From NCBI GenBank assembly GCA_963835295.1, contig CAWIEX010000012.1, forward strand, positions 646,089 through 678,088: a DNA stretch of 32,000 nucleotides, in the 5' to 3' direction. The position numbers and the translations under genes were made by a program. This stretch comes from an uncultured Actinomycetes bacterium (GTDB lineage Bacteria > Actinomycetota > Thermoleophilia > Solirubrobacterales > Solirubrobacteraceae). Of the stretch, positions 1-32,000 are shown in pieces. Below the pieces are notes generated by a model. The model was given only the letters and a program-made list of their open reading frames with translations. It ran no database searches and had not been told where the DNA came from. Each line of letters starts with the position of its first letter. The stretch's first letter is position 1.

Positions 1-642
1 GAGGTGCCAGGGGCTCGGCCGGACGAGGACCTCGGCGCCCGTCCGGCGGAGCTGCTCGACCGCGGTGGGCACCGCGTCCGGGCCGAGCAGGCCGCCCGCC
101 GCCGTGGTGCGGCGCTGGTGGGCGTTGAAGGCGGCCGCAATGCGGCCGTCCAGGGGATCGGCCGGGGTCAGGGCGAAGCGACCGACGACCGTGAGCGCGA
201 GCAGCACAGGACAGCCACTGGCCGTGCAGGCGCCGAGCATCGCGGCCAGCTCGTCGGCGGTCAGCATGTCGAGCAGCGCCGAGGCGACGACGAGGCTCGC
301 GTCGGCGAGCTCGCCGGGCGCCAGCCGGGTGATGTCGGACCGCCGCACCTCGAGGGTGACCGCGGCCCCGTCGGCGGCCGGTCCCGGGGGGTCCTCCATG
401 GCGAGCTCCAGCAGATCCGCGTCGCGGTCGTGCACCACCCAGTGCTGGCGCCCGGGCAGGCGCGGCGCGAGCCAGCGGCCCATCGCGCCGCTGCCGCCGC
501 CCAGGTCGTGGATCACGAGGCGCCCGCTAGCGGGGAGGTGGCGCCCGAGGCGCTGCACGAGCTCGACCGAGCGCGCCGCCGCGTCGGCCGGCTCGCGCAG
601 CGCGAGCCAGTGTGGGCTGGTGCGGACGGCCCGCGCGATCAT
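1..642 (-). CDS. Class I SAM-dependent methyltransferase; 3' end runs off the window
   Basis: Absent from the ORF track because it is open at the window edge. My minus-strand translation from ATG 642 reads [62 protein letters not shown]... and contains SAM motif I (hhDLGxGxG). The ATG overlaps the upstream glycosyltransferase stop (ATGA). Confidence 0.7.
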   Translation of the reverse strand, partial: MIARAVRTSPHWLALREPADAAARSVELVQRLGRHLPASGRLVIHDLGGGSGAMGRWLAPRLPGRQHWVVHDRDADLLELAMEDPPGPAADGAAVTLEVRRSDITRLAPGELADASLVVASALLDMLTADELAAMLGACTASGCPVLLALTVVGRFALTPADPLDGRIAAAFNAHQRRTTAAGGLLGPDAVPTAVEQLRRTGAEVLVRPSPWHL

Positions 643-1706
643 CGCGCTGCTCCCGCGAGGACGCCGGCGACCACGGACGTGGTGGCCGGCCACCCGCGCA
701 GCGACGCGCGCCGCTCCCGGGCGGCCCGGCGCAGGCGCCCACGCAGATCGGCGTCGCCGAGCCAGGTGCGCAGCGCAGCGCCGAGGGCCGCTGGGTCGCC
801 GGGCGCCACCAGCAGCCCCGGCCGAGTGCTGTCCGCTGCGCGCCCGAGGGCTTCGGTCACCCCGCCGACCTCGGCGGCGAGGACCGGCAGGCCGCGGGCC
901 AGGGCCTCGGTGACGACCATGCCGTACGTCTCGGCGCGCGAGGCGAGCACGAGCAGGTCCGCGCCGGCGTACGCGCGATCGAGCTCGGAGCCGATGCGCG
1001 CTCCCGCGAACCGCACCCGGTCGCCCAGGCCCTTCTCCCGGGTCGCGCGCTGCACGCCGTCGGCGAAGGCCGGGTCGCGGTCCAGGCTGCCCACGCATGC
1101 ACAGCGCCAGGACAGGTCCGTCGTCGTCGCCAGCGCGTCGAGCAGCACGTCGTGGCCCTTGTCGGGCGTCACGGCCGCCACGCAGAGCAGGGCGTCGCCG
1201 GCCGCGGTCCCCGGCGCCAGGCCGGCGGCGTCGACGCCGGGCTCGGCCACGTAGACGCGGTCGGCCGGCAGCGCGTAGAGCTCCCCGAGCCGGCCCCGAG
1301 CCCAGGCGCTGGTCGTGACCACGGCGGCCGCCGCCGCGAGGACCTCGCGCTCGCGCGCGCGCACCGCGCCGGCCTGGTCGTCGGGCGGGCGGTGGCCCAG
1401 CGGCATGTGCACGAGCACGACCTGCGCCAGGCGGCCCGCCTGCGGCACGAGCGCCTCGGGGGCGGCGGACGCGATCAGCCCGTCGAGCAGCACCACGGCG
1501 CCGTCCGGGATCCGCCGCACAGCGCGCGCGAGGGCGGCGTGTCCCGCCGCGCTCGCACGCGGCCAGGCGCCGGCGATCGGATGCTCGTGCACGGCCCAGC
1601 CCAGCGCGGCGAGCTCCCGGCAGACCCGGCGGTCGTAGGCGTTGCCGCCGCTCGGGTGCGCCGGGTCGTCGATGCCCTCGGGGACGACGAAGTGGACCTC
1701 CGTCAC
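639..1706 (-). CDS. GT-B fold glycosyltransferase (group 1 / GT4-like)
   Basis: These are the last 355 codons of track ORF 639..2672. GTG 1706 overlaps the PTPS-like stop (GTGA). The N-terminus is [11 protein letters not shown]. The C-terminal domain '[34 protein letters not shown]' matches the GT1 donor-binding motif. The upstream ~320 aa of the track ORF are Arg/Pro-rich shadow. Confidence 0.8.
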
Positions 1707-2101
1707 AGCGGCCGCTCGTAGCTCGCCCACGCGACGTGGGACTCGTGCAGCGTGACGACGAGCCCCTCGAGCTCCCGCGCGCCTTCGCCCAGGGCGCCGG
1801 CCCGCGCGCGCTCGGCGAGCCGGTCCGCGACGACCTGCGCGAGCGCCTCGGTCGTCGTGTTCATGCCCGCGAGGCCCGGCTCGTCGTCGAGGTTGCGGTA
1901 GCCGAGCTCGCCCACCACGGCGCGCAGCGCCTCGGCGGCGCGGCCGATGTCGACCACGATCCCGTCGGCGTCGAGGGCCGCGCGGCGGAAGGTGACGTCG
2001 ACCACGTACGTCGCGCCGTGCAGGCGCTGGGCGGGCCCGAACACCTCGCCGCGCAGGGTGTGGGCGATCATCATGTGGTCGCGGACGGTCACGCTGAACA
2101 C
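1703..2101 (-). CDS. 6-pyruvoyl-tetrahydropterin synthase/QueD-family T-fold protein, catalytically degenerate
   Basis: 132 aa with a GTG start. The family pattern is '...[27 protein letters not shown]...'. The family CxxxHGH motif reads AQRLHGA, so the Cys and one Zn-binding His are missing. Confidence 0.75.
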
Positions 2102-2104
2102 GCG

Positions 2105-3145
2105 CTAGCCACCGTCGTAGGTGATGGTGTGACAGAGCGCCGGGAGGCTTCCCGCGGCCAGGCGGGCCATGACGGCAGGCAGCTCCTCGAAGCGCGACTC
2201 GCCGGTGACGAGCACGTCGAAGGCCGGGTCGCGCAGCAGGTCGAGCGCGAGCGCCAGCCGGTCGGCCGACGTCCGGCGCGCGCTGCGGGCGGGGGACACC
2301 GTGCCGACCTGGCTGGCGCGGAGCCCCAGGCGGCCCGCGTGGAAGGCGCCGCCCAGCGAGAGGCGCACCTCGGCGTCGCCGTACCAGCTGAGGTCGAGCA
2401 CCGTGCCCTCGGGCGCGAGCAGGTCCAGCGAGCACTGCAGGCCGGCCGAGGTCGCGCTCGTGTGCACGACCAGGTCGCACCCGCCAGCGGCGTCGGCCGG
2501 CCGCGCGAAGCGGGCGCCGAGCGCCGCCGCGACCTCGGCCCGAGACGCGTCGATGTCCACGAGCGTGACGTCGAGCGCCGGGAACCGGGCCAGCAGGCGG
2601 GCGACGCAGCAGCCGACCATCCCGGCGCCGACGACGGCGACGCGGTCGCCGAGCAACGGGGGCGCATCCCACAGGGCGTTGACGGCGGTCTCGACGGTCC
2701 CGGCGAGCACGGCCCGCGCAGGGGGCACGTCGTCGGGCACGACGGACACCGCCTCCGCCGGCACGACATAGGCCGTCTGGTGCGGATAGAGGCAGAACAC
2801 CGTGCGCCCGCGCAGCTCCGCCGGCCCCTGCTCGACGGCGCCCACGTTGAGGTAGCCGTACTTGACCGGCCCCGGGAAGTCCCCCTCCTGGAACGGCGCG
2901 CGCATCGCGGCATACTGGCTCGCCGGCACGCCGCCCCGGAAGACCAGCGTCTCGGTCCCGCGGCTGACCCCGGAGCGCAGCGTGCGCACCATCACGTCAC
3001 CGCGCCCCGGCTCGGGCAGAGCGACGGGCCGGATCTCCCCGCGCCCCGGTGCGCGCAGCCAGAACGCGTTCGCGTCGTCGAGCACGTCCCTATGCCTCGG
3101 CTTGGTGCGCCATGAGCCTGTGATGCCCCGGGGGGCCTGGGCCAT
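2105..3145 (-). CDS. MDR-superfamily (zinc-ADH-like) dehydrogenase
   Basis: 'RSGVSRGTETLVFRG' is a BchC-like GxSxGTE motif in place of the usual GHE/Cys zinc ligands. The Rossmann motif is 'VAVVGAGMVGCCVARLL'. The start is ATG 3145; an alternative GTG 3085 is preceded by GAGG at a 9-nt spacing. The stop lies 3 nt before the PTPS-like start. Confidence 0.75.
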   Translation of the reverse strand: MAQAPRGITGSWRTKPRHRDVLDDANAFWLRAPGRGEIRPVALPEPGRGDVMVRTLRSGVSRGTETLVFRGGVPASQYAAMRAPFQEGDFPGPVKYGYLNVGAVEQGPAELRGRTVFCLYPHQTAYVVPAEAVSVVPDDVPPARAVLAGTVETAVNALWDAPPLLGDRVAVVGAGMVGCCVARLLARFPALDVTLVDIDASRAEVAAALGARFARPADAAGGCDLVVHTSATSAGLQCSLDLLAPEGTVLDLSWYGDAEVRLSLGGAFHAGRLGLRASQVGTVSPARSARRTSADRLALALDLLRDPAFDVLVTGESRFEELPAVMARLAAGSLPALCHTITYDGG

Positions 3146-3236
3146 CACCCACCCAGACGCCCTGCCGGCGGCCATCCTTCCCGGGCGTGCCGTTCGGTGG
3201 ACGCCGGCGGGCGGTCCACCGTACCCTCCGGAGTCG

Positions 3237-4232
3237 ATGAAGCGGACGCCTGTCTCGCGGTTCCCCGACGTGCAGGCGTCGGCACCGGCCATCCAGGTGT
3301 CGCTCTCGCGGGTGGGCGTGACGAACGTCGAGAAGGTCATCCGGATCGGCCCCGCTGGCGCCGAGCAGCTCTACTACGCCAAGCTCGACTGCTTCGTCGA
3401 TCTCGGCCCGGACCAGAAGGGCGCGCACATGTCGCGCTTCGAGGAGGTCGTCAACGACGTCATCGGCGAGGTGGTGCTGGGCGAGAGCGGCTTCAAGGCC
3501 GAGCAGCTGGCCCAGCACATGGCCGAGCAGGTGCGCGAGCGCCAGGACGCCCGGCGCGCCGAGGTGACGATCGCCGCTCGCTATCCCGAGCACAAGCCCG
3601 CGCCGGTGTCGGGGATCGCGACGCAGGAGATCTACACGCTGCACGGCGCGGCGGTCGCCTCCGAGCACGGGACGCGCCGCCTGGTGGGGGTCGCCGCGCA
3701 GGGGATGACCGCGTGCCCGTGCGCGCAGGGGCTCGTCGCCGGGCGCTCGCGCGAGCGCCTCGTGGCCGACGGCTTCAGCGACGACGAGATCGAGCGCATC
3801 CTCGAGGCCGTTCCGGTGGCCACGCACAACCAGCGCGGCCTGGGCACGCTGTACCTCGGGCTGCCCGAGGCCTGCGAGAGCGACGTGGACGCCGCGGAGC
3901 TCCTCGGGATCGTCGAGGACTCGATGTCGAGCGAGATCTACGAGCTCATGAAGCGCTCCGACGAGGGGGCCGTGGTCGAGAAGGCCCACCGGCGCCCGCG
4001 CTTCGTCGAGGACTGCGTGCGCGAGGCGATCCGCGGCGCGATCGAGCGCTTCGACAGCTTGGGCGACGACGCGTTCGTGTCCTCGCGCCAGGAGAACCTC
4101 GAGACCATCCACCAGCACAACGTCGTCGCCGAGCGCTTCGGGCTGCTGGGCGAGTTGCGCCGCGAGCTCGACGCGGGCCTCCACGTCGCGCATCACATGA
4201 CGATGCGCGAGTGGCTCGACGCCGCCGCCTGA
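3237..4232 (+). CDS. folE2: GTP cyclohydrolase, FolE2/MptA family (type IB/IV, COG1469)
   Basis: Taken from ATG 3237 within track ORF 2862..4232. GGAG lies just upstream. Family motifs are 'DQKGAHMSRFEE', 'AQGMTACPCAQ' and 'VPVATHNQRGLG'. I cannot distinguish FolE2 from MptA chemistry by eye. Confidence 0.8.
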   Translation: MKRTPVSRFPDVQASAPAIQVSLSRVGVTNVEKVIRIGPAGAEQLYYAKLDCFVDLGPDQKGAHMSRFEEVVNDVIGEVVLGESGFKAEQLAQHMAEQVRERQDARRAEVTIAARYPEHKPAPVSGIATQEIYTLHGAAVASEHGTRRLVGVAAQGMTACPCAQGLVAGRSRERLVADGFSDDEIERILEAVPVATHNQRGLGTLYLGLPEACESDVDAAELLGIVEDSMSSEIYELMKRSDEGAVVEKAHRRPRFVEDCVREAIRGAIERFDSLGDDAFVSSRQENLETIHQHNVVAERFGLLGELRRELDAGLHVAHHMTMREWLDAAA

Positions 4233-5324
4233 TCAGCGCAGCCGGATCTGGTCGGCGCCGTGCACCCTGAGGTGGTCGAGCGCGGAGCCGCTCGCCTCGG
4301 CCACGCCCAGGCGGTCGACGAGCGCCGTGTAGCGGCCTCCCGCCAGGCCGTCGGCCAGGACCGCCGCACCGTGCGCGGCGGCGCTGGCGCCCGCGCCGAC
4401 GCCCGCCACCGCCCGCACGGGCGCGAGGCCCGCAAGGCGCTCGCCGAGCGCCTCGATCACGCCCGGCGCCCGCGCCAGGCGCCCCGCGACGAGGACCTCG
4501 CGCGGCGCCGGCGCGCTGGCGGTCAGCGCCAGCGCCGCCTTCGCCGCGCCCTCCTCGAGCGCGAGCCACCCCTCGCGGTGGCGCGGGTCGTGTCGCAGCC
4601 CCGCAAGCCCGGCGGAGAGATCGAGCTCGCCCCGCGGGTCGAGCGCGCCGCCGCTGAACACGGTCCGCTTCGAGAGCGCGCCGCCAAGGAGGTAGGCCAC
4701 CTCGGCGTCGAGCGCACCGCACGCCCGCGCCCCGATCGGGCCGGCCGAGCCGCCGAGCCCATCGACGATGCGCCCGCCGTCGACGGCCACCGCAGCGCTG
4801 AACCCACCGCCGAGCTCGAGCATAACGAACGAGGTCTCGGCGAAGTCGACGGCGAGGCGGCGCGCCTGGTCGACGATGCACAGCGCGACGCTCGCGACCT
4901 TGTCGGCGGTCCCCAGGTCGATGCGGTTCCACTTGCGGTGCGCGGGGATCGTGGGCAGGTGGATCGCTCCCGGGCCGAAGACCAGTGGCAGGCCCGCGGC
5001 GATGAGCGCGTGCACCGTCGCGCGCATCCCGCCGACGCCGACGGGGCCGTGGGGCTCGTCCTCACGCAGCAGCACGATGAGCGCAAGCTCGCGCTCGCCG
5101 ACCTGGTCGCCGGGCACGAGCGGCAGCCCGTAGCCGGCCGGGCCGAGCACGAGCTCGAACGGCCCGTGCTCGACGAGCACCTCGACCAGCGGCGCGGGAT
5201 CGACGCCCACGTCGGCGGTGGCGAAGCTGCGCTCGAGGACGACCTCGCCGCCGTCGAGCGCGCACACGTCGAACGACACGGTCCCCGGGTCGATGCCGGC
5301 CACCCGCGGGCCGTCGCGGCTCAA
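4233..5324 (-). CDS. ASKHA-fold protein, DUF1464 / 'predicted butyrate kinase'-like
   Basis: 363 aa. The N-terminal 'VAGIDPGTVSFDV' is phosphate-1-like, and 'MLELGGGFSAAVAVDGGRIVDG' is also present. The TTG start overlaps the mtd stop (TTGA). The family assignment is from memory only. Confidence 0.5.
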   Translation of the reverse strand: MSRDGPRVAGIDPGTVSFDVCALDGGEVVLERSFATADVGVDPAPLVEVLVEHGPFELVLGPAGYGLPLVPGDQVGERELALIVLLREDEPHGPVGVGGMRATVHALIAAGLPLVFGPGAIHLPTIPAHRKWNRIDLGTADKVASVALCIVDQARRLAVDFAETSFVMLELGGGFSAAVAVDGGRIVDGLGGSAGPIGARACGALDAEVAYLLGGALSKRTVFSGGALDPRGELDLSAGLAGLRHDPRHREGWLALEEGAAKAALALTASAPAPREVLVAGRLARAPGVIEALGERLAGLAPVRAVAGVGAGASAAAHGAAVLADGLAGGRYTALVDRLGVAEASGSALDHLRVHGADQIRLR

Positions 5325-6190
5325 ACGAGCTCCTTGGCGACCTCGTACACGGTGTCGGTGTCGAAGACCTTGTCGTTGCTCTCGAACATCCGCCGTATGC
5401 AGGTCTTGTGGACCTTCATCTTCGGCCCGCCGATGGCCAGCGCGCCGAGCACGAGCTTGCCGTCGTAGTCGACGAGGTCGTCGGTTGCCTTGGTGCCCTC
5501 GAGGCCGAGCGGGTCGGCCGCGTTGTAGTCCGCCAGCAGCTCGAGGCTCGGGTGCTGAGACCAGAAGTCCTCGCGCAGCACCTCCACGCCGGCCGGTCCC
5601 GCGGACAGGACGACCTGCGCGTCCTCCAGGGTCGCCTCCAGCTCCGAGCGGTCCTTGGGCTCGCGCGGGTCCAGGCCGAGCTCCTCGGCCGCATCGAGGC
5701 CCCGGGGGCGGCGATAGGGGCGGTCGTCGTCGAAGAGGTCCGGCGGGAGCGGGGCCACGACGACCTCGCAGCCCTCCTTCTGCAGCAGGATCGCCGACCG
5801 CAGCCCGACGGACCCGAGACCGAGCACGGCCGCCCGCTTGCCCTTCAGGTCGTAGCTCTTGGCGATCCGCGCGATCGTCGTCGCCGCGGTCGTGTTGCAG
5901 CCGTTGGAGTCGAGCATCACGGAGACCTTGAACGGTCCGAAGAACGCCTTCTGGACCTCGGCGAAGATCTCCTCGCCGGCGGCCACGTGCTTGCCCCCGA
6001 CCCAGATGGCCGTGTTCTTCAGGTCATCTGGCCCGCGGGTGAAGAACGCGTCCTGCGCGAGCGCGCGCGCGTCCTGCGGCTTCACCTTGCCGTGGGAGAG
6101 CAGGACGTCGACGTCGGCGTCGTGGGCCACGATCGCGTCGAACGGGCTCGGGTGCTCCTCGGTGTCGAGCTGGAGCAGGATTCTCTTCAC
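5321..6190 (-). CDS. mtdB: NAD(P)-dependent methylene-tetrahydromethanopterin dehydrogenase (MtdA/MtdB family)
   Basis: 289 aa. The sequence 'MKRILLQLDTEEHPSPFDAIVAHDADVD...AIWVGGKHV...FGPFKVSVMLDSNGCNTTAAT...LGLGSVGLR' is typical of Mtd. The GTG start overlaps the upstream stop (GTGA). MtdA and MtdB were not discriminated. Confidence 0.85.
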   Translation of the reverse strand: MKRILLQLDTEEHPSPFDAIVAHDADVDVLLSHGKVKPQDARALAQDAFFTRGPDDLKNTAIWVGGKHVAAGEEIFAEVQKAFFGPFKVSVMLDSNGCNTTAATTIARIAKSYDLKGKRAAVLGLGSVGLRSAILLQKEGCEVVVAPLPPDLFDDDRPYRRPRGLDAAEELGLDPREPKDRSELEATLEDAQVVLSAGPAGVEVLREDFWSQHPSLELLADYNAADPLGLEGTKATDDLVDYDGKLVLGALAIGGPKMKVHKTCIRRMFESNDKVFDTDTVYEVAKELV

Positions 6191-7494
6191 GATCCCTCCT
6201 CGGTCTCGTCGTCGGGCGATGCCTTGGTGGAGCGGGCGGTCAGCCGGACGCGCTCGCGACGCGGCTCGGCGAAGGTCAGGTAGCCCCAGTCGAGCGGGGA
6301 CTCCTGGCGGTAGTTCTTGCCCAGCCCCCGGGCGATGGAAGCCTTCATCAGCTCCTTGCCCAGGTAGAAGGCGTGGGTGTGCTCGTCGACGCCGAGCTCG
6401 TCGAAGATCGCGTTGATGTCGGTGCCCTTCACGAAGCGCTCGGCGTTGAAGGCGTAGATCCAGTCGGCGTCCGCGAAGATGCGGATGTTGGGGTCGGTGA
6501 TGCTCGCGTGCAGCTCGCGCAGCTCGGCTTCCGTGTAGGGGCGGACCTCCTCGTCCTTGATCGTCAGCAGCCGCCCGTCGACGTGCTTGGGCGGCGTCCC
6601 CTCCTGCTGGGCGAAGTGCATGAGCTGGGCGGCCAGGACGGCCTCCCGGACCGCGCCCCGCGCCCAGTCGATGACCTCCGTGGTCAGCACGTTGCGGATC
6701 CCGAGCTCCTGACAGAAGCCGAGCAGCATCGCCGTGACCCCGGTGGTGTCGGCCTCGGTGAGCTCGGTCAGGTTGCCGATGCCCATCAGCATCTCGGCGT
6801 CGGGGTGGCGGCGGCGCGTCTCCAGGTAGCGGCCGAGGCTCGCGGCGAAGCCCGAGCCGATCGGCTCGATGATCGGGTCGACGAGGAAGGGCTTGCCGAG
6901 CGCTTGGAGGTGGGCGATGGTGGCGTCGAGGCTGTCGAGGTCATCGGGCGTGTCGGGGATCAGCACCGGCGTCGCGCGCAGCTGCTGCGCGACATGGCGG
7001 TTGTCCCCGTTGAGGCTGAGGACGTAGTCCACGCCCGCCGCGTCGGCCATGAGGATCTCGTCGGGGTCAAGCGTGTCGATGCTGAGCGTGAAGCCGCGCG
7101 CCTTGAGGTCGGCGATCACCTCCGGGCCCTCGTCGAGCCAGTCGCGGTCCAGCGAGAGCCCGAGGTCGATGACGTCGGCGCCGGCGTCGCGGTAGTAGCT
7201 CGCCGCCGCGACGATACGCTCGCGGTCCAGGCGCGGGACGTTGTTGATCTCGGCGAAGACCCGGATGTCGCGCGCGCCGTAGCGCGAGCGGGCGTCGGCC
7301 TGCCCGAAGAAGGCGGGCAGCCGCTTGAGGTCGGCCGGGCCCTTGTCGGCCGGGATGCCGAAGTGCTCGCTGAGCACCGCGGGGTCGCCCTCGCACAGGC
7401 CCGGGATCATGATCCGCGTCACGTCCGGCGGGAGCTCCAGGCGCTTGGCGATCCAGGCCGGGGTCATGAGCGCCGCGACCGTGATCTTCATCAC
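6187..7494 (-). CDS. Dihydropteroate synthase-like protein of H4MPT biosynthesis (pterin-binding barrel plus N-terminal domain); 5' end probably extends to ~7600
   Basis: 435 aa from GTG 7494. It has a pterin-binding DHPS-like core ('GADVIDLGL...TLSIDT...MGIGNLTELTEADTTGV'). The frame stays open up to the pcd stop and encodes 'RYLFVTGKLAAPALRETLRRAELPFDYDVAV', which resembles the family N-terminus (see finding). Confidence 0.8.
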   Translation of the reverse strand: MMKITVAALMTPAWIAKRLELPPDVTRIMIPGLCEGDPAVLSEHFGIPADKGPADLKRLPAFFGQADARSRYGARDIRVFAEINNVPRLDRERIVAAASYYRDAGADVIDLGLSLDRDWLDEGPEVIADLKARGFTLSIDTLDPDEILMADAAGVDYVLSLNGDNRHVAQQLRATPVLIPDTPDDLDSLDATIAHLQALGKPFLVDPIIEPIGSGFAASLGRYLETRRRHPDAEMLMGIGNLTELTEADTTGVTAMLLGFCQELGIRNVLTTEVIDWARGAVREAVLAAQLMHFAQQEGTPPKHVDGRLLTIKDEEVRPYTEAELRELHASITDPNIRIFADADWIYAFNAERFVKGTDINAIFDELGVDEHTHAFYLGKELMKASIARGLGKNYRQESPLDWGYLTFAEPRRERVRLTARSTKASPDDETEEGS

Positions 7495-7605
7495 GGCGAC
7501 GTCGTAGTCGAACGGCAGCTCCGCGCGCCGCAGCGTCTCGCGCAGCGCGGGCGCCGCGAGCTTGCCGGTTACGAAGAGGTAGCGATCGGCTATCGCGGGG
7601 GCCCA

Positions 7606-7983
7606 CTAACGTCCGCCCTTGCTGAAGACGAACTTGTTCGGGGTGCCCTCCAGCGCGCTGCCTTCCTCCGGGCGCCACAGCACCGTGTCCTCGATCTTGC
7701 GCGCCACCGCGAAGTCCTTGTCGGTGATGCCGCCGGCGGCATGGTTGCGCAGCTTGACCCACAGCTTGCCCCAGGTCACCGAGAGGTCGGCGTGGTGGTA
7801 GGCCGCCTCGCACACGAAGCCGACGGCGTTGACGACCATGAGCGTCGTCGGCCAGCCATCGGTGTTGTACTTGCGACGGATCCACTCGCCCTCGAGGTAC
7901 CAGTCGTCGAGGCCGTGCTCCTTGAGCTTGGCCTCCACCTCGTCGGCCTCGTAGGTCTTGGGCTTGGCGTCTGTCTCTGCCAT
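7606..7983 (-). CDS. Pterin-4-alpha-carbinolamine dehydratase (PCD/DCoH family)
   Basis: 125 aa. AAGGAGG lies 6 nt upstream of ATG 7983. Family-like segments are 'LEGEWIRRKYNTDGWPTTLMVVNAVGFVCEAAYHHADLSVTWGKLWVKL' and 'GGITDKDF'. Confidence 0.8.
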   Translation of the reverse strand: MAETDAKPKTYEADEVEAKLKEHGLDDWYLEGEWIRRKYNTDGWPTTLMVVNAVGFVCEAAYHHADLSVTWGKLWVKLRNHAAGGITDKDFAVARKIEDTVLWRPEEGSALEGTPNKFVFSKGGR

Positions 7984-8026
7984 TGCAGTCCTCCTTCGGT
8001 CACCGCTGACTACAGCACCACGGGCG

Positions 8027-8686
8027 CTACATGACCACCCCGCCGTTGACGTTGACCGCCTGTCCGGTGACGAACGCGGCCTCGGGCGAGGCGAGGTAGA
8101 GCGCTGCGCCCGCCACGTCCTGCGGCCGGCCCCACCGCCCGAGCGGCGTCGCCTCCGCGACCGAGCGGTGGAACTCGCGATCGGCCTGCTCGGCGAAGCT
8201 CGTCTCGATCCACCCGGGGCACAGGACGTTGACGCGCACGTCGGGAGCCAGGGCGCGCGCGAGGCTCTTGCTGAAGGCCAGGACGCCGCCCTTCACGGCG
8301 GAGAACACCAGCGGGTCGTCGCCGGCCATGCCGATCGTCACGTGGTCCCAGCTCATGTTGAGGATCGTCCCGCCGCGCTCCTGCTCGCGCATTATCTCGC
8401 CGGCCGCGTACGAGCAGGCGATCGTGCCCTTGAGGTCGACCGCCAGCAGCGCGTCGAGCTTGCGCTCCCACTCCCAGGCCGCCGCGTCGCCGGTGAGCAC
8501 GTCGGCGCCCGCGTTGTTGACCCACACGTCGAGGCCGCCGAGCTCGTCGCGCGCCTGCGCCACGAGGCGCTCGCACGCCTCGCGCGTGCCGAGGTCGGCC
8601 TGCGCGACCAACGCGCGCCCGCCGCGCCCGGCGATCGCGTCGGCGACCTCGCGGGCGCGCTCCGGCGACGCGCGGTGCGTCAGCAA
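8027..8686 (-). CDS. Short-chain dehydrogenase/reductase (SDR); true 5' end must lie upstream, at >=8767
   Basis: The canonical ORF runs from TTG 8686 and contains 'NNAG' and the catalytic region 'SAVKGGVLAFSKSLA' (an S...K arrangement). The cofactor motif 'RLAGLRAVVTGASSGIGRAIAETF' is encoded in-frame upstream (8687-8790) with no ATG/GTG/TTG. An in-frame CTG sits at 8767. Confidence 0.8.
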   Translation of the reverse strand: MLTHRASPERAREVADAIAGRGGRALVAQADLGTREACERLVAQARDELGGLDVWVNNAGADVLTGDAAAWEWERKLDALLAVDLKGTIACSYAAGEIMREQERGGTILNMSWDHVTIGMAGDDPLVFSAVKGGVLAFSKSLARALAPDVRVNVLCPGWIETSFAEQADREFHRSVAEATPLGRWGRPQDVAGAALYLASPEAAFVTGQAVNVNGGVVM

Positions 8687-8812
8687 GACCGACGCGCCCT
8701 GCGCGGCGAACGTCTCGGCGATGGCGCGGCCGATCCCGCTGCTCGCTCCGGTGACGACAGCGCGCAGGCCGGCGAGCCGGCCTGCGCCGGCGGATGGATC
8801 CGACGTGGCCGG

Positions 8813-9325
8813 TCAGTCCTCCACGCCGCCCGCGAACGGATGGCGCGCCGCCTCGGCCGAGTCGGCGACCGCGCTCACGCTCGGCTCGCCCTTCAGCGCG
8901 CGCTCGATCGACTCCCTGGTCGCCTGGTAGTTGTAGTCGAAGATCTTCTTGTCGTCCGTGGCTTCCCAGTGGATGAAGACGCCGACGATGAGGCAGAGGT
9001 CGTCGACGTCGCCCGCGGGGATGATCCCGTCGCGTACCGCGTGGACGACGGCGCGCGAGACCGCCGCCTGGGCGGGGCCGAACATCTGCACGGCCTGCGT
9101 CGCGCCCTTCATCGTGACCTTGTTGGAGATGATCGTGTCGGGCTTGCACGGAAGGTTGGGCGTGACCACCGCGAGGAGGTTCGTGTGACCCTCCTTCTGA
9201 TTGACGAGCGAGTTCGCGAACGCCTCGCCGACCGGCCCGCTCTTGGAGCCGATGAGGAGGTCGATGTGGGCGACCTCGTTGCCCTCGCCGACGAGCGACT
9301 CTCCAACCATGAACGCAGCGGCCAT
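8813..9325 (-). CDS. fae: Formaldehyde-activating enzyme (5,6,7,8-tetrahydromethanopterin hydro-lyase)
   Basis: 170 aa. GGAGGA lies 6 nt upstream of ATG 9325. The protein is near-collinear with my recollection of proteobacterial Fae: '[20 protein letters not shown]...[13 protein letters not shown]...[10 protein letters not shown]...GVFIHWEA...HPFA'. Confidence 0.92.
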
Positions 9326-9350
9326 GACTCGTCCTCCATATCGTTGTCCG

Positions 9351-10292
9351 GTGCCTGAGAAGTCAGGGAACCGGCCGGCGACTCTAACTTCTGGCGCCGA
9401 GAGGGGTCAAGCGGGCGCCCAGCGGTCCTCCGCACGTGTCCGCGCTGCGACCGTTCGTACCCCCGACGCCGTCGCCGGTGCCGCGCAGCTGGCCTGCGTC
9501 CTGGAGGTCAGCGCCGAGAAGCCGGGCAACATCACGCCGAGCCACGACTTCCACGACACCACCTACGAGGACATGGTGCGCAGCGCGATCGCGGTCGGCC
9601 CCGAGCTTGCGCGCGCGGGTGAGCGCGGCGTGGGCGACACGGTCCTGGCGGTCGTGCAGGCGTCGCGGCGGGCGGCGCCGGCGAACACGAACCTCGGGAT
9701 CGCGTTGCTGCTCGCTCCGCTGGCCAGGGCGGCGCTCTCGGGCGGGCCGCTGCGGGCGGGGCTCGCGGCGACGCTGGGCGCGCTCGACGTGGCCGACGCC
9801 CGGGCCGCGTACGCGGCGATCCGCCTCGCCGGGGCCGGCGGCCTGAGCGAGCGCGTCGAGCACGACGTGCGCTCCGAGCCGACGGTGCGCCTGCGCGAGG
9901 CCATGGCGAGCGCCGCCGCCCGCGACTCGATCGCCGCGGAGTACGTGAGCGACTTCGCCTTGACCTTCGAGACGGCTACTCCCGCGCTCGTCGCGGCGCT
10001 GGGCGACGGGCTCGGCGAGCGCGACGCGATCGTCGAGCTTCACCTGCGGCTGCTCGGCGCCGCGCCGGACACCCTCATCGCGCGCAAGCGCGGCGCCGAG
10101 GCCGCGGCGCGGGTGTCGGCGCGGGCACGCGACGTCCTGAGCGCCGGAGGGGTGCGCACGGCGGCCGGCCAGCAGGCCCTGCGCAGCTTCGATGCGTCGC
10201 TGCGCGAGCCGGGCAACGCGCTGAACCCGGGGACCACCGCCGATCTCGTGACAGCGACTCTGTTCGTCGCGCTGCTCGAAGGTATCCTCTGA
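9351..10292 (+). CDS. Triphosphoribosyl-dephospho-CoA synthase (CitG/MdcB)-like protein, H4MPT-island type
   Basis: In the frame of track ORF 9201..10292. '[25 protein letters not shown]' matches the CitG 'E..xxPKPGxV' region, and '[13 protein letters not shown]' and 'GTTADL' are also present. The start is uncertain. I chose GTG 9351 because TATCGT (TANNNT) lies 6 nt upstream. ATG 9324 would overlap the fae start codon. Confidence 0.65.
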
Positions 10293-10341
10293 CGCCGTCG
10301 CACCGGGCGAGCCACTTCTCCTGATTGCTCTGAGCGCGCGC

Positions 10342-11436
10342 ATGCTCGCCGATCTGGCGATGCGCGACGGTCATCGGGTGGCCGCGTTCGATCTCTTCGG
10401 CGACCTCGACCTGCGACGGGGCGGGGCGCGCGTCGTGGCGCTGCCGGGCGGGAGCCTGACCGCGCTGGTCGACGCCGCGATGCACGTGCCGGCAGGTGCT
10501 GTGGTCTACGGGGCGAGCTTCGAGAACCACCCGGCCCTCGTCGCGCGGCTGGCCGAGCGCCACGCGCTGCTGGGCAACGGGCCGCAGACGCTGCGCGCCG
10601 TGCGCGCCCCGCAACGGCTGGGGGCAGCGCTGCGCGACGCCGGCCTCCCGTATCCGCGCACCTTCGCGGCGGCGCCCGAGGATCGCTCGGGCCGCTGGCT
10701 GCGCAAGCCGTTGCGCGGCGGCGGGGGCACGCGCGTGCGCGCGTGGCGCGGCGGCGCGCTTCCGCCCGGCGCGGTCGTGCAGGAGCGCGTCGACGGCGTC
10801 GCGTGCTCGGCGGCGGCCGTCGGTGACGGGGTGGATGCAGTCGTGCTCGGGCTCACCGAGCAGCTCGTCGGGCGCCGGGCGTTCGGCGTGCGCGGCTACC
10901 GCTGGTGCGGGAACGTCGTCCCCCCGCGCCTGCCCGCCAGCGAGCGCGATGCCCTGCTGGGCCAGGCGCGCGCGATCTGCTCGTGCCTGGCCGCGGCGTT
11001 TGCCCTGCGAGGGCTCTTCGGCGTCGACTTCGTCTGGGACGGCGAGCGCGCGTGGACGATCGAGGTCAACCCGCGTCCCACGGCCTCGCTCGAGGCGATC
11101 GAGGCAATTCGGACCCACCCGCCCGGCGTCTTCGACGCGCACCTGCGGGCGTGCGCCGGCGAGCTGCCACAGGTGGAGGGCGAGCGCGCGGGCGCGGCCG
11201 GCAAGGCCGTGCTCTTCGCCACCGAGGACGTCGTCGTCGGCGACAGCGTCGGCTGGCTGGAGCGCGGGGTGCGCGACGTCCCGCGCCCCGGCGAGCGCAT
11301 CGCCGCGGGGCATCCGATCTGCACCCTCGTGGTCGCCGGCGCGACGGCGCAGGACGTGCTCGACGAGCTCGAGGCGCAGGCCGCGCGGTTGCGCGCGGAG
11401 CTCGAGCCGCGCGTGGAGGTGACGGCGGGTGGCTGA
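10342..11436 (+). CDS. ATP-grasp ligase of the H4MPT/methanofuran island (possibly MfnD-like)
   Basis: 364 aa from ATG 10342. ATP-grasp elements are 'WLRKPLRGGGGTRV', 'VVQERVDG' and 'GLFGVDFVWDGERAWTIEVNPRP'. The frame is open from 10252 and encodes 'PLLLIALSAR' just upstream without a canonical start (see finding). Confidence 0.7.
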   Translation: MLADLAMRDGHRVAAFDLFGDLDLRRGGARVVALPGGSLTALVDAAMHVPAGAVVYGASFENHPALVARLAERHALLGNGPQTLRAVRAPQRLGAALRDAGLPYPRTFAAAPEDRSGRWLRKPLRGGGGTRVRAWRGGALPPGAVVQERVDGVACSAAAVGDGVDAVVLGLTEQLVGRRAFGVRGYRWCGNVVPPRLPASERDALLGQARAICSCLAAAFALRGLFGVDFVWDGERAWTIEVNPRPTASLEAIEAIRTHPPGVFDAHLRACAGELPQVEGERAGAAGKAVLFATEDVVVGDSVGWLERGVRDVPRPGERIAAGHPICTLVVAGATAQDVLDELEAQAARLRAELEPRVEVTAGG

Positions 11437-12649
11437 CGCGACTTGCGCCGGGTGCGGGTGCGCCTGCGACGACATCGAGGCGACCATCGCCGATGGGCGG
11501 CTGAGGGTGACGCGGACGTGCGCGCTGGGCGACGCGTGGTTCGCCGACCGGGCCGCCGGGCCGGCCGCCAGCATCGAGGGCCGCGCCGCGAGCGTGGACG
11601 AGGCGGCGGACGCCGCGGCCGAGACCCTCGGGCACGCGCGGGCACCGCTCGTCTACGGCCTGGGCCAGACGAGCGTCGAGGCGCAGCGCCAGGCGGTGGC
11701 GCTCGCCGAGGCGCTCGGCGCGACCGTCGACCCGGGCGGTGCGAGCGGGGCGAGCCTCGCCCACCAGGCACTCGGCTCGAGCACGGCCACCTTCGGCGAG
11801 CTCCGCGACCGCGCCGAGCTCGTCGTCGCGTGGCGAGCGGACCCGGCCGTCACCAACCCGCGCCTGCTGGGCCGATTGCGCCTGGATCGCGCCGCGCGCG
11901 GAGCGCGGACGCTCGTCGTCGTCGACGAGCGGCGCACGGCCACCGCCGAGGAGGCCGACGCCTTCGTCGAGCTCGATGCCGCGCAGGACTTCGAAGCGCT
12001 GTGGGCGCTGCGCGCGCTCGTCGCGCGCGGGCCGCTCGACAGCGACCGCGTGGGGGAGCTGCCGCTCGCGGCCCTGCGCGAGCTGGCCGAGCGCCTGCTC
12101 GGCGCCGAGCGCGTCGCCCTGCTCTACGGCGCCGACGTGGCGGGCGACGAGCTCGTCGCGCTGGCGCTGTTCGCGCTCGTGCGCGATCTCGGCCGCAAGC
12201 GCCACGCGGTCACGCTCGGGCTGCGCGGCGAGGGCAACGCGCGCGGCGCCGAGGACGTCCTCGCGTGGCAGACCGGCTTCCCCGCCGCGGTGAGCTTCGC
12301 CCGCGGTCACCCGCGCGCCAACCCCGGGGAGCTCAGCGCCGCCGCGCTGCTCGAGCGCGGCGAGGTCGACGCCGCGCTCGTCGTGGCCGCCGACCCGCTC
12401 GCGCACCTGCCGGCGCCCGCCGCCCAGCGCTTGCGCGAGCTGCCGACGGTGGTCGTCGACGCGCGGGCGACGGCCACGGCGCAGGCAGCCCGCGTGGCCT
12501 TCGTCACGGCCGTCGACGGTATCGAGGTGGCGGGTACGGTCCACCGCATGGACGGGGTGCCGATCCCGCTGCGGGCGCCGCTGGCCGGCGAGCCTGGGCG
12601 GGCGGGCTCGATCGAGGACGTGCTGGCCGCGATCGCCGGGCGGCTGTGA
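11429..12649 (+). CDS. fhcB: Formylmethanofuran dehydrogenase subunit B homologue / formyltransferase-hydrolase complex subunit B
   Basis: 406 aa. The GTG start overlaps the upstream gene by 8 nt. The N-terminal Cys cluster 'ATCAGCGCACDDIE' and the molybdopterin-oxidoreductase-like body are as in FwdB/FhcB. Confidence 0.8.
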   Translation: MADATCAGCGCACDDIEATIADGRLRVTRTCALGDAWFADRAAGPAASIEGRAASVDEAADAAAETLGHARAPLVYGLGQTSVEAQRQAVALAEALGATVDPGGASGASLAHQALGSSTATFGELRDRAELVVAWRADPAVTNPRLLGRLRLDRAARGARTLVVVDERRTATAEEADAFVELDAAQDFEALWALRALVARGPLDSDRVGELPLAALRELAERLLGAERVALLYGADVAGDELVALALFALVRDLGRKRHAVTLGLRGEGNARGAEDVLAWQTGFPAAVSFARGHPRANPGELSAAALLERGEVDAALVVAADPLAHLPAPAAQRLRELPTVVVDARATATAQAARVAFVTAVDGIEVAGTVHRMDGVPIPLRAPLAGEPGRAGSIEDVLAAIAGRL

Positions 12650-14286
12650 TGCTGCGCATCGCCGGCGGCAGCGTCTACGACCCCGCCAACGGCATCGCGG
12701 GGAAGGTGCGCGACGTCTGCGTACAGGACGGCAAGATCGTCGCCGACGTGCCGTCGCACGCCCGCAGCATCGACGCGCGGGGGATGGTCGTCATGCCGGG
12801 CGGGGTGGACATCCACGCCCACATCGCCGGGCCGGCGGTCAACGCCGCCCGCAAGCTCCTGCCCGAGGAGCATCGCGCCGACGTCCTCGAGCGCACCGCG
12901 ATCTCCCGCGCGGGCAGCGGTGGCACGGTCCCCTCGACGTTCGCCACCGGCTACCGCTACGCGCTGCTGGGCTACACGACCGTGGTCGAGGCCGCCACGC
13001 CGCCGCTGGCGGCCCGCCACACGCTGGCCGAGCTGCGTGACACGCCGGTCATCGATGCCCTCTTCCTCGTGCTGATGGGCAACAACCTGCCGATCTTCGA
13101 GCTCATCCGCCAAGACCCGGCACGCGTGCGCGAGGCGATCGCCTGGTGGCTTCAGGCCACCGGCGGCTACGGCGTCAAGCTCGTCAACCCGGGCGGCGTC
13201 GAGATGTGGAAGCGCAGCAACGCCAACGTGACCTCGCTCGACGACGACGGGCCCGGGGTCACGCCACGCCAGGTCATCGAGACGATCGCCACCGCGGCCC
13301 ACGAGCTGGGGCTGCCGCACCCCGTGCACGTCCACTGCAACAACCTCGGGGTGTCGGGCAACTACCGCACGACCCTGGACACGTTGAACACGCTCGAGGG
13401 CCGTCGCGCCCACCTCGCCCACCTGCAGTTTCACGCCTACGGCGGCAAGCCGGGCGGCCGACCCCGCTCGCGAGCGCCGGAGCTGGCCGAGTATCTTGGC
13501 GCGCACCCGGAGCTCAGCGCCGACATCGGCCAGGTGATGTTCGGCTCGGCGACGACGATGACCGCCGACGCGCCGGTGTCCGCGGTCCTGCGCGACATCA
13601 CGCACGGGCGCTGGGTCAACGCGGACACCGAGGCCGAGACCGGCTGCGGGATCGTCCCGTTCGCCTACCGCGAGAAGAACTACGTCCACGCGCTGCAGTG
13701 GGGGATCGGCCTGGAGCTCTTCCTGCTCAGCCGCGACCCGTGGCGGCTCGTGCTGTCGACCGATCACCCCAACGGCGGCTCGTTCCTGAGCTACCCCCGC
13801 CTGATCCGCCTGCTGATGGATCGCGAGTTCCGCAACGAGCAGATCGGCCGCGTGAACAAGCAGGCCATCAAGCGCACGGTCCTTCTCGACGACCTCGATC
13901 GCGAGTACACGCTCGAGGAGATCGCGATCATCACGCGCGCCGGGCCGGCCCGCCTGCTCGGCCTGCGCGACAAGGGGCACCTCGGCGTGGGCGCCGACGC
14001 CGACATCACGATCTACGACGACCGCGAGGACCGCGAGGAGATGTTCTCCGCGCCGCGCTACGTCATCAAGGACGGGCACGCGGTGGTGGAGGACGGCGAG
14101 CTGCGGGAAACCGGCCCGGGCAACCTGCTGCGCGTCGGCGCCGAGTACGACCCGAGCATCGAGCCGACGCTCGAGGCGCTGTTCGAAGACCGCTACAGCG
14201 TGCGGTTCTCGAGCTATCCGGTACGCGAGCCGTGGCTGCTCGAGCCCGCGCGCACCGTCGCCGCACAGCCGCAGGGATCGCGATGA
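12649..14286 (+). CDS. fhcA: Formylmethanofuran dehydrogenase subunit A homologue (amidohydrolase fold)
   Basis: Taken from ATG 12649 (TGATG junction) inside track ORF 11443..14286. Matching segments are 'MLRIAGGSVYDPANG...VVMPGGVDIHAHIAG...VHVHCNNLG...HLAHLQFHAYGG...STDHPNGG'. Confidence 0.88.
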   Translation: MLRIAGGSVYDPANGIAGKVRDVCVQDGKIVADVPSHARSIDARGMVVMPGGVDIHAHIAGPAVNAARKLLPEEHRADVLERTAISRAGSGGTVPSTFATGYRYALLGYTTVVEAATPPLAARHTLAELRDTPVIDALFLVLMGNNLPIFELIRQDPARVREAIAWWLQATGGYGVKLVNPGGVEMWKRSNANVTSLDDDGPGVTPRQVIETIATAAHELGLPHPVHVHCNNLGVSGNYRTTLDTLNTLEGRRAHLAHLQFHAYGGKPGGRPRSRAPELAEYLGAHPELSADIGQVMFGSATTMTADAPVSAVLRDITHGRWVNADTEAETGCGIVPFAYREKNYVHALQWGIGLELFLLSRDPWRLVLSTDHPNGGSFLSYPRLIRLLMDREFRNEQIGRVNKQAIKRTVLLDDLDREYTLEEIAIITRAGPARLLGLRDKGHLGVGADADITIYDDREDREEMFSAPRYVIKDGHAVVEDGELRETGPGNLLRVGAEYDPSIEPTLEALFEDRYSVRFSSYPVREPWLLEPARTVAAQPQGSR

Positions 14287-15170
14287 GGCTGCACGGCGCC
14301 GAGATCGTGGACACCTTCGCCGAGGCGTTTCCGATGTGGGGCGCGCGCGTCGTCATCACCGCGGCGACGCCGGCCTGGGCGCTGGAGGCGGGCCGCTCGA
14401 TGACCGGCTTCGCCACCTCGGTGATCGGCTGCAAGTGCGAGGCGAGCATCGAGCGCGAGCTCGACCCCGACGAGACGCCCGACGGGCGGCCGGGCGTGAG
14501 CGCGCTGCTCTTCGCGATGGACGCGGAGGGCGTCGGCAAGCGGCTCGTCGAGCGCGTCGGGCAGACGGTGCTGACGTGCCCGACGACGGCGTGCTTCAAC
14601 GGCCTGGGCTCGGAGGACACGGTCGATGTCGGCGGGCAGCTGCGCTACTTCGGGGACGGCTATCAGGCCAGCAAGGTGCTCGACGGGCGGCGGTACTGGC
14701 GCGTGCCGGTGATGGAGGGCGAGTTCCTCGTGCAGGAGCGCTTCGGCGTCGTAGAGGGCGTCGCCGGCGGCAACATCATCATCTTCGCCCGCGCTCACGA
14801 GACGGCGCTGGGCGCAGCGCAGGCGGCGGCGAGCGCCATGCGCGAGGTGCAGGGCGCGATCATGCCCTTCCCGGGCGGCATCGCCCGCAGCGGCAGCAAG
14901 GTCGGCTCGCGCTACAGCGCCCTGCCGGCGTCGACCAACGACGCGCTGTGCCCGACGCTGCGCGGGCAGGTCGAGCACACAGACGTGCCGCCCGACGTCG
15001 AGTCGGTGTTCGAGATCGTCATCGACGGCCTCGCGCTCGAGCCGGTCCGCGAGATGATGCGGCGCGGCCTCGTGGCCGCAGCGCAGGCCGGCGCGAGCCA
15101 CGTCACGGCCGGCAACTACGGCGGCAACCTCGGGCCCCACCACATCCACCTGCGCGAGCTCGTCCCGTGA
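14283..15170 (+). CDS. fhcD: Formylmethanofuran:tetrahydromethanopterin N-formyltransferase
   Basis: Taken from ATG 14283 (ATGA overlap) inside track ORF 13146..15170. Matching segments are 'IVDTFAEAFPMWGARVVITA...GFATSVIGCKCEA...RYWRVPVMEGEF...IMPFPGGIARSGSKVGS'. Confidence 0.88.
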   Translation: MRLHGAEIVDTFAEAFPMWGARVVITAATPAWALEAGRSMTGFATSVIGCKCEASIERELDPDETPDGRPGVSALLFAMDAEGVGKRLVERVGQTVLTCPTTACFNGLGSEDTVDVGGQLRYFGDGYQASKVLDGRRYWRVPVMEGEFLVQERFGVVEGVAGGNIIIFARAHETALGAAQAAASAMREVQGAIMPFPGGIARSGSKVGSRYSALPASTNDALCPTLRGQVEHTDVPPDVESVFEIVIDGLALEPVREMMRRGLVAAAQAGASHVTAGNYGGNLGPHHIHLRELVP

Positions 15171-16084
15171 CCCTCACCCTCACCCTGCGCGAGCAGCCGG
15201 CGGTACCGCTCGAGACCGAGGCGCTCTGCCCCGACCGCCTCGCGGGCGCCAGCCGCGAGGAGATCGAGGGGCTGACCGCGTGGCACGGCAACGAGCGCAC
15301 GCGGCTGGGCGAGTTCTTCGCGGTCTCCGGGAGCGGCGACGACGTGCGTATCGAGGGCGATCTGAGCCGCGTGAAACTCGTCGGGGCGGGGATGAGCGCG
15401 GGCCGGCTGACCGTCGCGGGCCCCGTCGGGATGCACGCCGGGGCCGGCATGCGCGGCGGCGAGCTGCACGTCGAGGGCGACGCCGGCGATTGGGCCGGGG
15501 CGGGCATGCGCGGCGGGCGGCTCGTCGTGCGAGGCTCGGCGGGGCGCCAGCTCGGCGGCGTCTATCCCGGCGAGCGGGCGGGCATGCGCGGCGGCGAGAT
15601 CGTCGTCCATGGCGACGCTGGCCCGCAGGCCGGCGCGGGGCTGCGGCGCGGCCTCATCGCGGTGGCCGGCCGCGTCGGCGACGCCGCCGGCCTGCGCATG
15701 CTGGCCGGGACGATCGTGGCGCTGGGCGGCCTCGGCGCGCGGGCGGGGGCCGGGATGCGGCGCGGCTCGATCGTCACCATGGCGCCGGCGACGCCGCTGG
15801 CGACCTTCGTCTTCTCGTGCGTGTACCGCCCGCCGTTCCTCGCGCTGTACCTGCGCCGGCTGCGCGCGCTCGGCCTTGCGGTGTCGGAGGAGCAGCTCGA
15901 CGGTCGCTACGCGCGCTGGTGCGGTGACGGCCTGGAGCTGCGCCGCGGTGAGATCCTGATCATGGAGGCAGGCACATGGCCCTCTCGCTCAACGAAAGCG
16001 CGCTTGCGCTCGCCGACCGGCTCGCCGCCGAGGCCGACTCCGTCGGTGTCGCGGTCACGACGCTCGCCAACGGCACGCGTCTGA
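15167..16084 (+). CDS. fhcC: Formylmethanofuran dehydrogenase subunit C homologue (beta-helix)
   Basis: The GTG 15167 start uses a GTGA overlap. Repeated 'GxxAGxGMRGGxhxVxG' turns are typical of FwdC/FhcC. Family-like sequence ends near 'RRGEILI' (~15960), but the frame has no stop until 16084, which is 109 nt into mch. Confidence 0.8.
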   Translation: MTLTLTLREQPAVPLETEALCPDRLAGASREEIEGLTAWHGNERTRLGEFFAVSGSGDDVRIEGDLSRVKLVGAGMSAGRLTVAGPVGMHAGAGMRGGELHVEGDAGDWAGAGMRGGRLVVRGSAGRQLGGVYPGERAGMRGGEIVVHGDAGPQAGAGLRRGLIAVAGRVGDAAGLRMLAGTIVALGGLGARAGAGMRRGSIVTMAPATPLATFVFSCVYRPPFLALYLRRLRALGLAVSEEQLDGRYARWCGDGLELRRGEILIMEAGTWPSRSTKARLRSPTGSPPRPTPSVSRSRRSPTARV

Positions 16085-16932
16085 TCGACTGCGGCGCGCA
16101 GGCGCCCGGCGGCTACGAGGCGGGGCGGCGCTTCGCCGAGATCTGCATGGGAGGGCTCGGGATGATCACCTATGCGCCCCAGGTCATCGGCGCGCGCTGG
16201 CTGCCCGGCGTCACGGTGACCACCGACCGCCCCGCCATCGCGTGCCTGGCCGCGCAGTACGCGGGGTGGCGCGTCGACCGCGACGGCTACTTCGCGATGG
16301 GCAGCGGGCCGGGACGCGCGCTCATCCGCGCCGAGGACCTCTACGAGGACCTCGACTGGGACGAGCAGGCGAGCGCGGCGGTGCTGTGCCTGGAGACCCG
16401 CGACGCGCCGCCGGTGGAGGTCGCCGACTTCATCGCGCAGCGCGCGGGCGTCGCGGCGGATGCCCTGACTCTGGTCATGGCGCCGACCGCGAGCATCGCG
16501 GGCGGCGTGCAGATCGCCGCGCGCGTCGTCGAGACCGCGCTGCACAAGCTCCACGAGCTGCACTTCGACGTGCGGCGCGTCGTCGCCGGCTACGGGAGCT
16601 GCCCGCTGCCGCCGGTGGCGGGCGACGACATGAAGGCGATCGGGCGCACGAACGACGCGGTGCTGTACGGCGGGCGGGTCCACCTCACCGTCGAGTCCGA
16701 CGACGACGACGACGCTCTGCGCGAACTCGTCGTGCGCCTTCCCGCCTCCGCATCGTCGGACTACGGCGAGCCCTTCGGCAGCGTCCTGCAGCGCGCGAAC
16801 TTCGACTTCTACGCGATCGACCCGCTGCTCTTCAGCCCCGCGCAGATCAGGCTCACGAGCCTCGCGAGTGGCCGCAGCTTCGAAGCGGGCAGGGTCAGCC
16901 TCGAGGTGCTGGAGCGCTCGTTCTGGGCCTGA
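15976..16932 (+). CDS. mch: Methenyltetrahydromethanopterin cyclohydrolase
   Basis: 318 aa. GGAGG lies 7 nt upstream of ATG 15976. Matching segments are 'SLNESALALADRL...LIDCGAQAPGGYEAGRRFAEICMGGLG...GWRV...YFAMGSGPGRAL'. Confidence 0.9.
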   Translation: MALSLNESALALADRLAAEADSVGVAVTTLANGTRLIDCGAQAPGGYEAGRRFAEICMGGLGMITYAPQVIGARWLPGVTVTTDRPAIACLAAQYAGWRVDRDGYFAMGSGPGRALIRAEDLYEDLDWDEQASAAVLCLETRDAPPVEVADFIAQRAGVAADALTLVMAPTASIAGGVQIAARVVETALHKLHELHFDVRRVVAGYGSCPLPPVAGDDMKAIGRTNDAVLYGGRVHLTVESDDDDDALRELVVRLPASASSDYGEPFGSVLQRANFDFYAIDPLLFSPAQIRLTSLASGRSFEAGRVSLEVLERSFWA

Positions 16933-16943
16933 CCGTCGCGATC

Positions 16944-17828
16944 GTGGGCTCGAGCGGCGGCTGGCATGCGCAGCAGCTCACCGATGCGCTGGCGGCGCGC
17001 GGGCACGAGCATCGCGTCCTGCCCGTGACGCGCATGATCGGGCGCATCGACGGCGACGTCGCCGTGCGCAGCCGCGACGTGGGGCTCGACGACTGCGACG
17101 CCGTGATCGTGCGCGGCATCCCGCGCGGGTCGCTGGAGCAGGTCATCTTCCGCGTGGACGCCCTGCACGCGCTCGAGGCGCGCGGCGTGACGTGCGTCAA
17201 CGGCCCGCGCGCGCTCGAGCGCACCATCGACAAGTTCCTCGCCTCGGCGCTGCTGGCGCGCGCGGGCGTGCCCACGCCGCGGACGGTGGCCTGCGAGCGC
17301 TCCGACGACGCGCTCGAGGCCTTCGAGGAGCTCGGCGGCGACGTCATCGTCAAGCCGCTGTTCGGCGCGATGGGCGCGGGTATGACGCGGGTGGACGACG
17401 CGGACGTCGCCTACCGCGTCTTCCACGCCCTGGAGCTCGAGCGCGCCGTCTACTACCTGCAGGAGACGCTCCCGCACGACGGCCGCGACCTGCGCGCGCT
17501 GGTCGTCGGCGGTCGCGTGCTGGCGGCGATTGAGCGGGTCGGCACGGGGTGGCGCGCCAACCTCGCGCGCGGCGCCCGAGCGCAGGCCACGCAGCTGAGC
17601 CCCGACCAGGAGCGCGTGTGCCTGGAGGCGGCGGCGGCCCTCGGCGTCGACTACGCGGGGGTCGACGTGCTGCGGGCCGCGGACGGGCGCGACTACGTGC
17701 TCGAGCTCAACGGCATCCCCGGCTGGCGCGGCCTGCAGGAGGCCACGGGCGCCGACGTGGCCGCGGCGCTCGTCGCGCACCTCGAGACCCTGGTCAGCGC
17801 AGCTCCGCCAGCTCGCGCGGGCCGATGA
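16944..17828 (+). CDS. RimK-family ATP-grasp ligase (MptN-like, tetrahydromethanopterin:glutamate ligase candidate)
   Basis: In the frame of track ORF 16242..17828. Matching segments are 'DKFLASALLARAGVPTPRT', 'VIVKPLFGAMGAGM', 'RALVVGGRVLAAIER...WRANLARGA' and 'GVDVL...YVLELNGIPGWRGLQEATG'. The first canonical start is GTG 16944. An in-frame CTG 16929 overlaps the mch stop (see finding). Confidence 0.8.
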   Translation: MGSSGGWHAQQLTDALAARGHEHRVLPVTRMIGRIDGDVAVRSRDVGLDDCDAVIVRGIPRGSLEQVIFRVDALHALEARGVTCVNGPRALERTIDKFLASALLARAGVPTPRTVACERSDDALEAFEELGGDVIVKPLFGAMGAGMTRVDDADVAYRVFHALELERAVYYLQETLPHDGRDLRALVVGGRVLAAIERVGTGWRANLARGARAQATQLSPDQERVCLEAAAALGVDYAGVDVLRAADGRDYVLELNGIPGWRGLQEATGADVAAALVAHLETLVSAAPPARAGR

Positions 17829-18570
17829 CGCCGCGGTGCAGCGCGGTGGCGACGAGCGCGCCGGCGGCCCCCGCGGCCTCGAGCGCGCGCAGGTCCTCGA
17901 CGTCGCGCACGCCGCCGCCGGCCAGCAGCTCGAGCCCGGGGAACGCGGCGTGGAGCTCGGCGATGAGCGCGACGTCCGGGCCAGCCCCGCTGCCGACGCG
18001 CGCGAGATCGAGGACGATCGCCTCGCGCAGGCCGGCGCGCTGCAGGCGCACGAGGGCGTCCGTCGCGGGCAGGCCCGCGAGCTGCGGGTCGGGCGACAGC
18101 ACGCGCCCGTCGCGCAGGTCGACGCTCAGGACCAGGGCGCCGTCGGGCAGCTCCGCGACCAGGCGGTCGAGGGCGGCGGGGCCACTCAGCGTCTCGGTCC
18201 CGACGATGACGCGATGCACGCCGAGGTCCAGCAGCGCCTGCGCCCGCGCGGGCTCGCTGACGCCGGCGTCGACCATGACGCGCGCCTCGCCCGCGAGCGC
18301 GCGCAGCAGGGCGCGGTGGTCGCCCGCCGCGTCGCCGATCGCGGCGCCGCCGCTCCCCGCTGCGTGCTCGCTTTCCCCGACGATCGCGTCGAGGTCCGCG
18401 ACGTAGATCTCCTCGAGCCCCAGCGCGTTGCGGAACCCGCGCGCGAGGGCCAGCGCGTCGCCGTCGTCGCCGCCGATGGCGCTGTGGACCGGGCGATAGC
18501 GTTCGCGCTCGCCGCGCACGGCGTGGACCGCCGTGGCGCCCTTGAGATCGATGACTCCGATGACACGCAT
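17794..18570 (-). CDS. HisA/HisF-family (beta/alpha)8-barrel protein, H4MPT-island type
   Basis: These are the last 258 codons of track ORF 17794..19053, from ATG 18570. Matching segments are 'MRVIGVIDLKGATAVHAVRG...YVADLDAI...VMVDAGV...VIVGTETL...AIVLDLARVGSGAGPD...LLAGGGVRDVEDL'. Confidence 0.75.
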   Translation of the reverse strand: MRVIGVIDLKGATAVHAVRGERERYRPVHSAIGGDDGDALALARGFRNALGLEEIYVADLDAIVGESEHAAGSGGAAIGDAAGDHRALLRALAGEARVMVDAGVSEPARAQALLDLGVHRVIVGTETLSGPAALDRLVAELPDGALVLSVDLRDGRVLSPDPQLAGLPATDALVRLQRAGLREAIVLDLARVGSGAGPDVALIAELHAAFPGLELLAGGGVRDVEDLRALEAAGAAGALVATALHRGVIGPRELAELR

Positions 18571-19601
18571 TCCCGCCACGGCGGCGGCCACGCTAGCAGT
18601 GGACATCGGCGGCGCGAACACCAAGGCCGCGTCGCTCGAAGGGGAGGCGCTGCGGACCGTCTCGCGCCCGTTCGAGGTCTGGCGCGACCGCGAGGCGCTC
18701 GCCGCGGTGCTGCGCGACGTGGCGGCCGAGGTGTCCGCGGGGCCGACCGACGGCGTGGCCATCACCATGACCGCCGAGCTCTCGGACGCGTTCCGGACCA
18801 AGCGCGAGGGGGTGGCGTTCGTCCTCGATGCGGCCGAGGAGGCGTTCGGCGACCGGCCGCTGAGCGTGCTGACGACGGGCGGCGAGCTCGTGTCCGTCGC
18901 GGCGGCGCGCGCGCGGCCGTGGGATGTCGCCGCCGCCAACTGGGTGGCGACGGCGCTCGCGGTGGCGCAGGCGCTCCCCGACGCGCTGCTCATCGACGTC
19001 GGCAGCACGACCGCCGACATCGTCCCGATCGCCGATGGGCGCGTCGCGGCCACCGGGCAGGACGACCTGCACCGGCTGCTGGCCGGGGAGCTCGTCTACA
19101 CCGGCGTGCTGCGCACCAACCTCGCGGCGATCGCGCCGCGCGTGCCGGTCCCCGGCGGGTGGTGCCCGGTGTCCTCGGAGTACTTCGCCATCAGCGCCGA
19201 CGTCCATCTCGTGCTCGGACACCTCGCGCCGGAGGCCTACGACTGCCCGACGCCCGACGGCCGCCCCGCCAGCGCCGCCTTCGCGCGCGAGCGCATCGCC
19301 CGGCTGGTGTGCTCTGACGTCGAGCAGCTCGAGGAGGCGACGATCGATGCCATCGCGGCCTTCCTGCACGCCGAGCAGCTGCGCCAGCTCGAGGAGGCGG
19401 CGCGCCGGGCCAGGCCCGCTGCCACCCGGCGCGCCCGTCGTCGCCGTCGGCTCGGGCGCCTTCCTCGGTCGCGAGGTGGCGGCGCGCCTTGGGCGGGCGG
19501 TCGCCGACGCCCCGGCGCCGTGGGGCGCGACCGGAGGCGAGGTCGCGCCCGCCGCCGCGCTGGCCGCGCTGCTGGCGGCGCGCCTGCGCGAGCCGTGCTG
19601 A
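18560..19601 (+). CDS. Hydantoinase/oxoprolinase-like H4MPT/methanofuran pathway protein (MfnF-like), with an apparent 1-nt frameshift near 19406-19430
   Basis: The N-terminal ~285 aa lie in the frame of ORF 18533..20245 ('LAVDIGGANTKAA...LIDVGSTTADIVPI...ELVYTGVLRTN'). The credible C-terminus 'GAPVVAVGSGAFLGREVAARLGRAV...AAALAALLAARL' lies in the frame of ORF 18924..19601. The span is 1042 nt, which is 3n+1. Confidence 0.7.
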
Positions 19602-20245
19602 CCGTCGTCAAGGTCGGCGGTGGGCTCGGCCGCGGGGCCGGCGACGAGGCGCTGCGCGCGCTGTGCCGCGCTCTCGGGGAGCTGGGGGAGCTCCACCCGC
19701 TGCTCGTCGTCCCCGGCGGCGCGTGGTTCGCCGACGCGGTCCGGGAAGCCGACAGCCGCTTCGTGCTGCCCGCGGCCACCTCGCACCACATGGCGGTCCT
19801 CGGGATGGAGCAGTTCGGCTGGCTGCTGAGCGAGCTGATCCCGGGCGCCGTGCGCTGCGCCGACCTCGCCTGCGCTCGCGAGCTCAGCGCCGGCCAGGTC
19901 GCCGTGCTGCTCCCCGCGGGGGTGCCCCTCGAGGCGCTGCCCGCATCGTGGGAGGTGACGTCGGACTCGATCGCAGCGTGGGTGGCCGGTGAGGTCGGCG
20001 CCGGGCGCCTCGTCCTGGTCAAGGAGGTCGAGGGACTGTTCGCGGACTGGCCCGCGCAGGGTGAGCCGATCGCTCGGATGACCGCCGCGGAGCTTGGCGC
20101 GCTGGCGCCCGCCGGCGTCGACGAGCACCTGCCCACGGTGCTCGCGGAGGCGAGCTTCGAGACCTGGGTGATCAGCGGTCGCGACCCCGAGCGCCTCGTC
20201 GAGCTGCTCGAACGCGGCGCGACGGTGGGCACCCGAATCGCCTGA
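19595..20245 (+). CDS. Amino-acid-kinase-fold protein (Asp/Glu/uridylate kinase family; MfnE-like)
   Basis: GTG 19595 overlaps the upstream stop (GTGCTGA). Matching segments are 'VLTVVKVGGGLGRGAG...LLVVPGGAWFADAVR...SHHMAVLGMEQFG...VTSDSIAAWVA...LVLVKEVEGLF'. Confidence 0.7.
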   Translation: MLTVVKVGGGLGRGAGDEALRALCRALGELGELHPLLVVPGGAWFADAVREADSRFVLPAATSHHMAVLGMEQFGWLLSELIPGAVRCADLACARELSAGQVAVLLPAGVPLEALPASWEVTSDSIAAWVAGEVGAGRLVLVKEVEGLFADWPAQGEPIARMTAAELGALAPAGVDEHLPTVLAEASFETWVISGRDPERLVELLERGATVGTRIA

Positions 20246-20267
20246 GCGCCCTTGCTACCGTGGCCCC

Positions 20268-21152
20268 ATGGACGCGCAGCAGCGCCAGGACCCCGGGCCT
20301 GCCACCCTGGCCGACCCCACGCTCCGGGAGTACAAGCTCGTCGGCGGGATGGAGACCTTCGCCAACCGCAGCTTCTGGCCGGGCTTCTTCTCCCGCGTCG
20401 CTGCCCGCAAGCAATGGGATGCGGCGGCGATCGACTTCGCACCCGACGTCCGCGCGTGGCAGGAGCTTCCCGACGATCGCCGCCAGCGCCTCACCACGAT
20501 TCTCGCCGGCTTCCGCGTGGCCGAGGACGCCGTCGCCGAGAATCTCACGCCGTTCGTCGTCGCGGCGAACAGGGAGACCCTGGCCTCCCAGGAGAGCCTG
20601 ATGGCCTGGACGTTCTCCCTGCAGCGCCGCGACGAAGCGCGCCACGCGCGCCTGTTCGACCGCATCGCGGGAGAGATACTCGGGCTGCCCGGCGAGACCC
20701 CCGACGAGCGCCGCGCGGCGGCCCGCGAGTATGCCCCGCCGGCGATCCTCGAGCTCTTCGAAGACCAGTTGCCCGCGTTGACCGCGGAGCTCACGGCGGG
20801 TGAAGCCGGGCTGGGCGAGGGCGTCAGCCTCTACCACATGCTGCTCGAGGGAGTCGTCTTCAACGCCGGCACCAACGCGCTGCTCGACGACCTGGCCGAC
20901 GGCGCGCTGCCCGGAGTGCGCGAGGGTGTGGAGCGCGTCGAGCGCGACGAGCGCTGGCACGTGGGCTTCGGCCTGCGCTGCCTGATCGAGACCCTGCCCT
21001 CTCAAGAGCGCATCGATGACCTGGTCGCGCGCGGCGGAGCGGCCGCCGCGGCCTGGGGTGACGCCGTCCCAGCCGCCATACGCGAGCGCAGCGCACGCAC
21101 GTGCGCACACCGGCTGCACGTCTCCGGGTTCACCGAGACGCGCGCGGCGTAG
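20268..21152 (+). CDS. Ferritin-like diiron/dimetal carboxylate protein, ribonucleotide reductase R2-like
   Basis: 294 aa. The R2 layout is 'FWPGFF...W..IDF..D...W..L', followed by 'AEDAVAENL', 'RRDEARHARLF', 'LLEGVVFNAG' and 'ERDERWHVGFG' (E, ExxH, E, ExxH). No R1 subunit lies nearby. Confidence 0.75.
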   Translation: MDAQQRQDPGPATLADPTLREYKLVGGMETFANRSFWPGFFSRVAARKQWDAAAIDFAPDVRAWQELPDDRRQRLTTILAGFRVAEDAVAENLTPFVVAANRETLASQESLMAWTFSLQRRDEARHARLFDRIAGEILGLPGETPDERRAAAREYAPPAILELFEDQLPALTAELTAGEAGLGEGVSLYHMLLEGVVFNAGTNALLDDLADGALPGVREGVERVERDERWHVGFGLRCLIETLPSQERIDDLVARGGAAAAAWGDAVPAAIRERSARTCAHRLHVSGFTETRAA

Positions 21153-21849
21153 CGGCGCACGCCGCGCGCAGGGCGCGGACTCGCGTGGGGTCGAGCGACC
21201 CCGTGCGGCGATCCTCTGCACAGGCGGCCGAGCGGACGCCGACGATGTCGGCGCCGGTCGCGCCCACGGCCGGCAGGTCGTCCGCGCGCAGCGCACCGGC
21301 CAGCGCGATCGCCAGCCCCAGCTCGTGGGCCTCAGCGACGAGCGCCGTGAGCGCGTCGGGCGCGAGCCAGTCGAGGAGGCCGCGGCCGTCCTTGACCGCC
21401 GTGTCGAGCAGGCACACGTCGACGCCGGCGGCGCGCGCAACGCGCGGCAGCAACTCGGGCGCCAGCGGCGCCGACGCTACGCGTCGGGCGTCCGCGTAGG
21501 CGCCCGCCACCACCACCGCGTCGGGCGCCGCCTCGCGCACCGCGCGCAGCAGCGCGACCGCCTCGGACTCGGTGGAGGCGCCCCAGAGCCCGACCTTCAC
21601 GAAGGCCGCGCCGCTGTGCGCGGCGCCGAGCGCGGCGAGCGCGGCGGTGCCGGGCAGGTTGGGCATGTCGCCGATCGCGGCGCTGACGGGCAGCGCGTCG
21701 GGAACGGCCGCGCGGATGGCGGCTATCACCGCCGGCGACGGCGCTCCCAGCGAGCCCTCGGCCGGGTTCTTGACGTCGACGATCTCGGCGCCGGCCGCCG
21801 CGGCCGCGCCCGCCTCGCCGGCGTCGACGACGCTCACGAGCAGCTTCAT
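21130..21849 (-). CDS. mfnB: (5-formylfuran-3-yl)methyl phosphate synthase (DUF556; methanofuran biosynthesis)
   Basis: Taken from ATG 21849 in track ORF 21130..22449. Matching segments are 'MKLLVSVVD...EIVDVKNPAEGSLGA...VSAAIGDMP...FVKVGLWG...LLDTAVKDGRGLLDW...ALAGAL...DIVGVRSAAC', collinear with my recollection of archaeal MfnB. Confidence 0.88.
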   Translation of the reverse strand: MKLLVSVVDAGEAGAAAAAGAEIVDVKNPAEGSLGAPSPAVIAAIRAAVPDALPVSAAIGDMPNLPGTAALAALGAAHSGAAFVKVGLWGASTESEAVALLRAVREAAPDAVVVAGAYADARRVASAPLAPELLPRVARAAGVDVCLLDTAVKDGRGLLDWLAPDALTALVAEAHELGLAIALAGALRADDLPAVGATGADIVGVRSAACAEDRRTGSLDPTRVRALRAACAATPRASR

Positions 21850-22783
21850 CAGCGCTCCACCAGCGCGCCGCGGTTGTCGAACGTCACGAGCTCCACGCTT
21901 GCATCGCCCGCGACCACGTCGTGCATGCGATGCGCGAGCTCGCGTCCGGCCGTCTCGCTGCCGACGACGCCGTAGACCGCGGGCCCCACGAGCTCTGGCC
22001 GGCGCCGGCCGCCCCGTGGCGCAGCAGCGCCTCGACGAGCGCGCCGGCGTGCGGATGGAAGCGCCCGCCCTGCACGGTGGCGAACGCGTCGCCGACGAGC
22101 TGCTGGACCCGCGTGAGGGCCGCCCCGAACTCCTCGACCTCGCCCTCGACCAGCGCCGGGAGCAGCGACGTGAGCACGAGCTGCGCGATCTCCGCCGATC
22201 GCTCGGGCGAGGGCACGAGCCGCCCGAACGCCTCCTCCTCGGCGACCCCGGACAAGCCGGCCTCGGCGCGCGGGATGACGAGCACGACGCGCCACTCCTC
22301 GGGCATCGGGTGGTGCGCCAACAGCGGCGCGGGGCGCTCGACCCCGCGCCGCACCCCGCCCTCGACGACGAGGCCCCCCAGCGCGAAGGTCCACGTCCCC
22401 ACCGCGGAGCGCGCCGCGCGGCCGACCGCCTCGGCCAGCTGCGGCGCATCGACCGTCCGCCCGTGCAACGCGGCCAGCGCCTGACCCACCGCCAGCGCGA
22501 GCTTCGTGCCCGAGCCCAGGCCGACGTGCGACGGGATCGCCTCGAGCACGCTCAGGCGCGCACCGCCCGCGAGCCCCAGCGCCTCCTGGCAGCGCCGCGC
22601 GAAGGTCAGCGCGCGCTCCGCTTCGGCCCCCTCGGCGGACAGCTCGTCGGCCGTCCGCGCCTCGACCACGACCGCGGGGCGGTCGACCGACACCCCGAGC
22701 CCGCCGAAGCGCCGCCCGCTGTCGCCGGCGACCGCGAGCATGCCCAGGTGCAGGCGCGCCGGCGCCTCAACCCGGACGGTCAA
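21849..22783 (-). CDS. mptG: Beta-ribofuranosylaminobenzene 5'-phosphate synthase (GHMP-kinase fold), with an apparent 1-nt frameshift at 21980-21987
   Basis: TTG 22783 overlaps the DUF447 stop (TTGA). Matching segments are 'TVRVEAPARLHLGM...IPSHVGLGSGTKLALAVG...GAGQSSWGP' in the frame of ORF 21884..23077. The family-like C-terminus 'AVYGVVGSETAGRELAHRM...VTFDNRGALVER*' is in the frame of ORF 21849..22394. The span is 935 nt, which is 3n-1. Confidence 0.8.
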
Positions 22784-23361
22784 GGGTCGCCGACCGCCGC
22801 TCGCAGGTGGCCCGCGACGTACTGCATCGCGTCGCGCTCGCGTGGCCCGGCCGTCTTGTCGACGAGCACCTGCAGCCGGTCCAGCTCGGCGCGGAGGTCC
22901 TCCGCCGCGAGCAGGCGGGCTCGCGAGGCGAGGATCGACGCCTCGAGGACCGCGTGGCGCGCACGATTGAAGCCGAGGAACTCGCGCCCGGTGCCACGGG
23001 CGACGACGACGGTGCTGACGCGGGCCCGCTCCGTGCTCTCGTCGATCGCCTCCACCCGGACCTCGCGCCAGGAGCACGCATCGTCGAGCACCGCGCCCTC
23101 GACGCTGGCCGCCGGACGCGTCGCCGGATGCGGGTCACCGAGCGCGGCCTGGCTGAAGAGCAGGATGTCGTCGGTCAGGTTCACCACCGCCGCCCCGGTC
23201 GCCCGCAGGTTGCGCAACGTCCGCGTCCCGGCGTAGGGCTTGATGACGATCCGCTCCTCGCCCCACTCGACGCCCATCGCGCCGCAGTTGACGCTGCCGT
23301 CGAGGTTGATCGTCGTCACCACGGTCTCGATGATCGGCCCAGCCGGGCGGGCGCCGTCCAT
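22780..23361 (-). CDS. DUF447-family split-barrel (flavin-binding-like) protein of H4MPT islands
   Basis: 193 aa. Matching segments are 'IIETVVTTINLDGSVNCGAMGVEW...IKPYAGTRTLRNL...AVVNLTDD'. ATG 23361 directly follows the GS-like stop (TAGATG). Confidence 0.7.
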   Translation of the reverse strand: MDGARPAGPIIETVVTTINLDGSVNCGAMGVEWGEERIVIKPYAGTRTLRNLRATGAAVVNLTDDILLFSQAALGDPHPATRPAASVEGAVLDDACSWREVRVEAIDESTERARVSTVVVARGTGREFLGFNRARHAVLEASILASRARLLAAEDLRAELDRLQVLVDKTAGPRERDAMQYVAGHLRAAVGDP

Positions 23362-24693
23362 CTAGAGCGCCTCCAGGTAGCGCGCGGTCTCCCAGTCGGT
23401 GACGGCGGCGGCCTGCGCCGCCAGCTCCCCGCGCCGCATCGCCACGCAATGCGCGACGACGTCGTCGCCGAGCCAGTCGCGGGCGAGCGCGCTGCGATCG
23501 AGCAGGTCGGTGGCCTCGGCCAGCGTCGGCGGGAGCGGCGGCGCCGTGCCGTTGGCCAGCGCATAGACGTCGCCGTCGACGGGCGCCGGCGGCTCGCAGG
23601 CGCGCCGCACGCCGTCCAGGCCGGCGGCCAGTGCCGCCGCGATGGCCAGGTACGGGTTGGCATCCGCGCCCGGCTGGCGGTGCTCCACGCGGGTGGCGCC
23701 GTCGCCGCGGCAGATCGCGCGCAGGCCGGCGGAGCGGTTGTCGAGGCTCCAGGTCGCGGTCGTGGCCGCCCACGAGTGCGCGGTGTAGCGGCGGTAGGAG
23801 TTCGGCGTGGGGGCGAAGATCGCGCTGAGCTCGGCCATGCCCGCCAGCAGGCCGCCGATGAAGTGGCGCATGGTCGGCGACAGGCCCTCGCCGTCGTCCA
23901 CACTGAGGTGCAGGTGGCACGAGCTGCCCGGCCAGTCCGAGCGCAGCTTGGCCATGAACGTCGCCAGCAGCCCCTGGCGCGCGGCGACCTCTTTGACCGC
24001 GCTCTTGAGCAGGAACGCCTCGTCTGCGGCCTGCAGGGCGGGCGCCGCGCGCAGGTTGATCTCGAACTGCCCCGGGCCCGCCTCGGGGTTGCACGCCTCG
24101 ACGGCCAGCCCGTAGCTCTGCAGCGTCTCGCGCACGCCTTCGACGAAGGGCTCGTGACGCGAGGCGGCCACGACGCCGTAGACGCTCGGCCGCTCGTCCA
24201 CCGCCACGAGCTGCGACGGGCGCTTGCCGAGCACCGATTGCGGCGTCTCGCGCAGCACATAGAACTCGAGCTCGACCCCGACGATCGGCTCGACGCCCAT
24301 GGACCGGGCGCGCGCGACGACCGAGCGCAGGACGGCTCGTGGCGACAGCGGGACGGCGCTGCCGTCGGGATCGACGAAGTCGCACAGCACGAGCGCCGTG
24401 CGATCGTGCCACGGGACGACCCGGGCGGTGTCGAGGTCGGGAATCGCGAGCATGTCGGGGTAGCCGGCGCGCGGGAACCAGCCGGCATGTCCCGGCGGGG
24501 GCTGGACCGGCTCGAGCTCGTCGACCGGCAACGCCCAGAGCACCTCGCACAGCGAGATGCCTCGCGTCGCCGCGCGATCCAGCTCGGCGATTGGCACGCG
24601 CTTGCCGCGCATGATCCCGTGCGTGTCGGCGCCTGCGAGGATCACCGTCTCGATGCCGCGGCGGCGCAACAGACGCAGGTGCTCCGGAGCCAA
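23362..24693 (-). CDS. Glutamine synthetase-family gamma-glutamyl ligase (GlnA-like, type I/III-like paralogue)
   Basis: These are the C-terminal 443 codons of track ORF 23362..25872, from TTG 24693. Matching segments are 'GVELEFYVL', 'NPEAGPGQFEINL', 'ATFMAKL...GSSCHLHLS', 'PTPNSYRRY', 'NRSAGLRA' and 'VEHRQPGADANPY'. The upstream part of the ORF is an antisense shadow of pabAB. Confidence 0.8.
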   Translation of the reverse strand: MAPEHLRLLRRRGIETVILAGADTHGIMRGKRVPIAELDRAATRGISLCEVLWALPVDELEPVQPPPGHAGWFPRAGYPDMLAIPDLDTARVVPWHDRTALVLCDFVDPDGSAVPLSPRAVLRSVVARARSMGVEPIVGVELEFYVLRETPQSVLGKRPSQLVAVDERPSVYGVVAASRHEPFVEGVRETLQSYGLAVEACNPEAGPGQFEINLRAAPALQAADEAFLLKSAVKEVAARQGLLATFMAKLRSDWPGSSCHLHLSVDDGEGLSPTMRHFIGGLLAGMAELSAIFAPTPNSYRRYTAHSWAATTATWSLDNRSAGLRAICRGDGATRVEHRQPGADANPYLAIAAALAAGLDGVRRACEPPAPVDGDVYALANGTAPPLPPTLAEATDLLDRSALARDWLGDDVVAHCVAMRRGELAAQAAAVTDWETARYLEAL

Positions 24694-24717
24694 CGTGGGC
24701 AGAGTGTAGATGCGGCC

Positions 24718-26790
24718 ATGCGCACGCTCCTGATCGACAACTACGACTCGTTCACCTTCAACCTCTTCCACCTGCTGGGGGAGGTCAACGGCCAGGAGCC
24801 GATCGTCGTGCGCAACGACGATCTGGCCTGGGAGGAGCTCGCCGCGCTGCCGGTGGACAACATCGTGATCTCGCCCGGGCCCGGGCGTCCCGAGCACGAG
24901 GGCGACGTCGGCATCTCGCTGGAGGTGCTCCAACGCGCCGAGATTCCCGTGCTCGGCGTCTGCCTGGGCCACCAGGCGCTGGCCCACGTGACCGGCGGCG
25001 CGATCGACCATGCCCCCGAGGTCATGCACGGGCGCCTGAGCCCGATCCACCACGACGGGCGCGGCCTGTTCGCCGGCATCCCGCAGGGCTTCGCGGCCGT
25101 GCGCTACCACTCGCTGGTCGTGGGCGGCCTGCCCGCCGAGCTGCGCGTGACGGCGTGGACGCCCGACGACGTCGTCATGGGGCTCGAGCACGCGTCGCGC
25201 CCGCTGTGGGGCGTCCAGTTCCACCCCGAGTCGATCTCCACCGAGCACGGCCGCACCCTGCTGCGCAACTTCCGCGACCTCACGCGCGAGCGGCGGCGTC
25301 CCGCGGCGCGCGCGGCCCGCTCGCCCGCCCAACCGGCTGCCGGCACGCGCTTGCACCATCGCACGCTCGAGACGTGGTGCGATCCCGAGGCGGCGTTCGT
25401 GGCCCTCTACGGCGCGCGCGATCACGCCGTGTGGCTCGACAGCTCGCGCGTCGAGCGGCGGCTCGCGCGCTTCTCGTTCATGGGCGCCCCAGAAGGCCCG
25501 CTCGGCCAGATCGTGCGCTACGACGTCGCCGACGGGCTGCTCACGGTGCAGCGCGCGGACGGGCGCGAGGAGCTGCGCGAGAGCGTCCTGGACTACTGCG
25601 AGCGCGAGCTCGCTCGCCTGGGCGCCGACGCCTCCGGCGTGCCCTTCGACTTCACCTGCGGCTTCGCCGGCTACCTCGGCTACGAGCTCAAGGCCGAGCT
25701 GGGCGGAGAGCTCGTGCACCGCTCGGCGCTGCCCGACGCGGCGCTGCTGCTCTGCGACCGGCTGATCGCCTTCGATCACGCCGAGCAGCGCGTGCACCTG
25801 CTCGCGCTCGCGGACGCAGAGGGGGCCGCGCAGGCCGACGCCTGGCTGACCGCCACCGAGCGCGAGCTGCAAGGGCTCGCCGGCCGGCCGCCGCCGGCGC
25901 TTGCCGCCTCACCCGCCCCGCCCGCCCCGCTGTCGTTCGTCGCGCGAGACGATCGCGACGCCTATCTGGCCAACATCGCGGCCTGCAAGCACGAGATCTT
26001 CGAGGGCGAGACCTACGAGATCTGCCTGACCACCGAGCTGCACAGCGACGACGCGATCGATCCGCTCGCCGCCTATCGCGCCCTGCGCGCCCGCAACCCG
26101 GCGCCGCACGCAGCGCTGCTGCGCCTCGGCGACGTGTCGGTGCTCAGCTCCTCGCCGGAGCGCTTCCTGCGGGTCGATCGGGAGCGGGTGGTCGAGTCCA
26201 AGCCGATCAAGGGCACCGCCCCGCGCGCGGCCCATCCCGCCGAGGACGCCTACCGGGGCGCGGCGCTGGCGGCCGACGAGAAGTCGCGCGCCGAGAACCT
26301 CATGATCGTCGACCTCGTCCGCAACGATCTCGGCCGCGTCTGCGCGCTGGGCAGCGTGGACGTCCCGGCGCTCATGGCGATCGAGTCCTACGCCACCGTC
26401 CACCAGCTCGTGACGACCGTCCGCGGCCGGCTGCGCGACGATGCCACCGCGATCGACTGCGTGCGCGCCGCGTTCCCGGGCGGCTCGATGACCGGCGCGC
26501 CGAAGCTGCGCACGATGAAGATCATCGACCGCCTCGAGGCCGGCCCGCGCGGCGTGTACTCCGGCGCGCTGGGGTTCCTCTCGGTCAATGGCACCGCCGA
26601 CCTCAGCATCGTCATCCGCACGCTGGTGGCGTCACGCCACGGCCTGCAGATCGGGACTGGCGGCGCGATCGTGGCGGCCTCGGATCCCGACGCCGAGCAC
26701 GACGAGATGCTGCTCAAAGCGCGCGCGGTGCTCGCCGCGGTCGGTGGGGTGCTCGCCGTCGACAGCGAGCTCAGCACCGCCCGCCGATGA
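24718..26790 (+). CDS. pabAB: Aminodeoxychorismate synthase, fused glutamine amidotransferase (PabA) and chorismate-binding (PabB) domains
   Basis: Taken from ATG 24718 in track ORF 22807..26790. The GATase part is 'MRTLLIDNYDSFTFNL...GVCLGHQAL...VQFHPES'. The PabB part is 'SSPERFL...KPIKGT...EKSRAENLMIVDLVRND...HQLVTTV...FPGGSMTGAPK...PRGVYSGALG'. Confidence 0.88.
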   Translation: MRTLLIDNYDSFTFNLFHLLGEVNGQEPIVVRNDDLAWEELAALPVDNIVISPGPGRPEHEGDVGISLEVLQRAEIPVLGVCLGHQALAHVTGGAIDHAPEVMHGRLSPIHHDGRGLFAGIPQGFAAVRYHSLVVGGLPAELRVTAWTPDDVVMGLEHASRPLWGVQFHPESISTEHGRTLLRNFRDLTRERRRPAARAARSPAQPAAGTRLHHRTLETWCDPEAAFVALYGARDHAVWLDSSRVERRLARFSFMGAPEGPLGQIVRYDVADGLLTVQRADGREELRESVLDYCERELARLGADASGVPFDFTCGFAGYLGYELKAELGGELVHRSALPDAALLLCDRLIAFDHAEQRVHLLALADAEGAAQADAWLTATERELQGLAGRPPPALAASPAPPAPLSFVARDDRDAYLANIAACKHEIFEGETYEICLTTELHSDDAIDPLAAYRALRARNPAPHAALLRLGDVSVLSSSPERFLRVDRERVVESKPIKGTAPRAAHPAEDAYRGAALAADEKSRAENLMIVDLVRNDLGRVCALGSVDVPALMAIESYATVHQLVTTVRGRLRDDATAIDCVRAAFPGGSMTGAPKLRTMKIIDRLEAGPRGVYSGALGFLSVNGTADLSIVIRTLVASRHGLQIGTGGAIVAASDPDAEHDEMLLKARAVLAAVGGVLAVDSELSTARR

Positions 26791-27497
26791 CAGCGCTGCT
26801 CGCGGCCGACTCGTGGCTCGTCGCCGACGGCCGCGCGCGCGCCGTCGAGCGCCACTGGGCCCGCTTCACGGCGACGTGCCGCGAGCAGGGCGTCTCGCCC
26901 GACGAGCTCGCGGCCTTCCGCGCCGAGGTCGAGCGCGCGCTGCCGTCGACGGGGCGCTGGTTCCCGCGCATCGAGCTGCGCGCGGACGGCGAGCTGGCCC
27001 TCGAGCTGCGGCCGGCGGCGCCGCGCGAGCCGGCCGTCGTGGCCTGGGTGGCCGATGTGCCCGACCCGCGCGTCGCGCCGCGGCGCAAGGGGCCCGACCT
27101 GGAGCGGCTGGGCGCCCTGCGCGAGCGCGCCGCGGCGCACGGCGCCGGCGAGGCCGTGATCGCCGACGGCGACGGCCGGCTGCTGGAAGGTGCGTACACG
27201 AGCCTGCTGTGGTGGGAGGGGGAGACGCTGTGCGCGGTCCCCGACGACGCGCCGATCCTCCCCGGGATCACGCGGGGGCTGGTGATCGAGCTGGCGCGCG
27301 CACGCGACACGCCGATGGCGCAGCGCCGCCCCCGGCCGCGGGAGCTGGCCGGCCGGGAGACATGGCTGGTCAGCGCCCTGCACGGGATCCGGGCCGTGAC
27401 GCGGTGGGCCGGCGGCGTGCTGCCGGCGATCGATACGCCGCGCGCAGCCGCCTGGCAGCGCCTGCTCGACGAGCTCGGCCCCCGTCAGCGCGTCTGA
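26787..27497 (+). CDS. pabC: Class IV aminotransferase-fold protein, aminodeoxychorismate lyase-like
   Basis: ATG 26787 overlaps the pabAB stop (ATGA). Matching segments are 'GEAVIADGDGRLLEGAYTSLLWWEG...LPGITRGLVIELA...ETWLVSALHGIRAV'. The sequence is divergent, so the function is inferred largely from coupling to pabAB. Confidence 0.6.
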   Translation: MTALLAADSWLVADGRARAVERHWARFTATCREQGVSPDELAAFRAEVERALPSTGRWFPRIELRADGELALELRPAAPREPAVVAWVADVPDPRVAPRRKGPDLERLGALRERAAAHGAGEAVIADGDGRLLEGAYTSLLWWEGETLCAVPDDAPILPGITRGLVIELARARDTPMAQRRPRPRELAGRETWLVSALHGIRAVTRWAGGVLPAIDTPRAAAWQRLLDELGPRQRV

Positions 27498-27522
27498 GCG
27501 CGGTCACCAGCGGCGCCCGAGG

Positions 27523-27581
27523 GCGAACGAGCGGTACCCCTCTGCGAGCGAACGGCACCCCCGCGAGATTCGCTGCGAACG
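27523..27581 (+). repeat. Three direct copies of GCGAACG(G/A) spaced 25 and 27 nt apart, in the 176-nt gap upstream of the dehydrogenase operon
   Basis: GCGAACG occurs at 27523-27529, 27548-27554 and 27575-27581. The first two copies are followed by a C-rich tail (GGTACCCC, GCACCCCC) and the third by GCGCCGCAC. Confidence 0.4.
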
Positions 27582-27611
27582 GCGCCGCACGGACATACGA
27601 TCCGGCTGGGT

Positions 27612-27639
27612 CGAAAGGGAGCTGCAGTGCGCCCTTTCG
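27612..27639 (+). other. GC-rich hairpin (8-bp stem, 12-nt loop) between pabC and the dehydrogenase operon
   Basis: CGAAAGGG (27612-27619) pairs with CCCTTTCG (27632-27639). No U-tract follows. The hairpin ends 34 nt upstream of GTG 27674. Confidence 0.35.
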
Positions 27640-27673
27640 GTTACAGCTGAACAATCGACGCGAGGGAGCTTCC

Positions 27674-28120
27674 GTGAGCGACACTGCCGTCGACGTATCC
27701 AAGCTGGACCACCAGAACGGGGTGACGCTTGGTCGGATCCTCGGGCGTGGAACCGTCGGACAGGCTGAGGAGGGATCCGACGGCGTCATGCGCGCCACCA
27801 TCCGGATTCCGGAGGACGAGCTGGTGTACGAGCCCGGCGTCCTCGTCATGCCCCACGGAGGAACGCTCGAGCTCACGCTCATCAACGATGACAAGAACAC
27901 GCACTGCGCGGTGCTCCCGTGCAACGGCGACTACAAGTTCATCTGGTTGGTGAACCATTCGAAGGGCCAGGCGACCCTCGAGCTCGACGGCCCGGGGTAC
28001 TACTGGTACGGCTCGCGTTCGGGCAACGACGAGGGCCGGGGCCTGACCGCCGCGATCGTCGTGGGAGGCGAGACGCCACCCGAGGCTCGCCTGGACCGCC
28101 CGCCTCAGCCGCGCCCCTAG
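27674..28120 (+). CDS. Small cupredoxin-like beta-sandwich protein lacking the type-1 copper ligand set
   Basis: GAGGGAG lies 5 nt upstream of GTG 27674, in the frame of track ORF 26588..28120. 'YEPGVLVMPHGGTLELTLINDDKNTHCAVLP' follows the cupredoxin first-half pattern. 'GPGYYWYGSRSGNDEGRGLTAAIVVGG' follows the second half, but the Cys/His/Met ligand positions are replaced. The fold call is by eye only. Confidence 0.45.
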   Translation: MSDTAVDVSKLDHQNGVTLGRILGRGTVGQAEEGSDGVMRATIRIPEDELVYEPGVLVMPHGGTLELTLINDDKNTHCAVLPCNGDYKFIWLVNHSKGQATLELDGPGYYWYGSRSGNDEGRGLTAAIVVGGETPPEARLDRPPQPRP

Positions 28121-28163
28121 ATCGACCGCCCCGGCTCGACCACACCGTGAAAAGGAGTACCTG

Positions 28164-29852
28164 ATGGCAACCGAGTACGTAGACGCAGGGCAGGCCGTCG
28201 ACAACTCGACGCTGAGCGGCATCATCGGCCACGCACCGCCGGTGGCCAAGGGCGTCACCTACGAGCGCATCCTCAACGCCCGCTCCGAGCCGCACAACTG
28301 GCTCACCTACTACGGCGCCTACGACGGGCAGCGCTACAGCCCGCTCGACCAGATCAATGCGGAGACCGTCAAGCAGCTCAAGCCGGAGTGGATGTTCCAG
28401 TGCGGTTCGGTGGGCCTGCACTCGGGCGCCTCGACGTATTCGTTCGAGGCCTCCCCGCTCATCGTCGACGGCGTCATGTTCGTCTCGGGCTGGGACGGCT
28501 GGGTCTGGGCCCTCGACGCCCGCAACGGAGACCTGCTCTGGCAGTACCGCCATGCGTCGCCGTTCGACGTGTCGCTGTGCTGCGGCAACGTCAACCGCGG
28601 CGTCGCCGTGGCCGAGGGTAAGGTCTTCGTCACCACCCTGAACGCCCATGTCGTGGCGCTCGACGCCGAGAACGGCAAGGTGGTCTGGGATCAGGTCTAC
28701 GGCGACGTCCGCGCCGGTGAGAGCGCCACGGTCGCTCCGCTCATCGTCAAGGACATGGTCATCGTCGGAAGCTCCGGCGGCGAGTTCGGCGTGCGCGGCC
28801 ACGCGGACGCCTTCAAGCTCGAGACCGGCGAGCGCGTCTGGCGCTGCTACATGGTGCCCAAGCCCGGGGAGCCGGGCTCGGAGACCTGGCCCGCCGACGG
28901 CGAGGCCTGGGCGCGCGGCGGCGCGAACTGCTGGGTCACGAGCACCTTCGACCCCGAGCTGAACCTCCTGTACTTCGGCACCGGCAACCCGTGCCCGGAC
29001 TTCGACGGCGGCGTGCGCGAGGGCGACAACCTCTACACCGATTCGGGCGTCGCGGTGGACGTCGACAGCGGTGAGATCAAGGCCCACTTCCAGTACACCC
29101 CGCACGACCTGTGGGACTACGACTCCACGATGGAGCACATCCTGTTCGACCTCGACGGGCAGAAGATGGCGGCCCACTTCGACAAGAACGGGTTCCTCTA
29201 CATCCTCGACCGCACCAACATGGAGCCGATCCGGGTCGCGCCGTTCGTCGACCGCATCGACTGGGGCGAGGTCGACGAGAAGGGCAACGTGACACCGCTG
29301 CGGTTCCCCGAAGCGGAGGGCGACCCGGTCCACTTCTGGCCGGGACCGGCCGGCGCCAAGGAGTGGACGCACGCGTGCTACAACCCGAACACGGAGCTGC
29401 TCTACGTTCCGGTGCAGGACGTCGGCGCCACGGCCACGCGCCGGCGCAGGGAGTTCAAGGAGAGCATCCCGTACTGGGGAGCCGGCGTCGCGGTGGACCT
29501 CGAGGACATGGCGGGGTCGATCAGCGCCTTCGATCCGCGCACCGGTCAGGAGCGGTGGCGCTGGGCCAACGACATCCCGATGTGCTCGTCGGTGCTGACC
29601 ACGGGCGGCGGCCTCGTCTTCGCGGGCGAGCCGACGGGGGAGTTCAACGCGCTCGACGCCAGCAGCGGTGAGCTGCTCTGGAAGTTCCAGTGCGGCAGCG
29701 GCCACCACAGCAGCCCGTCGACGTACAGCATCGACGGACGGCAGTACATCGCCGTGCCGACCGGGTGGGGCGCCTGGACCGAAGGGTTCCTGCCGGGGAT
29801 GCTCGGAGCGGGGCAGGGCAGCTCGCTCATCGTCTTCGCGCTGCCGGACTAG
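28164..29852 (+). CDS. xoxF: PQQ-dependent methanol/ethanol-family dehydrogenase with lanthanide-type D-Y-D signature (XoxF/ExaF-like)
   Basis: 562 aa. AAAGGAG lies 6 nt upstream of ATG 28164. The eight-bladed propeller W-motifs are present. There is a vicinal Cys-Cys 'SLCCGNVNRG' (28578-28583) and 'TPHDLWDYDS' (DYD at 29115-29123). No hydrophobic N-terminal signal is present. Confidence 0.85.
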   Translation: MATEYVDAGQAVDNSTLSGIIGHAPPVAKGVTYERILNARSEPHNWLTYYGAYDGQRYSPLDQINAETVKQLKPEWMFQCGSVGLHSGASTYSFEASPLIVDGVMFVSGWDGWVWALDARNGDLLWQYRHASPFDVSLCCGNVNRGVAVAEGKVFVTTLNAHVVALDAENGKVVWDQVYGDVRAGESATVAPLIVKDMVIVGSSGGEFGVRGHADAFKLETGERVWRCYMVPKPGEPGSETWPADGEAWARGGANCWVTSTFDPELNLLYFGTGNPCPDFDGGVREGDNLYTDSGVAVDVDSGEIKAHFQYTPHDLWDYDSTMEHILFDLDGQKMAAHFDKNGFLYILDRTNMEPIRVAPFVDRIDWGEVDEKGNVTPLRFPEAEGDPVHFWPGPAGAKEWTHACYNPNTELLYVPVQDVGATATRRRREFKESIPYWGAGVAVDLEDMAGSISAFDPRTGQERWRWANDIPMCSSVLTTGGGLVFAGEPTGEFNALDASSGELLWKFQCGSGHHSSPSTYSIDGRQYIAVPTGWGAWTEGFLPGMLGAGQGSSLIVFALPD

Positions 29853-29876
29853 ACACCGAACGAAAGCGGTAGTGAT

Positions 29877-29902
29877 CTGCCACGTCCGCGAGGACGTGGC
29901 AG
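29877..29902 (+). terminator. Perfect 11-bp hairpin with GCGA tetraloop, 25 nt after the dehydrogenase stop
   Basis: CTGCCACGTCC-GCGA-GGACGTGGCAG. No clear U-tract follows, consistent with the tract-less terminator type common in high-GC Gram-positive bacteria. Confidence 0.55.
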
Positions 29903-29944
29903 GTCGCTTACCCAAAATCCCGACGAGGTGCTCACCAAGAAACC

Positions 29945-30478
29945 GTGGTCGGCAGTCTCTTCATCCTCGGATTTACGCTCAGCCTCGACAACTTCCGCAC
30001 GGCGATCGCGCTCGGAGGGCTCCAGTTCGGCTGGACCCGCGCCCTGCAGGTGGCCTTCGTGTTCGGGTTCTGCGATGCCGTCGCACCACTGGTCGGCATC
30101 CTGATCGGGGACTACTGGAGCGAGTCGATCGGCTCGACGGCCGAGTACGTCGGGGCGGCCGCGCTCGGCGCCTACGGCGTGTTTCTGATCATCCGTGCGT
30201 GGCGCACCGCGGCGACGGACGAGTTCGATCGCCCGTGGGCGGTGTTCGGCCTCCTCGTGCCGCTGAGCGCCGACAATGTCGTCGCCGGCACGAGCCTGGG
30301 TCTGCTCGGATACTCGCCGTGGATCGCCGCCCCGATGTTCGGTGCCATCACTTTCGTCATGGCGCTGGTCGGCCTGCAGATCGGGAGAGTGGCTTCTTCG
30401 GTCATCCGCATTCGTCCCGATCTCCTGACCGGGGTCGCGCTCGTCGTCATGGCCGGCATCCTGGGGCCGCGCGCATGA
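29945..30478 (+). CDS. mntP: MntP/DUF204-family membrane protein (putative divalent-metal efflux)
   Basis: 177 aa with a GTG start, strongly hydrophobic. Two DUF204-type repeats are present: 'FTLSLDNFRTAIALG' and 'LVPLSADNVVAGTSLG'. Confidence 0.65.
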   Translation: MVGSLFILGFTLSLDNFRTAIALGGLQFGWTRALQVAFVFGFCDAVAPLVGILIGDYWSESIGSTAEYVGAAALGAYGVFLIIRAWRTAATDEFDRPWAVFGLLVPLSADNVVAGTSLGLLGYSPWIAAPMFGAITFVMALVGLQIGRVASSVIRIRPDLLTGVALVVMAGILGPRA

Positions 30479-30486
30479 GCCGACGC

Positions 30487-31884
30487 CTAGGCGTGCTCGT
30501 GAGCAGCCATGCGCGTTGCGAGCTCGGTGAGCATCCGCACCCCGTAGCCGGTCGCCCCGCGACCGAACGCGTCGCCGCGATCCTCGTCGAGCAACGCCGT
30601 GCCGAGCATGTCGACATGCGCCCAGGGTCCTTCGCCCGCGAACTGCTGCAGGAAGGTCGCGGCGACGATCGGGAAGCCGAAGCTCTTCCCGGCGGTGTTG
30701 CGCAGGTCGGCGACGGTCGAATCGATGAGGGAGCGGTAGCGCGGATGCAGGGGCCAGGGCCACGCAAGATCGTCGCTGGCGTTCCCCGCCTCGACGACGG
30801 CGTCGCGCCACGAGTCGTCGGGTGCGAAGACGCCCGCGTAGAGGTCGCCCATGCCGGCGCGCATGGCGCCCGTCAGCGTGGCGAGATCGACGAGATGCGT
30901 GGCGCCGTCGCGGCGCGCCCACCACAGGGCGTCGGCGAGGATCAAACGCCCCTCGGCATCGGGGTTCGTGACCTCGACGGTGAGGCCGGCGGCGGTGGTG
31001 ATGACGTCGGTCGGTCGGATGGCGCTGGCGCTGAGCATGTTCTCGCAGGCCGGCACGACACCGGTGACCGCCAGCGGCAGCCCGAGCTCGGCGATCGCTC
31101 CCAGCGCGGCCAGGACCGCCGCGCCACCGGCCATGTCGGCCTTCTGGCGCACGATGTCCGCCTGCGGCTTGAGGAAGTAGCCGCCCGTGTCGAACGTGAC
31201 CGCCTTGCCGACGAGGGCCAGCCGGGGTGCCTGCGGTGCGCCGGCCGGCTCGTGGCGCAGCACGATGAGGCGCGGCTCGATCGGGCTGCTCCCGCCGACG
31301 GCGGCGAGCGCGCCGAGTCCGGCTTCGCCGGCCGCGATGGTCTCGACGGCGACACCCGGCACCGCGGCCGCCCGCTCTGCCAGCCCGGCGGGCGAGATCA
31401 CGTTCGCCGGCGCGTCGACCAGTTCGCGGGCGACGTTGGTCCAGCGCGCGACGAGGGCCGCGCGGGCGGCGACTGGCGCGAGCTGCTCGCCGACCCCGCA
31501 GATCACGAAGCGCTCGACGCCGCGCGGCGGCTCACCTCTGCGCCAGCGGCGTTCGTCGTAGCCGCCGATGACCGCGCCCTCGGCGAGTGCGTGCACCTGC
31601 TCCTCGAGGGAGAGGGGCAGGGACGCGTCGAGCGCCCACGCGACCGTCCCGCCGCCGCGGCACGCGCGTACCGCCCGCGCCGCAGCGGTCCGCAGCCCGT
31701 CGACGTCCGGCTGCAGAGCGACGACGGCGAGCGGGGCGCCGGCCGTGTACACCATCGCCACTGGATCGGCATCCGCAGTCGCGCGCTCCGGGGCACCAAG
31801 CTCCGCCGCCCGCGCTCCCACCGCGGCTGCGACGAGATCGGCCCCGATCGCGGACGGCTCGCCTGCACTTAGTTCGACATGCAT
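30487..31884 (-). CDS. pepA: Leucyl aminopeptidase (M17 family)
   Basis: 465 aa. Matching segments are 'LVGKAVTFDTGGYFLKP...MKADMAGGAAV...ENMLSASAIRPTDV...TVEVTNPDAEGRLILADAL...LVDLATLTGA'. Confidence 0.88.
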   Translation of the reverse strand: MHVELSAGEPSAIGADLVAAAVGARAAELGAPERATADADPVAMVYTAGAPLAVVALQPDVDGLRTAAARAVRACRGGGTVAWALDASLPLSLEEQVHALAEGAVIGGYDERRWRRGEPPRGVERFVICGVGEQLAPVAARAALVARWTNVARELVDAPANVISPAGLAERAAAVPGVAVETIAAGEAGLGALAAVGGSSPIEPRLIVLRHEPAGAPQAPRLALVGKAVTFDTGGYFLKPQADIVRQKADMAGGAAVLAALGAIAELGLPLAVTGVVPACENMLSASAIRPTDVITTAAGLTVEVTNPDAEGRLILADALWWARRDGATHLVDLATLTGAMRAGMGDLYAGVFAPDDSWRDAVVEAGNASDDLAWPWPLHPRYRSLIDSTVADLRNTAGKSFGFPIVAATFLQQFAGEGPWAHVDMLGTALLDEDRGDAFGRGATGYGVRMLTELATRMAAHEHA

Positions 31885-31921
31885 CGTGTGACAACAACCA
31901 ATCAGTGGTCGGATCGTTGGC

Positions 31922-31927
31922 TAGAAT
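31922..31927 (+). promoter_or_regulatory. Candidate -10 hexamer TAGAAT for the pqqA-like gene
   Basis: This is the only AT-rich stretch of the window (31885-31958). TAGAAT lies 31 nt upstream of the ATG and ahead of the AGGAGG Shine-Dalgarno sequence. I found no convincing -35 element. Confidence 0.3.
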
Positions 31928-31958
31928 TACGGCTGCTGGACTCTAATCAGGAGGCACC

Positions 31959-32000
31959 ATGACGTGGGTCAAGCCCAAGTTTGAGTTCGTAGAGCTGTGT
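31959..32000 (+). CDS. pqqA: PqqA-like PQQ precursor peptide, first 14 codons only (runs off the window)
   Basis: Absent from the ORF track. AGGAGG (31949-31954) is followed by a 4-nt spacer and ATG 31959. The translation MTWVKPKFEFVELC matches the PqqA N-terminal pattern M-x-W-x-K-P-x-F/Y. The diagnostic E-x-x-x-Y would lie beyond the window. Confidence 0.55.
   Translation, partial: MTWVKPKFEFVELC

Follow-up and report, generated by a model that had tools for sequence, protein, structure and literature searches.

The window analysed here is a stretch of 32,000 nucleotides from an uncultured Actinomycetes bacterium (GCA_963835295.1 CAWIEX010000012.1:646089-678088), with positions counted from its first letter. 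It opens with a minus-strand gene cassette and the plus-strand gene that diverges from it, and the following features were assigned:

1..642, minus strand: putative class I SAM methyltransferase, operon gene 4; truncated at the window edge, the complete gene (L002:13821-14642) encoding 273 aa
639..1706, minus strand: putative GT4 (GT-B, retaining type) glycosyltransferase, 355 aa (Glycos_transf_1, 4e-26)
1703..2101, minus strand: PTPS-IV T-fold protein, SCO6650 orthologue, 132 aa (PDB 3D7J, E 1.5e-60 over residues 1-132; PF01242, 8e-25; FGPAQ signature)
2105..3085, minus strand: putative zinc-less MDR-fold dehydrogenase/reductase (BchC-like), probably 326 aa with start GTG 3085
3086..3185, minus strand: conserved operon leader, holding a 7-codon upstream ORF (ATG 3113 to TAG 3090)
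3186..3236, no strand: junction between the cassette and a C1 island, where the homology of both sides fades
3237..4232, plus strand: MptA/FolE2-family GTP cyclohydrolase (TIGR00294, 290 bits), a neighbour outside the cassette

The original prediction described four minus-strand genes joined by a 3-nt gap, a GTGA and an ATGA overlap, and direct reading of the sequence bore this out. The dehydrogenase stop codon (TAG 2107-2105) is followed after 3 nt by the start of the PTPS-like gene (GTG 2101), whose stop overlaps the glycosyltransferase start as GTGA (1706-1703), and the glycosyltransferase stop overlaps the methyltransferase start (ATG 642) as ATGA (642-639). GC3 was 0.93-0.99 in all four frames. 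The term four-gene cassette was too narrow, since the operon runs past the window edge and the four genes are the first of seven. In order, the coupled genes encode the dehydrogenase, the PTPS-IV protein, the GT4 enzyme, the methyltransferase, an MprF-type (LPG_synthase_TM) membrane protein, a RibD_C pyrimidine reductase (L002:12144-12842, two genes downstream of the methyltransferase) and an acyltransferase_3. Adjoining this operon are genes for a Tat-exported PLC-like phosphoesterase with a twin-arginine leader, a polytopic CDP-alcohol phosphatidyltransferase (CDP-OH) of ~780 aa and a second methyltransferase (MT2). The CDP-OH protein has ~10 TM-like segments and an additional C-terminal part of ~360 aa without a family match. 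The operon methyltransferase matched Methyltransf_25 weakly, and the Atlas search identified it as generic class I only.

A gap of 91 bp between the dehydrogenase gene and MptA had been given, which presumes a start at ATG 3145 (346 aa). The dehydrogenase probably begins at GTG 3085 instead, and the gap is therefore more likely ~151 bp. In L027, a relative with 97% identity, ATA stands at the position of ATG 3145, and a 1-nt indel falls within 3086-3145 in two further relatives (L028 and L029); the gene calls in three relatives let the protein begin with 'VLDD'. The reported GxSxGTE in place of zinc ligands was confirmed, 'SGVSRGTE' aligning with 'SICGTD' of threonine dehydrogenase (2d8a). The catalytic zinc ligands of MDR alcohol dehydrogenases (Cys of GxCGTD, His of GHE) are absent from the protein, and by-eye placement would put 'KYGYL' at the GHE position. 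Profile search gave no ADH_N match; domain matches were confined to the Rossmann part, where 'VVGAGMVG' constitutes a GxGxxG motif and matches NAD-binding domains of many families. The score against TIGR01202 (bchC) was 41.6 bits, with a cut-off of 291. The dehydrogenase is the best-conserved gene of the module, with 70-92% identity across 45 species.

Regulatory signals were searched for in and around the leader. Neither the window nor 7 loci gave an Rfam match, and RNAalifold on eight Solirubrobacterales leaders returned a single compensatory pair with a covariation term above zero, which is weak for an RNA structure. With no Rfam match and one compensatory pair, a riboswitch in the leader was rejected. 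Apparent long-range helices in Micromonospora-type loci were likewise discarded: one arm is formed by the Shine-Dalgarno sequence and N-terminal codons of the CDP-alcohol transferase gene that diverges there, and a repeat on the opposite side supplies the other. A scan of positions 2900-3400 found no promoter or terminator.

By full-length similarity the PTPS-like protein is assigned as the SCO6650 orthologue and to the PTPS-IV subfamily of COG0720. In place of CxxxHGH it carries FGPAQ, with F21, G22, P23, A24 and Q25 invariant in both alignments (A2, A4), which is the published signature of PTPS-IV within COG0720 (PMC5445326). The predicted loss of the catalytic Cys and of one zinc His held, as 'PAQRLHGA' aligns with 'K(C/A)GRLHGH' of E. 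coli QueD, and in alignment with 4ntk, 3qna and 1b66 the Cys is replaced by Ala24 and the third His by Ala30. The Asp-His dyad aligns with Gly-Tyr. Compared with the canonical PTPS and QueD enzymes (PTPS-I, -II and -III), the window protein has the same PF01242 T-fold and retains two of the three zinc His (H14 and H28, the first two) along with the Glu residues that anchor the substrate; it lacks the catalytic Cys, the last zinc His and the Asp-His dyad. A retained T-fold pterin-pocket pattern had also been claimed, and E85 and E120, the Glu residues for the 2-amino-4-oxopyrimidine, were indeed invariant. The protein scored below the QueD and PTPS cut-offs (TIGR03367, 45.1 vs 89.25 bits; TIGR00039, 34.2 vs 125.5 bits), and '6-pyruvoyl-tetrahydropterin synthase' is a wrong annotation for it. 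Its many invariant polar residues suggest that it is an enzyme. According to a structure paper of 2008, SCO6650 was reportedly crystallised without metal, and catalysis by the T-fold protein is therefore a proposal only.

Complex prediction of the dehydrogenase with three PTPS-IV copies, using custom alignments, gave a score of 0.00, which weighs neither for nor against binding. Natural fusions among the cluster representatives, PTPS-IV::GT4 (P0239, P0238) and DH::PTPS (P0184), were rejected as evidence of coupling; a fusion may be a frameshift artefact, because the single inspected contig was full of fragmented genes.

Among solved structures the GT4 enzyme was closest to MshA (3c4q, 7e-16), sucrose-phosphate synthase (6kih) and BshA (5d00), all of which glycosylate small polyol or hydroxy-acid phosphates. 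Although these are its best structural relatives, it falls far below the equivalog cut-offs (e.g. MshA, 71.7 vs 462 bits), and in the PDB search it matched no known pteridine glycosyltransferase specifically. The RibD_C protein scored best with TIGR01508, the archaeal-type reductase of 2,5-diamino-6-ribosylamino-pyrimidinone 5'-phosphate, reaching 136.6 bits, which is below the curated cut-off of 186. With the archaeal early riboflavin/F420 pathway (GTP cyclohydrolase III/II, formamide hydrolase, TIGR01508) the module shares this model and GTP cyclohydrolase II (GCH II) as a conserved partner; it differs in lacking lumazine synthase, riboflavin synthase and FO synthase, and its GT4, methyltransferases and lipid enzymes have no counterpart there. 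Phospholipid head-group chemistry of the PgsA/MprF type is matched at the domain level (CDP-OH_P_transf and LPG_synthase_TM), but all module scores were far below the equivalog cut-offs and the extra C-terminal part of the CDP-OH protein sets it apart.

The gene neighbourhood was tallied within 10 kb in 80 loci from other species and in a separate set of 12 family relatives. The dehydrogenase was found in 78 of the 80 loci, PTPS-IV in 80, GT4 in 79, the MprF-like protein in 71, RibD_C in 66, the methyltransferase in 64, GCH II in 51, CDP-OH in 50 and MT2 in 24. All 12 family relatives had an 8-gene module in common, with the CDP-OH gene adjoining the cassette in each. For the genome scan the first alignment was too diverse to seed a pattern, and the scan was repeated with 14 sequences; the cluster type occurs in at least 593 species (GTDB scan), with >8000 protein matches. 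The cassette is the promoter-proximal part of a conserved PTPS-IV / SCO6650 module. A survey of the PTPS-like subgroup had been proposed to look for pterin-gene neighbours; it recovered a conserved tailoring module, and MptA, FolE2, FolE or H4MPT genes were found in 0/80 and 0/12 other loci within 10 kb. RibD_C (PF01872) and PF00925 neighbours have been published as subfamily features (PMC5445326), and the 'FolE2' named near PTPS-IV in that paper means PF00925, that is, GCH II.

The window copy resembles the S. coelicolor cluster in its full-length match to SCO6650, the FGPAQ signature and the loss of the catalytic Cys and one zinc His, and the Streptomyces loci L080, L072 and L093 have the same order of dehydrogenase, PTPS, GT4, methyltransferase, membrane protein and RibD_C. 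The S. coelicolor genes are presumably SCO6649-SCO6655, with SCO6655 taken to be the GCH II paralogue; from the 2006/2008 work of Spoonamore et al., SCO6655 is said to form FAPy. Unlike that locus, the window copy lacks a clustered GCH II paralogue and has additional acyltransferase_3 and Tat-exported phosphoesterase genes. No GCH II (PF00925) was found in the 16 kb past the window, the sole PF00925 match of the genome being RibBA on contig C14, and most Solirubrobacterales copies likewise lack a dedicated GCH II. The catalytic Tyr is kept in 36 of 52 cluster GCH II copies; Streptomyces copies have Met or Leu at this position and most other lineages keep Tyr.

The MptA gene beside the cassette scored 290 bits against TIGR00294 (cut-off 220) and is the first gene of an H4MPT/methanofuran island. 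The same gene stands tail-to-tail with DUF1464 in G055, G030 and G054, with no cassette beside it, and its adjacency to the cassette was shared solely by the near-identical L027. The cassette leader sequence is common to island-free relatives (L028, L029, L019, L031-L033). Homology to L028/L029 on the cassette side stops near 3183, and on the island side homology with the same-genus genome G055 extends only to ~20-25 nt upstream of the MptA ATG. The close relatives L028/L029 have the same module variant without the island, and the ChrB_N and P-type ATPase genes that flank it there correspond to G000:C12:682651-685824, directly past the island and in unchanged orientation. The ~33-kb C1 island lies between the module and this chrB / P-type ATPase pair, while the flanks are ~4 kb apart in the close relative. 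From these alignments, the MptA adjacency is read as a lineage-specific accident of island insertion. The same module with and without the island beside it amounts to a natural experiment, in which adjacency to a pterin gene can mislead.

The distribution across genomes bears on the original proposal that the cassette tailors a pterin of the methanopterin branch, with the divergent MptA as its supply and the PTPS-like protein as a pterin-binding subunit. Speaking for it, the cassette abuts a complete H4MPT/methanofuran island here and in L027, the window genome is without a dedicated GCH II, and four genomes of the family carry both the cassette and Mch vs ~1.5 expected by chance, an excess that is weak because related genomes are not independent. 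Against it, 9 of the 13 cassette genomes among 121 family genomes are without Mch, as are 17/17 in the phylum sample (2 Mch genomes, none with both) and all five named cassette genomes. Mch in turn occurs without the cassette in 10 of the 14 family genomes that have it, same-genus G055 included, and in G030, G073 and G075 the two lie on different contigs. 'MptA' calls in the host family reach well past the genomes with H4MPT genes. The outcome named beforehand as speaking against the proposal, a cassette equally frequent in genomes without H4MPT genes and never beside pterin genes, is largely what these counts and the 0/92 other loci give, L027 being the one further case of adjacency. The PTPS-IV module is independent of methanopterin genes. 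With tetrahydromethanopterin biosynthesis it shares physical adjacency only, in the window genome and L027, without co-occurrence or conserved adjacency. Because the module is independent of Mch, MptA heads cassette-free islands, and an island-free relative exists, the methanopterin link is not supported and we consider it extremely unlikely. Co-regulation with MptA may occur in this one lineage, given that L027 (97% identical) has the same junction.

The evidence points instead, with somewhat better than even confidence, to the cassette belonging to a PTPS-IV / SCO6650 module that draws on riboflavin-type GTP chemistry, and our best guess for its product is a GTP-derived, glycosylated and methylated compound. 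GCH II and RibD_C are conserved partners, and a diaminopyrimidine entry, not dihydroneopterin, is therefore indicated. The earlier idea of pterin tailoring survives as to a real tailoring operon around a T-fold protein and is not supported as to the link with MptA and methanopterin. The product could also be free, a pterin or ribitylaminopyrimidine glycoside like the cyanobacterial pteridine glycosides, made by a soluble core of GCH II, RibD_C, dehydrogenase, PTPS-IV, GT4 and methyltransferase, with the membrane genes serving export only or being unrelated. The near-invariant core of dehydrogenase, PTPS-IV and GT4 (78-80 of 80 loci vs 50 for CDP-OH and 24 for MT2) agrees with this, as does the use of soluble small molecules by the GT4 relatives. 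Weighing against it, the MprF-type protein present in 71/80 loci is translationally coupled within the operon and CDP-OH is adjacent in every family relative. The PDB search, moreover, tied the GT4 enzyme to no pteridine glycosyltransferase specifically. A soluble glycoside is judged unlikely. The cyanobacterial pathway (BGluT/PgtA) uses a functional PTPS and a dedicated pteridine glycosyltransferase; the cassette protein has lost PTPS chemistry, and the solved structures nearest to its GT4 enzyme are MshA, sucrose-phosphate synthase and BshA.

A role of PTPS-IV in F420 or riboflavin synthesis, for instance in a missing pyrimidine-processing step, is suggested by a statement in PMC5041015 and by GCH II and RibD_C as neighbours, both early riboflavin/F420 enzymes. 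It is very unlikely, since CofG lies above the cut-off in 112 of the 121 family genomes and PTPS-IV occurs in 13, four PTPS-IV genomes (84-91% complete) are without a CofG match, and neither synthesis involves the glycosyltransferase, methyltransferase or membrane genes. GT4, acyltransferase_3, the MprF-like protein and the CDP-alcohol transferase are typical envelope genes, and with no dedicated cyclohydrolase in the window genome one might see an envelope glycolipid or polysaccharide module without a nucleotide-derived moiety, its PTPS-like and RibD_C-like proteins recruited for unrelated substrates. The GCH II paralogue in 51/80 loci, the invariant pocket residues for a 2-amino-4-oxopyrimidine and pyrimidine reductases as the best RibD_C matches make this highly improbable.

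Under the preferred reading of a module on riboflavin-type GTP chemistry, GCH II (here the housekeeping RibBA) would produce 2,5-diamino-6-ribosylamino-4(3H)-pyrimidinone 5'-phosphate, which the RibD_C enzyme would reduce to the ribityl form. The dehydrogenase and the T-fold protein might then remodel the latter, for example through side-chain oxidation and a ring closure or isomerisation that yields a pterin-like compound; the GT4 enzyme would glycosylate a hydroxyl of the side chain, and methyl groups would be added by the methyltransferases. Linkage to a phospholipid and transfer to the envelope could finally be the task of the CDP-alcohol transferase and the MprF-like protein. Not every copy of the module need include the lipid step, since a CDP-OH gene lay within 10 kb in just 50 of the 80 loci.

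The toxoflavin/fervenulin pathway, which uses GCH II, a RibD-like enzyme and SAM methyltransferases, is a precedent for diverting a GCH II/RibD intermediate to a methylated non-flavin; it differs in that it is not known to include a T-fold protein, an MDR dehydrogenase, a glycosyltransferase or genes for lipid enzymes. The cluster has been noticed since 2006-2017, and our literature search returned no paper that names its product. Tentatively, and with clearly less confidence than in the GTP chemistry itself, the product may represent an undescribed class of membrane lipid. As head group it would carry a glycosylated and methylated ring made from GTP, either a ribitylaminopyrimidine or a pterin-like one, which the CDP-alcohol phosphatidyltransferase would join to a phospholipid and the MprF-like protein would flip to the outer face, with the T-fold protein as a new metal-independent means of ring remodelling. 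The entry substrate is one that we infer, because the window genome and most Solirubrobacterales copies are without a dedicated GCH II; in our view, the window copy indicates that the module could run on housekeeping RibBA alone.

Four minus-strand genes were identified within positions 1-3145 of the window (G+C ~75%) using GC3 frame analysis and ORF listing:

2105-3085 or 2105-3145, minus strand, MDR-fold dehydrogenase (DH)
1703-2101, minus strand, PTPS-family protein
639-1706, minus strand, GT4 glycosyltransferase
1-642, minus strand, class I methyltransferase (MT), truncated by the window edge

Direct reading of the junctions (in order: TAG, 3 nt, GTG; GTGA; ATGA) confirmed the original prediction of a cassette joined by a 3-nt gap and two overlaps, and the divergent MptA-type cyclohydrolase was found beside it as described (3237-4232, plus strand; TIGR00294, 290 bits against a cut-off of 220). 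All four genes are present, but they belong to a longer operon of seven. In the 14 kb examined beyond the window's left edge (L002), the methyltransferase gene is followed by three more, for an LPG_synthase_TM protein resembling MprF-type flippases, a RibD_C reductase and an acyltransferase_3; in gene calls of the close relative L027, overlaps of 4 to 8 nt link all seven genes. Beside this operon in L002 are genes for a phosphoesterase bearing a twin-arginine leader, a CDP-alcohol phosphatidyltransferase (CDP-OH; 7374-9713, plus strand) and a second methyltransferase (MT2). CDP-OH has 779 aa and ~10 TM-like segments, and its residues ~420 to 779, for which no Pfam, NCBIfam or PDB match was found, probably form a soluble region.

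The PTPS-like protein was matched over its full length (1.5e-60) by SCO6650 (PDB 3D7J), a PTPS-IV type protein of Streptomyces coelicolor. Canonical enzymes (E. coli QueD, rat PTPS) carry a catalytic Cys, a third zinc His and an Asp-His dyad, whereas the protein here has Ala24, Ala30 and Gly-Tyr; it still carries H14, H28 and the pocket glutamates, in agreement with the predicted loss of the Cys and one zinc His from an otherwise kept T-fold pocket. FGPAQ, H9, H14, H28, D51, N70-L71-D72, E85, E120-S121 and E129 were invariant or nearly so in 26 to 46 homologues, which is the published PTPS-IV signature (PMC5445326). The same paper gives the cluster type as orphan and lists PF00925 and PF01872 as neighbours, labelling PF00925 FolE2 although it is GTP cyclohydrolase II (GCH II). 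The module copy in the source genome is one more example of a known, unsolved cluster type; what sets it apart is the inserted island beside it and the lack of a cyclohydrolase of its own. SCO6650 and SCO6655, a GCH II paralogue, have reportedly been the subjects of papers from the Bandarian laboratory. Four protein cluster representatives (P0138, P0164, P0175, P0262) carry three tandem PTPS-IV-like domains per chain, possibly a covalent pseudo-trimer, and two of them have an extra ~450-aa region without a Pfam match.

The gene neighbourhood was surveyed in 120 genomes from the source's GTDB family, which is Solirubrobacteraceae to judge by the names attached to hits. PTPS-IV was present in 12, all with DH-PTPS-GT4-MT-MprF-like-RibD_C-CDP-OH-MT2; the outer flanks of these modules were mutually unrelated, and no MptA or H4MPT gene lay inside 10 kb of any of the 12. 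A wider pattern scan with one genome per species gave at least 593 loci, of which the best 80 (from Solirubrobacterales, Micromonospora, Streptomyces, Amycolatopsis and others) were annotated by tblastn. Because queries from the source genome may miss divergent methyltransferases, the lower counts are minimum values.

Genes detected by tblastn in the best 80 loci
PTPS-IV, 80/80
GT4, 79/80
DH, 78/80
MprF-like, 71/80
RibD_C, 66/80
MT, 64/80
GCH II, 51/80
CDP-OH, 50/80
MT2, 24/80
Acyltransferase_3, 11/80

MptA/FolE2, FolE and any H4MPT gene were each found in 0/80 of these loci. A housekeeping folE/fol operon is divergent from DH in G048 (L018 7023-8895) and lies ~3 kb past MT2 in G030 (L017 19416-20000), probably by chance, since FolE is absent from the best-80 set.

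The association of the cassette with methanopterin genes that had been suggested as possible was not supported by the neighbourhoods, and co-occurrence gave the same answer. Among 121 family genomes including the source, 13 had the cassette, 14 had the H4MPT marker Mch and four had both (tallies of Mch, MptA and CofG include the unpublished genome G003, whose omission shifts each by at most 1). In three of the four (G030, G073, G075; the other is the source genome) Mch and the cassette are on separate contigs. In 300 genomes of the phylum the cassette occurred in 17, Mch in two and both in none; Mch was found in 0/5 named or complete cassette genomes.

A full H4MPT/methanofuran C1 island (DUF1464, MtdB-like, DHPS-like, pterin dehydratase, SDR, Fae, CitG-like, ATP-grasp ligases, FhcA/D/C, Mch, MfnB, PabAB/PabC) takes up the rest of the window; PQQ/XoxF-like genes also belong to it, and its GHMP-kinase-fold gene is a candidate beta-RFAP synthase. 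Two close relatives (L028, L029; PTPS-IV 93% identical) have the same ten-gene module variant, preceded upstream of DH by transaldolase, Usp, MS channel, SGL, ChrB_N and P-type ATPase genes. Their ChrB_N and ATPase counterparts in the source genome (93-94% identical) are in the same orientation at C12:682651-685824, ~4.6 kb past the window's right end. As this pair lies past the island here and upstream of the module in L028 and L029, module and pair are conserved flanks, ~4 kb from each other in those relatives, bracketing a defined insertion site. The island occupies ~33 kb between them (window ~3190 to ~36560), replaces a 4.3-kb segment of the relative and meets the module between ~3186 and 3215; judged from this synteny, the cassette-MptA adjacency is an insertion scar.

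Comparative gene order likewise assigns MptA to the island. Island genomes have a second FolE2/MptA copy ~9-13 kb from Mch, tail-to-tail with DUF1464 in G030, G054 and G055 (same genus, without the cassette), and the G055 genes past MptA are syntenic with another contig of the source genome. Homologues (64-89% identical) were present in 99/121 family genomes against only 14 with Mch; within the family, the MptA equivalog name may be given too widely, to enzymes of the ordinary FolE2 type. Another FolE2/MptA-family copy in the source genome (C10:126891-127855; L005, L006; 88% identical to the window's) is split between two reading frames near residue 50-58, through a frameshift in a pseudogene or a fault in the assembly.

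A role related to F420, after a remark in PMC5041015, does not fit the phyletic distribution, with CofG in 112/121 family genomes and PTPS-IV in 13/121. The best model for RibD_C was the archaeal-type 2,5-diamino-6-ribosylamino-pyrimidinone 5'-phosphate reductase (136.6 bits, below cut-off). The catalytic Tyr was kept in 36/52 cluster GCH II copies ('KLDAYALQD'; L030-L109) and was Met or Leu in 16 ('KLRAMKLQ'), 15 from Streptomyces and relatives and one from Amycolatopsis (L095). The Met variant SCO6655 reportedly stops at the formylated intermediate. The PTPS-IV T-fold pocket retains the glutamates recognising 2-amino-4-oxopyrimidine, the closest solved GT4 relatives glycosylate small polyol or hydroxy-acid phosphates, and the membrane genes suggest phospholipid attachment and export. 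On these grounds we favour a route in which GTP would be converted to a diaminopyrimidine, reduced to the ribityl form, oxidised and ring-remodelled by DH and PTPS-IV, then glycosylated and methylated, ending as a lipid-linked envelope compound, although a soluble pterin glycoside is a possible product. For the lipid-linked route, RibBA would supply the precursor in the source genome, since only this housekeeping enzyme is present.

In DH, 'SGVSRGTE' occupies the place of threonine dehydrogenase's zinc Cys and a domain search found no ADH_N, which bears out the predicted GxSxGTE in place of zinc ligands. The predicted 91-bp gap to MptA assumed a start at ATG 3145. This is probably not the start, because L027 (97% identical) has ATA there, a 1-nt indel in L028 and L029 falls inside the stretch equivalent to 3086-3145, and gene calls of all three begin at the equivalent of GTG 3085; with GTG 3085 favoured, the gap becomes 151 bp. 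The leader (3086 to ~3185) is kept in relatives without the island. In L047, L051, L056, L088 and ~20 other loci the divergent CDP-OH/DH intergenic region of ~130 nt, which had no Rfam match, carries a strongly conserved inverted 'AACACGGA...GTTCG(A/G)' on both transcribed strands that may serve the module as a common operator or 5'-UTR element; one copy overlaps the CDP-OH Shine-Dalgarno and first codons. A 7-codon uORF (MAHQAEA; ATG 3113 to TAG 3090, minus strand), its stop 4 nt ahead of the probable DH start, sits in a ~100-nt leader that Solirubrobacterales relatives conserve, typically as ATGCCGTACGAAGCCGAGGCATAG; the L031 version lacks a stop and reads on in frame into DH.

Follow-up and report, generated by a model that had tools for sequence, protein, structure and literature searches.

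A formaldehyde-oxidation and cofactor-biosynthesis island of Solirubrobacterales carrying an SDR as candidate dihydromethanopterin reductase

The DNA analysed (the window) is a stretch of 32,000 nucleotides in which positions 3237-27497 form a block of about 24 kb that holds the genes of the archaeal-type formaldehyde-oxidation route, on tetrahydromethanopterin (H4MPT) and methylofuran, and most of the genes for making these cofactors. Genes were traced by a GC3 frame plot and a 7-state GC3 HMM, which gave one clean track across the 74%-GC window, and were identified by Pfam and NCBIfam profile searches with scores compared to curated cut-offs. Every gene named in the sequence-only reading (fae, mtd, mch, fhcBADC and the cofactor genes) was recovered by these searches, FhcB and several cofactor genes scoring under NCBIfam equivalog cut-offs. 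The genes fall into about seven transcription units instead of the five operons counted in that reading. No tRNA genes or Rfam matches were found within the window.

The catalytic core is encoded in full, with Fae, an NAD(P)-dependent Mtd, Mch and all four Fhc subunits. Fae, the formaldehyde-activating enzyme, lies at 8813..9325 on the minus strand (TIGR03126 241 bits, cut-off 118), and a methylene-H4MPT dehydrogenase of the MtdA/B/C family at 5321..6190, also minus (PF09176 Mpt_N 101 bits, cut-off 27). On the plus strand follow FhcB (11429..12649; TIGR03129 310.5 bits over the full length, slightly short of the 327.8 cut-off), FhcA (12646..14286; TIGR03121 686 bits, cut-off 393), the formyltransferase FhcD (14283..15170; TIGR03119 421 bits, cut-off 293), FhcC (15167..16084; TIGR03122 255 bits, cut-off 131) and the methenyl-H4MPT cyclohydrolase Mch (15976..16932; TIGR03120 403 bits, cut-off 229). 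The fhcC stop has been lost by a change of ATGA to ATGG, in the window and in locus L005, so that fhcC overlaps mch by 109 nt.

Genes for the pterin branch are spread over the island. MptA-type GTP cyclohydrolase, the first step of the branch (3237..4232, plus; TIGR00294 290 bits, cut-off 220; PF02649), falls under the cut-off of the FolE2 model and sets a sound left boundary at 3237. A PTPS/GT4/methyltransferase cassette farther left shows no linkage to the island among relatives. The dihydropteroate-synthase-like (DHPS-like) gene is MptH-like with a DUF6513 N-domain (6187..7593, minus; PF20123; TIGR00284 166 bits, under the cut-off of 257); it starts with ATA at 7593, where the homologous codon is ATG in L007 and GTG in L019. 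The other pterin genes are a pterin-4a-carbinolamine-dehydratase-like gene (PCD; 7606..7983, minus; PF01329 75 bits), a CitG-like gene of the Orf7 type with an uncertain start (9351..10292, plus; PF01874 224 bits), MptG, the beta-RFAP synthase committed to H4MPT biosynthesis (21849..22783, minus; TIGR00144 152 bits, cut-off 113.5), which carries a 1-nt deletion, and a split-barrel, flavin-reductase-like DUF447 gene (22780..23361, minus; PF04289, PF20766). PCD and DUF447 occur in alphaproteobacterial islands too. Supply of pABA would come from a PabA-PabB fusion, an aminodeoxychorismate synthase (24718..26790, plus; TIGR00553 363 bits, cut-off 328), and a PabC-like lyase of the class IV aminotransferase fold (26787..27497, plus; PF01063 83 bits).

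For methylofuran, the core genes mfnB, mfnE and mfnF are all encoded. MfnB, the 4-HFC-P synthase, lies at 21130..21849 on the minus strand (PF04476, 4HFCP_synth, 235 bits). The MfnF-like gene (18551..19601, plus; TIGR03123 294 bits, cut-off 244) has a 2-nt deletion in the assembly, and frame analysis places a separate MfnE-like kinase of the AA_kinase family after it, starting at GTG 19595 (19595..20245, plus; NF040622 100 bits, under cut-off). What had been read as an MfnF-MfnE fusion is thus two genes, the apparent fusion arising from the deletion near 19413 when compared with 11 relatives. An ATP-grasp_3 ligase (10342..11436, plus; PF02655 77 bits) is MyfA/OrfY-like and shares 26-35% identity with its positional counterpart in alphaproteobacterial islands, its role assignment being taken from PMC8141765. 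A RimK-type glutamate ligase of the MyfB/MptN family (16944..17828, plus; NF040720 240 bits, under the cut-off of 350; TIGR00768 188 bits) corresponds to Orf5, which is MyfB (PMC8141765). The HisA/F-related gene (17794..18570, minus; PF00977 125 bits) is of the Orf17 type; Orf17 of M. extorquens is required for methylofuran and dispensable for dH4MPT (PMC8141765).

Two methylofuran genes were not found. The MfnA tyrosine decarboxylase model TIGR03812 gave at best 138 bits against a cut-off of 299, and NF040722, the model for the tyramine-glutamate ligase MfnD, matched nothing in the own genome. Among the 12 further island-bearing genomes, its matches were confined to 21-26 bits in eight g35 genomes, right beside mch, and apparently represent the MyfA-like gene. 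MfnD was found only in G388 (a genome from a different order of Thermoleophilia), in alphaproteobacterial islands and in Phycisphaeraceae (L070). The first methylofuran glutamate ligase has not been identified in methylotrophs lacking MfnD (PMC8141765). The description of the island as near-complete is overstated, as AfpA/DmrA, MfnD and MfnA are absent and two key genes are frameshifted in the assembly.

The PQQ dehydrogenase and pqqA noted earlier beside the island are both real. An MSMEG_3727-family PQQ-associated protein (27674..28120, plus; TIGR04339 250 bits) precedes a dehydrogenase of the PQQ methanol/ethanol family (28164..29852, plus; TIGR03075 612 bits, cut-off 480), in which no signal peptide was detected. 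The sequence contains the WDYD (DYD) motif, in which an additional Asp follows the catalytic one at a distance of two residues; this motif marks the enzyme as lanthanide-type, of the XoxF/ExaF/PedH kind. The pqqA gene (MTWVKPKFEFVELCSEVTSYLHHR; plus strand) straddles the window end, lying at 31959..32000 and continuing 33 nt beyond, and is followed by pqqB.

From these gene identities we infer the enzyme activities and the direction of flux. Formaldehyde, probably produced by the adjacent alcohol dehydrogenase, would be condensed with H4MPT by Fae; Mtd would oxidize methylene-H4MPT to methenyl-H4MPT, Mch would open the ring to give formyl-H4MPT, and FhcABCD would pass the formyl group to methylofuran and then release formate. 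The pterin would be made by MptA, MptG, the DHPS-like protein, PCD, the CitG-like protein and DUF447, with pABA from PabAB and PabC, and methylofuran by MfnB, MfnE, MfnF and the MyfA-like, MyfB-like and Orf17-like proteins.

If the shifts in mptG and mfnF were real, both cofactor pathways would be broken in this strain. The cluster would then be a decaying relic that makes neither cofactor. The 1-nt mptG deletion (near 21983) and the 2-nt mfnF deletion set the sequence apart from all 11 aligned relatives, the mfnF change lies outside any simple homopolymer, and G073, a genome of the same genus, has no mch at all, from which it follows that island loss does occur in the lineage. Against this, the GC3 HMM detected, genome-wide, about 575 frame switches with no stop close by, the rate being 5-8 per 100 kb for large contigs and 20-130 per 100 kb for small ones, and the 9 found in 132 kb around the window are of the same density as the rest of the contig. 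Relatives have 0 to 2 switches per 20-kb locus, with none in 7 of 15 loci, and the poor MAG L009 has 13 in 21 kb. Taken together, the pattern fits indel errors of a long-read MAG. No other island gene is disrupted, and GC3 in these genes is 0.87-0.99. Decay is thus unlikely, and because so many similar switches occur genome-wide, the two deletions are probably long-read assembly errors.

The high-GC Gram-positive host that had been guessed from composition proved to be a soil actinobacterium of the Solirubrobacterales (Thermoleophilia), as judged by Mch relatives, synteny, flanking genes and phylogeny. The closest relatives of its Mch (79-86% aa) come without exception from MAGs of Solirubrobacteraceae or Paraconexibacteraceae; after these follow Planctomycetota and Asgard sequences, at most 52% identical. 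Synteny extends over the whole island at 67-99% aa in 11 loci of these two families, and in a same-family genome the island has the same neighbours, MntP-like and leucyl aminopeptidase. The relatives are all MAGs. Recent acquisition from Proteobacteria or Planctomycetes could account for the patchy distribution: of 300 other genomes from the order, 12 carry Mch (4 of 81 genera), and a phylum-wide sample of 400 genomes yielded 2, both of the same class. It is made extremely improbable by the Mch tree, where Solirubrobacterales form their own clade (SH-aLRT 97) separate from Pseudomonadota and Planctomycetota, by the low identity to any other phylum, by the uniform 74% GC across the window, by the shared flanks and by a gene content unlike that of alphaproteobacterial islands. 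The island is very probably a genuine chromosomal cluster, long resident in the lineage, that would carry formaldehyde to formate on H4MPT/methylofuran. The statement that the pathway is functionally uncharacterised in such hosts agrees with the literature searched, which contains no paper on it in Thermoleophilia or Solirubrobacterales; "Actinomycetes" are merely listed among phyla with the genes by Chistoserdova 2016 (PMC5020050).

The island was compared with the "archaeal-like" cluster of methylotrophic Proteobacteria, of the Methylorubrum extorquens type (Chistoserdova 2016, PMC5020050; Hemmann 2021, PMC8141765). In three alphaproteobacterial loci, 17-19 genes of the window have matches, at 30-63% aa. 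Common to both types are fae, mtd, mch, fhcABCD, mptG, DHPS-like, PCD, CitG-like (orf7), DUF447, mfnB/E/F, the MyfA-like, MyfB-like and Orf17 genes and pabB. The Solirubrobacterales island differs in lacking AfpA, DmrA and MfnD/Orf1, in adding an SDR, DUF1464 and an R2-like gene (with GS-like and MptA in part of the clade), in its Gram-positive actinobacterial host and in an alcohol dehydrogenase without signal peptide. The G388 island shares embedded DUF1464, mtd, fhcBADC, mch, DHPS-like, CitG-like, MyfA-like, MyfB-like, Orf17-like and mfnF; its Mch forms a long branch at a distance from the Solirubrobacterales clade, and the island contains an MfnD-like ligase and AfpA. In Planctomycete sets the genes lie in small scattered groups, in contrast to one 24-kb block, and SDR and R2-like orthologues were not seen there. 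AfpA is reported to be unrecognisable in Planctomycetes too (PMC5020050).

The added SDR (8027..8806, minus; PF13561 184 bits) is FabG-like, with a probable ACG start. It is an ordinary classical SDR with the motif TGxxxGIG, of the FabG/glucose-ribitol-dehydrogenase type, and showed no specific similarity to pteridine reductases. Three kinds of dihydromethanopterin reductase are known: DmrA (DHFR family), the flavoprotein DmrB/AfpA and the archaeal DmrX. Searches with AfpA and DHFR profiles revealed neither of the types that they cover; TIGR02699 (AfpA, cut-off 192) gave no more than 31.6 bits in any of the 13 island-bearing Solirubrobacterales genomes, and PF00186 (DHFR/DmrA) had no match in the own genome (G000), in G024, G008 or G101, or in G388. 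In G388, AfpA is found inside the island at 212 bits and the genome has no SDR orthologue. Every Solirubrobacterales island locus spanning the region, 12 in all, has the SDR, and no orthologue was found in 4 Mch-negative relatives.

Gene position points the same way. In alphaproteobacterial islands, which have AfpA and MfnD and no SDR, AfpA lies directly upstream of the DHPS-like gene. The Solirubrobacterales SDR occupies the same side of this gene, directly or with PCD between, and in G024 and G189 it is still beside it although fae has moved away. The SDR is thus a candidate dihydromethanopterin reductase, most likely responsible for the otherwise unassigned final step, in which H2MPT is reduced to H4MPT. 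The proposed reaction is that of DmrA, DmrB/AfpA and DmrX, and the gene adjoins DHPS-like as AfpA does; the putative reductase differs from them in its unrelated classical SDR fold. The contrast between SDR and AfpA comes from one Solirubrobacterales clade set against G388 and one alphaproteobacterial group, hence from few independent lineages. The Solirubrobacterales island lacks two classical cofactor enzymes, AfpA/DmrA and MfnD, and its lineage-specific genes are good candidates for their replacement.

A ketoreductase of the FabG/glucose-ribitol-dehydrogenase type could instead reduce the ring-opened ribosyl (Amadori) intermediate to ribityl in H4MPT synthesis, or act on another island substrate. 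No bacterial enzyme is known for the ribofuranosyl-to-ribityl step, Orf17 being dispensable for dH4MPT (PMC8141765). Assignment to this step would, however, leave the final reductase without a gene in 13 genomes and would require another ribityl-step enzyme in AfpA-bearing islands, whereas a single replacement explains both the AfpA-complementary distribution and the shared position more simply. The ribityl role is therefore improbable, and the final reduction remains the preferred one.

The other added genes had been proposed, together with the SDR, as candidates for missing cofactor steps. This proposal stands for DUF1464, the SDR and the R2-like gene, which travel with the pathway, and does not stand in full for GS-like, which is partly linked. 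DUF1464, a putative ASKHA/"butyrate-kinase-like" protein (4233..5324, minus; PF07318 258 bits), is found in every one of the 12 Mch-positive genomes in the order sample, each time on the contig that bears mch; elsewhere in that sample it is confined to 4 fragmentary genomes from the same genera. It is kept in the island across three rearranged Solirubrobacterales layouts, lies inside the G388 island and adjoins mtd and fae in one planctomycete locus, from Isosphaeraceae (L016). The R2-like di-metal carboxylate protein (20268..21152, plus; PF00268 40 bits) reached 75 bits at best with R2lox NCBIfam models (cut-off 194); its nearest PDB entries are R2lox 6qrz/7qbp/3ee4, and two ExxH motifs (EARH, ERWH) of the E/ExxH/E/ExxH metal-ligand set appear in the 6qrz alignment. 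Its orthologues are found in 11 of 12 Mch-positive and 2 of 288 Mch-negative genomes. It is absent from G101 and was not seen in the stretch of the G388 contig that was read, which ends inside mfnF.

The GS-like gamma-glutamyl ligase (23362..24693, minus; PF00120 310 bits) scores under the cut-off of all NCBIfam models. By cut-off it is neither GlnA nor GmaS, and in the comparison with type III GS, GmaS and gamma-glutamylputrescine synthetase the scores fell short of the equivalog cut-offs (249 versus 470, 236 versus 650, 221 versus 429); the nearest PDB entries are 5dm3, GmaS 9qur and PA5508 4hpp. Within the order sample, the homologues nearest to it (55-62% identity) are in Mch-negative genomes, and it is missing from the G008, G101 and G388 islands. 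These features, with the gaps in R2-like occurrence, the huge generic families to which SDR and GS-like belong and the non-independence of related genomes as samples, would suit a view of all four genes as passengers with no pathway role. Such a view is quite unlikely, as DUF1464 is retained through three layouts, another order and the Isosphaeraceae locus, the SDR stays near DHPS-like in G024 and G189 and has no orthologue in the Mch-negative relatives, and the R2-like gene tracks Mch. A broader proposal, tentative and on balance doubtful, is that the SDR is a fourth, unrelated class of H2MPT reductase replacing AfpA and that DUF1464 and the R2-like protein catalyse bacterial cofactor steps lacking enzymes. 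With the same reserve, those steps might be, for example, glutamyl-tyrosine/tyramine ligation or oxygen-dependent tailoring of methylofuran/H4MPT.

Solirubrobacterales belong to the most abundant Actinomycetota of soils. About 4% of the sampled species, from few genera, combine in one block a complete lanthanide-PQQ dehydrogenase, the H4MPT route and the cofactor genes, and this combination makes them candidate unrecognised soil consumers of methanol or formaldehyde. Among metagenome clusters of the island's DUF1464 protein, each of the best 120 has an identity of 82% or more, so the clade turns up commonly in sequenced samples. In several bacterial groups the last reduction of H4MPT synthesis lacks an assigned enzyme, and AfpA is reportedly missing from Planctomycetes (PMC5020050). 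For this reductase and for the first methylofuran glutamate ligase, the island offers concrete, cloneable candidates.

Genes were called from third-position GC, since the window has a G+C content of 74% and all six frames are full of long spurious ORFs. A single clean gene track was given by both the GC3 frame plot and a 7-state HMM, and identities were assigned from Pfam and NCBIfam. Every gene named for 3237-27497 in the sequence-only reading was confirmed by these models. The catalytic genes encode Fae, an MtdA/B/C-family dehydrogenase, Mch and FhcB-A-D-C. The H4MPT branch comprises MptA, MptG, a dihydropteroate-synthase-like (DHPS-like) protein with a DUF6513 N-domain, a PCD-like protein, a CitG-like protein and DUF447; the cyclohydrolase scored above the cut-off of the MptA model and below that of the FolE2 model. 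To the methylofuran branch belong MfnB, MfnE-like and MfnF-like proteins, an ATP-grasp_3 ligase, a RimK-type ligase and a HisA/F-related protein. Three of these can be named more closely from Hemmann et al. 2021 (PMC8141765): the methylofuran polyglutamate ligase Orf5/MyfB matches the RimK-type gene, OrfY/MyfA the ATP-grasp_3 gene, and Orf17, which M. extorquens requires to make methylofuran but not dH4MPT, the HisA/F-like gene. The pABA genes are a PabA-PabB fusion and PabC. The extra genes encode a classical short-chain dehydrogenase (SDR, 8027-8806), DUF1464 (4233-5324, minus strand), an R2-like di-metal protein and a GS-like ligase.

Known enzymes of both cofactor branches are missing from this gene set. 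The model of AfpA, a known dihydromethanopterin reductase (TIGR02699, cut-off 192 bits), scored at most 31.6 bits in all 13 island-bearing Solirubrobacterales genomes, the window's own included. The DHFR family (PF00186), to which the reductase DmrA belongs, had no member in five genomes: the window's own, three other island-bearing Solirubrobacterales genomes and G388, which belongs to another order of the Thermoleophilia. In alphaproteobacterial loci, G388 and one Phycisphaeraceae locus, mfnF is immediately preceded by the gene of an ATP-grasp protein resembling MfnD, the tyramine-glutamate ligase (best NCBIfam match NF040722); no such gene was found in the 13 Solirubrobacterales genomes. 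MfnA, the tyrosine decarboxylase, was not detectable in the own genome. In contrast, the island of G388 is differently arranged and has the MfnD-like ligase together with AfpA (212 bits), which is encoded within the island just upstream of mptG. The AfpA and MfnD gaps are recognised ones, since AfpA is stated to be unrecognisable in Planctomycetes and some Proteobacteria (Chistoserdova 2016, PMC5020050) and the Glu-Tyr ligase of MfnD-less methylotrophs to be unknown (Hemmann 2021, PMC8141765).

The SDR was present in every Solirubrobacterales island at 60-92% identity. It always adjoins the DHPS-like gene, directly in G008 and G101 (genomes of the window's family) and with PCD between them in the window and in genus g35, where the arrangement holds with fae 17 kb away. 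This is the same side of the DHPS-like gene as that taken by AfpA in three alphaproteobacterial loci, where the AfpA homologue lies directly upstream. When all candidates were scored (E <=1e-35), no SDR orthologue was found in G388 or in four Mch-negative relatives, a same-genus genome among them. The simplest reading of this SDR/AfpA pattern would be non-orthologous replacement, with the SDR acting as the NAD(P)H-dependent dihydromethanopterin reductase of the clade in place of AfpA. As an assignment of function to the Solirubrobacterales protein, this is tentative. The SDR is generic and FabG-like, carries no pteridine-reductase signature, and retrieved only generic FabG matches from the PDB. 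Reduction of the ring-opened ribosyl intermediate is a fair though less probable alternative. The wider case, in which reduction by the SDR would be accompanied by DUF1464 and the R2-like protein catalysing unassigned cofactor steps, is doubtful.

The linkage of the accessory genes to the island was tested in five further genomes in full (G024 and G189 of genus g35, G008, G101 and G388) and in a 300-genome sample of the order. DUF1464 (PF07318) was present in 12 of 12 Mch-positive genomes of the sample, each time on the mch contig. Among the remaining genomes it was confined to four fragmentary ones from the same two genera, and about 284 others lacked it. In the G388 island it lies between the DHPS-like gene and fhcD, and in an Isosphaeraceae locus it is a neighbour of mtd and fae. 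Orthologues of the R2-like protein, scoring over 300 bits at 61-65% identity, were found in 11 of 12 Mch-positive genomes versus 2 of 288 Mch-negative ones, the two being incomplete g35 genomes. Of these 11 genomes, ten have the gene at 2-17 kb from mch and one (G221) has it on another contig; in the genome comparison it was absent from G101 and from the stretch of the G388 contig that was read. DUF1464 and the R2-like gene are firmly linked to the island.

That DUF1464 replaces HPPK (FolK/MptE) was also considered and was rejected, because FolK was present in all seven genomes tested. A PDB sequence search with DUF1464 gave no match. More than 3,700 homologues (E <=1e-10) were found in a metagenome protein collection, and each of the best 120 clusters at 90% identity shared at least 82% identity with the window protein; the clade is therefore common in sequenced (mostly JGI) samples.

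The GS-like gene behaves differently. It is 80-88% identical in eight close loci and absent from two others (L007 and L010), and its best homologues in the order sample (55-62%) are in Mch-negative genomes. The islands of G008 and G101 lack it, and these genomes have only 39-41% paralogues elsewhere. A role as a strictly co-distributed substitute for MfnD is not supported. A GS-like gene does occur in the g35 islands, between DUF1464 and MptA; it is 40% identical, and its best match in the window's own genome is the island gene. The linkage is therefore partial, and the GS-like protein is a weaker candidate, for the gamma-glutamylation of tyramine or tyrosine. Among the accessory genes that had been proposed as candidates for missing cofactor steps, DUF1464, the SDR and the R2-like gene are supported by co-distribution and the GS-like gene only in part.

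Three of the genes have unusual starts or stops, which do not reflect errors. For the DHPS-like gene, whose conserved N-terminus lacks a nearby ATG, GTG or TTG, the first codon is ATA 7593, 12 nt past the stop of PCD. Loss of the start by a homopolymer indel, with an out-of-frame GTG at 7604, was rejected as the in-frame ATA aligns with ATG in one related locus (L007) and GTG in another (L019). The ATA is common to four close relatives, in which it immediately follows TAG. The Rossmann motif of the SDR lies upstream of any ATG, GTG or TTG, and its start is probably ACG 8806, two codons past the fae TGA and behind GGAGG. This ACG is conserved in six relatives; in locus L004 it is missing, and a TTG follows further down. 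Indels downstream of the SDR start are multiples of three. At the fhcC stop, most relatives have ATGA at the mch start; the window and one relative (L005) have ATGG, and the loss of the stop makes FhcC 36 codons longer, with a 109-nt overlap with mch (15976-16084).

MfnF (335-367 aa) and MptG are each encoded by one ORF in every relative and by two frames in the window. In the alignment with all 11 relatives, mfnF of the window lacks 2 nt near 19413 and mptG lacks 1 nt of a G4/C4 run near 21983. An MfnF-MfnE fusion, the initial Pfam reading, is an artefact of the deletion near 19413, as seen from the comparison of frames with the relatives; mfnE starts at GTG 19595. The GC3 HMM, combined with a check of every same-strand frame switch for a stop codon close by, detected 575 switches without a nearby stop across the own genome (23 contigs, 6.7 Mb, 5% contamination; one same-genus relative has 3.3 Mb, half the size). 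Small contigs had 20-130 such switches per 100 kb, compared with 5-8 for contigs >600 kb, and the density around the window is ordinary (9 in 132 kb). Relatives had 0 to 2 switches per 20-kb locus, with none in 7 of 15 loci tested; the MFD02159.bin.2.87 locus (L009) is from a very error-rich assembly, with 13 switches in 21 kb. The mch of G008 is split, with two matches (positions 1-114 and 114-312). Since the switch rates follow a coverage-like pattern, they point to indel errors of a long-read MAG. That the two frameshifts are real, with function lost in the window's strain, is unlikely.

To the right of the island, a PQQ dehydrogenase and pqqA were found as had been described. An MSMEG_3727-family protein (27674-28120) precedes a PQQ methanol/ethanol-family dehydrogenase (28164-29852), which has no signal peptide and has a WDYD motif that we take to be lanthanide-type. 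The pair adjoins H4MPT genes also in G024, G189 and G008. Beyond this pair follow genes for an MntP-like protein and a leucyl aminopeptidase, and pqqA, which starts at 31959 and extends beyond the window end, with pqqB next. To the left, a four-gene cassette (1-3175; Zn-ADH/Rossmann-like, PTPS/QueD-like, GT4 glycosyltransferase and methyltransferase-like) is divergent from mptA. It lies outside the conserved island, as it is not adjacent to MptA in G024 and was not found near the G189 island.

A scan for Mch in one genome per GTDB species gave 75 loci. The best 11-13 of these were 79-86% identical (aa), all from Solirubrobacteraceae, Paraconexibacteraceae or unclassified "Actinomycetes" MAGs; the next matches, in Planctomycetota, Asgard archaea and Pseudomonadota, were at most 52% identical. 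The Solirubrobacterales formed one clade in the Mch tree (SH-aLRT 97), with separate Pseudomonadota (100) and Planctomycetota (98) clades. The Mch of G388 (C5 island, L077/L078) is a long branch joining Asgard weakly (SH-aLRT 86), possibly by long-branch attraction. The earlier guess of a high-GC Gram-positive host agrees with these nearest relatives and their own Mch clade, and the synteny comparison proposed with it, run by tblastn with all window proteins, found the whole block kept at 67-99% aa in close Solirubrobacterales loci. In G008 the island has the same flanks, MntP-like/PQQ-dehydrogenase genes on one side and the aminopeptidase gene on the other. The window has no compositional break, and tRNA and Rfam scans of it found no tRNA gene and no Rfam match. 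Synteny, the Mch clade, the shared flanks and these scans together indicate a resident chromosomal cluster, neither a mobile island nor a recent import. Its distribution is patchy: of the 300 other genomes in the order sample, 12 had Mch (4 of 81 genera, two families); it was not found in the sole same-genus genome of that sample, and in a phylum sample it occurred in 2 of 400 genomes, both in the window's class.

The pathway and most of the island's genes are classical, and pathway genes in "Actinomycetes" were already noted from genomes in 2016 (PMC5020050). A literature search found no paper characterising an H4MPT island in Thermoleophilia. In soils under 13C-methanol SIP, Solirubrobacteraceae MAGs are reported to take up label (PMC10994693). 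What is new is a defined variant gene set that has the SDR, DUF1464 and the R2-like protein and lacks AfpA and MfnD. This variant set yields testable candidate enzymes.

Follow-up and report, generated by a model that had tools for sequence, protein, structure and literature searches.

A copper-less cupredoxin of the MSMEG_3727 family paired with a lanthanide-signature PQQ alcohol dehydrogenase in an uncultured soil actinobacterium

What is the function of a small cupredoxin-like protein that is encoded directly in front of a PQQ alcohol dehydrogenase, where a cytochrome partner would be expected, when the ligands of a blue-copper site have been replaced in it? This question is raised by a stretch of 32,000 nucleotides from an uncultured bacterium of the Solirubrobacteraceae (contig CAWIEX010000012.1, positions 646,089 to 678,088), which is called the window below and whose relevant features are listed in Table 1. 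An initial annotation had proposed that the 148-residue protein is a dedicated partner of the dehydrogenase that acts as its electron acceptor, as a metal (lanthanide) chaperone or as an assembly factor, and that it replaces XoxG and XoxJ.

The gene pair and its family

The small open reading frame is real, and so are the signals around it. It runs on the + strand from a GTG codon at 27674 to a TAG codon at 28118-28120, the Shine-Dalgarno sequence ends 5 nt before the start codon, and the distance of 43 nt between the TAG and the ATG of the dehydrogenase gene at 28164 is exact. The GC content of the three codon positions is of the coding type in this frame (0.69, 0.46 and 0.87, i.e. a GC3 of 0.87), as compared to 0.78, 0.50 and 0.71 in an overlapping antisense frame. 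The gene pair gives a strong signal in four soil metatranscriptomes and is abundant in soil: metatranscriptome contigs cover both genes at a depth of hundreds to thousands. The depth is zero at 27487-27573 and climbs within 27574-27660, and contig ends abutting adapters were found at 27625 and 27631 in two metatranscriptome runs. The intergenic spacer is bridged by contigs (28112-28223, for example, with zero mismatches), and a search of the + strand between the two genes found no terminator-like site.

Table 1. Features of the locus, in window coordinates.
Feature	Position	Strand	Basis
Probable 5' untranslated leader, including the Shine-Dalgarno sequence GAGGGAG (27662-27668)	27625..27673	+	Sequence; metatranscriptome depth and contig ends
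Gene for the MSMEG_3727-family PQQ-associated protein (copper-less cupredoxin), 148 aa, stop codon included	27674..28120	+	Translation, PF23509 and TIGR04339, GC3, fold
N-terminal helix, residues 5-25, in place of the lipoprotein signal and tether of exported relatives	27686..27748	+	DSSP on the AF2 model; alignment with lipobox-bearing relatives
Codon of His77, the sole retained type-1 copper ligand position	27902..27904	+	His in 247/249 family sequences; same column as the first His ligand in the type-1 copper domains of nitrite reductase
Remodelled former copper loop, residues 112-124 (Y-G-S-R-S-G-N-D-E-G-R-G-L)	28007..28045	+	Ligand columns; entropy
C-terminal tail, residues 134-148 (P-x-E-A-R-L-D-R-P-x-Q-P), conserved in both clades	28073..28117	+	Alignment; predicted interface
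Intergenic spacer of 43 nt with the dehydrogenase Shine-Dalgarno sequence AAGGAG at 28152-28157	28121..28163	+	Sequence; spanning metatranscriptome contigs
Partner gene: signal-less PQQ alcohol dehydrogenase, methanol/ethanol family, 562 aa	28164..29852	+	TIGR03075, 612 bits; alignment
Start of pqqA (24-aa precursor, E-x-x-x-Y pair; cut by the window edge), first gene of pqqABCDE	31959..32000	+	Translation

The protein belongs to a family that has already been catalogued. It matches TIGR04339 (MSMEG_3727 family PQQ-associated protein) with 252 bits against a cut-off of 75 over positions 9-151 of 151, and PF23509 with 246.9 bits against a cut-off of 27 (E 6e-74). A Pfam scan up to an E-value of 1 returned just one other match, a chance one, and left the MxaI beta-subunit family unmatched. 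Judged by its sequence, the protein is a typical full-length member, and nothing sets the window copy apart from the others. The protein collection contains 1883 homologues, and relatives were found in 539 GTDB species genomes. Giant multi-repeat proteins that matched the query, such as P0212, P0224 and P0231, were not counted as family, since their matches were put down to a beta-sandwich likeness of a general kind. P0212, with 2142 aa and 15 matching stretches, is made of Big_2 repeats and stands in an unrelated context. The link to PQQ dehydrogenases is likewise catalogued through the curated family name "PQQ-associated". The namesake, MSMEG_3727, occupies the same place in front of a TIGR03075 dehydrogenase and has the same linkage to pqqABCDE as the window protein. 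In the only paper that we found on its locus, the M. smegmatis PQQ cluster MSMEG_3721-3727 is merely listed (PMC6529628), and our literature search found no experimental study of any member of the family.

The partner is the sole dehydrogenase gene of its kind in the genome. Its product contains the vicinal pair Cys139-Cys140 and a W-D-Y-D motif with Asp318 and Asp320, and this Asp-x-Asp pair is what we take to be the mark of lanthanide enzymes. The PQQ biosynthesis genes pqqA, B, C, D and E follow at a distance of 2-5 kb, all of them scoring above cut-off, with pqqB-E directly after pqqA.

The pairing itself is far more widespread than this locus. When co-occurrence was examined, the small gene stood directly upstream of the dehydrogenase gene in all 80 close loci and, within a sample of 401 genomes of the phylum, in all ten positive genomes. 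The same gene order is found in loci of Armatimonadota, Thermoanaerobaculia and Verrucomicrobiales, where the other neighbours are unrelated, and at the loci of P0129 and P0182. The partner dehydrogenases form one clade with identities of 58-87%. The phylum sample also contains three dehydrogenase genes without a partner; two of them lie at contig ends, hence no verdict on them is possible, and the third (G218) is signal-bearing, belongs to another clade and has nothing of the family upstream. Together with the curated name and the predicted complex described below, these gene orders support the initial proposal that the small protein is a dedicated partner, more precisely of lanthanide-signature PQQ alcohol dehydrogenases that belong to a single clade. 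The stated absence of XoxG and XoxJ also extends well beyond the window, as neither reaches its family cut-off in the whole genome, which is 94% complete. The best genome-wide match to TIGR03872 (cytochrome cL) lies at another locus and, with 22.5 bits, stays below the cut-off of 147.8.

The cupredoxin fold and its copper site

The cupredoxin-like strand pattern seen in the sequence was borne out by structure prediction. The AF2 model (pLDDT 80.8, pTM 0.74) consists of a helix followed by eight strands, and in a Foldseek comparison with the PDB the top 50 matches are all cupredoxin domains with target TM scores of up to 0.78. The best of them is auracyanin 6kol (E 3e-7, probability 1.00), followed by Cupredoxin_1, CuA and AcoP. 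The Atlas neighbours of the protein are cupredoxins, too. A family profile searched against the PDB finds the type-1 copper domain of nitrite reductase (E 6e-8) and pseudoazurin (E 3.6e-6), as well as plastocyanin and auracyanin, and its ligand columns align with the ligands of the type-1 copper domains. A PDB search with the single sequence gave noise alone (SdhE with an E-value of 0.23, ricin, Fab chains) and its matches were discarded; the homology is seen by the profile.

The canonical copper ligands are indeed replaced, with one exception. His77 is kept, as it is throughout the family with or without the copper set, whereas the Cys has become Ser114, the second His has become Asp119 and the Met has become Leu124. 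Two other sequence features that had been singled out are less telling. The H-C...P-C pair is present in the window protein but is not a feature of the family: in 85 of the 123 sequences of the clade, Ser stands in place of Cys83, and the copper-bearing relatives have neither Cys, so that the pair was rejected as a metal site. Similarly, one of the acidic loops does contain the NDD turn, but N71 and D73 are conserved in the copper-bearing relatives as well and do not mark the copper-less form.

At the four ligand columns the family splits cleanly into two forms, a division of which we found no description in the searchable literature. The combination His/Ser/Asp/Leu occurs in 123 sequences, which form the signal-less actinobacterial clade, and His/Cys/His/Met occurs in 122, whose lipoprotein members come from Armatimonadota, Acidobacteriota and Verrucomicrobiota. 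A signal-like N-terminus is present in 112 of the latter (82 of the 122 have a lipobox) and in none of the 123 former. The dehydrogenases follow suit, as they carry a signal peptide just where the small protein has one, and both forms sit directly in front of the same dehydrogenase clade, in all 80 close loci as well as at every cross-phylum locus that was read. In a midpoint-rooted tree, the copper-less clade is a single branch (SH-aLRT 98) among the copper-bearing sequences, and an early-branching copper-less member has no signal, yet keeps the N-terminal helix of the exported type. We infer, by parsimony and from a midpoint root without an outgroup, that copper was probably lost in this family rather than gained.

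The window protein thus appears to be the actinobacterial, cytoplasmic form of the MSMEG_3727 cupredoxin, where "cytoplasmic" is read solely from the absence of recognisable signals. That it has no signal peptide, as annotated, is clear from its polar N-terminus and from the start that it shares with its homologues in the clade. It is nevertheless conceivable that both proteins are exported by a route without a classical signal and that the pair acts at the outer face of the membrane. The dehydrogenase has kept Cys139-Cys140, which form a disulphide in periplasmic enzymes, and all characterised relatives among the PQQ alcohol dehydrogenases are extracytoplasmic. However, in none of the 123 clade members does either protein show a signal of the Sec, Tat or lipoprotein type, and the gaps between the two genes, 30-60 nt in the clade, are too short to hold one. 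Furthermore, there would be no reason to lose the copper ligands outside the cell, and the genes that recur near the pair in the 80 loci include those of the cytoplasmic H4MPT and methanofuran C1 pathways, in addition to an R2-like protein and pterin enzymes. Export by such a route is therefore very unlikely.

With three of four type-1 ligands and the export signal gone, the protein is ruled out as a blue-copper carrier of the classical kind, and the electron-acceptor role is not supported as it was written. This role fits the copper-bearing lipoprotein relatives instead. The loss of the ligands could also be taken to mean that the protein is a decaying remnant, functionless today, but this is scarcely credible. 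The frame is intact under strong purifying selection, with identities of 77-97% across 120 clusters, and the invariable gene order and the high metatranscriptome coverage described above speak against decay. So does the former copper loop, which is the best conserved part of the protein: the mean entropy in the copper-less clade is lowest in residues 112-124, at 0.30 bits, as compared to 0.49 in the interface and 0.57 in the rest of the core. As the most conserved part, the loop probably still does something specific.

The predicted complex and the remodelled loop

Complex prediction, one of the checks suggested initially, places the small protein on the dehydrogenase with a score of 0.74, which expresses the confidence of the model itself; the best control scored 0.00. 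In the benchmark of this score, the mark is reached by 58 of 80 solved complexes and by 2 of 110 mismatched pairs, which is only roughly valid here as custom alignments were used; the alignment of the dehydrogenase had 7 rows. A copper-bearing pair (locus L091) scored 0.00 in the same prediction, and its contrast with 0.74 is not readable as one of a transient versus a stable complex. In the predicted complex, the small protein contributes one face of a sheet (residues 79-111) and the conserved C-terminal tail, of which residues 134-135, 137-143 and 145-148 touch the dehydrogenase; A138, D141, R142 and P143 are invariant across both clades. On the side of the dehydrogenase, the N-terminal arm takes part in the predicted interface, along with the loops that adjoin the vicinal Cys pair and the metal-binding Glu186. 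The conserved loop 112-124 lies outside this interface. Hence, a purely structural role as a subunit leaves the conservation of the loop unexplained.

One explanation of this conservation is that the protein is still an electron carrier, in which His77, Asp119, Glu120, Ser114 and perhaps Cys78 bind a redox metal of the cytoplasm, iron for instance, and pass on single electrons from PQQH2. The conservation of the loop is on a par with that in the copper-bearing clade (0.30 versus 0.24 bits), Cys78 is kept in 121 of the 123 copper-less clade members, and the genome is without XoxG. Among the genes that recur in the 80 neighbourhoods, there is no cytochrome, flavoprotein or ferredoxin to take up the electrons instead. 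On the other hand, no known cupredoxin transfers electrons through such a site, and the loop is outside the predicted interface. Residue 78, as far as can be told from the geometry of a beta-strand, should face away from the side of His77, and P0141 and P0129, which are more distant copper-less members, have Ser or Ala instead of Cys78. We regard this explanation as possible, but unlikely.

A different use of the same residues would be that of a metallochaperone or assembly factor. The loop would then hold a lanthanide, calcium or manganese, or the protein would keep the apo-enzyme from closing before it has received PQQ and its metal in the cytoplasm. Ser, Asn, Asp and Glu are indeed oxygen donors that stand in place of soft copper ligands, the predicted interface reaches the loop bearing Glu186, and the enzyme has the Asp318-x-Asp320 pair that we associate with lanthanides. 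In addition, the gene of an MntP-type metal exporter follows the dehydrogenase gene in 30 of the 80 loci, and the gene of a P-type cation ATPase is nearby. However, the remodelled loop offers just two carboxylates, and known lanthanide sites use more of them and have 8-9 coordinating oxygens. In the copper-bearing relatives the genes are arranged likewise although no such role is required there, and a stoichiometric complex predicted with high confidence is not expected of a chaperone. Such a function is thus quite improbable. The more general possibility that Ser114, Asn118, Asp119 and Glu120 form a new metal site with His77, be it for lanthanide hand-over or as a non-copper redox centre, seems rather doubtful to us.

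Our preferred reading, in which our confidence is only slightly better than even, is that a former blue-copper electron acceptor has turned into a copper-less, probably tightly bound cytoplasmic subunit of the dehydrogenase. The ancestor would have been a periplasmic blue-copper acceptor of the enzyme, as amicyanin is for methylamine dehydrogenase. In a monoderm lineage, the pair would have lost its export, and since proteins of the cytoplasm have no access to copper, the site would have been rebuilt with oxygen-donor residues. The small protein would then have been retained as a tightly bound accessory subunit. In its remodelled loop, either a contact between His77 and Asp119 may hold the fold together, or a harder metal or another partner may be bound.

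Comparison with known partners of quinoprotein dehydrogenases

Cupredoxins that serve quinoprotein dehydrogenases are well known, azurin being the natural acceptor of a type II quinohaemoprotein alcohol dehydrogenase (PMC8348568). With this pair and that of amicyanin and methylamine dehydrogenase, the MSMEG_3727 family shares the cupredoxin fold, the aligned ligand positions and a gene dedicated to one quinoprotein dehydrogenase, and its exported members likewise have the full His/Cys/His/Met set. The window protein differs in that it has lost the Cys, the second His, the Met and the export signal, in its extra N-terminal helix and conserved Pro-rich C-terminal tail, and in its complex, which is predicted to be stable rather than transient. 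Our literature search found no paper that links any cupredoxin to XoxF-type enzymes.

The nearest analogue of the proposed role is MxaI, the beta subunit of the calcium-dependent methanol dehydrogenase MxaFI, which is also small, free of cofactors and permanently bound to a PQQ dehydrogenase. However, MxaI is a short, mostly helical peptide without any relation to the window protein in sequence or fold, its gene lies downstream of the large-subunit gene and not upstream, and MxaFI is a periplasmic enzyme. The cytochrome cL proteins XoxG and MxaG, as well as XoxJ and MxaJ, fill the same slot of a dedicated partner beside the dehydrogenase. The window protein matches none of these families and has no C-x-x-C-H haem motif in its 148 residues; the role of XoxG is probably played by its copper-bearing relatives. 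Cupredoxin folds that have lost their copper and acquired new roles are also known from early-nodulin-like phytocyanins and ephrins, which are eukaryotic, extracellular and unrelated to quinoproteins. Here, too, the fold was kept and the ligands were lost, but the loss coincides with an apparent move into the bacterial cytoplasm and the original partner has been retained.

As the family is already catalogued, the window copy is one more well-documented example and not a new kind of protein, and it makes a clear target for simple biochemistry. Beyond the XoxF/XoxG model, few lanthanide-type PQQ alcohol dehydrogenases have an established physiological electron acceptor. The likely acceptor of the dehydrogenase in Acidobacteriota, Verrucomicrobiota and Armatimonadota is a blue-copper lipoprotein, and in soil Thermoleophilia and mycobacteria its copper-less descendant seems to stay on an enzyme that has apparently moved into the cytoplasm. 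If this is right, it bears on how a cell re-oxidises PQQH2 and deals with lanthanides in its interior, and on how a metal site can be remade once its protein has moved to another compartment. Should the loop prove to be a new metal site, PQQ-dependent methanol oxidation could run inside a Gram-positive cell. No earlier cupredoxin would then be known to have been adapted to a hard metal, and no earlier dedicated partner of a cytoplasmic lanthanide enzyme.

The gene pair and its conservation

The small gene runs from GTG 27674 to TAG 28118-28120 and translates into 148 residues, with the Shine-Dalgarno sequence GAGGGAG 5 nt upstream of the GTG. The gap to the ATG of the PQQ dehydrogenase gene at 28164 is exactly 43 nt, the dehydrogenase has its own AAGGAG, and an intergenic scan found no terminator-like site between the two. 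The GC content by codon position (0.69/0.46/0.87, in a window of 74% G+C) is that of a real gene and is not seen in the overlapping antisense ORF, which bears out the ORF of the initial annotation.

Contigs of four soil metatranscriptomes were mapped onto the stretch. Word depth reaches hundreds to thousands over both genes in these runs; it is 0 at 27487-27573, sets in within 27574-27660 and is about 10-60 beyond 29836. Such sharp edges argue against DNA carry-over. Short contigs bridge the intergenic gap (e.g. 28112-28223, 0 mismatches), although contigs over both genes are no proof of one transcript and the runs also contain relatives of at least 90% identity. Two runs contain a contig whose end, at 27625 or 27631, is joined to Illumina adapter sequence, and the transcript may therefore begin some 45 nt ahead of the GTG. 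In that case the GCGAACG repeats noted initially (27519-27640) would fall in the promoter region.

The small protein matches Pfam PF23509 (MSMEG_3727, PQQ-associated; E 6e-74) and, over its whole length, NCBIfam TIGR04339 (252 bits, cut-off 75). The downstream enzyme falls into TIGR03075 (612 bits), the PQQ dehydrogenases of the methanol/ethanol family, and the genome has one gene of each kind. Hence, the idea of a dedicated partner is already contained in the family name. The only paper that we found naming the namesake lists MSMEG_3721-3727 as a putative M. smegmatis PQQ cluster, unstudied there (PMC6529628). The small protein is a typical member of this known, uncharacterised family, and the window copy adds no new kind.

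The pairing is conserved in all loci examined, and the proposal of a dedicated partner is thereby upheld. The 80 best GTDB loci all have the dehydrogenase start 30-60 nt downstream of the small gene, with both genes on one strand; in 43-47 of these loci pqqB, pqqC and pqqE are no more than 7 kb away. In an evenly drawn phylum sample, 10 of 401 genomes carry the small gene above the cut-off, and the dehydrogenase is adjacent in all 10. Three further genomes of this sample have a TIGR03075 enzyme with the partner undetected: two of these enzymes lie at contig ends, and the third is signal-bearing, belongs to another clade and has nothing upstream. As this third enzyme, which is XoxF-like (locus L098, see table), lacks such an upstream gene, the MSMEG_3727-type partner is specific to one dehydrogenase clade. 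A copper-bearing form directly precedes a PQQ dehydrogenase in one genome each of Armatimonadota, Thermoanaerobaculia and Verrucomicrobiales, where the remaining neighbours are unrelated. The partner dehydrogenases belong to a single clade, with 82-87% identity to the window enzyme inside its class and 58-62% between phyla; the vicinal Cys pair and the W-D-Y-D motif are retained in every one. The TonB-dependent receptor encoded at the Thermoanaerobaculia locus (L091) could serve lanthanide or PQQ uptake.

Features adjoining the gene pair and its relatives
Feature	Position	Strand	Remarks
R2-like di-iron protein gene (PF00268)	window 20256-21152		~6.5 kb upstream of small gene, amid methanofuran genes
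R2-like di-iron protein gene (PF00268)	L059:5900-6802		example of about 30 loci with this gene directly upstream of small gene
MntP-type (PF02659) membrane protein gene	window 29945-30478		directly after dehydrogenase; recurs in 30/80 loci
M17 leucyl aminopeptidase gene	window 30487-31884	-	between dehydrogenase and pqqA; same place in 30/80 related loci
pqqA, 24-aa PqqA precursor (M-T-W-V-K-P..., E-x-x-x-Y pair)	window 31959-32000 and L007:6048-6122		cut by window edge
Signal-bearing XoxF-like enzyme, W-D-Y-D motif	L098 (G218:C221) 2478-4466	-	same phylum; no MSMEG_3727-type partner upstream
Copper-bearing pair, then TonB-dependent receptor gene	L091:9312-11102		receptor gene overlaps dehydrogenase stop

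Fold and the two forms of the family

The AlphaFold2 model, built on a 45-sequence alignment (pLDDT 80.8, pTM 0.74), opens with an N-terminal helix (5-25), after which come eight strands. In a Foldseek search of the PDB all 50 best matches were cupredoxin domains, among them auracyanin (E 3e-7), Bacillus anthracis Cupredoxin_1, CuA domains, AcoP, nitrite reductases and multicopper oxidases. The single sequence gave no match against the PDB. The family profile matched the type-1 copper domain of nitrite reductase (E 6e-8), pseudoazurin (E 3.6e-6) and, more weakly, plastocyanin and auracyanin, with the conserved family His, Cys, His and Met columns aligned onto the copper ligands of the targets. 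Predicted structure and sequence thus agree on the cupredoxin fold assigned initially.

We read the ligand columns in 249 family sequences. His/Cys/His/Met occurs in 122, of which 112 have a signal-like N-terminus (82 with a lipobox); His/Ser/Asp/Leu occurs in 123, none with such an N-terminus. The window protein is of the latter form: Ser114, Asp119 and Leu124 replace Cys, His and Met as annotated, and the first ligand, His77, is kept. The reported absence of a signal peptide is confirmed, and the H-C...P-C pair is not a family feature. Hosts of the copper-bearing form include Armatimonadota, Acidobacteriota (Thermoanaerobaculia) and Verrucomicrobiota; the copper-less form is found in Solirubrobacterales, other Thermoleophilia and Actinomycetota, the best locus (99% identity) being a Paraconexibacteraceae MAG.

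In a maximum-likelihood tree the copper-less sequences form one clade on a long stem (SH-aLRT 98), nested among copper-bearing sequences under a midpoint root. Each of the four ligands has its aligned counterpart in the cupredoxin superfamily at large, and the ligands were therefore far more probably lost than gained, a polarity inferred by parsimony and a midpoint root. The early-branching copper-less P0391 keeps the exported-type N-terminal helix and lacks the signal. Partner dehydrogenases bear a signal peptide only if the small protein beside them is also signal-bearing; hence, export would have been lost by both proteins together. On a separate branch, P0182 and P0210 (L094) have Ser or Asp for the Cys ligand and keep the Met and the lipobox, so that the copper site was altered at least twice; the P0182 gene still precedes a dehydrogenase of the same clade. 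The initially suggested role of electron acceptor does not fit, in its classical blue-copper sense, a copper-less protein without export signal.

The former copper loop and the predicted complex

Column entropy was computed on 57 non-redundant copper-less sequences. Loop 112-124 is the most conserved part (mean 0.30 bits), followed by the predicted interface (0.49), the rest of the core (0.57) and the N-terminus (1.13); it is likewise the most conserved part in the copper-bearing clade (0.24). At identities down to 54%, position 114 remains Ser and position 119 acidic. A plain relic would be expected to drift, and this conservation indicates a loop that was rebuilt, not decayed.

For the window pair, the predicted complex scored 0.74 (0.69, 0.78 and 0.74 in three runs) versus 0.00 for all three controls; in the benchmark, 58 of the 80 solved complexes and 2 of the 110 mismatched pairs reached the mark, counts that are only approximate here as we used our own alignments. 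A copper-bearing pair given the same prediction scored 0.00, which weighs neither for nor against its interaction. Predicted contacts of the small protein are residues 67-71, 79-101, 103-111, 130 and the tail 134-148; those of the dehydrogenase are the N-terminal arm (3, 5-16), 127-136 just before Cys139-Cys140, 158-162, 171-173, 178-184, 186, 210-213, 224-251 and 430-435. Glu186, which corresponds to the metal-binding Glu of methanol dehydrogenase, is among them, and the partner would then lie along the edge of the active-site face. Loop 112-124 lies outside this 1:1 interface, and a role as subunit therefore leaves its constraint unexplained. Possible causes are a His77-Asp119 contact acting as a clamp in place of the metal, a harder metal on the loop, or an interaction with another protomer or with a third protein.

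Neighbourhood and overall reading

Beyond the window edge, pqqA is followed directly by pqqB, pqqC, pqqD and pqqE. The M17 aminopeptidase could be the peptidase trimming the PqqA-derived intermediate, a step that, in many PQQ producers, is not known to be tied to one particular enzyme. The MntP-type protein is a candidate cation exporter adjoining a metal-dependent enzyme. Upstream in the window lie genes for PabAB, a class IV aminotransferase, a glutamine-synthetase-like protein and DUF447. The neighbours that recur in the 80 loci are H4MPT and methanofuran C1 genes (methenyl-H4MPT cyclohydrolase, an MtdA/B-type dehydrogenase, MfnB, a CitG-like gene and DUF1464) together with genes for the R2-like protein and pterin-4a-carbinolamine dehydratase; a gene for a cytochrome, a flavoprotein or a ferredoxin is not recurrent in these 80 neighbourhoods. 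XoxG and XoxJ, noted as absent from the window, were not found at family cut-off in the whole 94%-complete genome either. The neighbourhood is consistent with a module for methanol or alcohol oxidation in the cytoplasm.

In summary, the initial interpretation is partly supported: the small protein is a partner, not a classical electron acceptor, and the chaperone and assembly roles proposed with it are hypothetical. The finding is of moderate interest, and the MSMEG_3727 family lends itself well to a simple biochemical test.

Follow-up and report, generated by a model that had tools for sequence, protein, structure and literature searches.

A PQQ-dependent dehydrogenase and the small protein encoded directly upstream of it are, in our reading, the central pair of a PQQ/lanthanide alcohol-dehydrogenase cassette of Actinomycetota that is self-contained and probably cytoplasmic, an interpretation to which we assign a probability of roughly 0.65. 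The host in this case is a Solirubrobacterales/Paraconexibacteraceae-like organism. Both genes lie in the window, by which we mean the whole 32-kb stretch of DNA that was analyzed (Table 1). Neither protein carries any export mark, and the enzyme thus probably works inside the cell. In family terms, the signal-less dehydrogenase with its cupredoxin partner in Actinomycetota is a further form of the known PQQ methanol/ethanol dehydrogenase family. A one-genome-per-species collection contains 587 stretches that encode a relative of the query; the best 80 of these, 76 to 97% identical to it and nearly all from Actinomycetota, supplied the orthologous loci compared below, with 78 evaluable for upstream starts and 60 sufficiently well flanked for neighbor counts.

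Table 1. Features of the dehydrogenase cassette and of its surroundings in the window
Feature	Position	Strand	Details
H4MPT/methanofuran C1 module	2856..23361		Pfam matches
Formaldehyde-activating enzyme Fae	8813..9328	-	PF08714 224 bits; TIGR03126 240 bits (cutoff 118)
R2lox-like ferritin-fold protein	20262..21152	+	PF00268 40 bits; R2-like ligand-binding oxidase models 75 bits, below cutoff
PabA-PabB fusion and PabC-like gene	24700..27497	+	GATase, Chorismate_bind, and Aminotran_4 matches
Intergenic region, presumed promoter/regulatory region of the cassette	27498..27673	+	176 nt, between PabC-like stop and partner start
Partner, MSMEG_3727 PQQ-associated family	27674..28120	+	148 aa; PF23509 247 bits; TIGR04339 252 bits (cutoff 75)
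Shine-Dalgarno AAAGGAG of dehydrogenase gene	28151..28157	+	Read from sequence; 6 nt before ATG 28164
[quoted passage not shown]
Dehydrogenase N-terminal tail, codons 1-28	28164..28247	+	Clade motif M-A-T-E/D-Y-V-D/E-A-G
Vicinal Cys139-Cys140 codons	28578..28583	+	Invariant in 80/80 orthologs and 41/41 sister-clade sequences
Asp318-Tyr319-Asp320 codons (catalytic Asp and lanthanide-signature Asp)	29115..29123	+	Aligned to PedH D-F-D
Perfect 11-bp hairpin, CTGCCACGTCC-GCGA-GGACGTGGCAG	29877..29902	+	Read from sequence; between dehydrogenase and MntP-like gene
MntP-like (DUF204) six-TM cation transporter	29945..30478	+	177 aa; PF02659 81 bits
M17 leucyl aminopeptidase, divergent from pqqA	30487..31884	-	PF00883 318 bits
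pqqA start (MTWVKPKFEFVELC...)	31959..32000	+	Runs off window end

The dehydrogenase scores 612 bits against TIGR03075 (cutoff 480) and 288 bits against PF01011 (cutoff 26.7). Its best solved relative is PedH (E = 1e-111, 40% identity), and Foldseek comparison of its AF2 model (pLDDT 85, pTM 0.89) gives a TM score of 0.89 to the PedH entries 6zcv and 6zcw and of 0.84 to 0.89 across PedH, ExaA, XoxF, and MxaF structures, supporting the eight-bladed β-propeller fold. The likeness to MxaF and XoxF drawn in the initial annotation holds as homology, but PedH (40%) and ExaA-type enzymes (37%) are nearer than XoxF (33 to 34%) and MxaF (~30%), in a placement among families that rests on PDB scores and an unlabeled neighbor-joining tree. 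The Cys139-Cys140 pair and the Asp318-Tyr319-Asp320 triad described at the outset are present, and D-Y-D, whose misalignment had been named as grounds for rejecting the assignment, aligns with the D-F-D of the lanthanide enzyme PedH both by sequence and by fold. Asp318, Asp320, Glu207, and Asn275 show no variation across the actinobacterial clade (40/40) or its sister clade (41/41), and the window enzyme retains the full set of four metal ligands, the lanthanide-signature Asp320 among them. Judged from the alignment, the enzyme keeps every residue required for PQQ/metal catalysis; its metal, its substrate, and its localization are what we infer.

The stop that precedes this reading frame is at 28044-28046, and no ATG, GTG, or TTG occurs in frame between it and 28164, which upholds ATG 28164 as the start. 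The N terminus is hydrophilic, as first described, and lacks a Sec, Tat, or lipoprotein signal: hydropathy over residues 1 to 30 peaks at 0.98 in an 11-residue Kyte-Doolittle window, the heuristic that served as our signal-peptide test, and an RR motif is absent. A hydrophobic h-region occurs in 0 of 120 homologs of the actinobacterial clade versus 107 of 118 sister-clade dehydrogenases, with a lipobox also present in 97 of those 118. The clade motif M-A-T-E/D-Y-V-D/E-A-G stands where the sister clade has its lipoprotein signal peptide, residues 1 to 20 are disordered by prediction, and HMMER alignments to mature PedH, XoxF, and MxaF begin at query residues 29 to 46, in agreement with the earlier statement that homology starts past the N-terminal segment. 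An alternative upstream in-frame start is absent from 71 of the 78 evaluable loci, and in 36 of the 78 a stop lies within 12 codons of the ATG. An upstream or frameshifted start with a signal peptide was rejected, as the seven possible extensions are not hydrophobic (maximum 0.83) and are the partner gene read in another frame; no upstream start in the 78 loci, a check called for by the annotation itself, encodes a signal peptide or lipobox.

Other functions of this region were considered as well. Weighing against YVDAG as a general secretion tag, the motif has no other N-terminal occurrence in 1.5 Mb of related DNA, a small sample that makes this weak evidence. Residues 14 to 28 (...SLSGIVGS...) were rejected as an encapsulin-type cargo peptide, the segment also being conserved in mature exported sister proteins; no encapsulin or shell gene conserved near the actinobacterial loci was found. 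The motif M-A-T-E-Y-V-D-A-G, disordered yet conserved, could be an unrecognized targeting signal.

The initial picture of a partnerless dehydrogenase has to be abandoned. An MSMEG_3727-family, cupredoxin-like gene directly upstream is its constant companion, adjacent in 78 of 80 loci and in all 60 well-flanked ones. The partner gene starts with GTG preceded by GAGGGAG; the intergenic region before it gave no Rfam match and no consensus promoter match, the promoter/terminator scan being uninformative in DNA of 74% GC, and no known RNA or riboswitch was matched before the partner or the MntP-like gene by Rfam at gathering threshold or at E values up to 1. With an AF2 model of the partner whose pLDDT is only 75, Foldseek retrieves auracyanin, cupredoxin_1, CuA, and CupA at probability 1.00, with TM scores of ~0.5 on the query and 0.6 to 0.8 on the target; by this model, the partner has a cupredoxin-like β-sandwich fold. 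Its type 1 copper site is degenerate: of the ligands only His77 is kept, and the positions of Cys, His, and Met are occupied by Ser114, Asp119, and Leu124, as they are by Ser, Asp, and Leu in 118 of 120 partner homologs. A hydrophobic N terminus is likewise missing from all 120 partner homologs of the actinobacterial clade, and His61, Cys78, His95, Asp119, and Glu120 are new invariant residues. With one of four copper ligands and no export signal, the window partner cannot be a classical blue-copper acceptor.

The direction of these changes is set by the nearest outgroup (~60 to 61% identity), lipoprotein dehydrogenases of the diderm Gemmatimonadota, Longimicrobiaceae, and Thermoanaerobaculia (sequences P0122 and P0391-P0509; loci L081-L084). 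In the neighbor-joining tree the actinobacterial and sister clades are each monophyletic and sisters to one another, and both are ~38% identical to all other sequences. The sister clade shares with the window the two-gene arrangement, the metal ligands, and the conserved mature N-terminal segment (...L-S/N...G-x-A-P-P-V...) but differs in carrying lipoboxes on both dehydrogenase and partner and a full copper-ligand set; the sister partners are lipoproteins, and all five have His, Cys, His, and Met as canonical blue-copper ligands. Inspection of three long sister loci revealed no MntP-like, pqq, or H4MPT genes, and a TonB-dependent receptor adjoins the dehydrogenase gene in one sister locus, L084. 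Sister dehydrogenases contain exactly four Cys in 38 of 41 sequences, consistent with two disulfides; those of the actinobacterial clade have a median of nine, an odd number in 53%, and Trp392 and Gly421 in place of the second sister-clade Cys pair in 40 of 40 sequences. By this comparison, the lipoboxes of both proteins have disappeared from the actinobacterial pair, along with three of the four copper ligands and one conserved Cys pair, and scattered cysteines have been gained. In aerobic Actinobacteria, even numbers of Cys are favored in exported proteins, which contain ~2.2 Cys on average (PMC2823432).

The Fae/H4MPT route that had been placed next door is borne out by Pfam and TIGR matches in the window. 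The module, which we read as complete, comprises oxidation genes (Fae, MtdB-like, Mch, FhcA, FhcC, and FhcD, with FhcB by position only) and genes of cofactor biosynthesis (MptA, DUF1464, DHPS-like, CitG-like, ATP-grasp, RimK-like, HisA-like, MfnB, MptG-like, and DUF447), and the PabA-PabB and PabC-like genes presumably supply p-aminobenzoate for H4MPT. Of the 60 well-flanked loci, 49 have at least three H4MPT/C1 genes no farther than 10 kb from the dehydrogenase. An R2lox-like gene recurs at up to 10 kb from the cassette in 45 of 80 loci; in 16 of 60 the distance is at most 3 kb, and eight of those 16 have no nearby H4MPT genes. Its product is a speculative candidate oxidase for the cassette.

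On the 3′ side, the hairpin that follows the dehydrogenase gene has no U-tract and may thus be a terminator or an attenuator; the terminator scan did not call it. The transporter gene beyond it reaches 35 bits against the NCBIfam MntP equivalog (cutoff 214), which makes its product a domain-family member that fails at the equivalog level and a candidate Ln3+/Ca2+ transporter of the cassette; 54 of 60 loci encode an MntP-like, DUF204-like, or CaCA transporter no more than 8 kb away from the dehydrogenase. The requirement for intracellular PQQ stands, with a supply encoded on the spot by pqqA from 31959 onward. Full PqqA (24 aa with an E-x-x-x-Y motif) is present in L001 and L003, followed by pqqB, pqqC, and pqqE, and pqq genes occur near the dehydrogenase in 35 of 60 well-flanked loci. 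The M17 peptidase gene is present in 29 loci and in 25 of them separates the cassette from pqqB-E; its product is a possible PqqA-processing peptidase.

A CxxCH motif is absent from all ORFs of at least 60 aa in any frame of the window, no c-type cytochrome motif is conserved among the 80 loci, and the window genes scanned gave no Pfam match to cytochrome c or to an XoxJ-type binding protein. These results confirm the reported absence of XoxG and XoxJ, and the need for a different electron acceptor persists, no dedicated c-type cytochrome (XoxG, ExaB, PedF) being encoded nearby. The possibility that spurious high-GC ORFs conceal a cytochrome c or XoxJ was rejected, the CxxCH-containing ORFs in the loci being only antisense or sporadic.

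We propose that a periplasmic ancestral dehydrogenase/blue-copper pair was relocated to the cytoplasm. There, PQQ from the adjacent pqq genes would be inserted into the dehydrogenase, Ln3+, or possibly Ca2+, would be imported by the linked MntP-like or CaCA transporter, and methanol or a related small alcohol would be converted to formaldehyde, to be captured in the same compartment by Fae and the H4MPT enzymes. Electrons could leave PQQH2 via the remodeled partner, through a putative non-copper site formed by its new invariant residues (His61, Cys78, His95, Asp119, and Glu120), or via some other cytoplasmic acceptor, for which the R2lox-like oxidase is a speculative candidate. The initial annotation had left cytoplasmic action and nonclassical export side by side; the former is now clearly favored and the latter disfavored, because four changes point in the same direction, namely, the independent losses of the dehydrogenase signal, the partner signal, and the partner copper site and the loss of the second dehydrogenase disulfide pair with a gain of unpaired cysteines. 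The strongest form of the proposal, in which no other quinoprotein or lanthanide enzyme was known before this one to work in the cytoplasm, its cupredoxin was made copper-free, a cation importer was added, and the whole was wired to Fae/H4MPT, strikes us as an even bet; the new His/Cys/Asp/Glu site of the copper-free partner could then be a new redox center or a metal chaperone. The literature searched gave no description of a signal-less or cytoplasmic PQQ dehydrogenase or of its cupredoxin partner.

Several observations sit uneasily with this proposal. In known enzymes the vicinal Cys-Cys is a strained disulfide that is needed for electron transfer; Cys139-Cys140 is strictly kept, though the cytoplasm would tend to reduce such a bond. 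Free PQQ/PQQH2 has a potential of about +90 mV, and respiration in Actinobacteria uses menaquinone, which is of low potential. No plausible cytoplasmic acceptor stands out among the genes, and the loss of its redox metal site has left the partner without an obvious role. The MntP-type protein of E. coli is an exporter, and a linked exporter would be just as consistent with an enzyme that receives its metal extracellularly. A methanol role is questioned by the closest solved enzyme, which is an ethanol and not a methanol dehydrogenase.

Other explanations were weighed. The dehydrogenase and partner could act outside the monoderm membrane, exported without a Sec, Tat, or lipoprotein signal and recognized by M-A-T-E-Y-V-D-A-G or through the partner, with the MntP-like or CaCA transporter exporting the metal that loads the enzyme. 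We consider this quite improbable. The N-terminal motif, conserved across ~80 loci yet predicted to be disordered, does resemble a short linear signal, but YVDAG recurs at no other N terminus in the small sample of related DNA, and no secretion-system gene is conserved near the loci. The vicinal Cys pair is kept, the characterized MntP-family case is, by family name, a metal exporter, and every characterized PQQ alcohol dehydrogenase functions outside the cytoplasm (PMC10875860); against this, the signals of dehydrogenase and partner were lost together, the partner shed its copper ligands, for which there would be no reason in a blue-copper acceptor working outside the cytoplasm, and the loss of the structural Cys pair with a gain of 4 to 7 unpaired Cys runs contrary to the even-Cys bias (PMC2823432).

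Two further alternatives concern what the enzyme does and which metal it uses. It is possible, if doubtful, that the protein is a broad-range PedH/ExaA-like alcohol/aldehyde dehydrogenase with no special C1 role, acting in either compartment on ethanol, another alcohol, or an aldehyde, in which case the H4MPT neighborhood would reflect shared regulation or chance clustering. By the identities given above, the nearest solved structures are ethanol dehydrogenases, but the 40% shared with PedH is too low for the substrate to be read from it. Fewer than three H4MPT genes lie within 10 kb in 11 of 60 loci, and the cassette carrier M. smegmatis did not grow on methanol (PMC6529628); yet H4MPT/Fae genes have stayed within that distance in the other 49 despite extensive rearrangement, and a 25-kb C1 module that contains Fae directly borders the cassette in the window. 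That the enzyme uses Ca2+ or another cation in spite of D-Y-D is unlikely. The linked transporters belong to families for Mn2+ (MntP) and Ca2+/Na+ (CaCA), no lanmodulin, TonB-dependent receptor, or lut-type gene was seen near the actinobacterial loci, and a lanthanide would need to reach the cytoplasm; on the other side, Asp320 is invariant in both clades, one preprint describes this extra Asp as essential in XoxF and ExaF, both for coordinating the lanthanide and for function (bioRxiv 10.1101/2020.02.25.964783), and a TonB-dependent receptor gene does lie beside the dehydrogenase gene in L084.

In the strongest form of the proposal, abundant soil Actinomycetota (Solirubrobacterales/Thermoleophilia and some Actinomycetes) would be unrecognized Gram-positive lanthanide-dependent methanol oxidizers. 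If the cytoplasmic reading is true, our view of where PQQ and lanthanides act in cells would change; lanthanide or calcium import and a high-potential cytoplasmic electron acceptor would be required. The clade belongs to Solirubrobacterales, which are reported to be abundant in soils and permafrost (PMC5823929), and the tight H4MPT linkage of the dehydrogenase suggests an overlooked soil methanol sink. The exported and non-exported sister clades constitute a natural experiment on the adaptation of a redox enzyme/partner pair to a new compartment. Cultured carriers are Allosalinactinospora lopnorensis CA15-2, ‘Candidatus Solirubrobacter pratensis’ URHD0082, and, by family name, M. smegmatis.

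Among known systems, PedH of Pseudomonas putida KT2440 and the ExaA/ExaF type I quinoprotein ethanol dehydrogenases have the same eight-bladed PQQ propeller as the window enzyme, and PedH shares with it the vicinal Cys-Cys as well as the Glu, the Asn, and the two Asp metal ligands, one of which is the lanthanide Asp. PedH is Sec-exported and periplasmic, whereas the window enzyme has no signal; PedH passes electrons to a c-type cytochrome, whereas the window enzyme has no cytochrome gene nearby and instead a cupredoxin-like partner, seven extra cysteines, and an H4MPT linkage. The XoxF1-5 enzymes with XoxG and XoxJ resemble the window in the lanthanide-signature Asp, the use of PQQ, and genomic linkage to functions that handle formaldehyde, but XoxF structures (4mae, 6dam, 6oc5) are only 33 to 34% identical to the window enzyme, and XoxG and XoxJ are missing from the window. 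XoxF is periplasmic, and its absence from Gram-positive genomes is considered expected (PMC10875860). The MSMEG_3726/MSMEG_3727 cassette of M. smegmatis (TIGR04339/PF23509) is likened to the window by the family model named for MSMEG_3727 (252 bits for the partner) and by a lone PQQ alcohol dehydrogenase inside its pqq cassette (Haft 2011, PMC3023750). In M. smegmatis without mycofactocin synthesis, the PQQ genes were unable to sustain growth on ethanol, and the wild type did not grow on methanol (PMC6529628). No published function or localization of this cassette was found in the literature.

Small cupredoxins encoded beside, or working with, a quinoprotein dehydrogenase have precedents in amicyanin, the acceptor of methylamine dehydrogenase, and azurin, that of quinohemoprotein ADH IIB. 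The sister-clade partner fits this model; the window partner departs from it in keeping one of four copper ligands and in lacking an export signal. Gram-positive methylotrophs oxidize methanol in the cytoplasm, with the NAD-dependent Mdh in Bacillus methanolicus and the MNO/Mdo nicotinoproteins in Actinobacteria. Mdh and MNO/Mdo are unrelated to the window enzyme and use bound NAD(P), whereas the window enzyme is a PQQ/metal quinoprotein; they set the precedent of methanol oxidized in the cytoplasm of a monoderm cell, so that formaldehyde is made where it is consumed.

The PQQ dehydrogenase encoded in the window is probably, judging from sequence, a cytoplasmic form of a known kind of enzyme, paired with a remodelled partner. 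The initial annotation had interpreted it as a signal-less lanthanide-type enzyme with no XoxG/XoxJ partner; that reading is supported and can be sharpened toward the cytoplasm, but a different partner exists and had been missed. The annotated reading frame, start and Shine-Dalgarno sequence are all present in the DNA. The product scores 612 bits against TIGR03075 (curated cutoff 480) and 288 bits against PF01011, well over its curated cutoff, and its AlphaFold2 model (pLDDT 85) matches PedH with a TM score of 0.89; solved mature enzymes align from residues 29-46 onward. The proposed vicinal pair, Cys139-Cys140, aligns with the vicinal cysteines of PedH, and Asp318-Tyr319-Asp320 with the D-F-D of this lanthanide enzyme. 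Reading frame, start, family scores, PedH alignment and model together bear out the annotation's sequence observations. Glu207, Asn275, Asp318 and Asp320 are invariant, and on these alignments the PQQ/metal active site is intact and of the lanthanide type. Identity to solved relatives is 40% for PedH, 37% for ExaA, 33-34% for XoxF structures and ~30% for MxaF, and in a search of 50%-identity representatives the closest hit beyond the clade shares 61% identity and the remainder at most 45%; by these values the dehydrogenase belongs to a distinct clade of PQQ dehydrogenases with the lanthanide signature, more similar to the PedH/ExaA type than to XoxF1-5. The GLHSGAST loop, an insertion relative to PedH that is common to the sister clade, is the sole internal segment of at least three residues with pLDDT below 50.

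Coordinates of features in the window and in related loci (L001, L003, L072 and L074, orthologous; L082 and L084, sister clade)
Feature	Sequence	Positions	Strand	Remarks
H4MPT/methanofuran cluster	window	1-27497		essentially complete C1-transfer and cofactor-biosynthesis cluster of a high-GC actinobacterium
R2lox-like ferritin-fold protein	window	20262-21152	+	75 bits, below curated cutoff
Glutamine-synthetase-like gene	window	23362-24720	-	inside C1 cluster, adjoins DUF447
Partner gene	window	27674-28120	+	GTG start after GAGGGAG; directly 5' of dehydrogenase
Stop in dehydrogenase frame	window	28044-28046		no ATG, GTG or TTG in frame from here to 28164
Shine-Dalgarno AAAGGAG	window	28151-28157		6 nt 5' of dehydrogenase ATG
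Dehydrogenase	window	28164-29852	+	562 aa
GLHSGAST loop	window	28410-28433		dehydrogenase residues 83-90
Hairpin	window	29877-29902		perfect 11-bp stem, GCGA loop; between dehydrogenase stop and MntP-like start; no U-tract, no Rfam family match
M17 leucyl aminopeptidase	window	30487-31884	-	divergent from pqqA
pqqA (MTWVKPKFEFVELC…)	window	31959-32000		starts 42 nt before window end; cut by edge
pqqA (MTWVKPKFEFVELCSEVTSYLHHR)	L001	~13720-13795		E-x-x-x-Y motif
pqqA	L003	~13170-13245
CaCA-type calcium/sodium antiporter	L072	15118-16305
Pterin-4a-carbinolamine dehydratase-like gene	L074	7945-8322	-
Copper ATPase, outer-membrane efflux protein, multicopper oxidase	L082	4088-9383		alongside sister-clade cassette
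Two tandem blue-copper partner genes, TonB-dependent receptor	L084	8773-9983, 12996-15158		beside dehydrogenase

A one-genome-per-species scan yielded 587 stretches encoding a relative of the dehydrogenase. The best 80 of these 587 loci (76-97% identity) come nearly all from Solirubrobacterales/Thermoleophilia MAGs and include a Paraconexibacteraceae MAG as the closest relative (97%); other Actinomycetota among them are Allosalinactinospora lopnorensis CA15-2 and MAGs of Pseudonocardiaceae, Streptosporangiaceae and Nocardioides. Contigs labelled Acidimicrobiia, Candidatus Methylomirabilota and Chloroflexia (L020, L026 and L040) carry dehydrogenase genes 83-84% identical and are either mis-binned Solirubrobacterales contigs or products of recent transfer. 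Every orthologous dehydrogenase in the best 80 loci begins with M-A-T-(E/D)-Y-V-(D/E)-A-G, and residues 1-20 are modelled as disordered (pLDDT below 50) despite this conserved motif. The missing export signal, noted originally for one protein, proves to be clade-wide by a hydropathy heuristic (maximum 11-residue value in the first 60 residues, threshold 2.0): the threshold is reached by 0 of 120 actinobacterial-clade homologues (median 0.95), by 107 of 118 sister-clade proteins and by 92 of 112 more distant representatives, a very sharp contrast. Nor was an upstream start with a signal found in orthologues; 71 of the 78 evaluable loci have no alternative in-frame start, a stop lies within 12 codons of the ATG in 36 of the 78, and the possible N-terminal extensions in 7 are all non-hydrophobic.

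The overlooked partner is a member of the MSMEG_3727 PQQ-associated family, scoring 252 bits against TIGR04339 and 247 bits against PF23509, and it adjoins the dehydrogenase in 78 of 80 loci, and in all 60 that are flanked by 5 kb or more at either end. Its AlphaFold2 model (pLDDT 75) adopts a cupredoxin fold, with auracyanin, Bacillus cupredoxin_1, CuA domains and CupA as best fold matches. His61, Cys78, His95, Asp119 and Glu120 are newly invariant, and cupredoxin topology would put them in or close to the former copper site. The annotation's remark that XoxG is missing holds, in that no c-type cytochrome motif occurs in the window or is conserved in the related loci.

What the pair may once have been is suggested by P0122, the 61% identical outgroup: both P0122 and the partner encoded upstream of it begin with lipoprotein signals (…LVAGC and …LLASC, respectively), and this partner also has a canonical type-1 copper pattern of His followed by Cys-x4-His-x4-Met. 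A search with P0122 retrieved a large clade under the NCBI names Gemmatimonadota, Longimicrobiaceae and Thermoanaerobaculia, which are diderm phyla. Three further long sister loci each encode an adjacent lipoprotein partner with the His, Cys, His and Met ligands, and none of these three shows an MntP-like gene, pqq genes or H4MPT genes. Neighbour joining recovers the actinobacterial clade (41/41) and the sister clade (41/41) as two monophyletic groups that are sisters to one another. Sister dehydrogenases carry a lipobox-like motif in 97 of 118 cases, whereas a hydrophobic h-region is found in none of the 120 actinobacterial homologues; sister partners have a lipoprotein signal (5/5), whereas the N-terminus is non-hydrophobic in 120 of 120 actinobacterial ones. 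Where sister partners have His, Cys, His and Met as copper ligands, 118 of 120 actinobacterial homologues have His77, Ser114, Asp119 and Leu124; to our knowledge, copper proteins are generally absent from the bacterial cytoplasm. The cysteines differ as well: a second pair in the dehydrogenase, present in 41/41 sister sequences and matched at each of its two columns by a cysteine in ~37 of 84 other relatives, is replaced by Trp392 and Gly421 in 40/40 actinobacterial ones, and the mature sister enzyme has exactly four cysteines (38/41) as against a median of nine, with an odd count in 53%, in the actinobacterial clade. New cysteines there are 256, 474 and 510 (40/40), 277 (36/40) and 405 (31/40). 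Exported proteins of aerobic Actinobacteria average ~2.2 cysteines with a bias toward even numbers (PMC2823432). These four independent changes, in which both proteins lose their signal, the partner its copper site and the dehydrogenase its former cysteine pattern, indicate that an ancestral periplasmic dehydrogenase/blue-copper pair probably relocated to the cytoplasm; we infer this direction because the rest of the superfamily is exported.

Gene order in the window is partner, dehydrogenase, hairpin, MntP-like gene, M17 peptidase (opposite strand) and pqqA. An MntP-like, DUF204-like or CaCA cation transporter lies within 8 kb in 54 of the 60 well-flanked loci. A CaCA-type antiporter occurs in 13 of the related loci, and what stays constant from locus to locus is the presence of a cation transporter, whichever family it comes from. 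At least two pqq genes are present in 35 of these 60; pqqB, pqqC and pqqE follow pqqA in related loci, and the position of pqqA in the window implies that the pqq operon extends just past its right edge. The M17 peptidase, which may trim cross-linked PqqA in these organisms, occurs in 29 loci, in 25 of which it separates the dehydrogenase cassette from pqqB-E; in a few, pqqC and pqqE are on the dehydrogenase side. In 20 loci the pqq genes are followed by a GAF/HTH-type regulator.

The Fae/H4MPT route that had been placed next door is confirmed as complete by Pfam and NCBIfam. Its oxidation genes encode Fae, an MtdB-like dehydrogenase, Mch, formyltransferase (FhcD), FhcA and FhcC, FhcB being assigned by position only since it has no Pfam match; H4MPT/methanofuran biosynthesis is represented by MptA, DUF1464, DHPS-like, CitG-like, two ATP-grasp, HisA-like, hydantoinase/kinase, MfnB, MptG-like and DUF447 proteins, accompanied by a PabAB fusion and a PabC-like gene. 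At least three H4MPT-module genes lie within 10 kb of the dehydrogenase in 49 of 60 well-flanked loci, in varying arrangements. No description of such a cluster in Thermoleophilia was found in the open-access papers searched. The glutamine-synthetase-like gene, for which type III GS and gamma-glutamyl ligase models all score below cutoff, could encode a ligase that adds glutamyl residues to cofactor tails, or else gamma-glutamylmethylamide synthetase. By tblastn, 45 of 80 loci have an R2lox-like gene within 10 kb of the cassette; of the 60 well-flanked loci, 16 have one within 3 kb, and 8 of these 16 have no H4MPT genes nearby. A pterin-4a-carbinolamine dehydratase-like gene lies within ~2 kb of the cassette in 26 loci.

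The locus brings together a constant cupredoxin-fold partner, two proteins without an export signal, and local genes for PQQ synthesis, cation transport and formaldehyde oxidation. We posit that PQQ would be both synthesized and inserted in the cytoplasm, that Ln3+ (or Ca2+) would be supplied via the linked transporter, and that the dehydrogenase would oxidize methanol or a similar alcohol to formaldehyde, to be captured by Fae and the H4MPT enzymes in the same compartment. His61, Cys78, His95, Asp119 and Glu120 of the partner may build a new metal site with a role in redox or in metal delivery and, more speculatively, the R2lox-like protein might be a di-metal oxidase serving the system. The electron acceptor is the weak point of a cytoplasmic scheme: PQQH2 is a high-potential donor, Actinobacteria use menaquinone, and copper is gone from the partner.

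Non-classical export of both proteins would accommodate the retained vicinal cysteines, the exporter-type family of the transporter and the N-terminal peptide, which is conserved. It fits poorly with copper ligands having been lost in concert and with the altered cysteine pattern, and we consider it unlikely. Ca2+ might, less probably, take the place of the lanthanide. Because the solved structures most similar to the enzyme are of ethanol dehydrogenases, ethanol or some other alcohol could be its substrate, although H4MPT linkage in most loci argues for a C1 role. In M. smegmatis, wild type does not grow on methanol and a mycofactocin-synthesis mutant does not grow on ethanol, from which the authors excluded, under their conditions, an overlapping role for PQQ-dependent enzymes (PMC6529628).

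Full-text searches of open-access papers turned up no description of the signal-less clade, its cupredoxin partner or any cytoplasmic quinoprotein. A 2024 survey called the absence of XoxF from Gram-positive MAGs unsurprising, XoxF being periplasmic (PMC10875860), and the protein that topped a soil proteome in abundance was a PQQ methanol dehydrogenase from Gemmatimonadetes (PMC5103831). The kind of enzyme is known: Haft (2011) noted MSMEG_3726, located in the pqq cassette of M. smegmatis, as the only PQQ alcohol dehydrogenase of that species (PMC3023750), and the MSMEG_3727 family is already covered by the two curated models that the partner matches.
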